This document shows, piece after piece, positions 1 to 64,000 of a DNA stretch of 64,000 nucleotides. The translations under genes were made by a program, and so were the position numbers. The notes under the pieces are model-generated. The model did no database searches. It was not told the DNA's origin and saw nothing but the letters and a program-made list of their open reading frames with translations. The stretch is from NCBI GenBank assembly GCA_963723125.1, contig CAVRPQ010000009.1, positions 3,045 to 67,044 of the forward strand. Reading direction: 5' to 3'. This DNA comes from an uncultured bacterium. Lineage in GTDB: Bacteria; Verrucomicrobiota; Verrucomicrobiia; Limisphaerales; UBA11358. Positions within the stretch are counted from its first letter, which is position 1, and every line of letters starts with the position of its first letter.

Positions 1-1
1 A

Positions 2-2110
2 ATTTCCCAAGAGCTGTGCGAACTGTTTTCCAAGAGGCGCGGCCAGATTGATGCCGCGTTGGACAAATTGCTTTCGGAAAGACCTGCGCTAAATGCTAGT
101 AATATTCAGGATCTGAGAGCGCGGCTCGCAGAAGGCGAAAGAACGCGGAAACAGAAAGACTTGAGCCGGGACGAACTGCGGACATTGTGGGAGGCGCAGT
201 TGAGCAAACCCGAGATTGCATCATTGCGCAGTGTTTCAGGTCAGCCAGAGCAAAACGAGAAGGAGGAAAACCGAACCACTGTCAGTGACGCCGTCCAGTG
301 GGCAGAGGAACATTTGTTCGACCGCAACTCGGTCGTGCTGGAATGCCAGGTATGGCAGGAGGCATTGGGCCGCGCGCGTGGTGAGAGGTTTTCCATTTCC
401 GAACTGAAGGAATTCACTCAACGGCGTGACTATATCCGGGACGATGCGCGGCCAGGCGAGATGACGCTGCGCGAGGTGTTGCTCCGCGAATGGGAAATCG
501 TTCAGACGGCAAAAGAGGGGGTTGCCGAGTGTCACGTATTGGTAGCCAATCCACAACCGTTGAATCCAAAGTTGGACGATGAGCAACGAAATGCACTGGA
601 TGTCCTGCTTGGTTCAACCAACAGAATTTCCATTTTTCGCGGCGGCGCTGGCACGGGGAAAAGTTTTGTGCTGCGGGATTTGGTTGAGCAAGTGCAACAG
701 TCCGGGCGGTGTGTGGTTGTTCTGGCGCCCCAGCGCCAACAGGTCGTGGACATGGAAAAGGCCGGTTTGCCGTCGCCGACAACGGTCGCAAATTTCCTGC
801 TCAAGCGGGAACTTGCGGACGGCGCCCTGATTGTAGTGGACGAGGCCGGTCAAATTGGCGGTCGGCAAATGCTCGAACTGCTGCGTCTCGCCCGCGAGAA
901 GAATGCCCGTCTGATTTTATCAGGCGACACCCGACAACACGGCGCGGTTGAGGCTTCGGACGCGCTGCTCGCCATTGAGCGACATTCTGGCGTCAAGCCA
1001 GTCGAACTGCACACGGTCCGCCGCCAAGACTCGTCGCTCGCTCGCACAATTTCCGAACGTGCCCGCATCAAGCAATATCGCAAAGCTGTCGAAGCGGCGG
1101 CGGCGGGCAAACTTGCCGAATCATTCAATCGTCTCGACACGCTAGGCGCAGTTGTCCAGTGCGGCTTGGGTGAGCAAGCTGACAAGCTCGCCGATGAATA
1201 CGTCCGGCTCGTGGAACAAAATGCTTCGGCGGTGGTTGTTTCACAGACTTGGGCGGAAGTTCATCGGGTCAATTCGCGCGTGCGGGATGTGCTCAAAGCG
1301 AAAGGATTGCTCGGCGCAAATGACACAACGATTCAGGCGCTCGACAAACTCGACCTCACCAACGCGCAAAAGCGCGACGAGCGGTTTTACCCGCCGGAGG
1401 CCGTTGTCGTGTTCAATCAGAAAGTCCACAAGACCGAGCCTGGGGTAAAAGGAAAACTGGCTGGCATCGTCAAGCTGGGAGTTCTCGTTGAGGTGGATGA
1501 AAAATTTGTCACTGTCGCAAACAAATTGCTGAATCGGATTACCGTTTGCCAACCGCGCGAAATCGCGCTTTCAGCCGGCGACCGGCTGCATCTCAAAGCC
1601 AACCGCAAACTTGCGTCCGGTGGCCGGGTCACAAACGGCGAACTCGTTTCGGTTAAATCTGTCCGCGCCGATGGAGCGGTCGAACTGGCCGATGGCCGGG
1701 TCTTGGACCAATCGTTCCGTGAATTTCTGCCCGGCTACGCGGTAACGTCCTACGGCTCGCAGGGCAAGACCGTGGATCACGTTTTGTTTTCCGATTCAAC
1801 CATCAAGGCGGCGACCAACGCACAGCAATGGTATGTAACCATTTCACGCGGGCGGCGCGGCATCCGCATCTTCACGCCGGACAAACAGCAACTCCGCGAG
1901 AATGTCACCCGGCCCGGCCACAGGCCGCTGGCGATGGAATTCGCAGCCGGTGTTGCTCCTCGCCGCGTGGTCCGCATTTGGGATCGGCTTCATGGCTATC
2001 TGCTTCGCTTTGGCCGTCGAGCCGCTGACAACTTTATCCGGCGGAAAATTGCCCGCCGCCATCATCGCAATCGTCAACCAGCACAAAAATATGAGCACAA
2101 AATCACCTGA
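2..2110 (+). CDS. MobF-family conjugative relaxase (TrwC/TraI-like), C-terminal helicase portion; the 5' end lies outside the window
   Basis: The frame is open from nt 2. It has Walker A GGAGTGKS and Walker B VVVDEAGQIG, and is collinear with the C-terminal ~700 residues of the complete paralog at 60305..63115. Confidence 0.85.
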   Translation: MSQELCELFSKRRGQIDAALDKLLSERPALNASNIQDLRARLAEGERTRKQKDLSRDELRTLWEAQLSKPEIASLRSVSGQPEQNEKEENRTTVSDAVQWAEEHLFDRNSVVLECQVWQEALGRARGERFSISELKEFTQRRDYIRDDARPGEMTLREVLLREWEIVQTAKEGVAECHVLVANPQPLNPKLDDEQRNALDVLLGSTNRISIFRGGAGTGKSFVLRDLVEQVQQSGRCVVVLAPQRQQVVDMEKAGLPSPTTVANFLLKRELADGALIVVDEAGQIGGRQMLELLRLAREKNARLILSGDTRQHGAVEASDALLAIERHSGVKPVELHTVRRQDSSLARTISERARIKQYRKAVEAAAAGKLAESFNRLDTLGAVVQCGLGEQADKLADEYVRLVEQNASAVVVSQTWAEVHRVNSRVRDVLKAKGLLGANDTTIQALDKLDLTNAQKRDERFYPPEAVVVFNQKVHKTEPGVKGKLAGIVKLGVLVEVDEKFVTVANKLLNRITVCQPREIALSAGDRLHLKANRKLASGGRVTNGELVSVKSVRADGAVELADGRVLDQSFREFLPGYAVTSYGSQGKTVDHVLFSDSTIKAATNAQQWYVTISRGRRGIRIFTPDKQQLRENVTRPGHRPLAMEFAAGVAPRRVVRIWDRLHGYLLRFGRRAADNFIRRKIARRHHRNRQPAQKYEHKIT

Positions 2111-2447
2111 ATGTTGGGCGAACGACAACCAAGCGCGTGCCGTTCGCATAGAAATATCTCCAGAGCAATCGTTACTGCTTCCACATGACGACTTTGCCTT
2201 TGCCGAACTCAAGCGTGAGGGTAAGGAACAAGTTCTCCGGCTGGTCTTCGCCATGCACGAGGTAATGGTGCGCGGATATTCCCTGCGGCGCATCGAGACG
2301 GCAATGCAACGGATGGAATTGTCGCTCCTGACAAAATTGCCAAGCAGCCAGCGGTCTCTTGTCCCAGACGGACAGCCGTTCGTTCTCGAAATCGTCATTA
2401 CAGAAACAACGAGCAGAGAAACGGAGCCAGCCAACGGTTCCAATTGA
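2091..2447 (+). CDS. small conserved relaxase-associated protein of unknown function (~118 aa)
   Basis: An ATG at 2091 overlaps the relaxase 3' end. The product is a clear paralog of 59983..60339 (shared LRLVFA.HE....G..LRRIETA...EL), which sits in the same position after the second relaxase. Confidence 0.7.
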   Translation: MSTKSPECWANDNQARAVRIEISPEQSLLLPHDDFAFAELKREGKEQVLRLVFAMHEVMVRGYSLRRIETAMQRMELSLLTKLPSSQRSLVPDGQPFVLEIVITETTSRETEPANGSN

Positions 2448-2505
2448 GCGAAATATTGGCTTCCGGAATCCCGTATCCGCCGCTGTTCCGTTCCGCAATC
2501 AAAGT

Positions 2506-2604
2506 TTAGACATTTTTACTGCACCACTCTCGGCGGCCCAATTTGGACCGTCCAAGCGGGCAGTTGCTCAAAACGAGCGCGAGGCTGGGGGCCTTGAGTT
2601 TCAC
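2506..2604 (-). pseudogene. relic signal-peptide cassette at the left end of the first gene string (GTG in place of ATG)
   Basis: The sequence ...gctcaaaacgagcgcgaggctgggggccttgagtttcac matches the cassette consensus. Its start position overlaps the stop of 2601..3764 as GTGA. The downstream reading is short and unrelated to any neighbouring gene. Confidence 0.5.
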
Positions 2605-3764
2605 TTAGATTCAGATTTTTTTAATGCGCGCATTTGGCGCTCCAGTTCGATCTGGCGGTTTTCAAATTCACCAGGGTTCATAATATCCACGCGCGTGCCT
2701 TCTTTGATTATTCCCCGTTGCAGCAAAGTTGGATTCAGCCGGACAATGACTGCACGCCAAGCTGCCATTGCCCGGTTGTTCATGGCTCTTCGTTCGGCTT
2801 CAACAGGCCAATCTTGCCAGCCTGGCCAATAGTAACTAAGTCGGGAAATAATCTTTTTGAGCGTGTCATCCTTTTCCGCCAACAAATAACGATTTCTTTG
2901 AATGACTTGGAAGTAAGCTGGGAAACTCCCTGTCAGCATGTAATCACTGCATATTGTCACATCAGGTTGCGGGTCTGTTTCGTCGGCGTCCATACTGTAT
3001 GGTGTGGTGACATCTTCGCAGTGGAAACGAATTTGCAGTGGCAGTTTATTCGTTGAAGTTGCATTCCACACAACCTGCGATTCAACCGTGTTGTAACCGC
3101 CTTTTGCGGAGCCTTCTTCCGGTCCCTCGCCAAGAAAATGCCAGTGTTTGGAGCGATCTTCCCAGATATAAATCCGCCTGCCGTAATCCGCAAGGCCGTT
3201 GCCCGAAGACATCTCACGCTGCCAACCGATTTCATAGACAGTTCCCAGCCGATCATTTGCCGACTTGATTATGACATAGTTGCCCCGGTCGCCATTGTCG
3301 GCGGCCCAAGGGAGGGCTTTTTGTAATGGCATGTCTGCGCGCAGATTGTAATTCCCAAACTGTCGCCACCAATCTTCACGGCTCCATAAGGCGTCACAGC
3401 CTTCTGTTCTGTCGTCCTTCACTAAAATCCATTGCCCTGATTGATTGGTTGGCTGATAAATGTAAGCCTCGTCCAAAATAAATCTCGGTTGGCCATTGGT
3501 ATCCTTCTCGATCCATATCATGTCGCAACCGTTCCAGGCGAAAGTTGGTCTGACCATTTTGACGAGCGCCAGCCAGCAATCCGCCGATGCGCGAATGGAA
3601 AAACTTTTGCCTAAGCCAGTTATTACGACTCCGTCGGCTAATGGCGAATTCCCGGTTGAATAATCAAAAATCTCCGTTTGAGCGGCAGGCGATGCGCCGG
3701 CGGGAAAAGCGCGAAAGCTGCTGTCCATAACGAGCGCGAAGCAAAGGAGAAGTTTGATTTTCAT
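2601..3764 (-). CDS. exported protein of unknown function (387 aa)
   Basis: Long ORF with the N-terminal signal peptide MKIKLLLCFALV, encoded by a diverged copy of the cassette. A LysM-like C-terminal segment is possible but weakly supported. Confidence 0.7.
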   Translation of the reverse strand: MKIKLLLCFALVMDSSFRAFPAGASPAAQTEIFDYSTGNSPLADGVVITGLGKSFSIRASADCWLALVKMVRPTFAWNGCDMIWIEKDTNGQPRFILDEAYIYQPTNQSGQWILVKDDRTEGCDALWSREDWWRQFGNYNLRADMPLQKALPWAADNGDRGNYVIIKSANDRLGTVYEIGWQREMSSGNGLADYGRRIYIWEDRSKHWHFLGEGPEEGSAKGGYNTVESQVVWNATSTNKLPLQIRFHCEDVTTPYSMDADETDPQPDVTICSDYMLTGSFPAYFQVIQRNRYLLAEKDDTLKKIISRLSYYWPGWQDWPVEAERRAMNNRAMAAWRAVIVRLNPTLLQRGIIKEGTRVDIMNPGEFENRQIELERQMRALKKSESK

Positions 3765-3770
3765 GGCTTG

Positions 3771-4331
3771 TTATTTCACCCGTTCAAAAATCTTGCCGCT
3801 CAATGTATAAACGGTCTCTGGATGCTCGGTAGCGCTGATGTGCCAGGTTGTTACAAATCCAATTTTCCCGTTTGAATTGGTCCATCTGAACGTGTTGCCT
3901 TCACCGATTCCAATCAGTTCAAACCCGTGTTCTTTTCCGTCACCTGTGTAACCTGTCGGCTTGATGAGTGGACGCAAGATATAATAGTCGCCGTTGCCCT
4001 GAGCGCCTCGAATGTGGTCATAAATCCCACCATCATAAAAGTGAGGCGTGACGAGATAAACATAGGGAATCTGATCGTTCACCAAACCCACGATTTCGGT
4101 CGTTGTGTCGGAAGCCATTGCCAAGACCGTGCTTGCATTTTGGGGTACGCCATCGCCGCCATTGGCACGTGAGGCGATAAAAGCATAAAGCTCGCGATAA
4201 TTTTTGAACTGGATTGGCAGCTTTGGATTTGTGTCCGGGTTGTCTGCACTCCAATGCGTCGTCGAGCAACCAAACAAACCGCCGCTTATAATAAGCGCAA
4301 GGCAGGAGAAAAATGCGCTTTTCATGATCAT
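3771..4331 (-). CDS. putative lipoprotein of unknown function
   Basis: The signal MIMKSAFFSCLALIISGGLFGC has a lipobox-like LFGC. The start is chosen at the first ATG; the ORF track begins at an upstream TTG (4346). Confidence 0.65.
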   Translation of the reverse strand: MIMKSAFFSCLALIISGGLFGCSTTHWSADNPDTNPKLPIQFKNYRELYAFIASRANGGDGVPQNASTVLAMASDTTTEIVGLVNDQIPYVYLVTPHFYDGGIYDHIRGAQGNGDYYILRPLIKPTGYTGDGKEHGFELIGIGEGNTFRWTNSNGKIGFVTTWHISATEHPETVYTLSGKIFERVK

Positions 4332-4342
4332 GCAAAGTCGCC

Positions 4343-6115
4343 TCAAAGCGGTATGGCGTATGCCGTGCAGAATTGCTGGAGTTTTTCAGGATCCCCGAAG
4401 AAATAGAGAGTAAACCCATCTTCGGAGGGTACTCCCACGAGCCGCTGCGTCTTCGACGCCTCTTCCAGCGCGGAATTTACAGCAGCCTCAACCGCCTGAA
4501 TGTCATAATCCCGTTGAGAAGCAAAAGTTTCGAATTCATAGAGTTGAAAGCCCACCACAAAACTCACTTGATAAAATTCTTCTTCCAATGGAAGCGGCTC
4601 CAGCGATTTGGCAATGCGTTCCTGATTCAACTTGGCCGTGAATTCAGGATCATTTACCGGCTTTTTAATCGTAACTTGCCGGCAAAATCCGGGCATGAAA
4701 ACTCCGTCGGTGATTCCAGAGAATTTCGCCAGTAAATCGCAATGGTTGGGCGGACGATTCTCGGCTTCGGAGGGGACCTGGCGCAAGATGTTGGCCGCCC
4801 GCAAAACCTCATGAAATATATCCGCATCAACAACAGGCACGGTTTGCTCCTGCCGCACTTTCTCGATCAGCGAATCGTCTGGCACGGTTTCGATCAAGCC
4901 GCATTTTTTGAGGGCTTGCAGCGTATCCTGAATCGTCCAACGGTTCAGTTCCCACATGGCGTGCATTCGGACGGACGGCCATAGCCGGGGTAACTCCGTA
5001 ACGATCAGCGAGCGTCCAGCTTCCTTGCCGTGCTCCAAAATGAGGTCCACGACTGCATTGTTGATGTTAAGATTCTTCCGCTTGGCTGCCAGGGCTTCCA
5101 AGACCAACCGGACGAGTGCATTCCAGTCCTTTTCGGAGGCCGAGATCGCGAAAGCACGCAAAAATGATTTACTCAACGCCCAATGGTCCAAGTGCGGAGC
5201 CAGCCGCTCTACAGCCAGAGATGGTTTTAATCGGGCAATGGCCTCAAGCGCCCTGTATTGGCTCACACTCTCGGTTGCGTGCTCCAAAATAGACTCAAAT
5301 GCTGGCAAGTCCCGGACGATGCCAATTTCACTGAACAATGCCAAGTTCTCCGGCCTGTATTTATGTTTGTTTTCCGAATGAAGAAAGAAATCCTCAATTG
5401 CGCTGCGGGCTTTTGCTGCGATTGCGGAAGATCCGTTTTTGGCGACCTTATTCAGGCCGATAAGGGACCAATGAGAGTCTTCTACGTTTGTGGTTTGATT
5501 CAAAAACTTCAGAACCATGTCAATGTGCTTTTCCGAGCAATCATGTGTTAAAAGCCAAAACGCAACTCGGCTCCGGTTTGGACAATCGTCAGATTCAAGC
5601 AATTTTTCAAAGGCGGGAAGACATCCCTCCACTTTGATAATACCACACGCTTGGATCGCCATGTTGCGAATGCGTGAATCGCTGTCATGCAAAAGTGAAA
5701 GTAACAACTCTTTTTCCGCCTCGTTGCGAGGCGGGGCTTCTTGGACATCCCAATTTAACAACGCCATCCAACGCGATTGCGGGTCTGGATTTCGCAAATG
5801 CGTAATGATGAAATCGTGCCCGGAGAGAACTCCCAAGCGAGCCAGATAGCCGGCAATTCGCATCCGCCGTTCCATGTCGTTTGGCTCTGCGTTCTCAAAA
5901 GACTCAAGTATCTGCGGAACAAATTCTGCCTTCCGACGGGTCAATTCCGGCCAAATTTGCCACGGAGTCCAGCCTTCTTTTTTGAGTGTATCTATTGCTG
6001 CTTCTACGCCTGTGAGCGGTTTAGGGCTGGCTTTAACAGCCTTGACGCGTTCAGTCAATTCAGCCGGCGTCAATTCCCGGATGCGAATTTCGGTTCTAGT
6101 GTTATGCTTCGACAT
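4343..6115 (-). CDS. HEAT/ARM-repeat protein, cytoplasmic (590 aa)
   Basis: No signal peptide. It contains repeated helical-pair segments (e.g. DSRIRNMAIQACGIIK, LLESDDCPNRSRVAFWLL). The assignment is from pattern only. Confidence 0.55.
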   Translation of the reverse strand: MSKHNTRTEIRIRELTPAELTERVKAVKASPKPLTGVEAAIDTLKKEGWTPWQIWPELTRRKAEFVPQILESFENAEPNDMERRMRIAGYLARLGVLSGHDFIITHLRNPDPQSRWMALLNWDVQEAPPRNEAEKELLLSLLHDSDSRIRNMAIQACGIIKVEGCLPAFEKLLESDDCPNRSRVAFWLLTHDCSEKHIDMVLKFLNQTTNVEDSHWSLIGLNKVAKNGSSAIAAKARSAIEDFFLHSENKHKYRPENLALFSEIGIVRDLPAFESILEHATESVSQYRALEAIARLKPSLAVERLAPHLDHWALSKSFLRAFAISASEKDWNALVRLVLEALAAKRKNLNINNAVVDLILEHGKEAGRSLIVTELPRLWPSVRMHAMWELNRWTIQDTLQALKKCGLIETVPDDSLIEKVRQEQTVPVVDADIFHEVLRAANILRQVPSEAENRPPNHCDLLAKFSGITDGVFMPGFCRQVTIKKPVNDPEFTAKLNQERIAKSLEPLPLEEEFYQVSFVVGFQLYEFETFASQRDYDIQAVEAAVNSALEEASKTQRLVGVPSEDGFTLYFFGDPEKLQQFCTAYAIPL

Positions 6116-6148
6116 TTTAAAATAACTCGTTCGGCTCGTTTTCGAGGT

Positions 6149-6718
6149 TTACGATGGCGATTGCCAGAACCATAATTTCTTCTCTTGTAACTTGATGGCA
6201 TCGTCGGTAATTCGTTGATTGTTCAATCCGCCATGCGCGGCAATCATTTTTTCGATAAGCTCTTCTTGCTTTAGCCAGTCAGACCTTGGCTTCGTATCAA
6301 ACGAAACGCGCGACAGCCACGAAGGTACGCTGGCTTTATTTAGGCTGAAATCAAAAGCGACCGCCCTGACCGGCTTATCGCCCACAGTTTTAGTGATCAT
6401 CGAGCAAACAAATATTTCACCATCTTTTGTCCATTGCCCGCTGGAAAAATAAGCGTCCGGCGCCCACCAAACATTGGCAACGAATTGCGGCCTTCGCCCG
6501 GCCGGTTTTACGCAGAATGACAAATCTCGATCCAGAAATCCGCCATCATAAAACCATACTTTATTTTCCGGATCGGCTGGTGAATCAAACACTGCGCGCC
6601 TGCCATCGTCCCAGTTCAAAATAGTCTGTTTTGCGAAAAGCCAAACGGACAGGCATCCAATCAATACCATCAGGGACGCGGCCATGAGAAAACGCTTTGA
6701 TTTAGGGAATGACATCAT
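6149..6718 (-). CDS. membrane-anchored protein of unknown function (189 aa)
   Basis: N-terminal hydrophobic anchor FLMAASLMVLIGCLSVWLF. The start overlaps the upstream stop by 4 nt. Confidence 0.6.
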   Translation of the reverse strand: MMSFPKSKRFLMAASLMVLIGCLSVWLFAKQTILNWDDGRRAVFDSPADPENKVWFYDGGFLDRDLSFCVKPAGRRPQFVANVWWAPDAYFSSGQWTKDGEIFVCSMITKTVGDKPVRAVAFDFSLNKASVPSWLSRVSFDTKPRSDWLKQEELIEKMIAAHGGLNNQRITDDAIKLQEKKLWFWQSPS

Positions 6719-7857
6719 TTGAACAAATGTCGGTTCTTCCGAACGTAATCCATCGTTTTGCGGTAAAGCCGTTCATCTGTTGAAAGGTCAGAGTGGTCGG
6801 TGAAATCAAATTCGCGTGCATAAAGTTTGTTTTCGGTCTCCTCATCCAAGGCTACGTAATCAGCATCGAGATCAAATGGATCTCGCCCTATGGTTCGACC
6901 ATACTCGCGCATGATGGTAATGCACTGCCACAGTTCCCTAGCGAAAGCAGGCTCGTCTATCGCATCCATCAATTCAGCACATGGCACGAGTGCCCACCGC
7001 GCGTTACCATCGAAGGTATTAATGCCATTCGTCAGACAATTGCCTGTGAAATCCGAAAGTGATAGAACCCTCAATTCTATGGGTGATAGTTTGCGGAGAC
7101 CATGCTTTTGGATGGCAGCACACAAAGCCCAATATGCCTTTTCCAAATTTTCCATTTTAAGAAAATCATCCACGTTGTAATTGAATTGCTCAACTTCGGT
7201 GACCGGTTCAAGTAGTTTGGCAAGTGGCGCACGGCCTTCAGACCGGTCGTAAGCGTAATGGAGTGCCTTTTTTCCGTCTCGCGTTCTGCGATTGGGATCA
7301 GCGCCTTTTGCAAGAAGCAATTCAACGATTTCCGGACTGCCCCGCCGGGTCGCCTCTTGCAACAACGTATGCCCCGCCAAATCAACCGTTCGATTGGGGT
7401 TTGCCCGAAACGCCAACAGTAACCTGACAATCTGAACCTTGTCCGTAAACATGGCATTTTCCATCAATCCCTTCAGGTCCGGCAAAACGCCTTGGTTCAA
7501 GCATTCCCTTAATTTGTCAGTCTCTCCCTTGTACGCATAAATTGTGGCGTCTAACTCAATAGTTTTCAAAAATGGGCTGATGGTGTGCGTGAAATGAACC
7601 TTCGGGTACAATTCTAGCGATTTGTAAAACGTCGGTCGCTGCCACTTGAGCCGCTTTTCGGCCAGATACCAGCGCAGTTTTTTCCAGAACTCGTACAGCT
7701 TCACCAGCACGAGCAAGGGGAGCAATAGCAGATTGAGCAGATAGGATTTGGCAGATGTTCTTTTCATTCGGCGACGACTCGCGTCCAACATTTTCGAAAT
7801 TGTGTATTCAACATCTTGGCCTTCGTGCATCCATTTGTGGTCAAAAACGTTCGTCAT
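6715..7857 (-). CDS. ankyrin-repeat protein with an N-terminal TM segment and a C-terminal helical domain
   Basis: ANK consensus segments ([37 protein letters not shown]) and the TM segment LLNLLLLPLLVLV. Confidence 0.7.
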   Translation of the reverse strand: MTNVFDHKWMHEGQDVEYTISKMLDASRRRMKRTSAKSYLLNLLLLPLLVLVKLYEFWKKLRWYLAEKRLKWQRPTFYKSLELYPKVHFTHTISPFLKTIELDATIYAYKGETDKLRECLNQGVLPDLKGLMENAMFTDKVQIVRLLLAFRANPNRTVDLAGHTLLQEATRRGSPEIVELLLAKGADPNRRTRDGKKALHYAYDRSEGRAPLAKLLEPVTEVEQFNYNVDDFLKMENLEKAYWALCAAIQKHGLRKLSPIELRVLSLSDFTGNCLTNGINTFDGNARWALVPCAELMDAIDEPAFARELWQCITIMREYGRTIGRDPFDLDADYVALDEETENKLYAREFDFTDHSDLSTDERLYRKTMDYVRKNRHLFK

Positions 7858-9347
7858 GGCGCAATTAAGCGGAAGAAGATATTACTCGGCGACAGCGGGA
7901 TAATGATATTATTGCCTGTCTCATTGGTGATGACCGGGAAATCAGACGTTACCCAGTTTGTAGTGTTTAAGTCGCCGTTTTGCTGCAAGACAAAGCCGCT
8001 TGAAGGGTATGGCCACGAAACAGAGATGCTGTTGCTCATATTCGTGATGGTCAACGCGACGAGCGGATTGAATGGTACGGTAAATGTCGTGACAGTTCTG
8101 GAAGGTAATGTAAGCCGGAAAATGTTGGAATCGGTCACGCCGGCAATTCCGGTGGTCGTACCGCTGGAGGTCCACTGAGTGTAGCTAACATTTCCGGTGA
8201 TTTCTCCGCTCATCAGACGAAAACCATAATCGTTGTAAACGTTAGTGCTGTCGTTGATCGCCCACACAACCAGACGTGAGGCTGTAACAAAGGCGCGGGT
8301 GATTAATTGACCGGGCATTGAGGCGCTTGGACCGTCAATGTCATCCATGTAAATGGGACGGGTATTGAGGAGGTTGGTCGTGAGGGCCAACTCCATTTGG
8401 GCTTGAATAGCACCCGCGTCTCCAAAAGCCCACCAGACGTAAGCGCTTAGTCCGCTATCGGTGCCATCAAAAATGGCGCCAATGTTCTGCTGTGCCTCGT
8501 CAATTGCGTCAGCAGGACTGCTCAGTTCTTGCCAATGCACTTCACTGTTCCAGACCGGGAGGTTGCCCGCCAACTGCACCAGGCTCTGCAACTTGCCGAT
8601 GGGGCGGTTCTGCGGGTAATAGTGAGTCCCGACGATGCTCAGGAGGCTGCTCCACCCGTTCATGTTCATGTTCGTCAACCAATTGGTATCGGGAGCGTAA
8701 CTTTCCGGTCCGATCAGCGCCTTGGGCATCACGAAGCCTCGGCTGACGGACAGGGAGGCAAGATTTGTAACAATTTGATCAAAGACGGACGCGGTAATAT
8801 TGCCTTCGTTATAGGTGCGCTCGTTATCTAATCCCAGGACATCAATTGTAAAACCGTTGCTTTGCATGAATTGCAAATAATCGGCCAACATCGCGGCATA
8901 CTGGGACGGGATCACTCCGTTGCTGTTCTTCGTCCACGCTGGAAAGCTGTTCTGGCCATCCAGCTTCTTGCTGGCTAACAGAATCACGTTGCTGTTGGCA
9001 GCGCGGCCATTGGTCATGGCGTAAAGAGTGTCGCCATAATAACTCCCAATCACGACACCTGAAGATGGATGGGCGGGGTCAGCGGCATCGCCGTAGATCG
9101 GAATGCGTAAGCAGTTCATTCGGTCGGTGACAAAGAGAGTTTGCGCGTAATCCGGTGTGACGCCCGCTGCTTTTCCGCCCTCTTTGATGTCATAGCCCCA
9201 ACCTGTGATAAGTTGCCCTTGCATCGTCGGATCAATGATCGCGTCTCCACCAGTGGCCGCCGAGCCGGACAAGGGCACAAGAGGAGCAACACTCAAGATT
9301 GCTGCGGCGAAACAGCGTCGTGTCCAGAGAATGAGTTCACATTTCAT
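7854..9347 (-). CDS. secreted glycoside-hydrolase-like protein (clan GH-A / GH30-like by pattern) with a C-terminal beta-sandwich tail ending FFRLIAP
   Basis: Signal peptide after the ATG at 9347. LGLDNERTY and VWNSEVHW resemble the acid/base and nucleophile strands of (beta/alpha)8 glycosidases. The family assignment is unverified. Confidence 0.45.
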   Translation of the reverse strand: MKCELILWTRRCFAAAILSVAPLVPLSGSAATGGDAIIDPTMQGQLITGWGYDIKEGGKAAGVTPDYAQTLFVTDRMNCLRIPIYGDAADPAHPSSGVVIGSYYGDTLYAMTNGRAANSNVILLASKKLDGQNSFPAWTKNSNGVIPSQYAAMLADYLQFMQSNGFTIDVLGLDNERTYNEGNITASVFDQIVTNLASLSVSRGFVMPKALIGPESYAPDTNWLTNMNMNGWSSLLSIVGTHYYPQNRPIGKLQSLVQLAGNLPVWNSEVHWQELSSPADAIDEAQQNIGAIFDGTDSGLSAYVWWAFGDAGAIQAQMELALTTNLLNTRPIYMDDIDGPSASMPGQLITRAFVTASRLVVWAINDSTNVYNDYGFRLMSGEITGNVSYTQWTSSGTTTGIAGVTDSNIFRLTLPSRTVTTFTVPFNPLVALTITNMSNSISVSWPYPSSGFVLQQNGDLNTTNWVTSDFPVITNETGNNIIIPLSPSNIFFRLIAP

Positions 9348-9971
9348 AGTTTCAGTAGCCGGGGGAATTCCAGTTCCATCGCTGCCACTCATCCCAGACA
9401 GACATAGTGTCTTTGTCGTTGTTCGCCGTATTCTTCGCAACGTCCAAGTCCGTCGGGCGGCTTTCCGCCGTGCCGGATACAAACAATGGTTTCCTCAGCT
9501 TCACCGGAAGTCCCGGCTGAAGGAAGCGAATTGATTTGTCCATCACCGCTGATGCAAACCGACAAGCCGACAAACAACACGACGAACGATTTTTTATGCT
9601 TCTTTGGTTCTTTTGGTTCTATTTTAACGCAAGACCTTGCCCAAATTCATCCTGCGCCGCAATAAAAAATCGCTCGTCATTACACAAAAGAAATATTTCA
9701 CGGAACACTATTACTCTCCCCTTTCGGCACGGGCGGCTTTTGATCCGCTCCGGCGGCACAGATCATGGTTCATTCTCTTCCTCTTGTTCAGGGTTAAAGG
9801 GCACCCTTGCTACTACGTAATTTTGCAGAGGCTTGGAATCGGCTGACAAAGTAAGAATCCATGACCAGAATGGCGGCAAGCAGTTGGGCAATGAGCGTCT
9901 CTTGGCGGGGAAAATCGAAAACCACAAACCCGCCCAAGGAGGAATTAGATTTGCCAGCACCGAAGAATTGA

Positions 9972-10124
9972 ATGGTGGCCTTGGGGAGAGCACTTGCGGA
10001 CAAGTTGCGCAGATTGCCGAGCAGCCAGCGTTCTTTGATCGCTGACGGTCAGCCGGTCGTCCTCGAAATTGTCGTTATGGAAACCGCGAAACAGGAATCG
10101 CCGCCAGTAAATAGCTCAAATTGA
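9972..10124 (+). pseudogene. 3' stub of a third copy of the relaxase-associated small gene
   Basis: The in-frame reading ...KLRRLPSSQRSLIADGQPVVLEIVVMETAKQESPPVNSSN* aligns with the C-terminus LTKLPSSQRSLVPDGQPFVLEIVITETTSRETEPANGSN* of 2091..2447. The flank ttgagc..a..ttggcttnc is also shared. No upstream part of the gene and no relaxase are present. Confidence 0.75.
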
Positions 10125-10298
10125 GCAGAAAGTTGGCTTGCACAATTCCTCAAATAATTTGAGGTTTGGTGCGTGGCGTAGATGAAAATGGCCTCCGATT
10201 TCTCGGAAACCGAGATCGGTTAGCTGTAAATCTGGATCATCACGAAAGCTGACCGTTCGGTAACAACGGTTTTGTTGCCAGAGGATTACTAATCCACA

Positions 10299-10327
10299 CC
10301 TCCCTCCGAGCGGGGAGGTTTTTGTTT
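10299..10327 (+). terminator. intrinsic-terminator-like hairpin plus T tract
   Basis: cctccc-tccgagcg-gggagg followed by tttttgttt. The T tract is present only on the + strand. Confidence 0.55.
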
Positions 10328-10388
10328 GGGTTACCAATTTGAAAGTTGAAGACGTGGACGGGACGAACGGCCCTCGCACAAAGACCGC

Positions 10389-11207
10389 TTATTCGTGGCC
10401 GCCGTGCTTGCGCAGTAAATCTGCCACGTCCTTGTGGCCCATGCTTGCCGCATAGAACAAGGGGGTCCGGCCTTGGTCGTCCATGGGATTGACCTCGACT
10501 TTGTTGGCCAGCAACAACTTTACAAAGTCCAATTCGCCGTAATACGCCGCTTCGCGCAGAGGCGTCCCGCCGAAGTTGTCCTTGGCATTCACATTCGCTC
10601 CCTTGGCCAGCAGTAATTCCGCCACGTCCTTGTTGTGATCAATCGCCGCCATCTGCAAGGGTGTCCGACCCAGTTTGTCCCCGGCATTGACATCAGCTTT
10701 GTTGGCTAGTAGTAATTCTGCCACGTCCTTGTGGACCATGCTTGCCGTATAGATCAGAGGGGTCACGCCAAAGTTATTCGTGGCATTGACATTCGCGCCA
10801 TTGGCCAACAGTAATGCCGCCACGTCCCGGTGGCCCTCAGACGCCGCCCAGTGCAACGGCGTCCAGCCAGCCCCATCCTTGGCATTGACCTTTGCACCAT
10901 TGGCCAGCAGTAATTCAGCCACATCGCTGTGGCCATAAGCAGCCGCCAAGTGCAACGGCGTCCAGTCTCTACCCAAGGTGTCGTCAAAATCGAATCCACT
11001 CGGATTTGAATCTTTGCTAAAAACCAGATCGGGGTTGCTTTTGAGCAACGCCTTGACTTTTGCCAAGTCACCAACCTTGGCCGCGTCATGAATTTCCCCG
11101 CAGAAAGCGAAGTTGTTCCAAACCAAAAATGTGAGAAGCACGAATAATCCACGTTTTGATAGTTGAAATGATGACCATCTTAGAAAATTGATTTGTGATG
11201 TGTTCAT
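10389..11207 (-). CDS. ankyrin-repeat protein with an N-terminal hydrophobic segment (272 aa)
   Basis: About six ANK units (TPLH.AA..GH.DVAELLLANGA.VNA.D). The N-terminus MNTSQINFLRWSS is shared with 22514..22822. Confidence 0.8.
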   Translation of the reverse strand: MNTSQINFLRWSSFQLSKRGLFVLLTFLVWNNFAFCGEIHDAAKVGDLAKVKALLKSNPDLVFSKDSNPSGFDFDDTLGRDWTPLHLAAAYGHSDVAELLLANGAKVNAKDGAGWTPLHWAASEGHRDVAALLLANGANVNATNNFGVTPLIYTASMVHKDVAELLLANKADVNAGDKLGRTPLQMAAIDHNKDVAELLLAKGANVNAKDNFGGTPLREAAYYGELDFVKLLLANKVEVNPMDDQGRTPLFYAASMGHKDVADLLRKHGGHE

Positions 11208-11225
11208 AACGTTTAATATGTAGCC

Positions 11226-11279
11226 TCACCAACCGCCGCTCAAAACGAGCGCGAGGTAGAGGAGGAATTTCAATTTCAT
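11226..11279 (-). other. orphan signal-peptide cassette mini-ORF (17 codons, MKLKFLLYLALVLSGGW*)
   Basis: Cassette consensus at nucleotide level. Its ATG overlaps the stop of 11276..12193 as ATGA. It terminates 19 nt before the ankyrin gene start. Confidence 0.6.
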
Positions 11280-12193
11280 TTTACTGTTACTTTTGAGTTC
11301 ATTTGGGAAATCAGGATTTTCCCGCCAATGTTCTCAAACGTCGCTGACTCCGTGGTGATGGCTTCTCCGGCATTTCCATCGGCTGAATAGGTTTCAACCA
11401 CGGTTGACGTGCTCGTCGCCTTCTGGCCACCGAGAGCTATTTCAACCACGACATCTTTGCGCTGGAGTTTGTAATTTTCGACGTCCTTGAATCCAACCTC
11501 CAGGCTGCGGCGATAACTGTTTGTGTCATTTTTGGTCGTGTCCGTCCGTTTGCCTTCAACGGTCGTGGCGGTGATGATGGCGTTATCCGCAAAGTTGGCG
11601 ACGACTGCGGTGGCATCTTTGTCGAGCAATCCTTTGTCCATGGATTCCAAAATATCCAAAACTTGCGCTTTGGAAATTTTGCCACTCACCGCGAAGACGA
11701 ATGGCAGTTGTCGGACGCCGTTTGTCAATTGCGGCGCTGGAAGTGTTGGCCGTTGCATTTCCGACATCAGGGCTTTGGCCGATGGATTGAAAATGCACGT
11801 TTTGCCTTTCGTGTGAAAAATAAACAAGGGGATTTCGTCTTCCGGCAGGAACAAAACCAGTTTATTTGAAATGACTTTCCATTCGCCATGTTTTTCCCAA
11901 GCTTTCCCATCTTTGATTCCGCTGACGGAAACCTGCCGGTTGGTTTCCAAAGAAATGAGAAGCTTATCCGGCCCAAACCACACGCTCCACTTGCCGGTCA
12001 TTTCACGGATAACTTGCTGTTCAGAAAGCGAATCAACTGCGGGCGCTTTCACAACTACCGAGTCGGATTCCCACAGTTCCGGCCAGATGCCGTCAATTTG
12101 TTCTTTGCTGAAATCTTTTGCGTCGGCGGCAAAAGACGTGACCGTTGCTCCGCTCAAAACAAGCGCGAGGCACAGGAGGAGTTTGGGGTTCAT
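11276..12193 (-). CDS. exported protein with an NTF2/SnoaL-like C-terminal half (305 aa)
   Basis: Cassette signal peptide MNPKLLLCLALVLSGA. The C-terminal fold call is weak and based on pattern only. Confidence 0.65.
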   Translation of the reverse strand: MNPKLLLCLALVLSGATVTSFAADAKDFSKEQIDGIWPELWESDSVVVKAPAVDSLSEQQVIREMTGKWSVWFGPDKLLISLETNRQVSVSGIKDGKAWEKHGEWKVISNKLVLFLPEDEIPLFIFHTKGKTCIFNPSAKALMSEMQRPTLPAPQLTNGVRQLPFVFAVSGKISKAQVLDILESMDKGLLDKDATAVVANFADNAIITATTVEGKRTDTTKNDTNSYRRSLEVGFKDVENYKLQRKDVVVEIALGGQKATSTSTVVETYSADGNAGEAITTESATFENIGGKILISQMNSKVTVK

Positions 12194-13089
12194 GGTTCTT
12201 TGTCTGCTATCTTTTGCAGAATCTCAACCTGCTTCACTACTCTGTTGGATTTGTCCGTGAATGTGATCCTGGCTTTGTATTCCAGAATACCGCATTCGCG
12301 TGACTTTCCTTTCAACTCGCATATCCAAACACTGGGTTCCTCGGTTTGAATGTGCCCAATCCCATAATAGGAGATGGTACCGCATTTGCCGCCACGCGCT
12401 TTCTCATAATCCACCATCGCTTGGCCAAAGGCATCGTACATTTTGTGTTGTTGCTCGTCGAGTTTCTTCCACATCGCGCCGTCTCTCTTGGCTTCTGGCT
12501 TCAAAAGTTCGATAATTTGGCTCGCGGAATAGGGTTGGGAGGCGTTCCATCTATTCCAACGATCCGGCAACGGAATGATGATGTCATCCGACTCCCCATG
12601 CAGCCATACCGCACGGAATAGAAGCCACGGCATGTCCAAAGAGCGAAGTTCATAATCCTGCTTTCTGACTTGCGGCAATTGTGCTGCCGTTCGCAGCGCC
12701 TCCAACCATCCGTCAGAAAAACCGGATCCGTCAAGCTGAGTGCATTTCAATGCTTTTCCTGTTCCATCATCGGCTTTCAAAAACGCCACCCCGACGGCGT
12801 TGGTTCCTTGCAAGAGAAGATATTGCCAACCACCGCCATAGCCAGGTTTTGCCGCTGACAGACGCTCACCTGAAGCCACGTCAAAAGAATAGCTTTGATA
12901 AGGAGCGGCGATGGTCAACCTTTCGACATTTGTAATGCCCAATGGTTTGAGAAGTTGTGGATCAAGATATTTCTCCACGATCTGTTTTCCGCCCTCCGGC
13001 GCTTTGGGATAGGTGATGGCCGCACGGCAATTATAGGTGAGTAGGCCTCCCAAAACGAGCGCGAAACAGAGGAGAAGTTTGGGGTTCAT
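12190..13089 (-). CDS. exported protein of unknown function, paralog of 16446..17162
   Basis: Cassette signal MNPKLLLCFALVLGG. Shares LPQV..DYE.R.L......WLHG.SDDI.IP....Y...PYS..Q...LLKP with 16446..17162. Confidence 0.7.
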   Translation of the reverse strand: MNPKLLLCFALVLGGLLTYNCRAAITYPKAPEGGKQIVEKYLDPQLLKPLGITNVERLTIAAPYQSYSFDVASGERLSAAKPGYGGGWQYLLLQGTNAVGVAFLKADDGTGKALKCTQLDGSGFSDGWLEALRTAAQLPQVRKQDYELRSLDMPWLLFRAVWLHGESDDIIIPLPDRWNRWNASQPYSASQIIELLKPEAKRDGAMWKKLDEQQHKMYDAFGQAMVDYEKARGGKCGTISYYGIGHIQTEEPSVWICELKGKSRECGILEYKARITFTDKSNRVVKQVEILQKIADKEP

Positions 13090-13091
13090 AA

Positions 13092-13661
13092 TTACCATTT
13101 CACAAACGGGCCGAAAACAATCAGGTAAGGGTCAAGCCACAATTGCTTGGCGTCGAATTTCGTTCTGTCGCAAGAATTCAATTCGCCTTTTATCGCGAAG
13201 CCTTTGTCACCGGTCAAATCAAAGGCCAGATAATGACGATTTTTGTGACGCCAATCAAATTCGCCGGCTTGAATTCTTCCGCGAAGCGGCTCCGAATTCG
13301 GAAACGGCAACGACGACGACGATTTGATGGATTCCCAAATCTGACCATCCAATTGAGTCCGCGCCAGCCAGGCGCAAGTCTGCCGCGAATCCACCTGCCA
13401 TTCCGAAATTTGGTTTAATTTATTTGTCGGATAATAAAGCACCAGCGAACATGACGGATTATTTAACTGAAAAAACGCCAGCATTTTCCCATCAACGAGG
13501 CCGCGGCTGCCATTGGCAAATGAATTTGTATATGTTTCAGTGCGCCCATCGCTATTTAGATTTGTGACCGTGAAATGATTTTTCCAAACGGTTTCCGTTT
13601 CGCAGCCTGTCAGCACGCCGCTCAAAATGAGCGCGAGGCAGAGGAGGAGTTTGGGCTTCAT
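13092..13661 (-). CDS. putative lipoprotein of unknown function (189 aa)
   Basis: Cassette signal MKPKLLLCLALILSGVLTGC with a lipobox. Confidence 0.7.
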   Translation of the reverse strand: MKPKLLLCLALILSGVLTGCETETVWKNHFTVTNLNSDGRTETYTNSFANGSRGLVDGKMLAFFQLNNPSCSLVLYYPTNKLNQISEWQVDSRQTCAWLARTQLDGQIWESIKSSSSLPFPNSEPLRGRIQAGEFDWRHKNRHYLAFDLTGDKGFAIKGELNSCDRTKFDAKQLWLDPYLIVFGPFVKW

Positions 13662-14497
13662 GGTTTAGATTTAAGAAGCAGAATGCCGCCAAGCAATGGA
13701 AACAAACACACGACAAGCAGCGCCGTGCCGAGTGGACGATTTCTGCGGCCGGGAAATTGAGATGGTTCAGCCCGGTGAATAATTGGAACCCAATTGGCCT
13801 TTGAAAGGTTCATATCCAATTTTTCAGCCTTGATTTTTAAGGCGAGAAGTTTTTGAAATTTTCGCAAACGATCCAGTTGATTTTTTGCATCCCAAAAAGG
13901 CTGCTGCTCCGGAAGGCGATTGGTCGAAACGTTGTCTTGAATTCCATATTTCTGGCGCAACTGTTCGACATTGGTCTGAAGCATCATTATCTGCTTGTCT
14001 TCGTTTTGAAATTGTTGCTGCAAAGCCTCGATTCCCCGTAGTTCCAGAATCGTCAGAGTTTCAACACGATATTTATGATAGCTTTCGGCAATGGCGTTGG
14101 CCACGTCAGCCGCTTCCTTCGGGGTGTCGCCGTAATATGTGATGTCAACAAACTTGGTGTTGCCTATGGGCGTAAGGCGCATATGCCGCCTGAGAATCGC
14201 ATAACATCTGGCGGTTTTGAGTGGTTCGCCGTAGGAGTATTTTTTGCCCCAAACTACGTTGAGATTCAAACTGGCGACGACATTCGACAGCACAAGCTGG
14301 GACCTGATGATTTCAAACGAGGTTTGGATGAAATATGGATCATAAGTAAAGACACCGATTAATTCATTATCTTGTTCGATCTTGATTCTCACGGTCGCTG
14401 CATATTGTGGGGGACGCAACAACAGCCACAATCCCGCGCCACACAGCGCCATACCGCCGAGCAGGAGCGCGAGGCAGAGGAGGAGTTTGGGTTTCAT
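13658..14497 (-). CDS. Wzz/GumC-like polysaccharide chain-length-determinant family protein
   Basis: N-terminal TM, then YAATVRIKIE....DPYFIQTSFEIIRSQLVLSNVVASLNL, a coiled-coil segment, and a C-terminal TM LLVVCLFPLLGGILLL. This is the typical PCP/Wzz layout. Confidence 0.6.
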   Translation of the reverse strand: MKPKLLLCLALLLGGMALCGAGLWLLLRPPQYAATVRIKIEQDNELIGVFTYDPYFIQTSFEIIRSQLVLSNVVASLNLNVVWGKKYSYGEPLKTARCYAILRRHMRLTPIGNTKFVDITYYGDTPKEAADVANAIAESYHKYRVETLTILELRGIEALQQQFQNEDKQIMMLQTNVEQLRQKYGIQDNVSTNRLPEQQPFWDAKNQLDRLRKFQKLLALKIKAEKLDMNLSKANWVPIIHRAEPSQFPGRRNRPLGTALLVVCLFPLLGGILLLKSKP

Positions 14498-14499
14498 AA

Positions 14500-15396
14500 T
14501 CAAAGATTGTCGTCCGGGTCGGAATTCACCAATTCGCCTTTTGTATTATAGAAGTGCCCGTTCTTCTCGACATAAAGCCATGAAAAATTGCTTCCCCAAT
14601 CGTTCGGATTTAGGTTCTGAATTCCATCGCCAAAGGCGACTTTGACGACGTCGCCGGTCACCAGTTGAAGTTGGCCGAGCCTGGAGAGAGATTCGTCAAA
14701 GTGGATAACGATGGTTTGCCCGGGTTTATCGCCGGGAACCCAGCCCAGCGCCGTTGGCAGGGGCTTGATCAACGCGACGGTGATCGTTTTCAGTATGGTC
14801 GGCGTTTTGCGGATGCGGACAATTTTACCTTCGATGCCGAAGATGTGTGAGGTAATTTCATTCAATCCATATCCAGTAAACGATTCAGCCGCCTCCTGCT
14901 GCTCCAGCGTTTTAAGATACATGCCATCTTCAAGGTAAACAAAACGCAGCGCTTGGGTGTCGAGCACAAAATCCGTCCAAGCGATTCGCCCCCACGGCAC
15001 CCTGACAAACAGCATTTTTTCATTTAGCCAATGGTGGCGGATTTCGTAACCCGCGTGATCAAGCAACTCCACACGGACACACCGATTGGTATCGGCGGAG
15101 TCAAAGATATAGAGCCGCGTATTCCACGGCCCGGCGCGCATCGTGTCCGGCTTCTCCTCGACCAGCCACCGGGAACCAAATTTCGTTTTGTCCTTCGGCA
15201 AGGAAGCCAATCCGGACAACTGTTCACTCGTGAGGAAAATGCGCTCGATTTTTATTTTCTGCAAACTGGCGGAAGAAGGCGGAGAATATGAGACGGCATC
15301 TTGTCGTGATAATTGAACCGTCGAGCAGCCAACCAAACCGCCGCTCAAAACGAGCGCGAGGTAGAGCAGGAGTTTGGATTTTATGGTTCTCTTCAT
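14500..15396 (-). CDS. putative lipoprotein of unknown function, paralog of 21563..22495
   Basis: Signal MKRTIKSKLLLYLALVLSGGLVGCS, a cassette variant with an insertion. Collinear similarity to 21563..22495 across the full length. Confidence 0.7.
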   Translation of the reverse strand: MKRTIKSKLLLYLALVLSGGLVGCSTVQLSRQDAVSYSPPSSASLQKIKIERIFLTSEQLSGLASLPKDKTKFGSRWLVEEKPDTMRAGPWNTRLYIFDSADTNRCVRVELLDHAGYEIRHHWLNEKMLFVRVPWGRIAWTDFVLDTQALRFVYLEDGMYLKTLEQQEAAESFTGYGLNEITSHIFGIEGKIVRIRKTPTILKTITVALIKPLPTALGWVPGDKPGQTIVIHFDESLSRLGQLQLVTGDVVKVAFGDGIQNLNPNDWGSNFSWLYVEKNGHFYNTKGELVNSDPDDNL

Positions 15397-15734
15397 AGTA
15401 AATGTGCAATTACCCAGAGAAAAATCCAAATTCCCAGGACGAGAGTTGGCGCAAGAGCAAAAAAAATCGTGCGAAGGCCTGCTTTGTTGTCATTGACAGC
15501 AAATTGAATGACCGCCCCGAGTAAAAGAATGGGAGCACACAACACAAAAGCTTCAAGAAGCGCGTTGGCCAAAGGATCGAAAATGGTGGTGTTGTTTCCA
15601 ACATATGTGTGCAACGGATGCGGATAAAATAAACGGAACAAAAAATAAAAAGGGAATGCAAAAACCACGTAGGCTTTGAAGGGCAATAATGCCAGAGCAA
15701 TCCGCTTGTTGTTTTTTAATGTGCAAATATTCAT
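15393..15734 (-). CDS. small polytopic membrane protein (113 aa)
   Basis: Three to four hydrophobic spans. Its start overlaps the stop of the mini-ORF 15731..15772 as ATGA. Confidence 0.55.
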   Translation of the reverse strand: MNICTLKNNKRIALALLPFKAYVVFAFPFYFLFRLFYPHPLHTYVGNNTTIFDPLANALLEAFVLCAPILLLGAVIQFAVNDNKAGLRTIFFALAPTLVLGIWIFLWVIAHLL

Positions 15735-15772
15735 TCAACGAGCGCGAGACCGAGGAGGAGTTTAGAGTTCAT
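15731..15772 (-). other. orphan signal-peptide cassette mini-ORF (13 codons, MNSKLLLGLALVE*)
   Basis: Cassette consensus. It lies 2 nt after the stop of 15775..16449, and its stop overlaps the ATG of 15393..15734. Confidence 0.6.
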
Positions 15773-15774
15773 GG

Positions 15775-16449
15775 CTAGTCATCAACTTTGAACACCTTAT
15801 TGAAGTTTGACTGTCGATGTAATACCTGCTGTTCCTGGGGATTCAGCGGGTCCGCGCGAATATGCAACGTCACTCTGAATTCTGCATTCGTTGGCAGATA
15901 TGTAGCTGAGCCGGCAATCGGAATTGCGGTGCCATAACGTAATTCCATGACCAGGTATTCCTTCCCGCTTTCAAGTTTGCCTGTTGTGGGCACTCTAATA
16001 TCGCAGCCTGAACTTGACCCCTGCGGTGCCTTGTCGATCCACAGGAGACCGAGACTTCCGAAGATCTTCACTTTGCCCTGTGGCTTGTCTGGATTTATCG
16101 CATCCGGATCAACCATACCAAGTTGGAAAAATTCAGTGCCGACGGCCAGCGACGTGCCGCGAATCTGTCGTGAAGATATTGCCTTATCGAGCACTCCGTT
16201 CCGGTAAACCCGACACGTTACAGATAATTTCATGGACGATGGGTAATTAACTGCGACTTGCCGCTTCCAAAGACCTAAAGGGATTTCAAGCTGGGTGTCC
16301 GTATCTGAAGGGGTTTCCGAAACAACGACACTGTTTTGATAATTCGTCACATTTGTAACGGCGTTAGTTTGCGGCAATCGTGTTGAAACGCAGCCCGTTA
16401 AAGAGCCACCCAAAACCAGCGCGAGGCAGAGGAAGAGTTTGGGGTTCAT
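15775..16449 (-). CDS. putative lipoprotein of unknown function (224 aa)
   Basis: Cassette signal MNPKLFLCLALVLGGSLTGC. Confidence 0.7.
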   Translation of the reverse strand: MNPKLFLCLALVLGGSLTGCVSTRLPQTNAVTNVTNYQNSVVVSETPSDTDTQLEIPLGLWKRQVAVNYPSSMKLSVTCRVYRNGVLDKAISSRQIRGTSLAVGTEFFQLGMVDPDAINPDKPQGKVKIFGSLGLLWIDKAPQGSSSGCDIRVPTTGKLESGKEYLVMELRYGTAIPIAGSATYLPTNAEFRVTLHIRADPLNPQEQQVLHRQSNFNKVFKVDD

Positions 16450-17162
16450 GGTTTAGTTTTACTTTCGAATGGATCAGACTTTTCGACGGGGATTGGACCC
16501 TTAGCGCCACCGCCAGATTTCGACCCGTCCTCCACTATCGGTTTCAAGAGTTTGACCATCTGCTTCTCTGAATATGGTTTGTACGCTTTCCATTTTCCGT
16601 AGCCGTCAGAGATCGGGATTAATATGTCATCTGAATTTCCATGAAGCCAAATCATTGGGAATTCCATGCCGCCATAAGTTAAATAGCGAAATTCGTAATC
16701 GTGGTCATTAACCTGCGGCAGTCGTCCAGCTTTTTCCAATGCCACCCATATCGGATCCTGTTGTCCTTTGAGTGCCGCACCAGAGCATATGAAGCCGCCA
16801 AAGGACCAATGATTTGTATCCCAGGCCAGCTCCATCACCCCAACCATATTCGTTCCGCACATCATCAGATAGTTCCACCCGAGGGACGTTGAATCCGTGG
16901 AAGGGAGCAACTTTCCGGACAATACGGAGTGATAATCAACCCGATACCACTTAAACCCATTTGTTACGTTTAGTTTGTCTATTTGAAAATGCTTTGGGGC
17001 AAATCCGGGATTTACGTCGTGATAGAACGAAACAGTCTCCTGATAGGCAATGGCACGATATGTTTCCGATTGTTTCGGAAAAATGACACCGGCACCGCAA
17101 TTTTCAATGAGCGTGGTACCGCTCAAAACGAGCACGAGGCAGAGGGGGAGTTTTGAGTTCAT
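16446..17162 (-). CDS. exported protein of unknown function, paralog of 12190..13089
   Basis: Cassette signal MNSKLPLCLVLVLSG, with the conserved C-terminal motifs listed under 12190..13089. Confidence 0.7.
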   Translation of the reverse strand: MNSKLPLCLVLVLSGTTLIENCGAGVIFPKQSETYRAIAYQETVSFYHDVNPGFAPKHFQIDKLNVTNGFKWYRVDYHSVLSGKLLPSTDSTSLGWNYLMMCGTNMVGVMELAWDTNHWSFGGFICSGAALKGQQDPIWVALEKAGRLPQVNDHDYEFRYLTYGGMEFPMIWLHGNSDDILIPISDGYGKWKAYKPYSEKQMVKLLKPIVEDGSKSGGGAKGPIPVEKSDPFESKTKP

Positions 17163-17252
17163 GGCATGTGTTACGGAGTGTTCGATATACTCATCTCTTT
17201 CAAATCCATAGAAATGCGGCGAGCCAGAAACTTTCTGTTGTTTCCATACAAT

Positions 17253-18437
17253 TTATTCGTGGCCGCCATGTTGCCGCAATAGGTCTGCCACCTCATCGTA
17301 CCACTTCTTTGACTGCAGACTGTAACTTCGACCCTTCGTCATATCCAAAGGCGTCCTGCCGCGATTGTCCTTTGCATTCGCGTCCGCGCCATTTGCCAAG
17401 AGCAATGTCGTGACATCCACGGAACCGTTCACCGCTGCAGAATGCAAAGGCGTCTCTCCACCATTGTCCTTGGCATTAACATCCGCTCCCTTCGCCAACA
17501 GCAACTTTATCATGTCTGTGTGTCCTCTGGAAAAGGCCGTGAGAAACAAAGGGGTCTCGCCTTTGTTGTTCTTGGCATTGACATCGGCTCCTTTGGCCAA
17601 CAGCAATGCTACGGTATCCGTACGGAAAGATTCCGCTGCGTAATGTAATGGCGTATTACCTCGATTGTCCTTGGTGTTGAAGTCAGCTTTATTCGCCAGT
17701 AGCAATTTCACCATGTCAGCTCGGCTATTTCTCGCCGCGGCGTGTAAAGGTGCCTCGCCGTCGTTGCCTGTGGCGTTAACATCTGCTCCATTGGCTAACA
17801 ACAATTCCGCCACATCTTTGTGTCCCGTCAAAGCCGCCCAATACAAAGGTGTCTTACTGTCGACAGACCTGGCATCGACATCGGCTTTATTTGCCAGAAG
17901 AAATTTCACGATGTCCGTGCGGTCATATAACGCAGCCATGTGTAAAGCCGTCTCGCGGTACAAACCCGGGCCACCGTCGTTGTCCTTACTATTCACCAAG
18001 TCAGGGTTGGCATTCACCAATTTCTTGACCTTTTCCAAATCACCATCCGCTGCCGCTTCAAAAATCTCGCTATTGTAAATGACTCTGAAGGAATTCCTGC
18101 TGGTGCTCAATTTGGATAAAAGCCTGCGAGCTTCCGCTGCTTGATGTTGGTCAACATGAACGTCACACCACCCGCCGGAAGAGGTGCCAATTGTAAAAAT
18201 ACCATGCCGATGTAGCGCGTGGCTTATCAATTTTTCGCTGGCCTTGTCAGACATCTTATAACTCGCAACCAGAACCATGTGAGTGCCAGGTGGTAGCTCG
18301 ACACGTGGTGCCGCAGGTGTTGCCGACTGGAATAAATCAGGTGCGCCGCAACCAGACAAAACTATGGCTGCAACACACACAAGCATCATCGGTCGAATTT
18401 TCATGAGTGCGAGGCAGAGGAGAAATTTGGGCTTCAT
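17253..18437 (-). CDS. exported ankyrin-repeat protein carrying a cassette fused in frame to a second lipoprotein signal
   Basis: MKPKFLLCLAL, then MKIRPMMLVCVAAIVLSGCG, then about seven ANK units. The ORF-track extension to 18515 reads through the 3' end of the upstream gene and is not credible. Confidence 0.75.
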   Translation of the reverse strand: MKPKFLLCLALMKIRPMMLVCVAAIVLSGCGAPDLFQSATPAAPRVELPPGTHMVLVASYKMSDKASEKLISHALHRHGIFTIGTSSGGWCDVHVDQHQAAEARRLLSKLSTSRNSFRVIYNSEIFEAAADGDLEKVKKLVNANPDLVNSKDNDGGPGLYRETALHMAALYDRTDIVKFLLANKADVDARSVDSKTPLYWAALTGHKDVAELLLANGADVNATGNDGEAPLHAAARNSRADMVKLLLANKADFNTKDNRGNTPLHYAAESFRTDTVALLLAKGADVNAKNNKGETPLFLTAFSRGHTDMIKLLLAKGADVNAKDNGGETPLHSAAVNGSVDVTTLLLANGADANAKDNRGRTPLDMTKGRSYSLQSKKWYDEVADLLRQHGGHE

Positions 18438-18447
18438 GGTTTGATAA

Positions 18448-18972
18448 TCAAGGACCAACCTCAAATGGAATGGACTCAACTCGCAATTCCAACCAGTCTT
18501 CGCGGCTCGGCCCAACCGGCCAAACGATGTTTGAGACCGTCAGGGAATAATTGCCCGGTACCAATTGAAAATACAGTCCAAGATCTATAGTTGTTTCCAC
18601 CGAACGGCCCGGGTGCAACATGCCGTGTGGTTGAGGGGCGCTTGCCGCCAACACAGCGGTGGTGCGAGACCCTGGACTCATAAAGACATCTGACGCTTTC
18701 TTGGATCTGGGGACATCCTTGCCTTCAGCACTTTTTACCTGAATTGAGGTGGACCGTTCCCACCAGTCGAGCGCAATTGCCTTCGAACGGTCGTTCTCGA
18801 TCTTCAGATGCACGGGTATCGGTCGGGCAGGAGCGTTTTGCCCCGGCAAGGAAACTTTGAAAGTTACATTTTCAAGGGTACGTTCTTTTACGACCGCGTG
18901 TTGCGTCGTGACACAACCAAAAAGCCCTCCGCTCAAAACGAGCACGAGGCAGAGGAGGAATTTTGGCTTCAT
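18448..18972 (-). CDS. putative lipoprotein (174 aa), near-duplicate of 21035..21559
   Basis: Cassette signal with LFGC. I count about 19 differences in 174 aa against the other copy by manual alignment. Confidence 0.75.
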   Translation of the reverse strand: MKPKFLLCLVLVLSGGLFGCVTTQHAVVKERTLENVTFKVSLPGQNAPARPIPVHLKIENDRSKAIALDWWERSTSIQVKSAEGKDVPRSKKASDVFMSPGSRTTAVLAASAPQPHGMLHPGRSVETTIDLGLYFQLVPGNYSLTVSNIVWPVGPSREDWLELRVESIPFEVGP

Positions 18973-18990
18973 GGTTTTGCACTGTCAGAA

Positions 18991-21024
18991 TTATTGCCAT
19001 CCATTCGCCCCAGCTATTATATCCTTTTGATTGAGTTCCGTGAATTCGTCTGCAGTCACATAATAGAGTTTGTCGCTCAATTGGACGAAATGGTCGTGAA
19101 TCTTACCGGAATAGCAGTGTGGGAATTGCCCCTGCCAATGGGCGACCAGTTTGCCATCCTGAACGTCCACTGCGTAGAACGTCCGAACCCAGGCGTGCCC
19201 GCTTTGGAGTAGCGACTCGTTCGCATTATGCCACGTATCGGGAGGATATGCCTCAGCCACGGAAAAGATGATGAGCTGGGGCATCAGCGCAATTCCCAAA
19301 AATTCGCCATCGCCGGGACCAGGAATCTCCCAAAGCTTTTTCCCTGCGTTCCAGTCAATCAGTTCGTACGGGCCGGATTGGAATCCGAGTCTGGTCGAGA
19401 ACAGGGCCTGGCAGGTCTCTGGAATCCACCCAAGGAACTCAGGATTGGGGCTGATTTCCAGAGAATGATGCAAACCGGCGGCGGTGAACCAAAAGAAGGT
19501 GTTTTGATTTGTGCCGGTGTTGGGACGCAGCAGTACACCCGCGCCCTTGGGGGCGACAATGGGAGACCAAACACCCGGCCCGCAGTCGGCCTGAAACCGA
19601 ATCTGGCCGTTTGTGTTCAGCGCAACGATTTGCGCATGGACCAGCTCCCGAGACGAGAGTTTTTCGCGCAAGGCATCGCCGCTTACCGGCACGTTGCTTT
19701 GCATATTGGTTTTGGTGATCAAGAAAGCCGCGCTGCCATCGTCATTCAATGCCACATCGCTGACGGAATATTGCCAAAATGGGCCAATGGTGTTGACCTG
19801 CTTGCCATGAGCGTAAAAGTCCACCGCGATCTGGCCTAACTTGGGATGACGTTCGTGAACGAGAACACGGCTGTCAGCGGTTGAGGTAATGTAGCCGGCA
19901 AGTCCCATGTCACTCGGTCCGCGCGGCAAGGTGATTTGCCAGTCCTCGTTGATTCCCTGAATCATTTGCGTCCGACCCGAGATGTCAACAAACCCCGGCT
20001 GAATGTCGCTGACCGCAGTCTCGTGTTCAATATTCCCGTCTTTGGCAAACCAAGTCATCGTGGTCTTCCCGAATTCGGTAGTTGCTTGGACATACGGAGC
20101 AACCCAATAGGTATCAATTTGTCCTCCACTTGCGCCCGGCAAATCGGATGGCCACTCCGATGGGGGTGGACCCTTGACATGGACAATAGGCTGTTCGGCT
20201 TCGACTTCTCCATTGGTGTTTACCCTGAATCTCCACTCGCCAATTGCCTGCAAGGTGAACTCGACGGAATACGCCGAACCCAGGTTCGTCACGGACACGG
20301 ATCGTTGGCCAAACATTCCGGATCCCGAATGTCCCCCCTCCTGGCCCACCGCTGGCCAGCCCCACCACCAATTCCCGGTGTCCCGGATCTTTTCAGGCAG
20401 TTCGTTCCAAGCAAGGCTTTCCGCCCAAGAGACATTATTCACCGGTGCGTCCACAAAGCGGATACTTTGCAGCAGGGCCATCACCTTCTGGCGGTTTTCT
20501 TTCGTTGCCGGTTCCTTCATGCAGGCCTGGATGGACCATCGTTGTCCTCGCTTGAAAAAACTGAGGCTGTAACTTAATTGCCCTTTTGAAGAAAAGGCCC
20601 TCAACTGATTCGTCGCCAGAAAGGAACGCAAATCCTCTCCTACATTATCGACCCTCATTTTCACTCCCATAGGACCGCCCGCATAGCCAATTGAAATATA
20701 CACCTCATCAGGTTGGAGTTGCGTGATGTGATTATTGCATATCCATGTCCCCTCCCATCCCTCGAATGCCAGGCCAGGCCGCTGATTGTTAATCGTCAGA
20801 AAGACGTAGTCATAATGGCTTACCGGAAAACTTGTTTCCCTTGCCACCCAGCCCTGCGGAAGGATCAATTGAAACCCATATTGCGCATTATGATAAATAT
20901 CCCCGACCAGTTGCGCTGATGGACTGGACGTAATCGTGCTTGCCTCCGCTCTAGCAAGGTTGCAGCAGCAAAAGAAACCGGGGCTCAAAACGAGCGCGAG
21001 ACCGAGGAGAAGTTTGGAGTTCAT
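18991..21024 (-). CDS. large exported protein of unknown function (~677 aa)
   Basis: Cassette-type signal MNSKLLLGLALVLSPG after the ATG at 21024. The upstream 26 codons in the ORF track are read-through of the duplicated junction. Confidence 0.7.
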   Translation of the reverse strand: MNSKLLLGLALVLSPGFFCCCNLARAEASTITSSPSAQLVGDIYHNAQYGFQLILPQGWVARETSFPVSHYDYVFLTINNQRPGLAFEGWEGTWICNNHITQLQPDEVYISIGYAGGPMGVKMRVDNVGEDLRSFLATNQLRAFSSKGQLSYSLSFFKRGQRWSIQACMKEPATKENRQKVMALLQSIRFVDAPVNNVSWAESLAWNELPEKIRDTGNWWWGWPAVGQEGGHSGSGMFGQRSVSVTNLGSAYSVEFTLQAIGEWRFRVNTNGEVEAEQPIVHVKGPPPSEWPSDLPGASGGQIDTYWVAPYVQATTEFGKTTMTWFAKDGNIEHETAVSDIQPGFVDISGRTQMIQGINEDWQITLPRGPSDMGLAGYITSTADSRVLVHERHPKLGQIAVDFYAHGKQVNTIGPFWQYSVSDVALNDDGSAAFLITKTNMQSNVPVSGDALREKLSSRELVHAQIVALNTNGQIRFQADCGPGVWSPIVAPKGAGVLLRPNTGTNQNTFFWFTAAGLHHSLEISPNPEFLGWIPETCQALFSTRLGFQSGPYELIDWNAGKKLWEIPGPGDGEFLGIALMPQLIIFSVAEAYPPDTWHNANESLLQSGHAWVRTFYAVDVQDGKLVAHWQGQFPHCYSGKIHDHFVQLSDKLYYVTADEFTELNQKDIIAGANGWQ

Positions 21025-21034
21025 GGTTTGATAA

Positions 21035-21559
21035 TCAAGGACCGACCTCAAATGGAATGGACTCAACTCGCAATTCCAACCAGTCTTCGCGACTCGGCCC
21101 AACCAGCCAAACGATGGTTGAGACCGTCAGGGAATAATTGCCCGGTACCAATTGAAAATGCTGTCCAAGATCTATAGTTGTTTCGCACGAACGGCCCGGG
21201 TGCAGCACGCCGCGTGGTTGAGGGGCGCTTGCCGCCAACACAGCGGTGGGGCGAGACTCTGGACTTATAAAGACATCTGACGCTTTCTTGGACCTGGGCA
21301 CATCCTTGCCTTCAGCACTTTTTACCAGAATTGAGGTGGACCGTTCCCACCAGTCGAGCGCAATTTCCTTCGAACGGTCGTTCTCGATCTTCAGATGCAC
21401 GGGTATCGGTCGGGCAGGAGTGTTTTGCCCCGGCAAGGAAACTTTGAAAGTTACATTTTCAAGGGTGCGTTCTTTTACGACCGCGTGCAGCGTCGTGACA
21501 CAACCCAAAAGCGCTCCGCTCAAACCGAGCGCGAGGCAAAGGAGGAGTTTGGGTTTCAT
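21035..21559 (-). CDS. putative lipoprotein (174 aa), near-duplicate of 18448..18972
   Basis: See 18448..18972. Confidence 0.75.
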   Translation of the reverse strand: MKPKLLLCLALGLSGALLGCVTTLHAVVKERTLENVTFKVSLPGQNTPARPIPVHLKIENDRSKEIALDWWERSTSILVKSAEGKDVPRSKKASDVFISPESRPTAVLAASAPQPRGVLHPGRSCETTIDLGQHFQLVPGNYSLTVSTIVWLVGPSREDWLELRVESIPFEVGP

Positions 21560-21562
21560 AAA

Positions 21563-22495
21563 TCAAAGATGTATATCCGGGTCTGAATCTACAATTTCGC
21601 CTTTGGTGTTATAGAACGCTCCATCTTTCCCAACGTAGAGCCATGAGAAGTTGCTACCCCAATCCTCCGGGGCTAAAGTTAGGATTCCATTGCCAAAGGC
21701 AACCTTGATAATGCTTCCGGTCGCCAACTGAAGTTTGCCCAACTCGGAAAGTTTTTCGTCGAAGTGAATCGTGATGACTTCGCCGGGCTTTTCATAATGA
21801 ATCCATCCAAGCGCCGTCGGCAAAGGTTTTATGAGTTTGACGGTGATTGACCGCAATATACCAGATGTCTTATGAATGCGAATGACCTTGCCTTCAATCC
21901 CGAAGATGTGTGAAGTGATTTTACCATTCGTTCCGTTTCCATTCGTTCCGTTTTCTTTTAGTCCATATCCACTAAACGATTCAACTCCTTCTTGTTGCTC
22001 AATCGTTCGATAATAGAAACCGTCTTCAATGTAGGCAAAGCGCAGCGTTTTGGTGTCGAGAACAAAATCAGTCCAAGCAATACGTCCCCAAGGCACTTCC
22101 ACAAACAGCATTTTGTCATTCAGCCAAGTGTGACGAACCGAGTAGCAGGCATGGTCAAGCAATTCCACGCAAACACACCGATTTGTGTCGACAGAATTAA
22201 AAATGTAAAGCCGCGTATTCCATGGTGCGTCACGCGTCCAGTCCGGCCATACTTCAAGCAGCAATGGCGGATCAATTCCCCCTTTGTCTTCTGGTGACAA
22301 TCCGTGCCCCTCCAAAGCCAATTTAGCCAATTGCTCGCCCGTCAGAGAAATTCGTTCGATTTTGATTTTCTGCAAACTTTCGGAAGAAGGTTTGGAATAT
22401 GTGACGGCTTCCTGCCGGGTCGGTTCGATTGTTGAACAGCCGAACAACCCGCCGCATAAAACAAGCGCGAAGCAGGGGAGGAGTTTGGGGTTCAT
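21563..22495 (-). CDS. putative lipoprotein, paralog of 14500..15396
   Basis: Signal MNPKLLPCFALVLCGGLFGCS with full-length collinearity to 14500..15396. Confidence 0.7.
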   Translation of the reverse strand: MNPKLLPCFALVLCGGLFGCSTIEPTRQEAVTYSKPSSESLQKIKIERISLTGEQLAKLALEGHGLSPEDKGGIDPPLLLEVWPDWTRDAPWNTRLYIFNSVDTNRCVCVELLDHACYSVRHTWLNDKMLFVEVPWGRIAWTDFVLDTKTLRFAYIEDGFYYRTIEQQEGVESFSGYGLKENGTNGNGTNGKITSHIFGIEGKVIRIHKTSGILRSITVKLIKPLPTALGWIHYEKPGEVITIHFDEKLSELGKLQLATGSIIKVAFGNGILTLAPEDWGSNFSWLYVGKDGAFYNTKGEIVDSDPDIHL

Positions 22496-22513
22496 TTGTC
22501 GGGCGGGAGAATC

Positions 22514-22822
22514 CTAATCATAAAATCCCGAGAATATAGTCGAATGAACAAAAAGCAAACACGTGAGTATCAAGCTTGCGAGTGGTAGCCAGAACAGCCG
22601 CCACTGTTTGAATTTGATGGTTTCGAGAAGAACTGTCAGCCCAAAGATGCCGCTGACCAGAAAGGTAACAAGCGGGAGCAGCCCAATATTCCGGCCACCC
22701 ACCGGCCTGTGCAAAAGCAGCTGACCGGTGCTGGCCTCACTGCACAAAATATACGCGGTAAGCGGCAGGGCCAAACTCGCCCAAGATGACCACTTGAGAA
22801 AATTGATTTTTGATGGGTTCAT
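22514..22822 (-). CDS. small membrane protein (102 aa)
   Basis: Three hydrophobic spans. The N-terminus MNPSKINFLKWSS is similar at nucleotide level to the start of 10389..11207. Confidence 0.55.
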   Translation of the reverse strand: MNPSKINFLKWSSWASLALPLTAYILCSEASTGQLLLHRPVGGRNIGLLPLVTFLVSGIFGLTVLLETIKFKQWRLFWLPLASLILTCLLFVHSTIFSGFYD

Positions 22823-22908
22823 GACGCCTGGATAATAGCCGCATTATAATTGAGGCCAAGTAAACCGCTCAAAACGGGCGGGAGACAGAGGAGGAGTTTG
22901 AGGTTCAT
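22819..22908 (-). other. orphan cassette mini-ORF (29 codons) translationally coupled to 22514..22822
   Basis: MNLKLLLCLPPVLSG... with the cassette consensus. Its TGA overlaps the downstream ATG as ATGA. Confidence 0.55.
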
Positions 22909-22926
22909 GGTGATTTTCCATACAAT

Positions 22927-23188
22927 CTATTCGTGGCCGCTGTGTTGGCGCAACAACTCTGCCACCTAATTGTACCACTTCTCCGAGCGCGGACTGTAAC
23001 TTCGACCCTTCGTCATTTCCAAAGGCGTTCTGCCCTGATTGTCCTTTGCATTCACGTCTGCTCCATTGGCCAGGAGCAGTGTCGTCACATCCACGGAACC
23101 GTTCATCGCTGCTGAATGCAAAGGCGTCTCGCCAGCATTGTCCTTAACATTAACATCCGCTCCCTTCGCCAACAGCAACCTTATCATA
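22927..23188 (-). pseudogene. 3' fragment of an ankyrin-repeat gene (paralog of 17253..18437) with an internal stop
   Basis: ...[82 protein letters not shown]. Homology to the intact paralog, including its 3' flank ttccatacaat.tattcgtggcc, stops abruptly near 23188. Confidence 0.8.
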
Positions 23189-23202
23189 GGCATCACGCAT
23201 GG

Positions 23203-26200
23203 TCACTTCGGAACGGGGGTCAGAAAATCATCTCTTAGCTTGTAAGCGACTGACGAACCTACAGCTACCAGAACGTCCAGCAGAATCATCGCACTTTGGC
23301 GAAGTTTGGGCTCGATACGTATCCGGCGATTGCCGCCGTATATGAGGCGAGTTAAGATGGATTCGAGATAGAACACGGCTGTCTCTGAAAACAGCGCAAC
23401 TGCTTCTGTCGGGGGCACTTTCGCGGCGATGCTAAGGAGCGCGTCTGGCAGCGCTGGAGAACCAATTGTCGCGAGGAAGTAAGCATAAGTCTCGAAACCT
23501 TGTTGGCTTGCCGGAAGGCGGTCAAATAGCATCCGTATGCGTTGCTCTTCACCATGGAGCGGCTTCCAGTCGCGTGCCTCCCCCCAATTATCGCCAAGGA
23601 AAAGCTCCCGCATGATTTTGGCGGAATCTGAATGTTTATCGTCCACCGAAGTCGGCAACGAACTTGCGGAGAAATCATCCGCAAACCTTTGCCAAAGTGA
23701 CCAAAGTGTAGAGGCCGGAATTCGATCGCCTTGACGGATCACGAGCCATTTTACGAACTCAGCCGCCTTTTCTGGAAAGCGGGTGGCAATGGTGAGGATC
23801 GGTTCAGAAATGGCAATAGCCTCCTGCGCGGGCAGTTGAAGGACGAATTGAGTCAGAGAGTCCACGCAGAGATGTTCCACTCCAGAGTCCAAAATTTTGT
23901 CATCGTTTGAATTCCCGGCACGTGACCGTTGTCGCTCATTATCTGCCTCCCATCTCGCGGCGAGCATTGTGGCATCGCGCCTGAAGAACTCGCGAGCGAG
24001 CGCGTCAGCAGTTTGTTCTCCGAGAATCGTAAAAAGGTGTGCCGCAATCTGTCGCCCTGGCCAATTTGTTAAGTCAAGTTGAAGAATTGCCGCATCGTCG
24101 CCAGATTGACGCTTTTCCACGAATCCGCGCAAACGCGTTTGTAGGTTCGCAGCGAATTGGTCTTCGGCTGGCCTATCTCCAAACGGTTGCCGACGTCGCT
24201 CACTCCAAAACTGATGCTGTTCAGTCGCTTTCAAAATAAGCGCATGGATGCACGTCAGGGCTAACGACCGGTCAGTCTTCCACAAATAGATTCCAATGCC
24301 CTGAATTACATATTTCACAACCTCATCCACGGAATGAGTCACGGCTTTTGCGAGAGCTGGTAATAATCGAAGACTGATGGGCGGCTGTAACTGCTTTTCA
24401 AACAATACTGGTAAGATAAAAGCCGCAGGGCGGGCTGCATTCATAGGGTTCATCGCTGCTATCTTGAATTGATCAGTGCTGTTTGCGTCCGCTTCAACCG
24501 AATCGCAAATCAACAGTATGCACCATTTCTGTTCGGTGTCGCTCAACTCGGCCCAATGGTCGCGGATGCACACAGCGGCAATGTAGGCTGGCCCAGCGGC
24601 GGCGATTGAAGCGTGAACTTCGTCAGTGAATCCACTAGCAGACACCAGTTGTGTTTGTGCCGCAGCAAGCTTTGCCTTCCACTGCTTAGGGTCAATGCTA
24701 TGCTGGCTCTTGCCCGTAAAGACCGACTGTCCCCAGACGACCAAGTTCATTGCCGTCTCCCAAGCATCTCTCTGCGGTTTCTTCGCATCAATCATCTCTT
24801 GGAGTTCAGGCGGCGGTGTTGAGGCTTGGATAAGCACCTGCCCATCTTCAGTTTTGCCTGCTACGACAAAGTTTCGTGTATCCATTTGGTGAAGCCTGAA
24901 CCGCCATACCTTCGCGCCTTCATCCTGCTCGCTTTCTTTAGGAAGTTCCGCTTTGTAGGCGTCAATCAGTTCCCAGACACGTTCACGAACTGGAAACGTT
25001 TGCAACATTACGGCTAGGTATTCGAGATTTTGCTGGCGATGCGGCAGTTGCGCAGATTCAGCACGCTCCTCATCATACAGTTTCTTCTCGATGCCAAGCC
25101 ACATACCCGAATTTAGCCGGGGATTCATGGATTCACTTACCGACCGATTCAAATCAGACTCGAAGAAATATTTGCAGGTTAGAACCGTAAATGCCGCGTC
25201 GCCCGCTTGGTCTGGATAGGCTGTCGCTACGCTCGCAACAACCGCCGTTACTGCGATATTGTTGCTTTGATGTAAAAGGCGATTCAAAATGTCTGACAAA
25301 TCAGATTCTCTACGCTTTGCTTTTTCCAACAACCATCGTTCCAGAGCCATGAGGGCACTCTTCAGAATATCAGGGCCTTGGGTGAAATCTCGATACAGTT
25401 CCCATAGACGGCCATCTCCATACTGCTTTTGTGTTGTGCCGTCTGGAAAGCGAATAGAAACGCGTGTAGGACCATGCATTCCACGTCTCCGATTGGACGG
25501 ATGTGCGTATGCTTCACACGCTCGGTTAACAAATTTCAAAATAAAATCGAGACCACGTTGAGGGTGGTGTAAAAGGAATTTGAAAAAAGTCCCGTGATAT
25601 GCGCTCGCTGGGTAATCATCCGACGACAGCCTGAAACCGAGTCCGAAAGCGTCATTCATTGCGTTCATTTCATATCCCGACCCAGATGAGAGAGCTTGCT
25701 CCAAGGGAAGATGCAATCCCAGCGAGTATTCGGCAACACTGACAGCCAAGTCAGGCATGTCGCGGCAGAGGGCATCCGCGTAAAAGTGATTAAACATGAC
25801 CTCAAGCAATTCTCTATAATCGTGATAGCGCTCCTTGTCCTTCATCGCGGTCATCGCCATCTGCGATAATTCTGGTTCAGCAGCCAGTGGCATACTGAGC
25901 AGAATTTTGAATAATCGCTCGCGACCGTCGCGAACAGGACAACGCCAAGACTCAACTTTTGGTAACCAATACAACGCCAACTTTGCAATGGACTTCGCAC
26001 CTTTTGGGTAATGCACGCCCCACCGTGTCAATTGCACCCAGTCTTCCAAGAAACGAAGAACGAACGGGAAATCTGTTTCACCAAATAGTGTCCGAGATGT
26101 CTCCATCAACTCTGCCGCGCCGTTCCAACCATTTCCACGCGGCAAAAAGACATCACCGGTTCCTTCAATTCCGAACAGTCGCCGGGGAATCGCTGCTTTG

Positions 26201-28272
26201 CACGCGACGCGAAGAAGATGAATGACTTGCCGCAGGAGTTTCGCACCATTGGCGTTCAACAGTGCGGCGTTCCGTCGCAGAAAACCGCCGGCATCTGCTG
26301 ACAGAAGCACTCCCACAAGTGTGTCGTCTCGCCAGTGCGCTTCGACCGAACTGTTGCAAATCGTGTCGATTACAAGCGGGTCAGTTGCTTGCGGGAAAAT
26401 ATCCAGCAACTCGGTCAGCCATTTTCGGAAGGCACGCCGCAGCGCGGGATACGTTCCAACTTGGACAAAAAGCACATCCAACCGCCGCCGGCCTCGTTCG
26501 AACTCCACATCTAACCAATCTGCCAAAGCCCAGTCTTCAAACACATCGTGCGCAGGGGCAAACCGGTTATCACCAATAGCGGGTGAAGTTAGTAAACTAT
26601 CGCGGACGAGTCCGTGCAATGCGCGAGCATCAAGGTCTGTAACGGAGACGAACGGCTCCATTGCTTTTGCACGGCGCAATGCTACTTCAACCAAAACCTC
26701 GCCTCTCAATCTCGGCAATCCAATTGCCAATCCCTCGTCCACACGGCGAACAACCTCTCGCCAGACCTTCTCTCGAAATGCTCGCTCATGCTGCGGAAGC
26801 GGTTCTGTCGAAGGCCACTGCATCAACACCGCTTTATCCAACAAAAATGGTTTCCGAAGCAGTCGGCGAAGCGCATCACAGGACATCGGGCGCTGCAAGT
26901 TGGGGAATTTTGCTATCACCTCGTCCAGTTCAGCGTCGTCCAATTCTGGCACAAAGAGGTCCGCATACGGTATGCCCACTTCACCAAAAAATGCGCTTTT
27001 TACAGTTTCCGCCGAATAGTCGCGACAAGTGACGATCACCCTCCAGGTTGGCTCCTTTTTTAGGGCTCGAAGCAGATCAAGAAATGCCGCTCGCTGTTCC
27101 GCATCTTTTTCCATCAATCGTTCAAGGCTTTCAACCCAAAGAATTTTTCGTCCGTGCAATGCTGTTTGTGCACGAAGGCCGTCGAGCGTTAATCCAAACT
27201 TTGCGAGAACCTCGTTGATGTGAGTGCCAGCTAGACTTTCAGCCCGAAACGCGAAGCCCAATGCACCTTGGGTTGCCAGCGAAAATCCCATTTTTGCGAG
27301 CACCGATTTTCCCGACCCGGCCTCCCCTGTTACAAACACGAGGGAATTCTCTTCGATGAGTTGGCAAAGTTGCCCGAAAAGTTCGCGCCGAGGAATTTCG
27401 GTCTGTCCACCAATTGTGGTGCGAATCCCTTCCAATACGACGCGCGTATCCTCCAATAATCGAGTTACGCCAGCAGGGAAGCCGCTTGCCCGATCATGCC
27501 GTTGCCGTATGTGCTCGGGGAGTTTCGCATACGTGAAAGACACCGCGCTGCCTGATCTCGTAGCCGCACAGGTATGGAGTTCGTTCCAAGTCGCATTGGC
27601 GGAAGATGGATTGCCATCGCGAGCCGTGACTGCCAGCAGTGAACGCAATAATATTTCAGTGATTCCGCTCTCGATGTTGAGATCCAAGTCCACAATGTTG
27701 AATCGGTTCAAAAAGCGCCAGATTTCTTCTTCTGTCGGTTGTTGTCCCTCCAATTCTTGGAGAATCGACACAATTGTCTTGTAGTTATCGTGGGCGGGCC
27801 TTCCAAGATAGCCGGGGATTTGCAACCGCTGAACCATATCAGCGGGATCAGTCGAAGCACGGGCACAATCGAGCAGTGAACGCATTCCCCTGGCGAGTCG
27901 CGCCGAAAGGCTGCTAGTAACAACCCCAACCACGTCACGGTTCTGGTCGAAGAGCGTCGTATTTCTGAAATCTGTAAACGCGCGCCGCACCGTCTTGATA
28001 CATTCTGCATCCTTATCGCTCAGAACAAAGGAGAGTTTAACTTGGATGGCAGCCTTGCTGACTACACCGTGCTCATTGACGGCTTCCAACAAAAGGTCGT
28101 CTGTCTCCCAACCCAAGTATTTGGTTTGAAAATGAACCGCGCTCAGTGCGCCAGTTTCGAGGAACAGTGGTGCACCGCGTGTCAACAGAAGCGTCAAGCA
28201 CGCTGCCCCGACTTTGAATTCAAAGCTGGGACCAGATCCACCTGTCGTTGCTGGGTTGGTCACCGTTTCCAT
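23203..28272 (-). CDS. very large P-loop NTPase (STAND-like layout) with an N-terminal PD-(D/E)xK-like nuclease domain and a ~1200-aa helical C-terminal region; candidate defence protein
   Basis: N-terminus GGSGPSFEFKVGAACLTLLL...WETDDLLLEAV...AAIQVK (D..E..QxK pattern). Walker A VTGEAGSGKSVL and a Walker-B-like KILWVESLERL, followed by a long alpha-rich remainder. The first ATG is at 28272; an upstream TTG at 28362 is also possible. Confidence 0.6.
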   Translation of the reverse strand: METVTNPATTGGSGPSFEFKVGAACLTLLLTRGAPLFLETGALSAVHFQTKYLGWETDDLLLEAVNEHGVVSKAAIQVKLSFVLSDKDAECIKTVRRAFTDFRNTTLFDQNRDVVGVVTSSLSARLARGMRSLLDCARASTDPADMVQRLQIPGYLGRPAHDNYKTIVSILQELEGQQPTEEEIWRFLNRFNIVDLDLNIESGITEILLRSLLAVTARDGNPSSANATWNELHTCAATRSGSAVSFTYAKLPEHIRQRHDRASGFPAGVTRLLEDTRVVLEGIRTTIGGQTEIPRRELFGQLCQLIEENSLVFVTGEAGSGKSVLAKMGFSLATQGALGFAFRAESLAGTHINEVLAKFGLTLDGLRAQTALHGRKILWVESLERLMEKDAEQRAAFLDLLRALKKEPTWRVIVTCRDYSAETVKSAFFGEVGIPYADLFVPELDDAELDEVIAKFPNLQRPMSCDALRRLLRKPFLLDKAVLMQWPSTEPLPQHERAFREKVWREVVRRVDEGLAIGLPRLRGEVLVEVALRRAKAMEPFVSVTDLDARALHGLVRDSLLTSPAIGDNRFAPAHDVFEDWALADWLDVEFERGRRRLDVLFVQVGTYPALRRAFRKWLTELLDIFPQATDPLVIDTICNSSVEAHWRDDTLVGVLLSADAGGFLRRNAALLNANGAKLLRQVIHLLRVACKAAIPRRLFGIEGTGDVFLPRGNGWNGAAELMETSRTLFGETDFPFVLRFLEDWVQLTRWGVHYPKGAKSIAKLALYWLPKVESWRCPVRDGRERLFKILLSMPLAAEPELSQMAMTAMKDKERYHDYRELLEVMFNHFYADALCRDMPDLAVSVAEYSLGLHLPLEQALSSGSGYEMNAMNDAFGLGFRLSSDDYPASAYHGTFFKFLLHHPQRGLDFILKFVNRACEAYAHPSNRRRGMHGPTRVSIRFPDGTTQKQYGDGRLWELYRDFTQGPDILKSALMALERWLLEKAKRRESDLSDILNRLLHQSNNIAVTAVVASVATAYPDQAGDAAFTVLTCKYFFESDLNRSVSESMNPRLNSGMWLGIEKKLYDEERAESAQLPHRQQNLEYLAVMLQTFPVRERVWELIDAYKAELPKESEQDEGAKVWRFRLHQMDTRNFVVAGKTEDGQVLIQASTPPPELQEMIDAKKPQRDAWETAMNLVVWGQSVFTGKSQHSIDPKQWKAKLAAAQTQLVSASGFTDEVHASIAAAGPAYIAAVCIRDHWAELSDTEQKWCILLICDSVEADANSTDQFKIAAMNPMNAARPAAFILPVLFEKQLQPPISLRLLPALAKAVTHSVDEVVKYVIQGIGIYLWKTDRSLALTCIHALILKATEQHQFWSERRRQPFGDRPAEDQFAANLQTRLRGFVEKRQSGDDAAILQLDLTNWPGRQIAAHLFTILGEQTADALAREFFRRDATMLAARWEADNERQRSRAGNSNDDKILDSGVEHLCVDSLTQFVLQLPAQEAIAISEPILTIATRFPEKAAEFVKWLVIRQGDRIPASTLWSLWQRFADDFSASSLPTSVDDKHSDSAKIMRELFLGDNWGEARDWKPLHGEEQRIRMLFDRLPASQQGFETYAYFLATIGSPALPDALLSIAAKVPPTEAVALFSETAVFYLESILTRLIYGGNRRIRIEPKLRQSAMILLDVLVAVGSSVAYKLRDDFLTPVPK

Positions 28273-28396
28273 ACGGGACAAATTCTTGCCTCCAATAGTA
28301 TCGTGTTTTAGTGCCTTTGAGTCACGATTATTAGCGTGCCGCACCACGCTCTCCTCGATCAAAATCAGCCTCCCTTTTTCAGGGAGCCGTTATCGG

Positions 28397-28942
28397 CTAG
28401 GAGAAAAAATACCCAAGGCTGCGAAGACTGGAATGATTTGGATTTCCAATTACGATGTGGTCGAGAACTTCGATTTTGAGAAGTTGACCGGCTCGAATGA
28501 GATCCCGGGTAATTTTGATGTCCGCTTCCGACGGAGTTGATTCACCGCTCGGATGATTGTGCGCGATGATGATAGCGGATGCGCTTGCCATAATTGCTAA
28601 ACGAAATACTTCTCTGGGATGACAGAGAATTGTATCCATCGTCCCAATGGACACCAGATAGTGGCCTTTGATGCGCCGACGAGTGTTGAGTATTAACACC
28701 ACCAGACATTCACATTCAGGATTGAAGTAAGGATGTGTCGCGATATGCGTTTTCCAATAGGCGGCTGCCTGCTCCGGTGTTTCACAATGTTGCATTGCAT
28801 CGGGTGTGGGACATTCCCGTAATGAAACAATTTTCCATTCCTGCGGTTGAGCCGGGAATTTTACCGGCTTAACAACTTGGTTGACGGGTTGCGGAGCGAT
28901 TGCGGGGCATCCATTGGAGATGAGGTTTTCATTTGTGTTCAT
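28397..28942 (-). CDS. radC: RadC-like JAB/MPN-domain protein
   Basis: JAMM motif region AIIIAHNHPSGESTPSEADIKITRDL and the C-terminal LDHIVIG, typical of the RadC family. Confidence 0.85.
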   Translation of the reverse strand: MNTNENLISNGCPAIAPQPVNQVVKPVKFPAQPQEWKIVSLRECPTPDAMQHCETPEQAAAYWKTHIATHPYFNPECECLVVLILNTRRRIKGHYLVSIGTMDTILCHPREVFRLAIMASASAIIIAHNHPSGESTPSEADIKITRDLIRAGQLLKIEVLDHIVIGNPNHSSLRSLGYFFS

Positions 28943-29250
28943 GTTTTGCGTTTTGTTCTGAAGGAGCGGGACTGCTCTCTTCACCCGCCCCGAGAGAGCA
29001 GGACCGCTCCTGACAAAACGCACCCGGCTGCGCCCGCGCCGCCGGGCGGCGGAGCATCAGCAACTGAGTGACGGCGGGCACAAAGATGTTGCGGCCGCCG
29101 GCGCGATGTTGCGCGGAGCAACCAGAGGCGCGGGTGCAGACGGGATGAACACAACGGAATACTTCATCGGTGGATGCCTATCGAGGTAGCACGCCAATAC
29201 CAATGACGAATGGCATCTTGCCCGAATTGACGGTTCTTTCAGCCGAAAAA

Positions 29251-29274
29251 AGTGCCAGTGAAAGTGCCAGTGAA
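29251..29274. repeat. perfect tandem 12-mer (agtgccagtgaa x2), followed by a GGTGA/TTGGT-rich stretch
   Basis: Read directly from the sequence. It lies 380 bp upstream of the integrase gene, so arm-type recombinase sites are one possibility. Confidence 0.5.
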
Positions 29275-29427
29275 TGGGTGATGAATGAGTAATTGGTGAG
29301 TAGTTGATTGGTATTGGGTGCGTAATCGCTGGTGCTTGACAAACATGCAGAAATGCCTGATTCTATTGACGTTCGTTAGTTATGAGGCTGTTCGCCTCTG
29401 GTGGTGGGGTGGTAATTGAGGGGTAGT

Positions 29428-29477
29428 GGATTTTGAAAAAATCCCCTGACCCTGTTCGATTCCGACCCTCGCCTCCA
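29428..29477 (+). other. tRNA-like 3' fragment (anticodon-arm-like hairpin with GAA, a TTCGATTCC box, and a terminal CCA); not a foldable tRNA
   Basis: ggatt-ttgaaaa-aatcc hairpin, then ...gttcgattccgaccctcgcctcca. I could not pair a T stem, and I found no acceptor 5' strand or D arm upstream. Confidence 0.3.
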
Positions 29478-29652
29478 TACGCAAGTGGTTGGCCGAGGAG
29501 AAGTTGGGAAGTCAGGCCGGCCCAGTGTGTATGAAATTGTGCATAAAATCAGTCCGTTGAGCACAAGGTAGTTAAAAGGTATCCGCTAGGTCGCCAGAAG
29601 TAACTGACAAGTCGGCACGGTTCTATGGGAGGCTCGTAAAGCAAAACGAGCC

Positions 29653-30675
29653 ATGAAACGACGCTACCATGTTTTCCGACGTGAAAACGGAATCTATTAT
29701 TCTCTGGACACTCTTTCCAAGAAACGCCAGAGCCTCGAAACCACCGACGCCGAGACCGCACAACGGCTGGCCAATGCCCTCAACGAAGCCTGCAAACAGC
29801 CGGCCGTAAATCTGCAAATCGCCCAGGTCTATTTGCAGCACAGCGACCCTGATTTTGTCAAACGCACATGGCAACACGTCATGGACGAAATGGGCCGGAC
29901 CAAATCCGGCAACACCCAAAAGCGGTGGGATGTTGCGATGAAGGACAAGGCGTTTGACCAAATTCGCTGCCTTGTCCTGATCAAAACTCAAGCGGAGCAT
30001 TTTTTGGATGCGATGCACAACGGCACGGTTTCGACGAACGTCTTTTTGCGGCGCATTCATAATTTCGCCCTTGATATGAATTGGCTGCCCCGCTCCATCA
30101 TTCCCAAACGGCAATGGCCGGCGGTCCAGTTCAAGGAAAAACGCGCCATCACGATTGCCGAACATCAAGCCATCATCAGCCGTGAGAAAAATCTGGAACG
30201 AAAAACGTATTACGAATTGTGCTGGCATCTGGGCGGCAGCCAGGGAGACATCGCCAATTTGACCGCCGAAGATGTGGATTGGAAAAATCGGACAATCAGC
30301 TTTACCCGGCAAAAGACCGGCGTTCCGGTGATTCTTCATTTGGGCGAGGAAGCGTTGAACACGCTGAAAGATTTGCCGGGCGAAGGCTTGTTGTTTCCCT
30401 ATTTGTCGCGGGTGCGAGCGGGCGACCGGGCGACTGAATTCAAACAGCGTTGCCGGGGGCTTGGAATTGAGGGCATCTCGCTGCACAGCTACCGCTATGC
30501 GTGGGCAGAACGCGCCAAAACGTGCGGGTATCCTGAACGGTTTGCGCAGGAGGCGCTGGGGCATAATTCCGTGGCAGTGCATCGTGCCTACGCAAAGCGA
30601 GCCAAAATGAAATTACCGAGCCTTGAAGAATATGAGAAAAAGGCTGTATCATTGCCCACAGCAGCGAATTGGTGA
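29653..30675 (+). CDS. tyrosine recombinase / phage-type integrase
   Basis: C-terminal catalytic box LHSYRYAWA ... LGHNSVAVHRAY (H-x-x-R, H, Y). The expected first Arg appears as Ser in GGSQGDIANLTAEDVDW. Confidence 0.8.
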   Translation: MKRRYHVFRRENGIYYSLDTLSKKRQSLETTDAETAQRLANALNEACKQPAVNLQIAQVYLQHSDPDFVKRTWQHVMDEMGRTKSGNTQKRWDVAMKDKAFDQIRCLVLIKTQAEHFLDAMHNGTVSTNVFLRRIHNFALDMNWLPRSIIPKRQWPAVQFKEKRAITIAEHQAIISREKNLERKTYYELCWHLGGSQGDIANLTAEDVDWKNRTISFTRQKTGVPVILHLGEEALNTLKDLPGEGLLFPYLSRVRAGDRATEFKQRCRGLGIEGISLHSYRYAWAERAKTCGYPERFAQEALGHNSVAVHRAYAKRAKMKLPSLEEYEKKAVSLPTAANW

Positions 30676-30710
30676 TTGGGGAAACAGACAACAAAATCAC
30701 CGTATCGTTT

Positions 30711-31244
30711 ATGGCTCTAATTTCCTGCAAAGAATGTGGCAATTCCGTCAGCACGCAGGCGGTTGCCTGCCCTCATTGCGGCGCGCCGCAACAACCGCCT
30801 GTGCCGCCACCGCTTCCCGTTCAATCGCCGCCCTTGCTTCAATCGAAGGAAGAAACGATTTATTCCGACAATGCCGTTATCGTGACCAACATGCGGATAA
30901 TCATCGGGGGAGCGACCTATGCGTTGCGAAACATTACGTCAGTCAAAATGTTGTTCACACCGCCGCGACTCGTAAAGCCGATCCTGCTTCTCATCGTTGG
31001 CCTGATGATTTTGCTTGCCGCCTTTATGCCAATAAATGAAAACGCCCCCGCTCCGATTGGCGTTTATATTCTTGCCGGTGCGATGATCGGCGGAGCAATT
31101 CTGTGGATGTGCAGTGCAAAAACCATGTATCACGTTGGCCTTTCGAGTGCGTCAGGCGAACTCCATGCGCTCACTTCAAAAAATAAAGCTTACATTGAAC
31201 GAGTCGTATTGAGCATCAATGAAGCTATTGTAAAATACCAATAG
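30711..31244 (+). CDS. zinc-ribbon plus membrane protein of unknown function
   Basis: CKECG...CPHCG zinc ribbon, a Pro-rich linker, and two hydrophobic spans. Confidence 0.6.
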   Translation: MALISCKECGNSVSTQAVACPHCGAPQQPPVPPPLPVQSPPLLQSKEETIYSDNAVIVTNMRIIIGGATYALRNITSVKMLFTPPRLVKPILLLIVGLMILLAAFMPINENAPAPIGVYILAGAMIGGAILWMCSAKTMYHVGLSSASGELHALTSKNKAYIERVVLSINEAIVKYQ

Positions 31245-31282
31245 ATCAGTTCGGCAAAAACAGATTGGTTCCGCCATGACCA

Positions 31283-31395
31283 ACGAGCGGAATCTGCAAG
31301 CGCCGAATGATCGGCGTGCTTCCGCCTGCGGCACGGCAACGGTCGTTCCGCCTGCGCTGCACTTTCCCGTTCGCCGAACCGTAGGCCGAAGCAAA
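31283..31395 (+). repeat. copy A of an intergenic 110-140 bp repeat element (partner at 52104..52243)
   Basis: Shared blocks acgagcg, gccgaat..tcggcgtgcttccgcctgcgg, acggt.gtt, and cactttcccgttcgcc.aaccg.aggccgaagcaaa, in the same order and orientation. Confidence 0.7.
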
Positions 31396-31604
31396 ATTTT
31401 GAGTAACGCGACTGCCATTATTTGTAGCTGGCCGGTTTACACAGTGAGCACAATTTTTACACTCGCTGTGGGTAATTCGATCTGATATAAGGGAAAACCA
31501 CGCTGAGCGAATGCAGTGCGGATTCTGTCTTGGCGTGACGCCAAGTAACAAAGGCCGTCAATGACCAGGCATCTTGCATCAACACGTTGAGAAGGCGGTG
31601 AACC

Positions 31605-34016
31605 ATGAACCGACTTCCCTTCGACACCTTTTTTCAAACCGCCACGGGCAATATGCCTTACGACTATCAATCCCGTTTGGCAGGGAGCGATTCAGACACG
31701 AATTGCCATTCTCAACTTATCAACATCCCGACTGGCCTTGGCAAAACGGCCGCTGTCGTTCTGGCATGGCTTTGGAATCGTGTTCAACTTCAAAATCCGA
31801 AGTGGCCGCGCCGACTCGTTTATTGCCTGCCAATGCGGACGCTTGTCGAGCAGACAGAAGCGGAAGTCAAAAAATGGCTGACTGCTCATGAACTGGTCTG
31901 GGACGGGAAACCAGAAAACCGCAGAGGGAAAATCGGTGTTCATGTTCTGATGGGCGGTGAAGATGCAGGCGAGTGGGACATTTACCCCGAGGAGAACGCA
32001 ATCCTCATTGGCACGCAGGACATGCTGATCAGTCGCGTGCTGAATCGCGGCTATGGCATGAGCCGTTACCGCTGGCCGATGCACTTCGGCCTGCTCAATA
32101 ACGATTGTTTGTGGGTGATGGACGAAACGCAACTCATGGGCGTCGGCGTGGAAACCAGTGCGCAACTCGACGGCTTCCGGTGCAACGGGAAAATGGCCAC
32201 TTTTGATGCGTGCCCCACGTGGTGGATGAGCGCGACGCTCGACGAAGCCCGACTCGCGACAGTAGATCATCCAAAGCCTGCTGATGGCTGGCCCGTTGAA
32301 AAACTTGGCGACGCTGAACGGTCCAGCGGCAGGCCGCACGAACTCATTACTGCTCGGAAAAAATTGTTACCTGCTCCGCTCGCACTCAACTCCAGCACGA
32401 AAGACAACTATGCCAAGCAACTGGCCGCGCTCATCACAGAGCGTCACCAGACTGGCACACTCACGCTTGTTGTTGTGAACCGTGTCGCGCGGGCGCGCGA
32501 GATTTTCAAGGCGTTGGTCAGTGGCAAGCAGCCGCTTTACGACCGAGAGAAAGTCGCCCTCATCCACTCGCGCTTCCGCCCTGTGGATCGTGAACGCCAC
32601 ACGCAACTCCTTTTTAGCGAAGGCGACCGCATCGTTATCGCTACACAAGCCGTCGAGGCGGGCGTGGATATTTCCGCACGGCTGCTCATCACCGAACTCG
32701 CTCCGTGGTCATCGCTCGTCCAGCGGATAGGCCGCTGCAATCGGCGGGCGAAAATAGACGATGCAGAAGTGTTGTGGGTGGACATCCAGCCGAAAGATGA
32801 GAATGACGAACTGCTTCTACCCTACTCAAACGATGAACTCGCCAAAGCTCGCGAAGCACTCGGCAATCTTACCGATGCCAGCCCAAACTCGCTTGCCAGC
32901 GTGAGCGTTCGGGAAATGCCAGTTGTTCGTCCCGTCATCCGCCGCCGCGATCTCGTGGACCTGTTCGACACGACTCCCGACCTTTGTGGTCAAGACCTCG
33001 ATGTCTCCCGCTACATCCGCGACGGCGATGACAACGACGCACAGTTCTTTTGGCGCAGCCTGGAAGAAGATGCGCTGACCGGCAAAGAATCTCCGCCGCA
33101 CCGCGACGAGCTTTGCCGCGTTTCCATCGGTGACGCCATTAAATTCCTTGGTAAGAAAGCCCGCGCATGGCGCTGGAATCCACTTTCCGAACAATGGGAA
33201 GAATCCAAAACGGCACGCCCCGGCGCTGTCTATCTCGTGGACGTAAAAAGCGGTGGTTACAGTGATGCCACCGGCTGGACTGGCGACCCGAAAGACAAGC
33301 CCACGCCTCGCCCAGCAAAAGATGGCGACCTCGATTATTACGATGGGAACCGCCTCACCTTCGCTTGTGAGTGGCAGACACTCGCCGCACACACCGGAAA
33401 AATTGTCAGCGAGACCGCGTCCCTTGCTGCCGTCATCACACTGGATGTCAACATCGCGACTGCTCTCCGCACCGCTGCGCTGTGGCACGACATCGGAAAG
33501 GCTCACGACGAATTTCAAAAAATGCTTCGCAATGGCGATGCTACGCGTGAAAGACAACTTTGGGCGAAGTCTGCCAACAAAAACGGCAAATGTGCCCGCC
33601 ACGGCTTCCGTCACGAACTGGCTTCCGCTCTCGCTTGGTTACTGAAAGGCCCGGCTGAAGCCGCTGAACGCGATCTCGTCGCTTATCTCATTGCGGCGCA
33701 TCACGGCAAAGTCCGCCTTTCCATCCGCTCGCTGCCGGACGAAACCGGCAACCCACAAAAACCAGACGCTCTTTTTGCCCGTGGCATCTGGCAGGGCGAC
33801 GCACTACCCGCCGTCGCACTCGGCGAATTTACCACGCCAGAAATCTCACTTGACCTCAGCTTCATGCAAATGGGTGAAGGCCAGCACGGTCCTTCGTGGC
33901 TCGCCCGCGCTGTCGCCCTGCGTGACCGGATTGACCTCGGCCCATTCCGTCTCGCTTATCTTGAAACCCTGCTGCGCGCTGCTGACGCCCGCGCTTCGCG
34001 TGAGCAAACAACCTGA
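31605..34016 (+). CDS. cas3: Cas3 helicase with a C-terminal HD nuclease domain (type I-G/I-U architecture)
   Basis: Motif I PTGLGKT and motif II VMDETQL. C-terminal HD region LWHDIGKAHDEF, FRHELASALA, AAHHGKVR. Confidence 0.9.
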   Translation: MNRLPFDTFFQTATGNMPYDYQSRLAGSDSDTNCHSQLINIPTGLGKTAAVVLAWLWNRVQLQNPKWPRRLVYCLPMRTLVEQTEAEVKKWLTAHELVWDGKPENRRGKIGVHVLMGGEDAGEWDIYPEENAILIGTQDMLISRVLNRGYGMSRYRWPMHFGLLNNDCLWVMDETQLMGVGVETSAQLDGFRCNGKMATFDACPTWWMSATLDEARLATVDHPKPADGWPVEKLGDAERSSGRPHELITARKKLLPAPLALNSSTKDNYAKQLAALITERHQTGTLTLVVVNRVARAREIFKALVSGKQPLYDREKVALIHSRFRPVDRERHTQLLFSEGDRIVIATQAVEAGVDISARLLITELAPWSSLVQRIGRCNRRAKIDDAEVLWVDIQPKDENDELLLPYSNDELAKAREALGNLTDASPNSLASVSVREMPVVRPVIRRRDLVDLFDTTPDLCGQDLDVSRYIRDGDDNDAQFFWRSLEEDALTGKESPPHRDELCRVSIGDAIKFLGKKARAWRWNPLSEQWEESKTARPGAVYLVDVKSGGYSDATGWTGDPKDKPTPRPAKDGDLDYYDGNRLTFACEWQTLAAHTGKIVSETASLAAVITLDVNIATALRTAALWHDIGKAHDEFQKMLRNGDATRERQLWAKSANKNGKCARHGFRHELASALAWLLKGPAEAAERDLVAYLIAAHHGKVRLSIRSLPDETGNPQKPDALFARGIWQGDALPAVALGEFTTPEISLDLSFMQMGEGQHGPSWLARAVALRDRIDLGPFRLAYLETLLRAADARASREQTT

Positions 34017-34020
34017 CGCC

Positions 34021-37106
<3,086 letters not shown>

Positions 37107-37108
37107 CC

Positions 37109-38701
37109 ATGACCGTTCTTGAACTGCGCTTCCCAGCCGGGCGTTACCACGCTACGCCCTGGGGTCGTCATGTGAACGAAGGCGCGGTCGAATGGCCGCC
37201 TTCACCGTGGCGCATCGTTCGCGCGTTGATTGCGACCTGGTATTTGAAGGCGCGCAGAGATGATGAGATTTCCGAGCACACTATCCGCGCGCTCGCCGAT
37301 GCGTTGAGCCAGCCGCCAGTCTTTCGTCTGCCTCGCGCCACCACCGCGCACACGCGGCACTATATGCCATACAACGAGGGCAAGAATGAAAAGACCACCA
37401 AGGTCTTTGACACCTTCGTTCAGCTCTCGGAACGCGACGCTATGCTCGTAGCATGGGACATGGATTTGCCACCCGAGCAACTAGCCGCGTTGCAAACGCT
37501 TGCCATGCGACTCGGCTACTTTGGACGCGCGGAAAGCCTCGTAGAAGCCCGCGTGCTGGAAGGTGTCACGGCGATTGAATCTAACGCCATGCCGTTGGCC
37601 GAAGGTGCAACGCCGCCGGAGAAAACCGAATTCGTTCGCCTGCTCGCGCCGATGAACCCTGCCAAGTATAGCGATTGGCGTAAAAATTTCCTCAAAACCA
37701 ACCAATCGCCGATTGGCGGCAAAAAGAAGGCAGGTAAGAAATCCAAAGCGGTTGACGCCCTCAGCGTCCCCGAAGATTTGTTTGCTGCACTTCACGCCGA
37801 CACTGGCGAACTTCAATCCGCTGGTTGGAATCTTCCGCCCGGCGCTGAATTCGTGAATTATGTCCGCCCGGAAAATGCCTTCGCTCCGGCCACCAAGCCA
37901 CGCCCTCGGCGCAGCAAAGCCTTGCCAACAGTGGCGCGCTACGCTGTGGTGAGTACCGTCGCACCGAGCATCACGCAAGCGGTTTCTGTCGCCGACCGCG
38001 TGCATGACGCGCTTTGCAAGTGGTCCGACCAAGGGAAAGGCCGCGCTACTGTGTTCACCGGCCTAGCTGAAGACGGCCAACCGCGCACCGGCCACGCACA
38101 CGCTCACATTTTTTGCGAAGCCAACGGCGTTCGCGACTCCATCACGCACATCACCGTCTGGGCAACAATGGGTTTCGATGAAGTGGCCTGTCTCGCGCTC
38201 CGCAAACTGAACAAAGTTTGGGGACACGGCGGGCATGACATTCGCCTCGTGCTTCACAGCATCGGGAGCATGGAAGATTTCAAAGAGTGTCCGCTGTTCG
38301 CCGTGCAGAAGCCCTCACAAGTCTGGCGTTCGCTTACGCCATTCGTCTCGACCCGCCACGCCAAAACCTTCCGCGATGGCCGTCCGAAAATGGATGGGAA
38401 CGGCTGGCAGACTGGCTGTGCCGGGCACGATTTACTACGTCTCCTTGCGCTGCACCCGCACGGCGCTGCCGCCACCATCAAGCTGCTCGACGAACGCGAG
38501 CGCCCATTTCAATTTGGCAGCCGAAGCCTCCGGTCGTTGCAATTCCAAACTATCCGCTACGACGGCGGCGGTAATCGCGGCAACAGTTCTGGCAACGCTT
38601 TTTGCATCACGTTTCCCGAACCCGTTAGGGGGCCGCTCGCCCTTGGTTACGGCTCCCACTTCGGTCTCGGCCTGTTTGTGGCTGCAATGGCATGTAGTTA
38701 G
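37109..38701 (+). CDS. csb2: Csb2 (Cas5-Cas6 fusion of type I-G), intact
   Basis: N-terminus MTVLELRFPAGRYHATPWGRHVNEGAVEWPPSPWRIVRALIATW, typical of Csb2. A single 530-aa ORF. Confidence 0.85.
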   Translation: MTVLELRFPAGRYHATPWGRHVNEGAVEWPPSPWRIVRALIATWYLKARRDDEISEHTIRALADALSQPPVFRLPRATTAHTRHYMPYNEGKNEKTTKVFDTFVQLSERDAMLVAWDMDLPPEQLAALQTLAMRLGYFGRAESLVEARVLEGVTAIESNAMPLAEGATPPEKTEFVRLLAPMNPAKYSDWRKNFLKTNQSPIGGKKKAGKKSKAVDALSVPEDLFAALHADTGELQSAGWNLPPGAEFVNYVRPENAFAPATKPRPRRSKALPTVARYAVVSTVAPSITQAVSVADRVHDALCKWSDQGKGRATVFTGLAEDGQPRTGHAHAHIFCEANGVRDSITHITVWATMGFDEVACLALRKLNKVWGHGGHDIRLVLHSIGSMEDFKECPLFAVQKPSQVWRSLTPFVSTRHAKTFRDGRPKMDGNGWQTGCAGHDLLRLLALHPHGAAATIKLLDERERPFQFGSRSLRSLQFQTIRYDGGGNRGNSSGNAFCITFPEPVRGPLALGYGSHFGLGLFVAAMACS

Positions 38702-38726
38702 CTGTCTGACAACCATCAAAACGCCC

Positions 38727-40869
38727 ATGAACGACCAAGACCCATCGATTAAATCCGAAAATCGTTTGAGTGAACCGGAAACGCCGCTGGTGGCAAGAGG
38801 TAATTCGCCCGGAATGCCTGGAGCGAGGTTAGACAGCAAACGTCCGGCACGCGCGGTGAAAATCGAACCGAACCGATTGAAAATTGTGGTACGTGTCGCA
38901 CCAGCCAAGTCGCAGCAAAGTGAACCGTCGAAGCCAGTCGCTGAAGCTCCTACTTCGCCAGAGTTGAGTTCTGCGACGCCGGAAACTTCTGAACATAAAG
39001 CGCGCACCGAAACCGAACCGCAACAAATTCCCGCGCGGATGTTGAACGAGTTCGTATATTGCCAGCGATTGTTCTATTACGAATTTGTCGAGGGAGTGTT
39101 CGTGGAAAGTGCCGACACGCTGCGCGGCGGTGCGATACACCAGCGCGTTGATTCGGGCACCGGCGCGTTACCAGTGGCCAAGCGAAAATCGGAAACCGGC
39201 AAGCCAAAAGAAGCGCAAGGAACGGCGGCGGATGCTGCCGATTCTGCAAGCAAAGCGGCAGAAACGCAAAGCGCAGAACCCGAAACAATTCACTCGCGCT
39301 CCGTGCAAATGGGATCAGAACGGTTGGGGGTGGTTGCAAAAATGGATTTGGTTGAATCCAAGACCGGCAAAGAAGATTTACTCACCGCGTTGGAGGTCTG
39401 TCCGGTTGATTACAAAGCGGGCGCACCCAAAGAGGGTGAGGAGGCCAATCGAACTGTGGGACACGGACAAAATGCAAATTGGATTGCAGGCGTTGATTCT
39501 GCGCGACAACGGCTACGCCTGCAACGAGGGCATCATCTATTATCGAGCCACCAAGCAACGTGTCCGTCTGCCCATTACTTCCGAACTGGAAAACTGGATT
39601 CTGCAAAACATTGCGGAGGCCAGACGAATCGTTACCGGGCCGATTCCACCACCGTTGGTCAATTCGCCGAAATGTGTGCGCTGTTCGCTCGCGCCGGTGT
39701 GTCTGCCGGACGAAACCCGGATGCTGGCCGAACCACCACCGCTTGACGTGGATTTATCGGAGAAGCCAGATTCGCCTGCACAGAAATCAGCCGAGCCTCC
39801 CCGCAGACTGATTGCCGCGCGTGATGACACCCGCCCACTTTATCTTAACACGCAGGGTTTTCGCGTTGGATGCAAAGACGAAGTATTGCAGGTTAAAGAA
39901 AAAGACAAGGTTGTTGATGAAGTGCGCCTGCGCGACCTTTCACATGTTGCATTGTTTGGCAATATTCAAATCTCGACTCAAGCGGTTCAATCGCTCTGCG
40001 AAATGGAAATTCCCGTCACCTATTTTTCGATGGGCGGCTGGTTTTATGGGATCACCCGTGGTCATACGTTGAAAAATGTGTTTCTGCGAATGGAGCAATT
40101 CCGATTGGCGCGGGACGAAACCAAATGCCTGTCACTGGCAAGGCAGTTTGTGCATGGGAAAATCCGCAATCATCGCACGCTGCTGATGCGAAATCATTTG
40201 GAACCACCGGAGCCGACAATCATGAAACTCAAGCGGGCATCGGAAGACGCACTGGCGGCCGCCTCAATTGAGGAGCTTTTGGGAATCGAAGGCGCTGCCG
40301 CGAGCCAGTATTTTCAGCAATTCAACGGAATGGTAAAAATTGCCGACGAGTTGGCTGCGGAACACAACCCAATAAAAGACGCGAAACAACTCGCCTTCAA
40401 TTTCAATTTCACCAATCGCAACCGGCGACCGCCGACTGATCCTGTCAATGCGATGCTTTCATTGGCTTACAGCATGTTGAGCAAGGATTGCACACTGGCG
40501 GCGCTGGCAGTGGGGTTTGACCCTTACATTGGATTTTTCCATCAGCCGCGATTCGGACGGCCAGCGTTGGCTCTGGATTTGATGGAAGAAATGAGGCCAT
40601 TGATCGCCGAGTCCACCGTGTTGAGCTGCATCAACAATCGTGTCGTTACGGAAAAAGATTTTGTGCGCGCGGGCCAAGCGGTGAACCTTACCGCGCCGGG
40701 GCGCAAACGCTTTTTCCAGATGTATGAGCAGCGGATGAGTTCGCTCATCACGCATCCATTATTTGACTACAAAGTCAGCTATCGCCGGGCACTTGAATTG
40801 CAGGCGCGACTGCTGGCCAAAACATTGACCGGCGAAATCGCCGAATACATTCCATTGTTGACGAGGTGA
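38727..40869 (+). pseudogene. cas1: cas4-cas1 fusion with one frameshift near 39440
   Basis: The Cas4 part has YCQRLFYYEF, MDLVES...VDYKAG and C-x2-C-x5-C (KCVRCSLAPVC). The Cas1 part is intact to 40869. The two parts are in frames 0 and +1, and the frame change falls between KEGEE and PIELWDTDKMQIGLQALIL. Confidence 0.8.
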
Positions 40870-40872
40870 CCT

Positions 40873-41163
40873 ATGCGAACGACCTACATGGTTTGCTACG
40901 ACGTGGCGGATGACAAACGGTTGCGACGCACCTTCAAAGCCTGTCGCAGTTTCGGTGATCATCTTCAATTTTCGGTTTTCGAGTGTGACCTGAATCCGTC
41001 CGAGAAAATCGAATTGGAAACGGCGTTAAGCAAAATTATCAATCAAGATGAAGACCAAGTGTTGTTCATCTCGCTTGGCCCGGCTGAAGGGCGAGGCGAC
41101 CGGGTGATCACTGCAATGGGCCTGCCCTATACGAAAATAGACGCGCCGTGTTTTGTATTTTGA
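40873..41163 (+). CDS. cas2: Cas2
   Basis: 96 aa, MRTTYMVCYDVADDKRLRRTFKACRSFGDHLQFSVFEC, a typical Cas2 N-terminus. Confidence 0.9.
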   Translation: MRTTYMVCYDVADDKRLRRTFKACRSFGDHLQFSVFECDLNPSEKIELETALSKIINQDEDQVLFISLGPAEGRGDRVITAMGLPYTKIDAPCFVF

Positions 41164-41368
41164 GTTTTCAGTGTTCTTTGACAATTGAACCCGCGAGCGG
41201 CGGGGTGATGCGGAAAACCCCGTCCGCGCTCGCATGGCGTAACCGCCTCAAAGCAAGCTGATAATGACAAGGCATACAGACATCACAAACACGCAGACAT
41301 TCGGACCAGCGCAGGCAATCGCAATTGCAACATTGCGAGCTTGCGCCAGAGGGAGTAACAGTGAGGCT
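41164..41368 (+). promoter_or_regulatory. probable CRISPR leader
   Basis: Non-coding stretch between cas2 and the first repeat. The repeat orientation (3' end GTTGAAGC) matches + strand transcription. Confidence 0.5.
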
Positions 41369-43041
41369 ATTTCCGCGCGCGCACGCGCGCGGCCCCGTTG
41401 AAGCTATCGACGTCGATCATGCGTCGCGAGATGCTGTCCATGCACAATTTCCGCGCCCGCACGCGCGCGGCCCCGTTGAAGCGCGTATGCCTGATGCCGC
41501 CGACAGCAAGTCTGACAGCTATTTCCGCGCGCGCACGCGCGCGGCCCCGTTGAAGCGTCCAACATGGCAAAGCCTCCGTTGTTCATTTTGAAATTTCCGC
41601 GCGCGCACGCGCGCGGCCCCGTTGAAGCTGTCAAGCGTCACGCTCGTGCTCGAATTCCGCGCCCACGCGCGCGGCCCCGTTGAAGCGGTTCTGCAGGTCA
41701 TATTCCACCATTTCCGCGCGCGCACGCGCGCGGCCCCGTTGAAGCTCGGACGGAAAATACCGGCACCGAATTCGATACGTTGAATTTCCGCGCGCGCACG
41801 CGCGCGGCCCCGTTGAAGCTAATTATAAATTTTTCTTTTTCTTCGGCGGTTAAGTGATTTCCGCGCGCGCACGCGCGCGGCCCCGTTGAAGCAACTGTCC
41901 ATGCCATAATTTTTGTCTCCTATTTGATATTTCCGCGCGCGCACGCGCGCGGCCCCGTTGAAGCCTGATTTGCTCACGCTCGCGCGGTATTGCTGGGCGG
42001 TATTTCCGCGCGCGCACGCGCGCGGCCCCGTTGAAGCCATACTTTGGTCGCCGGCAATCTTCGCGTCTTCCGTCATTTCCGCGCGCGCACGCGCGCGGCC
42101 CCGTTGAAGCCAATCGTGAACCTCTTCGTTAATCTGTAGGCGGATGGATTTCCGCGCGCGCACGCGCGCGGCCCCGTTGAAGCCACTGCAACCAATTCCC
42201 ACCAAAAACCCCGATATTATATTTCCGCGCGCGCACGCGCGCGGCCCCGTTGAAGCCACTCGAAAATCTCCGCGACAACCCAAATCCCCTCGATTTCCGC
42301 GCGCGCACGCGCGCGGCCCCGTTGAAGCAGTCCGCAAATCCGGCGAAGCGCCTTGGCGTGAATATTTCCGCGCGCGCACGCGCGCGGCCCCGTTGAAGCT
42401 AATCACACCAGCCGGCGACCGCGACCGCACTACATTATTTCCGCGCGCGCACGCGCGCGGCCCCGTTGAAGCGTTGCCCGCCAACACGGGCCAGAAAACA
42501 GAAACGTCATTTCCGCGCGCGCACGCGCGCGGCCCCGTTGAAGCAACTGTTCGCGCAGATCGTCGGTGCCGGTCGCCACCATTTCCGCGCGCGCACGCGC
42601 GCGGCCCCGTTGAAGCATCGCGAGCGGGCTTGGGGTGGAAGCCGTCTGAGTCATTTCCGCGCGCGCACGCGCGCGGCCCCGTTGAAGCTTATCGCCGATG
42701 TGTTTCCAGAAATAATGAGTCCAATTTCCGCGCGCGCACGCGCGCGGCCCCGTTGAAGCGGTTTATAAGATTGACTACCCGCTGCGCTTGTTCAAGATTT
42801 CCGCGCGCGCACGCGCGCGGCCCCGTTGAAGCGTTTAAAACCCAAATCATTCCGCCAACGCCACATGGTTATTTCCGCGCGCGCACGCGCGCGGCCCCGT
42901 TGAAGCTGAGAAACGCCGTCGTGTTTGCACATCAAAACTTCAAATTTCCGCGCGCGCACGCGCGCGGCCCCGTTGAAGCCTTGACCTCCGGGGTAGTTCA
43001 TCAACAATTCCACAAATGACCGCGTGCGGCCCCATTGAAGC
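41369..43041 (+). CRISPR. CRISPR array with 24 repeats and 23 spacers; 36-nt repeat ATTTCCGCGCGCGCACGCGCGCGGCCCCGTTGAAGC
   Basis: I located the repeats individually. Most spacers are 35-38 nt. Repeats 2 and 5 and the last repeat are degenerate. A possible 25th, very degenerate repeat lies at 43081..43116. Confidence 0.95.
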
Positions 43042-43344
43042 GGCCAAACATGGTTGAACCGGTCTAGCGTGTGCTGCACGATTCCGCACGCGGTCATGTT
43101 CAGGCGATTGAAAAACCTGCTGGCGCACTCGACCGTTTCGCTCGGGGCACCGATTGTAACTTTACCTTTTACGCTGATGTCCACCAAACCCGTGCGTGCG
43201 TATGGCTTGATTGAAACACATCTGCAATCTCAAGATTGTCCTTTAAGTCCAAAACCATCATTATCCATTTTGCATGAACCTAATTAACTACGCTTGGAAG
43301 GTTGGACTGCATTTGTCTAACCTATCACGATAGGCTCAGAAGAA

Positions 43345-44784
43345 ATGTCTGCACTGGCTCTCCATCTCTTTCGCGAAGTTCGCCCGGATTTTTTCCGCGT
43401 GCTGGCAGGGCCGCTGGCGCGTCTCTACGTGGATGCGCTCGACGCGCTGGAGCGCGAGGCTGCGCAACGCAACCAAGGACTTGACCGCGAAGAGGCCCTT
43501 GCTTTGGTCGAGCAGGTTGTCGAGCAACATGGTGAAATCTCTGCGGTTGACGATGAGCCGGTTGCCCAAGCAGCCACCACGCGGGACAAAGCTCGCATCG
43601 TTCTGGAAACGCTTCGCAAAACGGGCTGGCTTCAGGACGAGGAGCGGACGGATTGGCAGCGGCTGATTTTCTTTGACCCGAACGGAGTTCTGTTACTCCA
43701 AGCGTTGAGGAAGATTGCCTTTCCCGAAGCTGCCAGATTTTCCGACAAGCTCGTGAATGTCTGTTTCACCCTGGCCAACCGTGACGCTCTGGTGGATCAA
43801 CCTTGGGCACAAGTTGAAAGTTGTGTGGCCAGCCTGCAAACGGGTCTCGCTGAACTGCACGGGATGCAGAAGTCCATAGAACGCCACACAAAGCAGCAAC
43901 TTGCCGCTTCGACACTCAAAGAAAATCTCGCGGTGCTGTTTGACCAGTTTGCCGAGCGCATTGGGAGAACCTGTTACGCGCAACTGGTTCACGCGCGTCT
44001 GCCTTCAAAGCTCGCTGACGCCCGGCGTGCGATAGATGAGTTGGAAACCAACGCCGACCTCCTTACCAAAATGCAGACCGAGGTGATGCGGCGTGATCCG
44101 GCACTTTCGCCCGAAGCCGCAATGGCTCATGTCCGGCTGCGACTGAACGAACTGGCAGAACTTCTGGAACATGTGGAACCGCTGGCTGACGCGATTGACC
44201 GGCGCACTGCCGAGTTCACCCGCCGTTCGCAAGCGCGATTCCACTACCTCCAGGAAACAACCAGCGAAAACCGTTCTCGCGTGCAGGAGTTTTTTGAGAC
44301 GCTGAATCGCCATTTTGCCGGTCGCCGCATCAGTGAACTGGATGAGTTGGGCATCGAATTTCCGGCTTTGTTGTTGCACGATACGCGGATTGTTAGCGGC
44401 ATGGAATCGCTCTATACGCCCCGCCTTCGCCGCGCGGCTGGCGAAATCGAACCGTTGGAAGATTCCGATCCGGGCCAACAAGACCGCGCACTGGCGCAAC
44501 TTGAGAGCACGATGCGCGATTCCCTGACTGTTAGTCGGGCCAATCACTTTGTCGCCGCACTGCCCGGCAGAAGGGGCGCTCGGATTGATTCATCCGTGTT
44601 GCTCCGCGAACACGTTCGCAATGACGAGGACGTGGCCGACCTTATCGCCTGTCTGCTGCATGCGCGGTCGGCGGATGCGCAATTTGAAATTCAAGTCCCC
44701 CGGCGCGAAACCGAGGCCGACGCCGGCGACTTCGACACCAAACTACAATACCGCATCGAGCGCTTTACCCTGCTCAAGAAATGA
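43345..44784 (+). CDS. jetA: Wadjet JetA (MksF/kleisin-like)
   Basis: 479 aa and the first gene of a four-gene operon with canonical Wadjet sizes and order. Assigned mainly from operon context. Confidence 0.7.
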   Translation: MSALALHLFREVRPDFFRVLAGPLARLYVDALDALEREAAQRNQGLDREEALALVEQVVEQHGEISAVDDEPVAQAATTRDKARIVLETLRKTGWLQDEERTDWQRLIFFDPNGVLLLQALRKIAFPEAARFSDKLVNVCFTLANRDALVDQPWAQVESCVASLQTGLAELHGMQKSIERHTKQQLAASTLKENLAVLFDQFAERIGRTCYAQLVHARLPSKLADARRAIDELETNADLLTKMQTEVMRRDPALSPEAAMAHVRLRLNELAELLEHVEPLADAIDRRTAEFTRRSQARFHYLQETTSENRSRVQEFFETLNRHFAGRRISELDELGIEFPALLLHDTRIVSGMESLYTPRLRRAAGEIEPLEDSDPGQQDRALAQLESTMRDSLTVSRANHFVAALPGRRGARIDSSVLLREHVRNDEDVADLIACLLHARSADAQFEIQVPRRETEADAGDFDTKLQYRIERFTLLKK

Positions 44785-45450
44785 CGACCGACGGCACATC
44801 TGCAATTTCCACCGGCTTGCTGGCGAAGCTGTCCGCCAATGATCGCGAGCGGCTTGGCGAAGCTTTGCGGCGGTTGCTGGCGCAGCGGTTCAATTCTCGG
44901 CCTCGAACCCGCGCAAACCGATCTTTACCACTGGTGTTATCAAAATCGCGCCTGGGTGGATGAACTGGCCGGATTGCTCGATCTCAAACTTCATTGGGAA
45001 CATCAAGATAGAACGGTGCAAGCTGTTCCGCAGAGCGCCGCCTTCCTTTTGCACCTTAAACTTGACGCCACGCTGGTGTTGCTCACTTTGTGGTATGAGT
45101 TTGACACTGCCGTGCGCGACCGTGGCGAAACGCCGCCCGTCCGCCTTACCGCACAACAACTCAACGATTCGCTGGCTGCAAAGTTCGAGCCGCTGCGCAA
45201 ACATCTTCCCAGCCCGACACGGCTGCGCGAAATCCTTTCTCTGGCGCGACGAAAAAATCTCATTCATGTCACGCTTGATGTGACGTTGGAGCGTTCGCAG
45301 ATTGAAATTCTGCCAACTTTGAAGCGGGTCATTCCCTTCCAAAACATCGAAGAGTGGAACAAGAATGCGGACCGATATTTGGCTTCCATCAAAGAAACGG
45401 CAACCGGGGAAGTTGATGTTGACGACAACGGAGACGCCGAAAAGGAATAA
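44781..45450 (+). CDS. jetB: Wadjet JetB (MksE-like); either a frameshift near 44885 or a start at ATG 44839
   Basis: An ATG at 44781 overlaps the jetA stop (ATGA) and reads ...ERLGEALRRLLAQR. The rest of the protein (SILGLEPAQTDLYHW...) is in the +1 frame. Confidence 0.65.
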
Positions 45451-48400
45451 TGAACCGCACAATCTGCCTCACTCGCATACATGCGCTCAACTGGTATGGT
45501 TACAAGGATACCATACCGGTCGAGGGCAACCTGTTGCTGGCGGGTGTGACTGGTTCGGGCAAGTCCATCCTCATGGATTTGATTCAGTTCGTCCTCGTAG
45601 GTGATCAACGCCTCGTGCGCTTCAACCAGTCCGCCACTGGCGACCGTGGCGACCGTTCGCTCAAGGGTTACTGTCTTGGCGACACCAAGGTGGAGGAAAA
45701 TGGCGTCATACAATACATGCGGAGCAGAGCCATCACTTATGTGGCATTGGAGTTCACCTGGCCGAATGGTAAAAAATCCGAAACCTGGGGTATTCGCGTT
45801 GAGTTTGCCAGCGCGGCAGAAGTACACGGCAAAATCACACCGTTCTTCGTTCCTGAATCGCTTGCTCGCGGCGATTTTCTGGATGCCGAGAAGTGCCCGC
45901 TTGATTACACCACCTTCAAGGCATTCGCGGAAAGTCGCGAGGGACGAATTTACCCGGAGGGCATCGAAGCCTACCTGCGTGACATGGCGCAGCCGGTGCA
46001 TCTCAATTTCGATAAAAATGTCCTGCGCGCGCTTTTGCCCACGGCGATGTCGTTCACTTTCCTGAAAAGTTTTAATGAGTTTGCACGCCAATTCATTCTC
46101 CCCGCTGACAAGCTCGATGTAAATGACGTGACCGCGAGCTACCGGACATTCTTGGGATACGAACGAGACCTGAATGACCTGAACGACCAGTTTGAAAGAT
46201 TGAAAGTCATCCGCAACACGTTCACGCGGCTCACCGAACTCCGCCGTGATCGTGTATTGGCGCGTTACCTTGAAGCTCAACTCCGCAACGAACACGCCGC
46301 CGAGCACCTTCAGTCTGATGAATCCCGACTCTCCAAGCTCAAGGAAGAATACGCAACCGAGGAAGCGCGATTAAAACACCTGGAGGAAGCCATCCCAAAT
46401 CTCAAGCAGCGGATTGACGGCATCAAAGCGAGCATAAATGAAACACCAGAAGGCCGTCTCTACAGCGAACTGAAATCACGCAACGAAAAGCTGACCCACC
46501 AAATCAGTCAACTCACCGAAGTCGGTACGACCTTGGGGCAGGCACTCGTCAACCGCGTTCGCAATGCCCGGTCATGGCTCAAAGAACTCCGCGCTTTGCC
46601 GTTGGATATGGACGATGCGCCAGCCATTTCCGTCGAGCGAGCGATCCACGCAGTTGAACAAGGCGGAGTGGCGAAGGCGGGTGAAACCTTGCGCGCGCTC
46701 GGCGACACGGCCCAGCGTGCTGCGGCTGAAGCAAGCCGCGCGGCTGCTCCAACGTACAAGCGCCTCTCTGAACTGCGCCAGCAACTTGGCCAACTGCGAG
46801 ACGAAGTTGCCGCTCTGAAAATTGGCAAATTGCCGTTTCCCACCAGGCTTCTGGATGCGCTCAACAACAGCTTGCTCTCGCGTGGTTCACATTTGCCCGC
46901 GCAGCACCTCCGTGCGTTATGCGAAGTAACCGACGAGCGGTGGCGCCCGGCCGTCGAAATCGCCTTTGCCCGCAAGTTCGCCATCACGGTTTCCCAGGAA
47001 CACTACGAGCAGGCGGAGAAAATTTACCACGGATTGAAAGCGTCCGAGCTTGGCAATGAGACAGGTCGCGAATCGCTCATCAATCCGGCAAAGGCGCTCA
47101 AGCTCAAGAAAACCGTTCGGTCTGGTTCGCTGGTGGAGAAACTGAAGACCAGCCATCCTGTCGCTGAAGCCGTCGTGAGCCACCTGTTCGGCGACCTGAT
47201 GTGCGTGGAATCGCTCGCACAATTGCGTGCGTTGCCTCCAGACCAGAACGGCATTCTCCCGGACGGTTTTATGACACGCGGCGCATTTGTCGAACGCCCG
47301 CGTTTCTATGATGGCAATCCGTTTGTCGGCGAGAAAGGGTTGGAACAGCAGCTTGCCTGGAAACAAAAGCTGATTGGCGACCTCGAAGCCGAGGAGCGCA
47401 AATTGATGCCTGTCGAGCGTGCAGTCAAGACCGTCGGCGATGGCTGGCGTGAGCATTTTGAACAAGCTGCGAATTTGAGCGACGAACTTGCGAGCGTCCG
47501 GCAATTACCCGGGTTTCAGACAGAATTGAAGGACAACATCGCCAAGCTCAAGACAATTGACCGGGCAAAGTTTGACGAACTGGCAACGCAGCAAACCAGG
47601 CTGGAGGCTGACCTAAAAAAAATGGAAGATGAGCAACGCGCACTCGACCGTAGCGAGAAACGCGCGGAACTTCGTCAACTTGAAAAGCAAATTGCCGCGC
47701 AGCGGAATGCGGTCGCTTCCTTGGCTGAAAAGTTTGAGCAGGTTCGCAATGAGGTTGACGTGTCACCGTGGTTGAAGCGTTTGGACGAACTTCGTTCCGA
47801 GGTGCTTGGCCAGTTCCCCGTGAAGGACGCCGCGGCCAGCCGTTTCAACGACCAGTTTCATGAACTTAGCACGCAAGCAACCGGAACTTGGGAACAGTTG
47901 AAAGCCAAGCGTCGCGAACTCGCAATGGCTCATTCCAAGTTCGATGAATTGCCAATCGAAACGGAGACGAACGACGCACACGACAAACAGCTTGTCAAAC
48001 TGGAGCAAAGCGACATCCCCGACTATCGTGGCAAAGCCGAACGCGAGCGAAAAAATTGGGAGCACCTGTTCCGAACGCAGATTTTGGAAAAACTGCACAA
48101 CGCACTGCATGAAGTTGTCAATTTGGTGACGCTGCTTAACACGTCGCTGAAGAAGCGGCCCATCGGCACAAATACCTACGAGCTTCGATATTGGCGCAAT
48201 CAAGATTACCAACTTTACCATGAATTGCTTCAAGCCAGCGCCATTGCGCGCGAAGATGATTTGTTTTTTGCCTCTGCCGAACCGCGTTTCCGCGATGCAA
48301 TTGCACATTTCCTGAAAACACTCACGGAACAACCGGACAGCGCGGAAGCAGGTCGGTTGCTCGACTATCGCCACTACTACGAATACGACATGGAGGTGGT

Positions 48401-48809
48401 CGAGGCAGACGGCCGAAAAACCAGCGTTGATCGTCACTCTGGTAAATTCAGTGGCGGCGAGAACCAGTCGCCGTATTTCATCGCGATTCTCGCGAGCTAT
48501 TTGCGCGCTTATCGTCGTTACAGCTCCCGCAAATCCGAACCCACACTTGGGCTTGTGCCGATTGACGAGGCGTTCTCAAAGTTGAGCGGCGAGCGCATCA
48601 AGGATTGCATCACGGCGCTCAAGGCATTTGATCTTCAGGGCGTGTTCTCAATGAGCACCGGCAACATTCCGTATGCCTTCGAGCATTGCGATTGGCTGGT
48701 AGTCGTGTCGAAGGATGAACGCCGTCTTGGCAAACGCACCGAGATCACAAATGTTCCCGTAAGTCTGGCGAGAGATTCAGAAGACGCCCGGCGCTTGATG
48801 GGATCGTAG
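45450..48809 (+). CDS. jetC: Wadjet JetC (SMC/MukB-like ATPase)
   Basis: N-terminal Walker A LAGVTGSGKSILMD, about 700 aa of coiled coil, a C-terminal signature FSGGENQSPYF and Walker B LGLVPIDEAF. Confidence 0.85.
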   Translation: MNRTICLTRIHALNWYGYKDTIPVEGNLLLAGVTGSGKSILMDLIQFVLVGDQRLVRFNQSATGDRGDRSLKGYCLGDTKVEENGVIQYMRSRAITYVALEFTWPNGKKSETWGIRVEFASAAEVHGKITPFFVPESLARGDFLDAEKCPLDYTTFKAFAESREGRIYPEGIEAYLRDMAQPVHLNFDKNVLRALLPTAMSFTFLKSFNEFARQFILPADKLDVNDVTASYRTFLGYERDLNDLNDQFERLKVIRNTFTRLTELRRDRVLARYLEAQLRNEHAAEHLQSDESRLSKLKEEYATEEARLKHLEEAIPNLKQRIDGIKASINETPEGRLYSELKSRNEKLTHQISQLTEVGTTLGQALVNRVRNARSWLKELRALPLDMDDAPAISVERAIHAVEQGGVAKAGETLRALGDTAQRAAAEASRAAAPTYKRLSELRQQLGQLRDEVAALKIGKLPFPTRLLDALNNSLLSRGSHLPAQHLRALCEVTDERWRPAVEIAFARKFAITVSQEHYEQAEKIYHGLKASELGNETGRESLINPAKALKLKKTVRSGSLVEKLKTSHPVAEAVVSHLFGDLMCVESLAQLRALPPDQNGILPDGFMTRGAFVERPRFYDGNPFVGEKGLEQQLAWKQKLIGDLEAEERKLMPVERAVKTVGDGWREHFEQAANLSDELASVRQLPGFQTELKDNIAKLKTIDRAKFDELATQQTRLEADLKKMEDEQRALDRSEKRAELRQLEKQIAAQRNAVASLAEKFEQVRNEVDVSPWLKRLDELRSEVLGQFPVKDAAASRFNDQFHELSTQATGTWEQLKAKRRELAMAHSKFDELPIETETNDAHDKQLVKLEQSDIPDYRGKAERERKNWEHLFRTQILEKLHNALHEVVNLVTLLNTSLKKRPIGTNTYELRYWRNQDYQLYHELLQASAIAREDDLFFASAEPRFRDAIAHFLKTLTEQPDSAEAGRLLDYRHYYEYDMEVVEADGRKTSVDRHSGKFSGGENQSPYFIAILASYLRAYRRYSSRKSEPTLGLVPIDEAFSKLSGERIKDCITALKAFDLQGVFSMSTGNIPYAFEHCDWLVVVSKDERRLGKRTEITNVPVSLARDSEDARRLMGS

Positions 48810-48820
48810 TTGCTCCATGC

Positions 48821-49954
48821 ATGAAAACGCCTTCACCAGTCCTCGAAGTCATCGCCCGCCGATATGAACGGAGTCAAGCGGGACGCACCGGCGAAGCAAG
48901 CCGGGATGTGCTGCTGTCGCTGGCAGAACTTCTGGCGGAGGCTGATTGCAGCGAAGGAGAAAAACGCGCCGTAGCTGAGCAACAGCTCGCTGAGGCTGAA
49001 GCCGCCGGAATGCTCGCGCGTGTCCCGGTTCATAAGCGCGACCGCTCCCACATTCATCAAATCCGCTTCTCACCGGCCAACGAATCCACCCTTTATGCAC
49101 GCCTTGGCCGTCCGTCACCTACTGAACTTCGCGCGGCAGTGGCTGAACAATTCAAAGCGGCAGCATCTGCCGATACACCGGCGCGCTGGCGGGAAGGTTG
49201 GAAAACTTGGTGCGAACGGATGCAGCAGGCCGCATTGGCTGGAAGTTCTATCGCTCCATTTGATCGTGAACCCACCACAGCTAATACCAAACTGATTGCC
49301 CTCCTGCCGAAATTGCTGGCCTGGGAGGGCGAATCTCTCGTGAGATTCGCAAGCTGCGTCCTTTGTGGTGACTCCAAACAACTCGAACAACTTGCCGCAC
49401 TTGAGCGCGACGGCGAATTTTCCAGTCAGTTGCGCGGGAAGTTGGGTCGTTTACTTGAAGACATTACCGGCAGCGCCATTCGCACTCTCGACGATGTTGG
49501 AATTCTTCCAAATCCGCGTTCTGTTCTCGTTCACGGCCCGCTAAAACTTCGCTTGGATGGTGCATGGCTGGATTTGGGGGTTTTGAACGGCCCGTTCCGT
49601 TTGTCTCAAACAGATATTGTGCGCGCAGAAGAAATCGAGACAGCGTCTTCGCGTTGCCTGACAATTGAGAATGAGACCACGTTTCACGAATTGGCCAAAC
49701 TTCATAGTGGCGAACTCCTCATCTGCACCAGCTATCCGGGCAGCGCCACTGTAGCATTGCTACAAAGCCTACCTCCAAAAATCGAGTGCTGGCACTTCGG
49801 TGACAGCGACGAAGCCGGCTTTGAAATTCTTCGCGTGCTGCGGGAAAAATCTGGACGTGACTTTCACCCGCTCCACATGCAGGCCGGACGAATTCCCTTC
49901 GAGCAGGAATCTCTCGGACGCCCGACTCGGCTGACTTGGCCCTTCTACGATTGA
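48821..49954 (+). CDS. jetD: Wadjet JetD (Toprim-domain nuclease subunit)
   Basis: C-terminal CLTIENETTFHEL ... WHFGDSDEAGFEIL, typical of the JetD/MksG Toprim domain. Confidence 0.8.
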   Translation: MKTPSPVLEVIARRYERSQAGRTGEASRDVLLSLAELLAEADCSEGEKRAVAEQQLAEAEAAGMLARVPVHKRDRSHIHQIRFSPANESTLYARLGRPSPTELRAAVAEQFKAAASADTPARWREGWKTWCERMQQAALAGSSIAPFDREPTTANTKLIALLPKLLAWEGESLVRFASCVLCGDSKQLEQLAALERDGEFSSQLRGKLGRLLEDITGSAIRTLDDVGILPNPRSVLVHGPLKLRLDGAWLDLGVLNGPFRLSQTDIVRAEEIETASSRCLTIENETTFHELAKLHSGELLICTSYPGSATVALLQSLPPKIECWHFGDSDEAGFEILRVLREKSGRDFHPLHMQAGRIPFEQESLGRPTRLTWPFYD

Positions 49955-49990
49955 GGAAATGGGGATAGGCGAATAACTAACGGTGAGTGC

Positions 49991-50227
49991 TCAACTCCGC
50001 ACGTGAAATCTAAACAAAAGAACAAATGCCCGCCACCACCCTCTGCTCTCAGGCGTGGGTGACGGCTGGGTCTGCCCACCGACAGTCGAATCGACACTGC
50101 CACTAATGGTGGTATTGCTGAGGCTGGTGCTAATGCTACTAAGCTTTTCATCAGCAGATGCCGAAAAGCCAGAAATAATCAAAGTTCCAAGCAACGCACA
50201 CAATGTAACTAATCGTCGTGTTTTCAT
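49991..50227 (-). CDS. small secreted Ser/Thr-rich protein with a possible PEP-CTERM-like tail
   Basis: Signal MKTRRLVTLCALLGTLIISGFSASA. The C-terminus is TPESRGWWRAFVLLFRFHVRS. Weakly supported. Confidence 0.35.
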   Translation of the reverse strand: MKTRRLVTLCALLGTLIISGFSASADEKLSSISTSLSNTTISGSVDSTVGGQTQPSPTPESRGWWRAFVLLFRFHVRS

Positions 50228-50519
50228 AATAACATCCACGTCACAAACACTGCTTAATCATTATACGACAGATGATTCGTATATTGAATTTGATCCCCGC
50301 CAGCCCTCAACTTTCGCAATTCGTTCACAATCAGACTTTCGAGGTTTCAATATACGGCGGTCAGTCGGATATTGAAAAGCAAAAACCTCGATGAATCCCA
50401 TCCTAATAACACTATCTACCTCGGGCCTTTCCGATTGAAAAAATGAAGATGCTTGAGGCATTGAAAACAGTGCCACGGCCTGTCATGCTGGGGCACGTCA
50501 GACGCATTGCGCGAGTTTT

Positions 50520-50819
50520 ATGATTTCAAACGAACGGCCATCCCCCTTCAGTCGCCACCCCTATTTTCCACCCAAGCCGCCAGTCCAGGAGGACACGCTC
50601 AAATCGGATCAGGTGCAAATTGAGCGCAAAACCTTCGTCTTTACACTAAAGGAAAATCCGCGCGGACGGTTTCTGCGCATTAGTGAGGACGCCGGTGGTC
50701 ACCGTGACACCATTATTATTCCATCAACCGGTCTGGACGAATTCAAGAAACTCCTCGATGAAATGGTGAGGGTGGCAAACGAAATACCGCCAAAGACAAA
50801 TCCGCCGGTCACAACGTGA
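50520..50819 (+). CDS. PUR-alpha-like (DUF3276-type) nucleic-acid-binding protein
   Basis: LKSDQVQIERKTFVFTLKENPRGRFLRISEDAGGHRDTIIIPSTGLDEF matches the bacterial PUR repeat pattern as I remember it. Confidence 0.65.
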   Translation: MISNERPSPFSRHPYFPPKPPVQEDTLKSDQVQIERKTFVFTLKENPRGRFLRISEDAGGHRDTIIIPSTGLDEFKKLLDEMVRVANEIPPKTNPPVTT

Positions 50820-50873
50820 ACGGAAGCCCAAAAGCAGTTGAAAAGCTTATCCAAAATCAAGACAACGACGGGC

Positions 50874-51872
50874 ATGGTCGGGGGTCTTAGGGAACCGCAA
50901 GCTCCACCGGGCACAAAAAAAATCATTATTTTCGACACGAATGCCTATCGCAATCTGGCGTTCGGCTTGTCATTGGCCGACTCTCGAATAAAGGCTCTTC
51001 AACTGCGACAGCTCGAACAGAAAGCCGGGAATTTCGCTTTGGCCAGTCCTATCGTCATCTGGGAACTGATTGGTCACTTGGGCAATACCAGTGACCCAGC
51101 TTACCATTATTGTCTGAACGCACTTGTAACGTTGGCAGAACACACTTGGTCGCCCTTCGATCCCAATGCCGGTGTTTGTCTTTTCGCAGACGCCGCATCA
51201 ACCGTCTGTCGGGAACTGTTTCGTGCTGTGCCGCCAATTGCCGCGCAAAATGTTCAAAACTTAAGCAAGCTGGCCGCGTATGTAAAAAACCATGCGCCGA
51301 ATCTAACACTACCTGCCGCGCTAACGAACTTTAAAGTGTTTTCCATGGAACTGGCCAAGCTTGAAACACAGTGGCTCACCGACATGCAGAAAATTCTTAC
51401 AGATTGCGATCCAACAATCGCAAAACCGTGGGTTGGCGGGAAAGATGACAGAGATGTGCGGCGGAGACTCCGCTCTTACTTTGCAAGTCAAGCGTTCATG
51501 GATGCTTGGGCGGCCATCACGGTAGTGCGACATGCGAACATTCTTGGCGTAAAACTGACTCCCGCAGGGTTGACAGAGAAGGCGAAAATCATCCGGGACG
51601 TTTTTCCAGTGCCCTTTCATTTGATGTCTGCGCTGCTTCAGAAATTCCCGACTCCGAAACCGATGAACTTGAGCAGCCCCAAAAAAAATCGAGAAAACTT
51701 TATATGTGATGCTGCCATTTGTTTTTCCATCGGTGGCTTCCATCAGGTCGGCAGCGCACCGATGTTTCTTGTAACAGCCGATAAAGCCATCAAAGCGGCA
51801 GCGACCACAGCCAGGTGTCCAGAGCGGGTTGTTGCACTTCCCGACTACCTCACGAGTGTCGGATTTCGCTGA
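50874..51872 (+). CDS. PIN-like domain protein with a large internal insertion; unknown function
   Basis: N-terminal IIIFDTNAYRNL, then WELIGHL, then C-terminal FLVTADKAIKAA, which resembles the acidic-residue pattern of PIN nucleases. The start is uncertain (TTG 50838 or ATG 50874). Confidence 0.4.
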   Translation: MVGGLREPQAPPGTKKIIIFDTNAYRNLAFGLSLADSRIKALQLRQLEQKAGNFALASPIVIWELIGHLGNTSDPAYHYCLNALVTLAEHTWSPFDPNAGVCLFADAASTVCRELFRAVPPIAAQNVQNLSKLAAYVKNHAPNLTLPAALTNFKVFSMELAKLETQWLTDMQKILTDCDPTIAKPWVGGKDDRDVRRRLRSYFASQAFMDAWAAITVVRHANILGVKLTPAGLTEKAKIIRDVFPVPFHLMSALLQKFPTPKPMNLSSPKKNRENFICDAAICFSIGGFHQVGSAPMFLVTADKAIKAAATTARCPERVVALPDYLTSVGFR

Positions 51873-52103
51873 CAAGACCAGCGAGGGTATTGGCTGATGG
51901 CAAGCTGTGCCACATGCAAAACAGCAACCGCCTTGGTAAAACTCTGCGTTTTGGCGATGGCACAGCCGCTTGTCGCGTCAGAATTGTGCCGAAAAGTTTA
52001 TCGCCGTGACCAGCGCGCTTTCTTGCTTCACTTCACAGGTTGACGGTCGGCCCCGTCTCCCACTCGACCACGCCCGTTCCGTTTCGCAAAAAGGGCGTTC
52101 GTC

Positions 52104-52243
52104 ACGAGCGACACCGCAAAGCCGAATTGTCGGCGTGCTTCCGCCTGCGGTTCGCCGACGGTTGTTTCGCTCCGGCTCCGCTCCGGCCGTCATTGCACCT
52201 ACGCTCCACTTTCCCGTTCGCCAAACCGCAGGCCGAAGCAAAC
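52104..52243 (+). repeat. copy B of the intergenic repeat element (partner at 31283..31395)
   Basis: See copy A. Copy B carries an extra internal segment of about 27 nt. Confidence 0.7.
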
Positions 52244-52328
52244 GTGAAAAAAAACGGGCAACGGAAAAGGTTTGCCACAAAAAATGTTTGCGTTCCTTGC
52301 GACCAAATGTAGCTTGCCAGGCAAAACT

Positions 52329-54377
52329 ATGAACCAGTCAGAAGGACATGATTGCACTTCTGGCATTCGCATTTCCAAAGTTGCGGCTCTTGTCGCAATC
52401 TTCTTATTCTTTTTTTTCACAAAGTCCGCCGTCAGTGGTGTTCCGCCACCGGACTGGCAGGTGACTGGTTTCGGTTACGGAGGCAGGTTGGTGACAAACG
52501 CCACGGTGGAGTTTGTCAACGACACTTGGAACATAAAAACAGGACCGTCGCGGTCGGCGATAATTTACAAGGATTTCGACGGCGACGTTTCGACGGTGCT
52601 GGAAATCACTGATGCAACTGGCCAGCCAAATGCACACATCGGCATCATGATATGGTCATCACTCGCACCCACGGCAGGAAAGGCAGGTCTGGTTTTGGAT
52701 CCTCAAGGGCAGCACCTCTATTTTTCGTGGGATGAGGCGTCGGACCGTCCGCAATTCTATGGTAATTTCATCCAGTGTGAAGGCATCGGATTTCCCGTTT
52801 GGTTGAAGTTGACCCGTTCAGGCAGCTATTTTTTGGCTTCTTACAGCAAGGATGGAGAGGAATGGCATTCCATTGGCGTCCCGATTAAAACATTTTGGGC
52901 TGGCGACCGCCCTGAATTATTTGCCGGAATCTATGCTGACGGAATTTGCGAGGAACGAGTGACACATTTGCAGGTAACGCCCGCACCCGCCACCACAATG
53001 CCAGAATCGTTGCCCAACAATTGGAATGTGGGCATACACGGTGAGCCTGACTATGCAGGCCATGCCAAATATGCGGATGGCAAATGGATTTTGGCCGGAG
53101 CGAACACCAGCGGACGCGGCGGATACCACAACGTGACGGTTCTGGAACCAGTCTCATCTGAAGCTGAACTTTTTGCAAAAATACAGACTTCTGACTTGAG
53201 CGACCCTCGATCTGGAGGCGGCTTATTGTTAAGCGCCCACGGTCTTAACGTTGGCATCATGGCGTTTCCGTCGGGAGGAACACTGGCATTTTTCACGCGA
53301 CAGGCCGTTGATGGGCGCACCCTTCAAAGCCGGAATGTCCCTATCCCGTCGGTGATGATGGGACAGGCCGGGGCGTTTCTGCGACTTACGCTTGTGGATG
53401 GCAAGATAGCCGCCTTTTACGGCACCGACACAAACAATTGGACTCAAGTGGGTGAAACTCCCCCGCTAAATGAGATGGCGGCGGATGTGACGGGTGGGAT
53501 GGAATTGTATTCGACTTCTGGTTCGCATTTTTCTTCCACCGTGAGTTTTGACGACTTTGAAGTATACTCCATCACAGCGCCGAAACAAGAGGCGCGTTCC
53601 AATCCCATTCCGGCGTGGATGGTTCAAAAACAAGGATTTCGTCCAAGCTATATTTACTGGCCCGGATATGGGCAGAAGCCTTCTGACGCAAAATTTTTCA
53701 GCACATGGGACGACTTCCGTAAGAGAAATACTGAAATCACGGGACAATCCAATCCACCAACCCCAACGCAGCCGCCCACTCCACCACCAACGGTCAAACT
53801 CGCGTCCGGCCGTCCTCTAATCGGTCTTTTAGTTTGGGGCATTATCATACTCATTGTGGGCGCAATTTTTTGCATAATAAAACCATTCAACCGACTTGTG
53901 TATTTGCGCAACCGGACGAGCAAAGCTTGGTCTCAAATTGACGTGCAATTGAAGCGCCGGCATGACCTGATCCTCAACTATATCGAAGTGGTCAAAGGCT
54001 ATGCCAAGCACGAAAGCAGCACACTTGAACGTGTTACACGTGCCCGCGCCGCTGCCGTGAATGCGAGCACCGTGGAAGAGCGTGCGAAGGCAGAAGCCAC
54101 CCTCAATACCACCATGAGATCGCTCTACGGCGTCGTTGAATCCTACCCGGAACTGAAGGCAAACCAAAATTTCCTCTCGTTACAGCAAAACTTGACAGAC
54201 ACCGAGGACAAACTTGCCGCCGCGCGAAACGCATACAACGAAGAAGTCCTACCCTATAACACGACGGTGCAGTCCTTCCCCACAAATGTGGTAGCCTTCG
54301 TCTTTCGTTTCAAAGACTGTAAATTCTTTGAGATAAAGGAGGCCGAGCAGCGGGAAACACCCAAGGCGGGAATGTAA
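52329..54377 (+). CDS. fusion protein: signal/TM, two concanavalin/DUF1349-like beta-sandwich domains, a Pro-rich linker, a TM segment, and a LemA domain
   Basis: The C-terminal 190 aa match LemA (WSQIDVQLKRRHDLILNYIEVVKGYAKHESSTLERVTRARA...YPELKANQNF..LQ..L..TEDKLAAARNAYNEEV..YNT). Upstream are WLKLTRSGSYFLASYSKDGEEWHSIG-type modules. Confidence 0.75.
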   Translation: MNQSEGHDCTSGIRISKVAALVAIFLFFFFTKSAVSGVPPPDWQVTGFGYGGRLVTNATVEFVNDTWNIKTGPSRSAIIYKDFDGDVSTVLEITDATGQPNAHIGIMIWSSLAPTAGKAGLVLDPQGQHLYFSWDEASDRPQFYGNFIQCEGIGFPVWLKLTRSGSYFLASYSKDGEEWHSIGVPIKTFWAGDRPELFAGIYADGICEERVTHLQVTPAPATTMPESLPNNWNVGIHGEPDYAGHAKYADGKWILAGANTSGRGGYHNVTVLEPVSSEAELFAKIQTSDLSDPRSGGGLLLSAHGLNVGIMAFPSGGTLAFFTRQAVDGRTLQSRNVPIPSVMMGQAGAFLRLTLVDGKIAAFYGTDTNNWTQVGETPPLNEMAADVTGGMELYSTSGSHFSSTVSFDDFEVYSITAPKQEARSNPIPAWMVQKQGFRPSYIYWPGYGQKPSDAKFFSTWDDFRKRNTEITGQSNPPTPTQPPTPPPTVKLASGRPLIGLLVWGIIILIVGAIFCIIKPFNRLVYLRNRTSKAWSQIDVQLKRRHDLILNYIEVVKGYAKHESSTLERVTRARAAAVNASTVEERAKAEATLNTTMRSLYGVVESYPELKANQNFLSLQQNLTDTEDKLAAARNAYNEEVLPYNTTVQSFPTNVVAFVFRFKDCKFFEIKEAEQRETPKAGM

Positions 54378-54397
54378 ACTGCCTTCAAAACTTGGAA

Positions 54398-57300
54398 TTA
54401 CCAAGCTTCAGGGAATTCAACGATGCGGTAGAACCGCTGCTGATTGGTCGCTGATATGAAGTCGGAGACACTCAACGTGTTGAAGGAGGGGGTAAGTTGA
54501 GATGTTAAATTGCTCCAGTTGCCAGAAGTTAAATCGGAAGCGTATTGCACCTGATATATTTGGCCAGGAACCAAACTCCAAGTGAGCGTTATTTTATTTC
54601 CAGCCAGCGCCAAAGGCTGAACGACTGGCGGAATGACGAGGCGAAAGACGGTTCCGAAATCACCATTTGTGCCGCCGTTTTCGGTGGTTCCATATAAATT
54701 GCCATCTGGTCCCTGTATCATTGCCGCCATCGGCTTGCGGCCATCATTTCCTTGAAACCAATGAAGCGTGGTGAAACTTCCATTTGGTGTAATTCTAAAA
54801 ATGGTTCCATAGTTGCTTATTCCGCCTTGTGCGGTAGTTCCGTAAAAATTACCGTCGCTAGACAGCACTAACCCGCCATAAGCAAGTGAACCATCAAGTC
54901 CCCCAGTAAAAGAATAAAGAGTGGTCAAAGTGCCGTTCGGCGTCATTCGGAAAATGGTGCTGGAAGTCGTTCCGTAAAAATTGCCATCGTTACCCTCGAC
55001 CAAACTGCTATAAGATGTTCCGTTGGTAAACGAAACAAGACTTGTGAATGTTCCATCATCTGCAATCTTGAAGGCCGTGCCATTACCAGTTGCGCCAGCC
55101 AGTGTGGTGGTTCCATAAAAGTTGCCATCCGTTCCCAAAACCAATCCGGCGAAAGGCGCTTCACCAACATTGTTTGTGAAGTAAAACAAGTTAGTGAATG
55201 CTCCGCTAGACGTTATACAAAAGACATTGCCAAATTGACCTGACGTTGCGTTTGCGCTTTCAGTCGTTCCATAAAAATTCCCATCCCTTCCTTCAACCAA
55301 CCCCCAAGGAACTTCACCGTCAACATCGTTAAAAGTGTGTAGAATGGTTAATGCGCCGACGGGGGTTATGCGAAAGATGGTGCCAGCGTAAAAGTTCGGA
55401 TCGATTTGCGTCGTTCCGTAAAAATTTCCATCGGTCCCCAAAACCAAGCCCGCCCATGGGTTTCCACCGTTTGTTCCAGGACCGGAGGAACTTAAATTAT
55501 AATCGGGAAATGAATACAGGCTCAAGAAATTAGTGCCTCCGCTTGGCGCAATTCGGAAGACCGTTCCCCAACCACTTATATTGCCATTAGGCTTGGTTCC
55601 TCCGCGATACGTTGTGCCATAAAAGGCACCGTCATTGCCCAACGTCAAAGCACCGACGGGATCGTTACCGTCATAATTGTTGAATGAATGCAAACTCTCA
55701 AAAGCATTGACAGGAATTTCGTTTGTCGAAGGTGGCTGTGGGCCGACACCTGTTCCTGATAAAGTAAGATTTGTAGCACCACTTGTTGCGTCTGTAGTGA
55801 CTGTCATCATCCCGCCATACGGCATGACTGCGGACGGCGTGAAGGTAATTGTATCAATTACCTCGCTTCCCGGTGTAATGTAGGCTGAATTACAATTTCC
55901 ACTGAATCCAGTTGGGTAGTTAATGCTGAAAACGTGTAAAACTTCATTGCCTGCATTATAGATCGCTACTACACCCGCAGCGCTCGAATTCACCTGCACA
56001 TCGCCAAAATCCGTGTCTGACCAAGGGATTAATTCAATGATTGCCGTTGGACCGGACGAGGACGCCACGCCGGTCCCAGATGCGCTGATGACATTGATTC
56101 CACCGTTTGCATCGCTGTCAACGGTTACATTCCCGTCGTAACCGGTCGTCAATGTCGGCGAAAAGGTTACAGTCACATTCGTTGATGCGCCCGCTGAAAT
56201 TATTCCAGTCCAATTTCCGTTGAAGCCATTTGCATTTGTGTAAATAATGCTGTTGACGGTCAAATTCGTGTTGCCAGTATTGCCGATGGTCAAAATCCTC
56301 TGCGCGCTCGTTCCAATAGTCACATTGCCAAACGCGAGGTTCCCGGTTAGCGAAATTACTTTATTTGTTGGACTCGGACTTGTCGTTCCGTAGGTAAATT
56401 TGTCGTTCGCATTGATCTGACTCACACCACCCGGTCCCACAACGCGAATGTCAACTGTGCCCGTGCCGGCGGGCGCAACGGTTGAAATGCTCGTGGATGA
56501 ATTGACCTGAAACCACGCCGGCGTGTTGTTGAAATAAACGGCGACCGCATTGCAAAAATTGGCACCAGAAATCGTGAATTCATAACCAAGTGGTCCATTA
56601 TTTTGACTCAAGCCATTTACGACAGGAGTAAAAATTCCAGCGGATTGGTTGGCAAAATTTTGCGAAATTGAACTGGCCGCGACTAATATGCTATACATCC
56701 CCGCCACTCTGCCGTTAAACGCCGGACCCAAAGTTATGTATTGCTGCAATTGAGTTTGAATGATTTGGTTGGTTTCCTCTTGAGCGCCCAAATTGCACCA
56801 TAAGGCCTCGAAAGAGCTTATCGCCTCAATGTCGGCAGCAAAAGCAAATCCATCATCAAAATTTGCAAATCCATTATTGCCCATCATCTCGCTACTCGTC
56901 GTGTTGAGTTCAGGAAAAAGATTTGTAGTAAGAGTGTTTTGGCAATACACCATTTCTTGCAAAATATCAGACTGTGGCGTGACATAAACTTGCATGATGG
57001 TGCTTGCCGCTGACCACGCGGCCAATGCAGGAAGACCATCAGCAAAATAACTTCCAGCTTGAGAAACTGCCTCTCCGGCAGCAGCAGAGGCATCTCCGGG
57101 GATTTCACCAATCGTATACGCTTCATAAAAGGCTTCTGCGCCAGAAGCCGCTGCGCTGATCCCAAGTTGTTCGGCACTTGCCCCGGCGTTTTCCAAAAAG
57201 GTTGTAACGTATTGTTGAGCGTCCGGTTTCAAAGTATTTCCGGGATACGCGGCGGTATAAAAATCGGATTCAAATTGTGCAAGTTGATTTGGGTTAAGAT

Positions 57301-58048
57301 TTGCCATTCCAACCACCAATTGAGCGCTCGTATAATTTTGGCTGGTGACGATATTGTATTCTTCCAAAATATTAAGAACACTCGACGCATTGCTCCCGAA
57401 CGCGGATTGCAAACTCGAAAAACCACCGCTCGCGTCTTGATAAAGAGAGACAAAATCTCCAACTTGTATGGCAGCGTCCGAATCATCCAGCACCGAAGAC
57501 AAATCTCCGGTTATCATGTTAATGACAGTTGCAACATTAACTGCGGTTGCCAAATCAATCCCCGCTTCTTGCTGCCACTCGCTTTGATGAACCTGTTGGA
57601 AATCGGTCTGTTCGAGGTTCATTTCAGATTGCTGGTTCAAGTTTGAATTCCAATACTGCATATAAGACCAGACCAACGCCTCTTGAAGCATTGATTGAAA
57701 CTGCGGGGAATTTGGGGCAACGAACGTGCTGGGACCGTCTTGCGCAACCCCGTTTGAATTCACAACAATCTGTACCACGACTGATGCAATGGGGTTATTG
57801 GAATTCATAATGGCGTCATAGAGATAAGCCGCTTGCGGATCGGCATAATTCCCCGCCAAATTGTTCACCAAATTGTTGTAAAGATTTCCGTCAACCCCGA
57901 TGAAATATAGCCGCACCTGTTGGTTTTGATAGTTGCCGTAAAGGTTAAACCCGGTCGCACCGCAAGGATTGGACTGCGCTTGACATTCGCTCACGGATAA
58001 TGTGAGCATTGCCATTACACTCGCAATTGTAACCATTCTAAGTTTCAT
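54398..58048 (-). CDS. giant secreted protein: N-terminal unknown region, an IPT/TIG-like domain, choice-of-anchor-D-like domains, about 9 GloVer repeats, and a C-terminal beta-sandwich (..RFYRIVEF)
   Basis: Tandem ~34-aa units DGNFYGTT..GG....GT.FRITP.G..T.L.SF. Signal peptide MKLRMVTIASVMAMLTLSVSECQA. Confidence 0.8.
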   Translation of the reverse strand: MKLRMVTIASVMAMLTLSVSECQAQSNPCGATGFNLYGNYQNQQVRLYFIGVDGNLYNNLVNNLAGNYADPQAAYLYDAIMNSNNPIASVVVQIVVNSNGVAQDGPSTFVAPNSPQFQSMLQEALVWSYMQYWNSNLNQQSEMNLEQTDFQQVHQSEWQQEAGIDLATAVNVATVINMITGDLSSVLDDSDAAIQVGDFVSLYQDASGGFSSLQSAFGSNASSVLNILEEYNIVTSQNYTSAQLVVGMANLNPNQLAQFESDFYTAAYPGNTLKPDAQQYVTTFLENAGASAEQLGISAAASGAEAFYEAYTIGEIPGDASAAAGEAVSQAGSYFADGLPALAAWSAASTIMQVYVTPQSDILQEMVYCQNTLTTNLFPELNTTSSEMMGNNGFANFDDGFAFAADIEAISSFEALWCNLGAQEETNQIIQTQLQQYITLGPAFNGRVAGMYSILVAASSISQNFANQSAGIFTPVVNGLSQNNGPLGYEFTISGANFCNAVAVYFNNTPAWFQVNSSTSISTVAPAGTGTVDIRVVGPGGVSQINANDKFTYGTTSPSPTNKVISLTGNLAFGNVTIGTSAQRILTIGNTGNTNLTVNSIIYTNANGFNGNWTGIISAGASTNVTVTFSPTLTTGYDGNVTVDSDANGGINVISASGTGVASSSGPTAIIELIPWSDTDFGDVQVNSSAAGVVAIYNAGNEVLHVFSINYPTGFSGNCNSAYITPGSEVIDTITFTPSAVMPYGGMMTVTTDATSGATNLTLSGTGVGPQPPSTNEIPVNAFESLHSFNNYDGNDPVGALTLGNDGAFYGTTYRGGTKPNGNISGWGTVFRIAPSGGTNFLSLYSFPDYNLSSSGPGTNGGNPWAGLVLGTDGNFYGTTQIDPNFYAGTIFRITPVGALTILHTFNDVDGEVPWGLVEGRDGNFYGTTESANATSGQFGNVFCITSSGAFTNLFYFTNNVGEAPFAGLVLGTDGNFYGTTTLAGATGNGTAFKIADDGTFTSLVSFTNGTSYSSLVEGNDGNFYGTTSSTIFRMTPNGTLTTLYSFTGGLDGSLAYGGLVLSSDGNFYGTTAQGGISNYGTIFRITPNGSFTTLHWFQGNDGRKPMAAMIQGPDGNLYGTTENGGTNGDFGTVFRLVIPPVVQPLALAGNKITLTWSLVPGQIYQVQYASDLTSGNWSNLTSQLTPSFNTLSVSDFISATNQQRFYRIVEFPEAW

Positions 58049-58103
58049 AACAATGTTCTCCACATACCTAATGGCATCCCAAAAACGACTTGTGCCAACT
58101 TTT

Positions 58104-59201
58104 TTACAACTTGCTGATTGACGCTGCCAGTTGCGCCAGTGGGCCAGGGCAGAGAATCAATACCCAAACTGCTGAAAGCGTGGCAAATTTGCGGATCCCC
58201 GTGAATTCTGATAAAATAGCAAAATCAGGTGCTAACAATTCCCCAAAAAATTCCCGAAATTCTTTGCTGAATTTGAAGCGTAACTGCAAATTCTTTATGA
58301 CCGCAGTCTGCATGATGAAAAGCAACGCGAGCCAGACCGAGTATAGATATGACCAGAAGGTAAAACCATAATCCAACGCGTGACCAAACACCCAAATTGC
58401 CGTTGCAGCACTCACAACCATGCTGAATCGAATGGCTGCCTGACAACACTCGAAATAAAGCAGTTTCCTTTGTTGGGAATTCAAACTGCTGGGGTATTTC
58501 CCACGAATGATGCCCATGAGTCCGTATAACCACCAGAATTGAGCAAAGCCGGCAACCATCATGCTTGCTTTCGCAATGGTAGCATAAAGAAAAATAAGTT
58601 GCGGATAAGGGTAATAATAAAGCCCCCAATAACTATGCGCGTGCGGAAACCAGCGCAAATTGCCATGATAGTAAATATATTGGCCTCCTAAAAAAACGGT
58701 CAAAACACAAGCCGTGGCAGCCCACGTTCGCAAAACCCATTGTCCTTTTCGTTGGCCAGAAATTCTCCATCTCACAATCCACCCCCAATAGGCAGGTGCC
58801 AAAAATCTGCGCAACCAGATTAGGCGGGTTCCGGTATTTTTGATTCGCGCCGCGGCTAAAATTGCTATCAAACGAGACTTGCGAATGTGATAAAGCATGA
58901 AAGTTGTGAATATAAATTCGCCGATTTGTTCTCCTCCGAAGGAAAAATAACCTGCGTTTGGGTAAAGTTTGGGCACATCAATCAAAAAAATGAATCCGAC
59001 CCAAATGGCCGAATAGAGGACGAAGTGAACCATCCACCAAGGAACATGAACCGACCGCCCGATTCCATCCAGAAATCGTTCCAAAAAATGTTTGTAAAGA
59101 TTGGAATTCGAGAGCGCAATAATGATGCTGGCCTCTTCATTCAAATCAGCGGTGATGAAATTGGCTGATTGAGATTTTGGTGTTTCGTCTGGCGGGTTCA
59201 T
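58104..59201 (-). CDS. polytopic membrane protein of unknown function, possible sigma-factor partner
   Basis: Eight or more hydrophobic spans. It starts 16 nt downstream of the sigma-factor gene. Confidence 0.5.
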   Translation of the reverse strand: MNPPDETPKSQSANFITADLNEEASIIIALSNSNLYKHFLERFLDGIGRSVHVPWWMVHFVLYSAIWVGFIFLIDVPKLYPNAGYFSFGGEQIGEFIFTTFMLYHIRKSRLIAILAAARIKNTGTRLIWLRRFLAPAYWGWIVRWRISGQRKGQWVLRTWAATACVLTVFLGGQYIYYHGNLRWFPHAHSYWGLYYYPYPQLIFLYATIAKASMMVAGFAQFWWLYGLMGIIRGKYPSSLNSQQRKLLYFECCQAAIRFSMVVSAATAIWVFGHALDYGFTFWSYLYSVWLALLFIMQTAVIKNLQLRFKFSKEFREFFGELLAPDFAILSEFTGIRKFATLSAVWVLILCPGPLAQLAASISKL

Positions 59202-59216
59202 ATTCCTACATTCTGG

Positions 59217-59840
59217 TTACACGGTGACAGGGAAGCCCAATTTTTCGCACAACGGCTTCCAGAACTGGCGAATTTTGTCCCGGTAACGCGCCACACTTCT
59301 CCTGGGTATGCCTGTGATTTTACCGATGTCATCCAGAGATGGGGGCTTTTCACCGTTCCGAAAGTGTTCCAGCATAACCATGCCAACTTGCTGGTGCGAT
59401 TCGTCAAGGTCTGCCAACCGTTTCTCCAGAACTGGCCAGAGTTCTTGTTCGAGATCTTTATCACAGAGTTCGTCATACGGCGTTTTATCGTTCTCGCTCA
59501 CTATATTGTTAATGTCTTCAGGCGCGTTATTTGTGCCAGAAATCTCGTCTTTTTTTCTGTCGGCTCTTTTCCGCTCTTTGGCGATGTTGGAAATAAACGC
59601 CTTTATCCAAGGCGCGAATTTATAGGGAGAGCGAAACTCGTTAAACCTTGCAAAAGATTTTAGGTATGCCTCTTGCAGAAGGTCTTTGGCCAACTCATCA
59701 GCTAGACCAGTCTTCCCGCAACTGCGCAAAGCATGAGACAACAACTCACTTTGATACCGGCTGAAAAGCAAATTGCCAGATTCAATGTCGCCCGATTGAA
59801 CCAACTTTGCCAATTCTTCGTCTGAAGGCTGGGCGTCCAT
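59217..59840 (-). CDS. sigma-70 family (ECF-type) RNA polymerase sigma factor
   Basis: Region 2-like DLLQEAYLKSFARFNEF....FAPWIKAFISNIAKE and a region 4 HTH LDDIGKITGIPRRSVARYR. Confidence 0.65.
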   Translation of the reverse strand: MDAQPSDEELAKLVQSGDIESGNLLFSRYQSELLSHALRSCGKTGLADELAKDLLQEAYLKSFARFNEFRSPYKFAPWIKAFISNIAKERKRADRKKDEISGTNNAPEDINNIVSENDKTPYDELCDKDLEQELWPVLEKRLADLDESHQQVGMVMLEHFRNGEKPPSLDDIGKITGIPRRSVARYRDKIRQFWKPLCEKLGFPVTV

Positions 59841-59982
59841 AGGGCTTTACAGAATGCCGTTTAGTTGAAAATACCAGCCTCTTTTTATGCCTGTTCCTAG
59901 CCTTCGCAAGGAATTTTTTAGTTGATTGCATTGTGATGTTGGTGCAACCGATAGCGGGCCAAGTGGTTTCCAACAAACGTCT

Positions 59983-60339
59983 TTAATTAAGCGCCGTCTC
60001 TGATTCAAAACCGATAGCCTTGTGCACTGTCACGACAATTTCCCGAATTTTCGGCTGATTTTCAGCAATCAGCGCATGATATTTCTCCGGCAATTTCATT
60101 ATGCCGGACAATTCCAGCCGGTGTATGGCCGTTTCAATCCGCCGCAAGACGTGGCCGGAAATTAAAATTTCATGCGTGGCGAAAACCAGACGCAGTTTTT
60201 GCTCCTTGTCCTCGCTGACCAATTCGGCAAACACGAATTGATCCAGCGGCAGCACGAGCAAACGTGTTGCCGTCATTTCGACGCGCAAGCAACGCGCCTG
60301 TGAATCAGTGGTGTAACATTCGGGCGTTTTGGTGTTCAT
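59983..60339 (-). CDS. small conserved relaxase-associated protein (118 aa)
   Basis: Paralog of 2091..2447 in the same position relative to the relaxase. Confidence 0.7.
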   Translation of the reverse strand: MNTKTPECYTTDSQARCLRVEMTATRLLVLPLDQFVFAELVSEDKEQKLRLVFATHEILISGHVLRRIETAIHRLELSGIMKLPEKYHALIAENQPKIREIVVTVHKAIGFESETALN

Positions 60340-63115
60340 GTTTCTGTCTTGGTTGAGAATGACGACGGGATTGTTTCAATCTGCAAAACGTATCCGCGGC
60401 ATGTCGGCCAATACGCAGGAGATAGCCATGCAGCCGGTCCCAAAGCGGATTACGATTAAACGGACGCAGGCGACCAGCAAATTCCAACGCCAAGGGTCTG
60501 TGACCGGAACGCGCCAGATTCTCGCGCAGTTGTTCTTTGTCCGGCGTGAAAATGCGGACGCCGCGCCGCCCGCGCGAAATGGTGACATACCATTGTTGCG
60601 CATTGGTTGCGGCCTTGATGGTGGAATCAGAAAAAAGAACATAATCCACGGTCTTGCCCTGTGAACCATAGGACGTGACGGCGTAGCCGGGAAGAAATTC
60701 CCGAAAACTTTTGTCCAAAATGCGACCGTCAGTCAGTTCAATTTTCCCGTCGGCGAGAGCCGATTTCACTGTGACCAATTCACCATTTGTAACGCGAGCG
60801 CCAGAGGCTAGGTTGCGATTGGCCTTCAAATGCAATTTGTCGCCTTGCGCGACCGGAATTTCGCGCGGCAGGCAGACGGTGATTTTATTCACCACCTTGT
60901 TTGACACGGTGACGCACTTGCCGTCAATCTCGACGAGCACACCGGCCTTGACGATGCCCGCCAGTTTCCCGCGCACCCCAGGCTCGGCCTGTCGTACCTT
61001 CTGATTGAATACGATCACCGCATCTTGCGGATAAAATCGTTTATCGCGCTTTTGTGCGTTCGTTAAATCCAGCTTGTCCAATGCCTGAACGGTGACATCA
61101 TTTGCGCCGAGCAATCCCTTTCCTTTAAGCGCATCACGCACCTTTGAATTGACGCGATGCACTTCCGCCCAAGTCTGCGACACCACCACGGCAGAAGCTT
61201 TTTCTTCTGTCAGGCGGACGTATTCATCGGCCAGCTTGTCCGCCTGTTCCCCCAATCCGCAGGGAACGACCGCGCCCATCTTGTCCAACCGTTCAAACGA
61301 TTCAGCAAGTTTGCCCGCCGCCGCCACTTCGACAGCCTTGCGATATTGCTTAATCTTGGAACTTTCCTTTTTGCTACGCCCGCGCGCCGGGTCCTGGCGG
61401 CGGATTGTGTGTAGTTCAACCGGCTTGACACCGGAATACCGCTCAATGGCTAGCAACGCATCCGACGCTTCAATCGCTCCGTGCTGGCGCGTGTCGCCCG
61501 ACAAAATCACCCGCGCGTTGCGCTCACGCGCCAGCCGGAGCAGTTCAGACATTTGCCGACCACCAATCTGTCCGGCCTCGTCCACAACGACCACCGCACC
61601 TTCGACCAGTTCATGTTTGAGCAGAAAACTTGTTAGCGTCGTCGGCGACGGAAATTCCGCTTGTTCCATTGCCACGACTTGCTGGCGTTGCGGCGCAAGG
61701 GCGACCACGCGCCTGCCCGATTGCCGGACCCGCTCGACCAGCTCATGCAGGACAAAACTTTTGCCCGTGCCCGCGCCGCCACGGAATAGCGAAACCGCAT
61801 TGGTGGAACGTAGCAGCGCATCCAGAGCCGACAGTTGCTCCTCATCCAATTTTGGATCTGCCGTATAGGAATGTTCCACCAGTGGCCGGCAATTGCCCGC
61901 ACCGTCCTTGACGGTTTGAACAATCTCTATTTCCCGCAACAGCACTTCCCGCAAAGTCACTTCGGCGGGACGTTCTGAATTGCGAATATATGGACGCTGG
62001 CGCGTGAATTCCTTGAGTTCTGCGACGGAGAAATTTTCGCCCCGTCCCCGTTCCAGTGCTTGTTGCCACAATTGACATTCCAGCGCGACCGAATTGCGGT
62101 CGAACAGATGATCTTCCGACCACTGGACGGCCTCGCTTACGCTCATCCGGTCGCCGGCGGCTTTTTCCGAATGGCCCGGAGGCTGGCGCAAGGCAGCGCG
62201 TTCGGCTTCACTCAACTGCGAATTCCACAATTTTTGCAATTCTGCCTGACTCAAATCCTTGTGTTTTTTGGCGCGTGTCTCAACCGCCAGTTGAGCACGC
62301 AACGCTTTGAAATTCGCACCCGCCAATTCTGGTTTCTCGGCAAGCAGTTTCGCCAATGCCTTGTCAATTTCCGAATCCCGTTTGGAAAAGCGTTCGCAAA
62401 CCGCTTCCGAAATGCCCTCGATTTGAAAATCACCGCGCGCCAGGTTGCGAATCGCATAACCGAACCCACGCAGCCTGCGGGCAAGCTCATGGTAATAGAC
62501 GTTCTCGGCGAATTTCCGCGCCCGCAGCAGTTCATAATTTTGCAGCGCCTTCCACCGATTTTCGGCGGCATCAAAGGTTGCGTTGAAAACGATGCAGTGC
62601 GTATGCAAATGCGGGTCTAATGCGCGGGACGTATCGTGTGTGAACATGGCGGCGACAAAATTGCCGGTGGAACGGTCACAATTTGCCTTGCCGATCCGAA
62701 CGCGCGTTGTGGCGAAGGCTTCAAATTCCTTCATCGCCGAGCGGACGGCCTGTGCATGGGCTTCCAAAATCCGTTCATCCGCGCCGACCAGTGCCGCGAC
62801 CGAAACTGATTTGGGTGGCGAGAACGTGAAATCATAAAAAATCCGGCGATTGGCTGTGTTGTCACAAGCTTCATCCATTCGCGTGGTATTCAGCCGTTGC
62901 GTCAACGTTTCGCCTGAAGCCGGATGCCGGTTCTCACAGAGATGCAGAAATGCTTCCGCCCCGACTTTGCTGGCCAAGCCAAGCCGTTCCGCTCCCAAGC
63001 CAAACCACTGGCCGGCCACCCGCTGCCCTTCATCATAGTATTCACCCACGCAAAGATGCTCCTCAAAGTATTCCTTTGCGTTCTTCAAATTGTATTGTGT
63101 CTTGACCGTAACCAC
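60305..63115 (-). CDS. complete MobF-family relaxase-helicase (TrwC/TraI-like, 936 aa; GTG start in the ORF track)
   Basis: N-terminal relaxase motifs (YY in GEYYDEG; HDTSRALDPHLHTHCIVFN histidine triad). C-terminal helicase GGAGTGKS, VVVDEAGQIG. Confidence 0.9.
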   Translation of the reverse strand: MVTVKTQYNLKNAKEYFEEHLCVGEYYDEGQRVAGQWFGLGAERLGLASKVGAEAFLHLCENRHPASGETLTQRLNTTRMDEACDNTANRRIFYDFTFSPPKSVSVAALVGADERILEAHAQAVRSAMKEFEAFATTRVRIGKANCDRSTGNFVAAMFTHDTSRALDPHLHTHCIVFNATFDAAENRWKALQNYELLRARKFAENVYYHELARRLRGFGYAIRNLARGDFQIEGISEAVCERFSKRDSEIDKALAKLLAEKPELAGANFKALRAQLAVETRAKKHKDLSQAELQKLWNSQLSEAERAALRQPPGHSEKAAGDRMSVSEAVQWSEDHLFDRNSVALECQLWQQALERGRGENFSVAELKEFTRQRPYIRNSERPAEVTLREVLLREIEIVQTVKDGAGNCRPLVEHSYTADPKLDEEQLSALDALLRSTNAVSLFRGGAGTGKSFVLHELVERVRQSGRRVVALAPQRQQVVAMEQAEFPSPTTLTSFLLKHELVEGAVVVVDEAGQIGGRQMSELLRLARERNARVILSGDTRQHGAIEASDALLAIERYSGVKPVELHTIRRQDPARGRSKKESSKIKQYRKAVEVAAAGKLAESFERLDKMGAVVPCGLGEQADKLADEYVRLTEEKASAVVVSQTWAEVHRVNSKVRDALKGKGLLGANDVTVQALDKLDLTNAQKRDKRFYPQDAVIVFNQKVRQAEPGVRGKLAGIVKAGVLVEIDGKCVTVSNKVVNKITVCLPREIPVAQGDKLHLKANRNLASGARVTNGELVTVKSALADGKIELTDGRILDKSFREFLPGYAVTSYGSQGKTVDYVLFSDSTIKAATNAQQWYVTISRGRRGVRIFTPDKEQLRENLARSGHRPLALEFAGRLRPFNRNPLWDRLHGYLLRIGRHAADTFCRLKQSRRHSQPRQKHEHQNARMLHH

Positions 63116-63146
63116 GGAGAGCAGCCTGCCAAAAAACCGGATTCAC

Positions 63147-63167
63147 TTTGTTTCATTTTGAAACAAA
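63147..63167. promoter_or_regulatory. perfect 9-bp inverted repeat (tttgtttca-ttt-tgaaacaaa) 32 bp upstream of the relaxase start; oriT or operator candidate
   Basis: Read directly from the sequence. The position fits that of MobF oriT inverted repeats, but no nic site was identified. Confidence 0.35.
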
Positions 63168-63264
63168 ACAGCCAACAGAAATTGATTGAATGGCAGGCAT
63201 GAAAATAAACCAGTCCACGTCTCCCGTGCTGAAGCGAAAGAACGTGGCCAACGCACGCTAATAT

Positions 63265-63519
63265 ATGATGACACCAACCACCGCTGAATTGCGCACCGCC
63301 ATCGAGGTTTTGAAGATGCTCGGCCGGCGCCTCGATGACCACGCCGCCCATTCCGTCATGCAACTGCCGGAAACGGAATTGGGCGACCGATACGCCGCGC
63401 ACATCGAAGCGCAAACCATCGAACAAACGAGCCACATCGAAAAGGTCTCCATGCAGTTACAAAACTGGCGGGATGAACTGTTGCAACAGCAGAAAAAGCA
63501 AATTGCCCAATCAGTATGA
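63265..63519 (+). CDS. small helical protein of unknown function (84 aa), divergent from the relaxase
   Basis: ATG start and a clean ORF with heptad-like composition. No recognisable motif. Confidence 0.45.
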   Translation: MMTPTTAELRTAIEVLKMLGRRLDDHAAHSVMQLPETELGDRYAAHIEAQTIEQTSHIEKVSMQLQNWRDELLQQQKKQIAQSV

Positions 63520-63570
63520 GAAAGGACTTTTTTACAAAACAAGCCTTACCCCTTGCAAGGGCAAGGTTTT

Positions 63571-63800
63571 CGCGTTGCGCGAATGTTGCAACAAATGTTG
63601 CCGGCAGCAAACGCATTCGCGTTGCGTGCAATGTTGCATGGGATGTTGCGTCAAATGCTGCCGCAGGAGAGCACTACCGCATTGCGTCCGGTGGCGCAAT
63701 AAATGTTGTCCAAGTGAAGCGCATCCGCGCACTCAATGTTGCGCCAGGCGTTGCGTCGCTGATGCACCGACTGTTCGCCAACTCGTTGCCTCCACTGTTG
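63571..63800. repeat. GTTGC iteron field, including a ~47-bp tandem duplication (63571-63617 / 63618-63666)
   Basis: Ten or more exact GTTGC cores, mostly as (A/G)ATGTTGC or CGCGTTGCG, within 230 bp. Confidence 0.7.
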
Positions 63801-63808
63801 CCTCGATT

Positions 63809-64000
63809 ATGAACAAGTTTGTTATCTCGACTGATGCGTTAAATCGTTTCCGCAATGCTGCGTCGCAAGTTGCGCGCGGTGTTGCGTCGCCTGTTTCGCG
63901 CTGGTTGCCGGTCAAGGATGACATTTCGGCACTCCGTAAACGCGGCCTATCCTACCGGGCCATTAGTGACCTGCTTTCACAGAACGGCATCAACGCATCA
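63809..64000 (+). CDS. partial CDS (64 codons, runs off the window) with an HTH-like segment
   Basis: ATG at 63809 with no stop before the window end. The segment ALRKRGLSYRAISDLLSQNGI resembles a resolvase/Hin-type HTH. Confidence 0.45.
   Translation, partial: MNKFVISTDALNRFRNAASQVARGVASPVSRWLPVKDDISALRKRGLSYRAISDLLSQNGINAS

Follow-up and report, generated by a model that had tools for sequence, protein, structure and literature searches.

A signal-peptide cassette conserved at the nucleotide level heads unrelated genes in one-directional arrays of peat and soil Verrucomicrobia

Integrons consist of IntI, attI and folded attC sites, the latter being imperfect inverted repeats that form single-strand hairpins at the 3' end of the cassette ORF. 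The rAID-1 arrays of Bacteroidales are one-directional, hold up to tens of small, unrelated genes separated by non-coding intergenic repeats, carry a conserved XerD-family recombinase, and have hypervariable contents and a structure that suggests active gene acquisition (bioRxiv 10.1101/471110). In the vpma genes of Mycoplasma agalactiae and the vsp genes of M. bovis, the 5' region of the lipoprotein genes, signal peptide included, is highly conserved, even across species, and the remainders of the genes have no significant homology; recombination near the shared region reshuffles the expressed gene, using sites in the 5' UTR (-1 to -72), an adjacent Xer-type recombinase gene, and inversions of genes lying in both orientations onto a single promoter (PMC2268961). 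A highly conserved stretch inside every ORF of the Staphylococcus aureus lpl genes is a site of homologous recombination (Tsuru and Kobayashi, 2008). Heterogeneous polyimmunity loci line up small proteins of unrelated structure in tandem, HEAT, ankyrin, LRR and NTF2-fold members among them, and the APD1/2 effectors of Amoebophilus have C-termini that vary behind a common signal peptide, lipobox and N-terminal module (Zhang et al., 2012, PMC3482391). We found no published description in the literature of a cassette like the one reported here.

The 64 kb of DNA analyzed, which we refer to as the window, contain 17 copies of a 44-nt cassette between positions 2561 and 22908, all on the minus strand (17 co-oriented copies versus 0 expected). 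The original prediction was that the cassette recurs at the head of about 17 genes facing the same way; the copy number and the orientation were confirmed, with 13 copies heading genes and four being short orphans. Sixteen copies have no more than 12 mismatches to the 44-mer and start at 22908, 22495, 21559, 21024, 18972, 18437, 17162, 16449, 15772, 15384, 14497, 13661, 13089, 12193, 11279 and 3764, with zero copies at that threshold on the plus strand or in the rest of the 64 kb; three matches have three mismatches or fewer, compared to 0 expected from shuffles. The 17th, at 2604, is an orphan that has degenerated and starts with GTG; with it the window array ends on its 3' side, and an additional diverged copy heads the gene starting at 4325. 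Two of the predicted cassette starts needed adjustment: 15396 is a gene start, but the cassette begins four codons further in, at 15384, and the copy at 18437 is present, but its match is limited to the first ~33 nt. The features of the array, in descending coordinates, are:

22966-23196, minus strand: ankyrin gene fragment at the array 5' edge, 84% aa identity to the 3' part of the 17253-18437 gene
22865-22908, minus strand: orphan cassette with 4 mismatches; 29-aa ORF whose stop overlaps (ATGA) the start of a 102-aa membrane-protein gene, 22514-22822
21563-22495, minus strand: 310-aa lipoprotein gene, cassette 22452-22495; paralogue of the 14500-15396 gene (66% aa)
21035-21559, minus strand: 174-aa lipoprotein gene, cassette 21516-21559; 91% identical to the 18448-18972 gene
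18991-21024, minus strand: 677-aa protein, cassette 20981-21024; no Pfam, NCBIfam or PDB match
18448-18972, minus strand: 174-aa lipoprotein gene, cassette 18929-18972
17253-18437, minus strand: 394-aa ankyrin-repeat protein, partial cassette 18394-18437
16446-17162, minus strand: 238-aa protein, cassette 17119-17162; distant paralogue (38% aa) of the 12190-13089 gene
15775-16449, minus strand: 224-aa lipoprotein of a singleton family, cassette 16406-16449
15729-15772, minus strand: orphan cassette; 13-aa ORF whose stop overlaps (ATGA) the start of a 113-aa membrane-protein gene, 15393-15734
14500-15396, minus strand: 298-aa lipoprotein gene, cassette 15341-15384
13658-14497, minus strand: 279-aa protein with a weak Wzz-like N-terminus (E = 7e-4, under the Pfam cut-off), cassette 14454-14497
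13092-13661, minus strand: 189-aa lipoprotein, cassette 13618-13661
12190-13089, minus strand: 299-aa protein, cassette 13046-13089
11276-12193, minus strand: 305-aa secreted protein, cassette 12150-12193; predicted C-terminal NTF2-like fold (AlphaFold model, pLDDT 69)
11236-11279, minus strand: orphan cassette, 17-aa ORF, 18 nt upstream of the ankyrin gene 10389-11207
4343-11207, minus strand: co-directional genes without a cassette that interrupt the array, coding for proteins of 590 aa (HEAT repeats), 189 aa (membrane), 380 aa (ankyrin), 542 aa (its only match, to a xylanase model, being weak and under threshold) and 272 aa (ankyrin)
3771-4325, minus strand: 184-aa lipoprotein gene with a strongly diverged cassette (MKSAFFSCLALIISGGLFGC)
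2601-3764, minus strand: 387-aa protein with no family match, cassette 3721-3764 with 10 mismatches
2561-2604, minus strand: terminal orphan cassette; its GTG start and the stop codon of the gene before it overlap (GTGA); core GCCTCGCGCTCGTTTTGAGC intact

The ankyrin gene downstream of the orphan at 11236-11279 has a membrane-anchor N-terminus of its own.

SPII signal peptides have a positively charged n-region, a hydrophobic h-region and a lipobox, L-x-G/A-C. The cassette peptide, M-K/N-P-K-L-L/I-L-C-L-A-L-V-L-S-G, is usually followed by G-L-F-G-C, and the consensus MKPKL(L/I)LCLALVLSGGLFGC has all three of these features. A lipobox-like motif was found in 134 of the 150 top leader-profile matches, and some members (e.g., 12193) have an A-x-A type site in its place. 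The cassette is read as the 5' end of a predicted lipoprotein or secretory signal-peptide coding sequence, and the proteins would be exported. Its limits of conservation are sharp, at about -4 and +50; sequence 5' of the ATG is not conserved, and conservation is strongest 16-43 nt downstream of the ATG, where constraint is equal across all three codon positions. In 161 copies that were found by peptide motif and lack the exact search core, leucine is CTC in 79-95% at five positions, at four of them in at least 90% (background 15%), and TTG in 93% at a sixth (background 30%); alanine is GCG in 95% (30%), valine GTT in 98% (34%) and serine AGC in 88% (20%). Codon entropy, 0.1-0.4 bit within the cassette, rises to 0.6-0.9 over the lipobox and to 1.7 directly after it. 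Constraint that is uniform over codon positions would fit an RNA or a protein-binding site equally well.

Mature regions downstream of the cassette had been described as otherwise unrelated, which proved somewhat overstated. About 10 unrelated mature families and three paralogue pairs (13089/17162, 15396/22495 and 18972/21559) make up the 13 cassette-headed genes, and no relatives within the array were detected for the genes at 3764, 12193, 13661, 14497, 16449 and 21024; the ankyrin protein at 18437 is related to the cassette-less ankyrins of the window. The predicted domain assignments fared differently: the ankyrin call is solid, the NTF2-like call for the 12193 gene is supported at the level of fold, and the Wzz-like call corresponds to a Pfam match that is present but sub-threshold. 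Across the contig set, 291 cassette-headed ORFs fell into 93 blastp clusters. A 96-member Pfam census included HEAT, LysM, ankyrin, WD40, serpin, TPR and LRR folds, and the majority of the cargo had no match in Pfam, PADLOC or PDB. No Imm Pfam families were among the matches of the window proteins or the 25 commonest of the 88 families in the census, and no toxins were found in the surroundings of the array. The cargo resembles binding and inhibitor proteins of the periplasm or surface, and may be a polyimmunity-like repertoire.

Also found to carry the same string were 14 loci in Verrucomicrobiota/Limisphaerales MAGs, long-read assemblies among them, and at least 120 metagenome contigs, for a total of 401 copies on 133 contigs. 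These loci were collected by exact 26-mer, and the sample is therefore biased towards consensus copies; among homologues of the 12193 gene found via the mature region, several leaders are clearly diverged. Mixed cassette orientation was seen in 0 of 108 multi-copy contigs, and a leader profile retrieved 287 protein clusters (50% identity), all matched at or near the N-terminus. In peat and soil Verrucomicrobia, scores of unrelated genes, arranged in one-directional arrays, begin with the cassette. The comparison contigs are mostly short-read assemblies, in which a repeat of 44-60 nt could give chimeric joins, but the long-read MAG contigs and the recovery of the same array from four independent samples speak against such joins as a general cause.

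Homology blocks between contigs begin and end at cassettes, and near-identical contigs part exactly at the 3' end of a cassette. An 89%-identical block in one contig (L011) spans the window cassette at 13618-13661 through the next cassette, and two arrays of a single long-read MAG (L003/L006) have one unit that is 98% identical, with identity extending from ~+30 of one cassette to ~+28 of the next. Among HSPs with an identity of 95% or more, three of four true left ends fell at -5 to -4, and nine of 13 true right ends at +32 to +50 of a cassette. Junction pairs were homologous upstream only in 182 cases, downstream only in 219 and on both sides in 47; along the cassette, linkage to what lies upstream has disappeared by ~+5 to +15 and linkage to what lies downstream begins at ~+38 to +44. 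Cargo pairs at 70-85% aa identity shared neighbours in 0/40 and 3/44 comparisons. Between the same chromosomal anchors, VWA(-SIMPL) and histidine kinase genes, at least four different cargo sets were found, with anchor genes at 73-86% nucleotide identity between hosts, and a terminal orphan cassette closes many arrays. These patterns support a 5' module that behaves independently of its cargo, and together with the differing cargo folds they uphold the view that this is not a decaying paralogue family. None of the three conditions set out as refuting the original prediction was found to hold: cargo folds differ, copies are clustered, and there are structural variants with breakpoints in cassettes.

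Comparison with the described systems indicates partial likenesses to each of them. As in vpma and vsp, a conserved 5' lipoprotein signal region heads dissimilar genes, but the 5' UTR is unconserved here, the copies are co-directional, there is no linked recombinase, and the cargo comprises at least 93 unrelated families in place of repeat-rich antigens. The unit geometry of lpl is the same as that inferred for the cassette arrays: a conserved inner nucleotide block is the breakpoint, such that the unit of inheritance spans two adjacent genes. The lpl genes, however, are full-length paralogues in one species, whereas here the 44-nt leader alone is shared, the cargo is unrelated with no ORF-wide paralogy, and the consensus is common across genera. 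With polyimmunity loci the arrays share a tandem arrangement of unrelated proteins with overlapping fold families, and with APD1/2 a shared N-terminal module; they differ in the lack of Imm families among the cargo matches listed and of nearby toxins, and nucleotide-level conservation of a leader is absent from the description by Zhang et al. (2012). With rAID-1 and integrons they share one-directional, repeat-punctuated arrays of unrelated genes with hypervariable content, and, as in integrons, these genes appear to be promoterless, judging from 4-nt overlaps and gaps of 2-18 nt. With regard to the known or predicted immunity genes to which rAID-1 array genes are homologous, ankyrin, HEAT, LRR and NTF2-like folds occur in the cargo here, Imm families are absent from the matches listed, and most cargo is unannotated. 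There is no XerD-family recombinase at the head of the array and no IntI-type recombinase adjacent and divergent to it; the repeat is itself translated, giving the following gene its signal peptide, whereas that of rAID-1 is non-coding, and unlike attC it is coding, at the 5' end of the next ORF, with no attC-like fold found. The window does encode a tyrosine recombinase (29653-30675), 7 kb from the array with RadC and STAND genes standing between them. As a candidate IntI or Xer it was rejected, being generic and far under the IntI and Xer cut-offs (25.7 bits versus a cut-off of 220 for the archaeal XerA equivalog model NF040815, the product name of which includes "integron integrase").

The conservation of silent sites, the unrelated genes, and the breaks at cassettes suggest that the cassette is probably both an export signal and a recombination handle. 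In our best reading, to which we assign a probability of about 0.5, it is a predicted signal peptide whose DNA doubles as a portable identity block where co-directional arrays of exported-protein genes would recombine, with a logic like that of integrons and rAID-1 and no integrase detected. Of the three options originally offered, the best fit is the recombinogenic 5' cassette that follows integron or immunity-island logic, on the basis of cassette-bounded homology, rarely conserved neighbours, different cargo sets at conserved anchors and frequent terminal orphan cassettes, but neither an array-linked integrase or XerD-type recombinase nor an attC-like fold was found. Homogenization by gene conversion, another option, has modest support from an array (L139) with the same T21G variant in 7/7 copies, and from a slightly higher similarity among copies of one array outside the ascertained core (2.47 vs 2.71 mismatches, reached in 3 of 1000 permutations), but local conversion alone leaves the consensus across genera unexplained.

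It seems quite unlikely that the arrays are a dedicated site-specific system of the integron or rAID type, in which an unlinked recombinase, recognizing the ~28-nt core (TCCTCTGCCTCGCGCTCGTTTTGAGCGG), would insert or excise cargo units there, with the terminal orphan cassette as the chromosomal attachment site. Such a system would account for the uniform conservation of the core over all codon positions, the n+1 cassettes per array with a terminal orphan adjoining conserved anchor genes, the single-unit transfer bounded inside cassettes, and one universal consensus across hosts whose anchors have diverged, and a tyrosine recombinase is encoded 7 kb away. That recombinase is the generic one described above, however, and none, of integrase or XerD type, recurs beside arrays in the 133 contigs, where housekeeping genes flank them; apart from a 5-bp stem the cassette lacks dyad symmetry, its fold is not significant, linkage suggests crossovers dispersed over the cassette and not at one point, and an array-wide core variant, T21G, is tolerated. 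An ordinary family of exported paralogues, in which the DNA plays no special part and the signal peptide is kept by recent duplication, codon preference and protein-level selection, is very improbable. Some neighbours are true paralogues, the peptide is plausible as a lipoprotein signal, and leaders of some homologues have diverged, but cargo folds as different as ankyrin, HEAT, WD40, serpin, LysM and NTF2-like occur over the 93 clusters, codons that are not preferred, such as CTC with its 15% background, are 90-98% fixed, homology blocks terminate at cassettes, and the core is kept in orphans that no longer head a protein (1.40 core mismatches per 28 nt versus 1.35 in intact genes).

Selection on RNA, the third option, would make recombination at cassettes a by-product of their identity; the cassette might be a re-initiation or translational-coupling platform for promoterless genes without Shine-Dalgarno sequences, the site of a common regulator (sRNA or protein) that makes one regulon, or a processing site of polycistronic transcripts. 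Compatible with this are the abutting genes, where the upstream stop overlaps the cassette's own ATGA at 81 of 267 junctions and most others are 2-20 nt away, and the orphans, 13-50-aa ORFs that retain the core and end at or near (mode -4) the start of a downstream membrane-protein gene. No Shine-Dalgarno-like motif was evident by eye in the ~110 nt upstream of window cassette starts, constraint is equal at the three codon positions, and a CGCUC/GAGCG stem shows a few compensatory changes. We nonetheless consider this explanation unlikely: the predicted fold is no better than shuffles (z = -0.9 to -1.2), an Rfam search gave no match, overall pairing of the stem equals the independent-site expectation and its double changes may have a single origin, no sequence complementary to the cassette occurs elsewhere in the window, the strongest conservation lies away from the initiation region, and cargo shuffling and terminal orphans are not accounted for by RNA function itself. 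More broadly, it is tentatively possible that the cassette is the recognition site of a putative dedicated machine, either an unlinked capture recombinase (an "export integron" with a translated att site) or an RNA processing or regulatory factor. If true, either would represent a new class of system for gene capture or operon control, building a diversifiable repertoire of periplasmic or surface proteins in soil Verrucomicrobia.

If the cassette is, as we favour, a signal peptide that doubles as an identity block, any two copies could exchange, within an array, between arrays, or with incoming DNA, and each exchange would delete, duplicate, replace or insert single cargo units, always restoring an intact leader. 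The pathway would most simply be RecA-type homologous recombination, since crossover points appear to be spread along the cassette; at 44 nt, the block of identity is close to the shortest that RecA recombines efficiently in E. coli, and the value for the host may differ. The outcome would be hypervariable arrays at fixed chromosomal sites, or, for the window array, on a conjugative-element or defence island. Units with a consensus cassette would recombine most readily, an argument from selection for recombination proficiency, and local conversion would add to this, such that the 44 nt would stay near one consensus, silent sites included, while the cargo diverges freely. Because the genes abut, translation is probably coupled, and orphan cassettes may be scars of exchange events, short upstream ORFs that would pass ribosomes to genes with their own membrane anchor, or both. 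In an isolated two-gene array (L135) the cassettes have decayed to 10-16 mismatches, as expected if ongoing exchange, and not absolute functional need, maintains their identity.

Searching the window with the 44-nt cassette, a stretch that codes for the predicted start of a lipoprotein signal peptide, returned 16 copies at up to 12 mismatches, all of them on the minus strand within 3721-22908 and none on the plus strand or in the remaining 41 kb, in keeping with the single orientation of the original prediction; at up to 3 mismatches there were 3 matches to the 44-mer, with 0 expected from shuffles. Thirteen copies head genes, and others are orphans, which head only a short ORF with no cargo protein behind it. 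The orphan anticipated at 2604 is real and degenerate, with a GTG start and GCCTCGCGCTCGTTTTGAGC retained, and it overlaps the stop codon of the preceding gene. Genes of the array meet in 4-nt ATGA or GTGA overlaps or in gaps of 2-18 nt, with a single exception of 90 nt, and scanning the array for promoter and terminator consensus sequences showed neither to be enriched (23 found against 18.5 expected, and 21 against 24.9). Most mature regions had been described as unrelated to one another; by mature-region blastp this holds for six singletons, the others being one ankyrin protein and three pairs of paralogues.

Features of the cassette array in the window
22908, 15772, 11279 and 2604: orphan cassettes heading short ORFs of 13-30 aa
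3771-4325: gene headed by a more diverged cassette
13089 and 17162, minus strand: paralogue pair, 38% aa identity
15396 and 22495, minus strand: paralogue pair, 66% aa identity
18972 and 21559, minus strand: paralogue pair, 91% aa identity

In the diverged cassette of the 3771-4325 gene (4282-4297), CGCTT-ATTAT-AAGCG replaces CGCTC-GTTTT-GAGCG, a compensatory change from C-G to T-A that keeps a small stem. The cassettes at 18437 and 21024 have almost the same ~80 nt 5' of them (18394-18520 and 20981-21105), because each comes after a copy of a duplicated 174-aa gene, and one upstream unit is joined to two cargoes, a 394-aa ankyrin protein (18437) and a 677-aa protein (21024); this pair illustrates a cassette breakpoint inside the window. 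An ankyrin gene fragment at the 5' edge of the array (22966-23196) has 84% aa identity to the C-terminal part of the 17253-18437 gene and a 3' flank that resembles that gene's, and is probably the remnant of a truncated unit beside a STAND gene.

Conservation of the cassette extends to its synonymous sites. Codons were counted in 161 copies that were found by peptide motif, without the exact search core, with the same genes as background; as the loci had been retrieved by exact core, consensus copies are over-represented.

Codon use in the cassette and in the background
Leu, five positions: CTC 79-95% (at least 90% in four of five), background 15%
Leu, sixth position: TTG 93%, background 30%
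Ala: GCG 95%, background 30%
Val: GTT 98%, background 34%
Ser: AGC 88%, background 20%

Third codon positions carry roughly as much information as the first two. Information content stays high between about -4 and +50 of the cassette and is zero outside, and codon entropy climbs from 0.1-0.4 bit within the cassette through 0.6-0.9 across the lipobox to 1.7 at the residue after it. The 28-nt core is preserved equally well in orphans, where no protein follows it any longer (1.40 mismatches vs 1.35 in intact genes). Homologues of the 12193 protein that were collected through their mature region include several with clearly diverged leaders, and an isolated two-gene array (contig L135) has cassettes at 10-16 mismatches, so the constraint is strong, yet not universal.

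A leader profile built from 11 window N-termini and searched against 1.84 billion proteins matched 287, each representing a 50%-identity cluster, at or close to the N-terminus in every case; a lipobox-like continuation was present in 134 of the best 150 matches, with the consensus MKPKL[LI]LCLALVLSGGLFGC. The cargo behind these leaders is diverse: 124 mature regions from the profile matches fell into 71 blastp clusters, and 291 cassette-headed ORFs of at least 70 aa in the collected loci fell into 93. Pfam recognised HEAT, LysM, ankyrin, WD40, serpin, WG-repeat, TPR and LRR domains in a minority of the loci cargo and no domain in most. Searches of nine cargo proteins against NCBIfam (no family besides a single weak xylanase-like match), of 96 cargo representatives with PADLOC (ankyrin-type matches only) and of four cargo proteins against PDB sequences (nothing meaningful) added little. 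Among the domains originally assigned in the window array, ankyrin repeats were recovered, the Wzz-like N-terminus stayed below threshold and nothing else was recognised by Pfam or NCBIfam; the NTF2-like assignment is backed by an AlphaFold model of the 12193 protein (pLDDT 69), the C-terminal domain of which matches NTF2-fold structures at target-normalised TM-scores of 0.6-0.7. These domain types (ankyrin, HEAT, LRR, TPR, WD40, serpin, LysM, NTF2-like) point to exported proteins with binding or inhibitory roles. The arrays recall heterogeneous polyimmunity loci (PMC3482391), but there was no immunity family among the cargo domain matches listed.

An IUPAC search found the cassette at 14 loci, distributed over about 10 species-level MAGs that bear the labels Verrucomicrobiota, Verrucomicrobiae or Limisphaerales, on contigs of which several span hundreds of kb to 2.3 Mb (MFD bins); we infer that a few short cassette contigs in differently named bins are mis-binned. 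Each 8-kb MAG locus holds 2-5 copies heading different ORFs. The exact 26-mer core matched at least 120 metagenome contigs and no viral contigs, and the collected sequence as a whole contains 401 copies on 133 contigs, none of which has cassettes in mixed orientation, at gene-sized spacings of 340-2000 nt. One pair is separated by only 61 nt, and some ORFs hold two tandem leaders, such as MKPKLILCLALVLSGKPKLILCLALVLSGGLFGC (profile matches P0002 and P0003), and both arrangements may have been left by unequal exchange or represent array slots without cargo. The genomes that carry the loci are not closely related, with an anchor gene common to several loci at 73-86% nucleotide identity between most of them. 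Literature searches found no published description of this leader or these arrays, and an exact-protein look-up of one window gene matched no record.

The original prediction had proposed a search for structural variants with breakpoints in the cassettes, and homology between contigs often ends there. Judged from the ends of inter-contig HSPs, 61% of 754 left ends lie at -20 to +19 of a cassette and 46% of 790 right ends at +20 to +59; among HSPs of at least 95% identity with ends internal to both contigs, left ends fall at -5 to -4 in 3/4 and right ends at +32 to +50 in 9/13. Some contig alignments run at 99.4-99.8% identity through the last base of the cassette and are unrelated directly afterwards. 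At cross-contig junctions homology was found only upstream in 182 pairs, only downstream in 219 and on both sides in 47, and variable cassette positions lose their linkage to the upstream side by about +5 to +15 and gain linkage to the downstream side from about +38 to +44. Neighbouring genes are seldom retained:

Common neighbours of gene pairs
Pairs at 70-85% aa: downstream neighbour common in 0/40, upstream neighbour in 3/44
Pairs at ≥95% aa: downstream neighbour common in 5/5, upstream neighbour in 5/8

One 249-aa unit, 98% identical, occurs in two separate arrays of one long-read MAG; no collinear high-identity contig pair with a clean single-unit indel was found. Conserved anchor genes, VWA(-SIMPL) on one side and a histidine kinase on the other, enclose differing cargo among loci.

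Array content between VWA(-SIMPL) and histidine-kinase anchors, by contig
L033/L136-138: six units
L009/L105: two units plus orphans
L041, L056: one unit each
L087, L092, L111: other cargo sets

The L033-type array is identical in four independent assemblies. Arrays commonly terminate in an orphan cassette immediately 5' of a conserved flanking gene, as the window array does at 2604. Most contigs are short-read assemblies, in which a repeat of 44-60 nt could produce chimeras, but the long-read contigs, replicated arrays and two-anchor comparisons argue that the pattern of array breaks is biological.

The simplest account of these results, to which we give a probability of roughly 0.5, is that the DNA of the leader doubles as common homology for the exchange of single-gene units. 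The cassette would then be a lipoprotein or secretory leader at whose DNA units are exchanged, duplicated and lost by crossovers spread along its length, and the exchange process itself would maintain its identity, through local conversion and the preferential spread of consensus-ended units. Local homogenisation exists: mismatches at positions 3-17, outside the ascertained core, average 2.47 within arrays and 2.71 overall, a small excess of similarity reached in 3/1000 permutations, and in L139, an array located by way of its cargo, T21G is present in 7/7 cassettes; a first comparison within and between contigs showed no array-specific similarity and was masked by exact-core ascertainment. 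The shuffled arrays, the unrelated cargo and the conservation at nucleotide level rule out an ordinary family of exported paralogues, an explanation we find hardly credible.

Either of two other processes would account for the uniform constraint at least as directly as homologous exchange. If selection acted on the RNA, for coupling or re-initiation, a common regulator or transcript processing, the frozen synonymous sites would follow; we consider this unlikely, as the whole window had no Rfam match at the gathering threshold, the cassette folded no better than shuffles on either strand, and its only stem (5 bp, CGCTC-GTTTT-GAGCG) pairs across copies as expected from independent sites. Repeated compensatory doubles were confined to the pair 29/41, where eight A-T changes in about four loci may share a single origin. 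The lack of a better-than-shuffle fold also weighs against a dedicated, unlinked site-specific recombinase acting on the cassette, which seems to us rather improbable, since no recombinase recurs near the arrays of the 133 contigs, the flanks of which are housekeeping genes (carB, hemN, accD, aldose epimerase, fucosidase and glycine-cleavage genes). The tyrosine recombinase of the window (29653-30675) is generic, resembling neither IntI nor Xer, and between it and the array lie the genes for RadC and a 1719-aa STAND NTPase.

Known systems share the logic of these arrays, but each has defining features that are absent here. Mycoplasma vsp/vpma loci have a conserved 5' UTR and signal peptide in otherwise dissimilar genes, across two species, and undergo inversions mediated by Xer1, the recombinase being adjacent (PMC2268961), whereas the present arrays have neither inversions nor a linked recombinase. 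In rAID-1 arrays and integrons unrelated genes are set apart by repeats and accompanied by a linked recombinase (bioRxiv 10.1101/471110); our arrays lack that recombinase and an attC fold. In the lpl genes of S. aureus a conserved intragenic block is a site of homologous recombination and the unit of inheritance covers two genes (PMC2568036), but the cargo described here is not paralogous.

If exchange at the leader is the correct reading, a short translated sequence would have two roles, in the exit of proteins from the cytoplasm and in the entry of genes into arrays, and would admit any gene that carries it to hypervariable arrays common to several genera, a simple, integrase-free route to the modular evolution of exported proteins. 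The sequences predict that Verrucomicrobia abundant in peat and soil have an extensive, unannotated set of secreted proteins or lipoproteins that seems to turn over rapidly. At least 93 of its cargo clusters come from the loci, the protein library has 287 (at 50% identity), and a probe of 26-44 nt would recover this repertoire from metagenomes. The cassette also offers a natural test case for second-order selection for recombinability versus RNA function in the freezing of synonymous sites.

Behind 72 of 93 orphans there is an ORF of 80 aa or more that starts within -97 to +124 nt of the orphan's stop, most commonly in an ATGA overlap; the encoded proteins mostly start with a membrane segment of their own and belong to families that recur across contigs. 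Two families of small membrane proteins, of 102 aa (22514-22822) and 113 aa (15393-15734) in the window, recur within the arrays of many contigs (also L019, L036, L035, L042, L062 and L017), always preceded by an orphan cassette ORF ending at or near their start codon, and may be conserved array components. A membrane protein family of 420-545 aa with the N-terminus M[TN]ESSKSKLWWFVGLFFRL... occurs repeatedly in arrays, directly after a conserved 21-aa orphan ORF (MKPKLLLCLALVLSGEMNELV; L099, L007, L131, L065, L051, L089 and L124).

Immediately upstream of the window array and co-directional with it is the nSTAND1-type STAND NTPase gene, followed by genes for a RadC-like JAB protein, the divergent generic tyrosine recombinase and a DUF6232 protein (23203-30675); these neighbours place the window array in a defence or mobile island, unlike the housekeeping context of the other loci. 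A CRISPR array at 41369-42980 has 22 repeats of 36 nt (ATTTCCGCGCGCGCACGCGCGCGGCCCCGTTGAAGC) and spacers mostly of 35-42 nt, none of which matched cassettes or arrays; one interval of 81 nt probably conceals a degenerate repeat. Type I cas genes adjoin it, including Cas3 (31605-34016) and a Cas4-Cas1 fusion (39085-40869), and a complete Wadjet anti-plasmid system (JetA, JetB/DUF4194, JetC and JetD; 43345-49954) lies directly downstream of the CRISPR-Cas locus. Two conjugative relaxase-type genes, at 59-2110 and 60305-63115, bracket the window, one encoding a full TrwC relaxase-helicase of 936 aa and the other a helicase-only paralogue of 683 aa without the relaxase domain, which suggests an integrative conjugative element or a plasmid-derived region.
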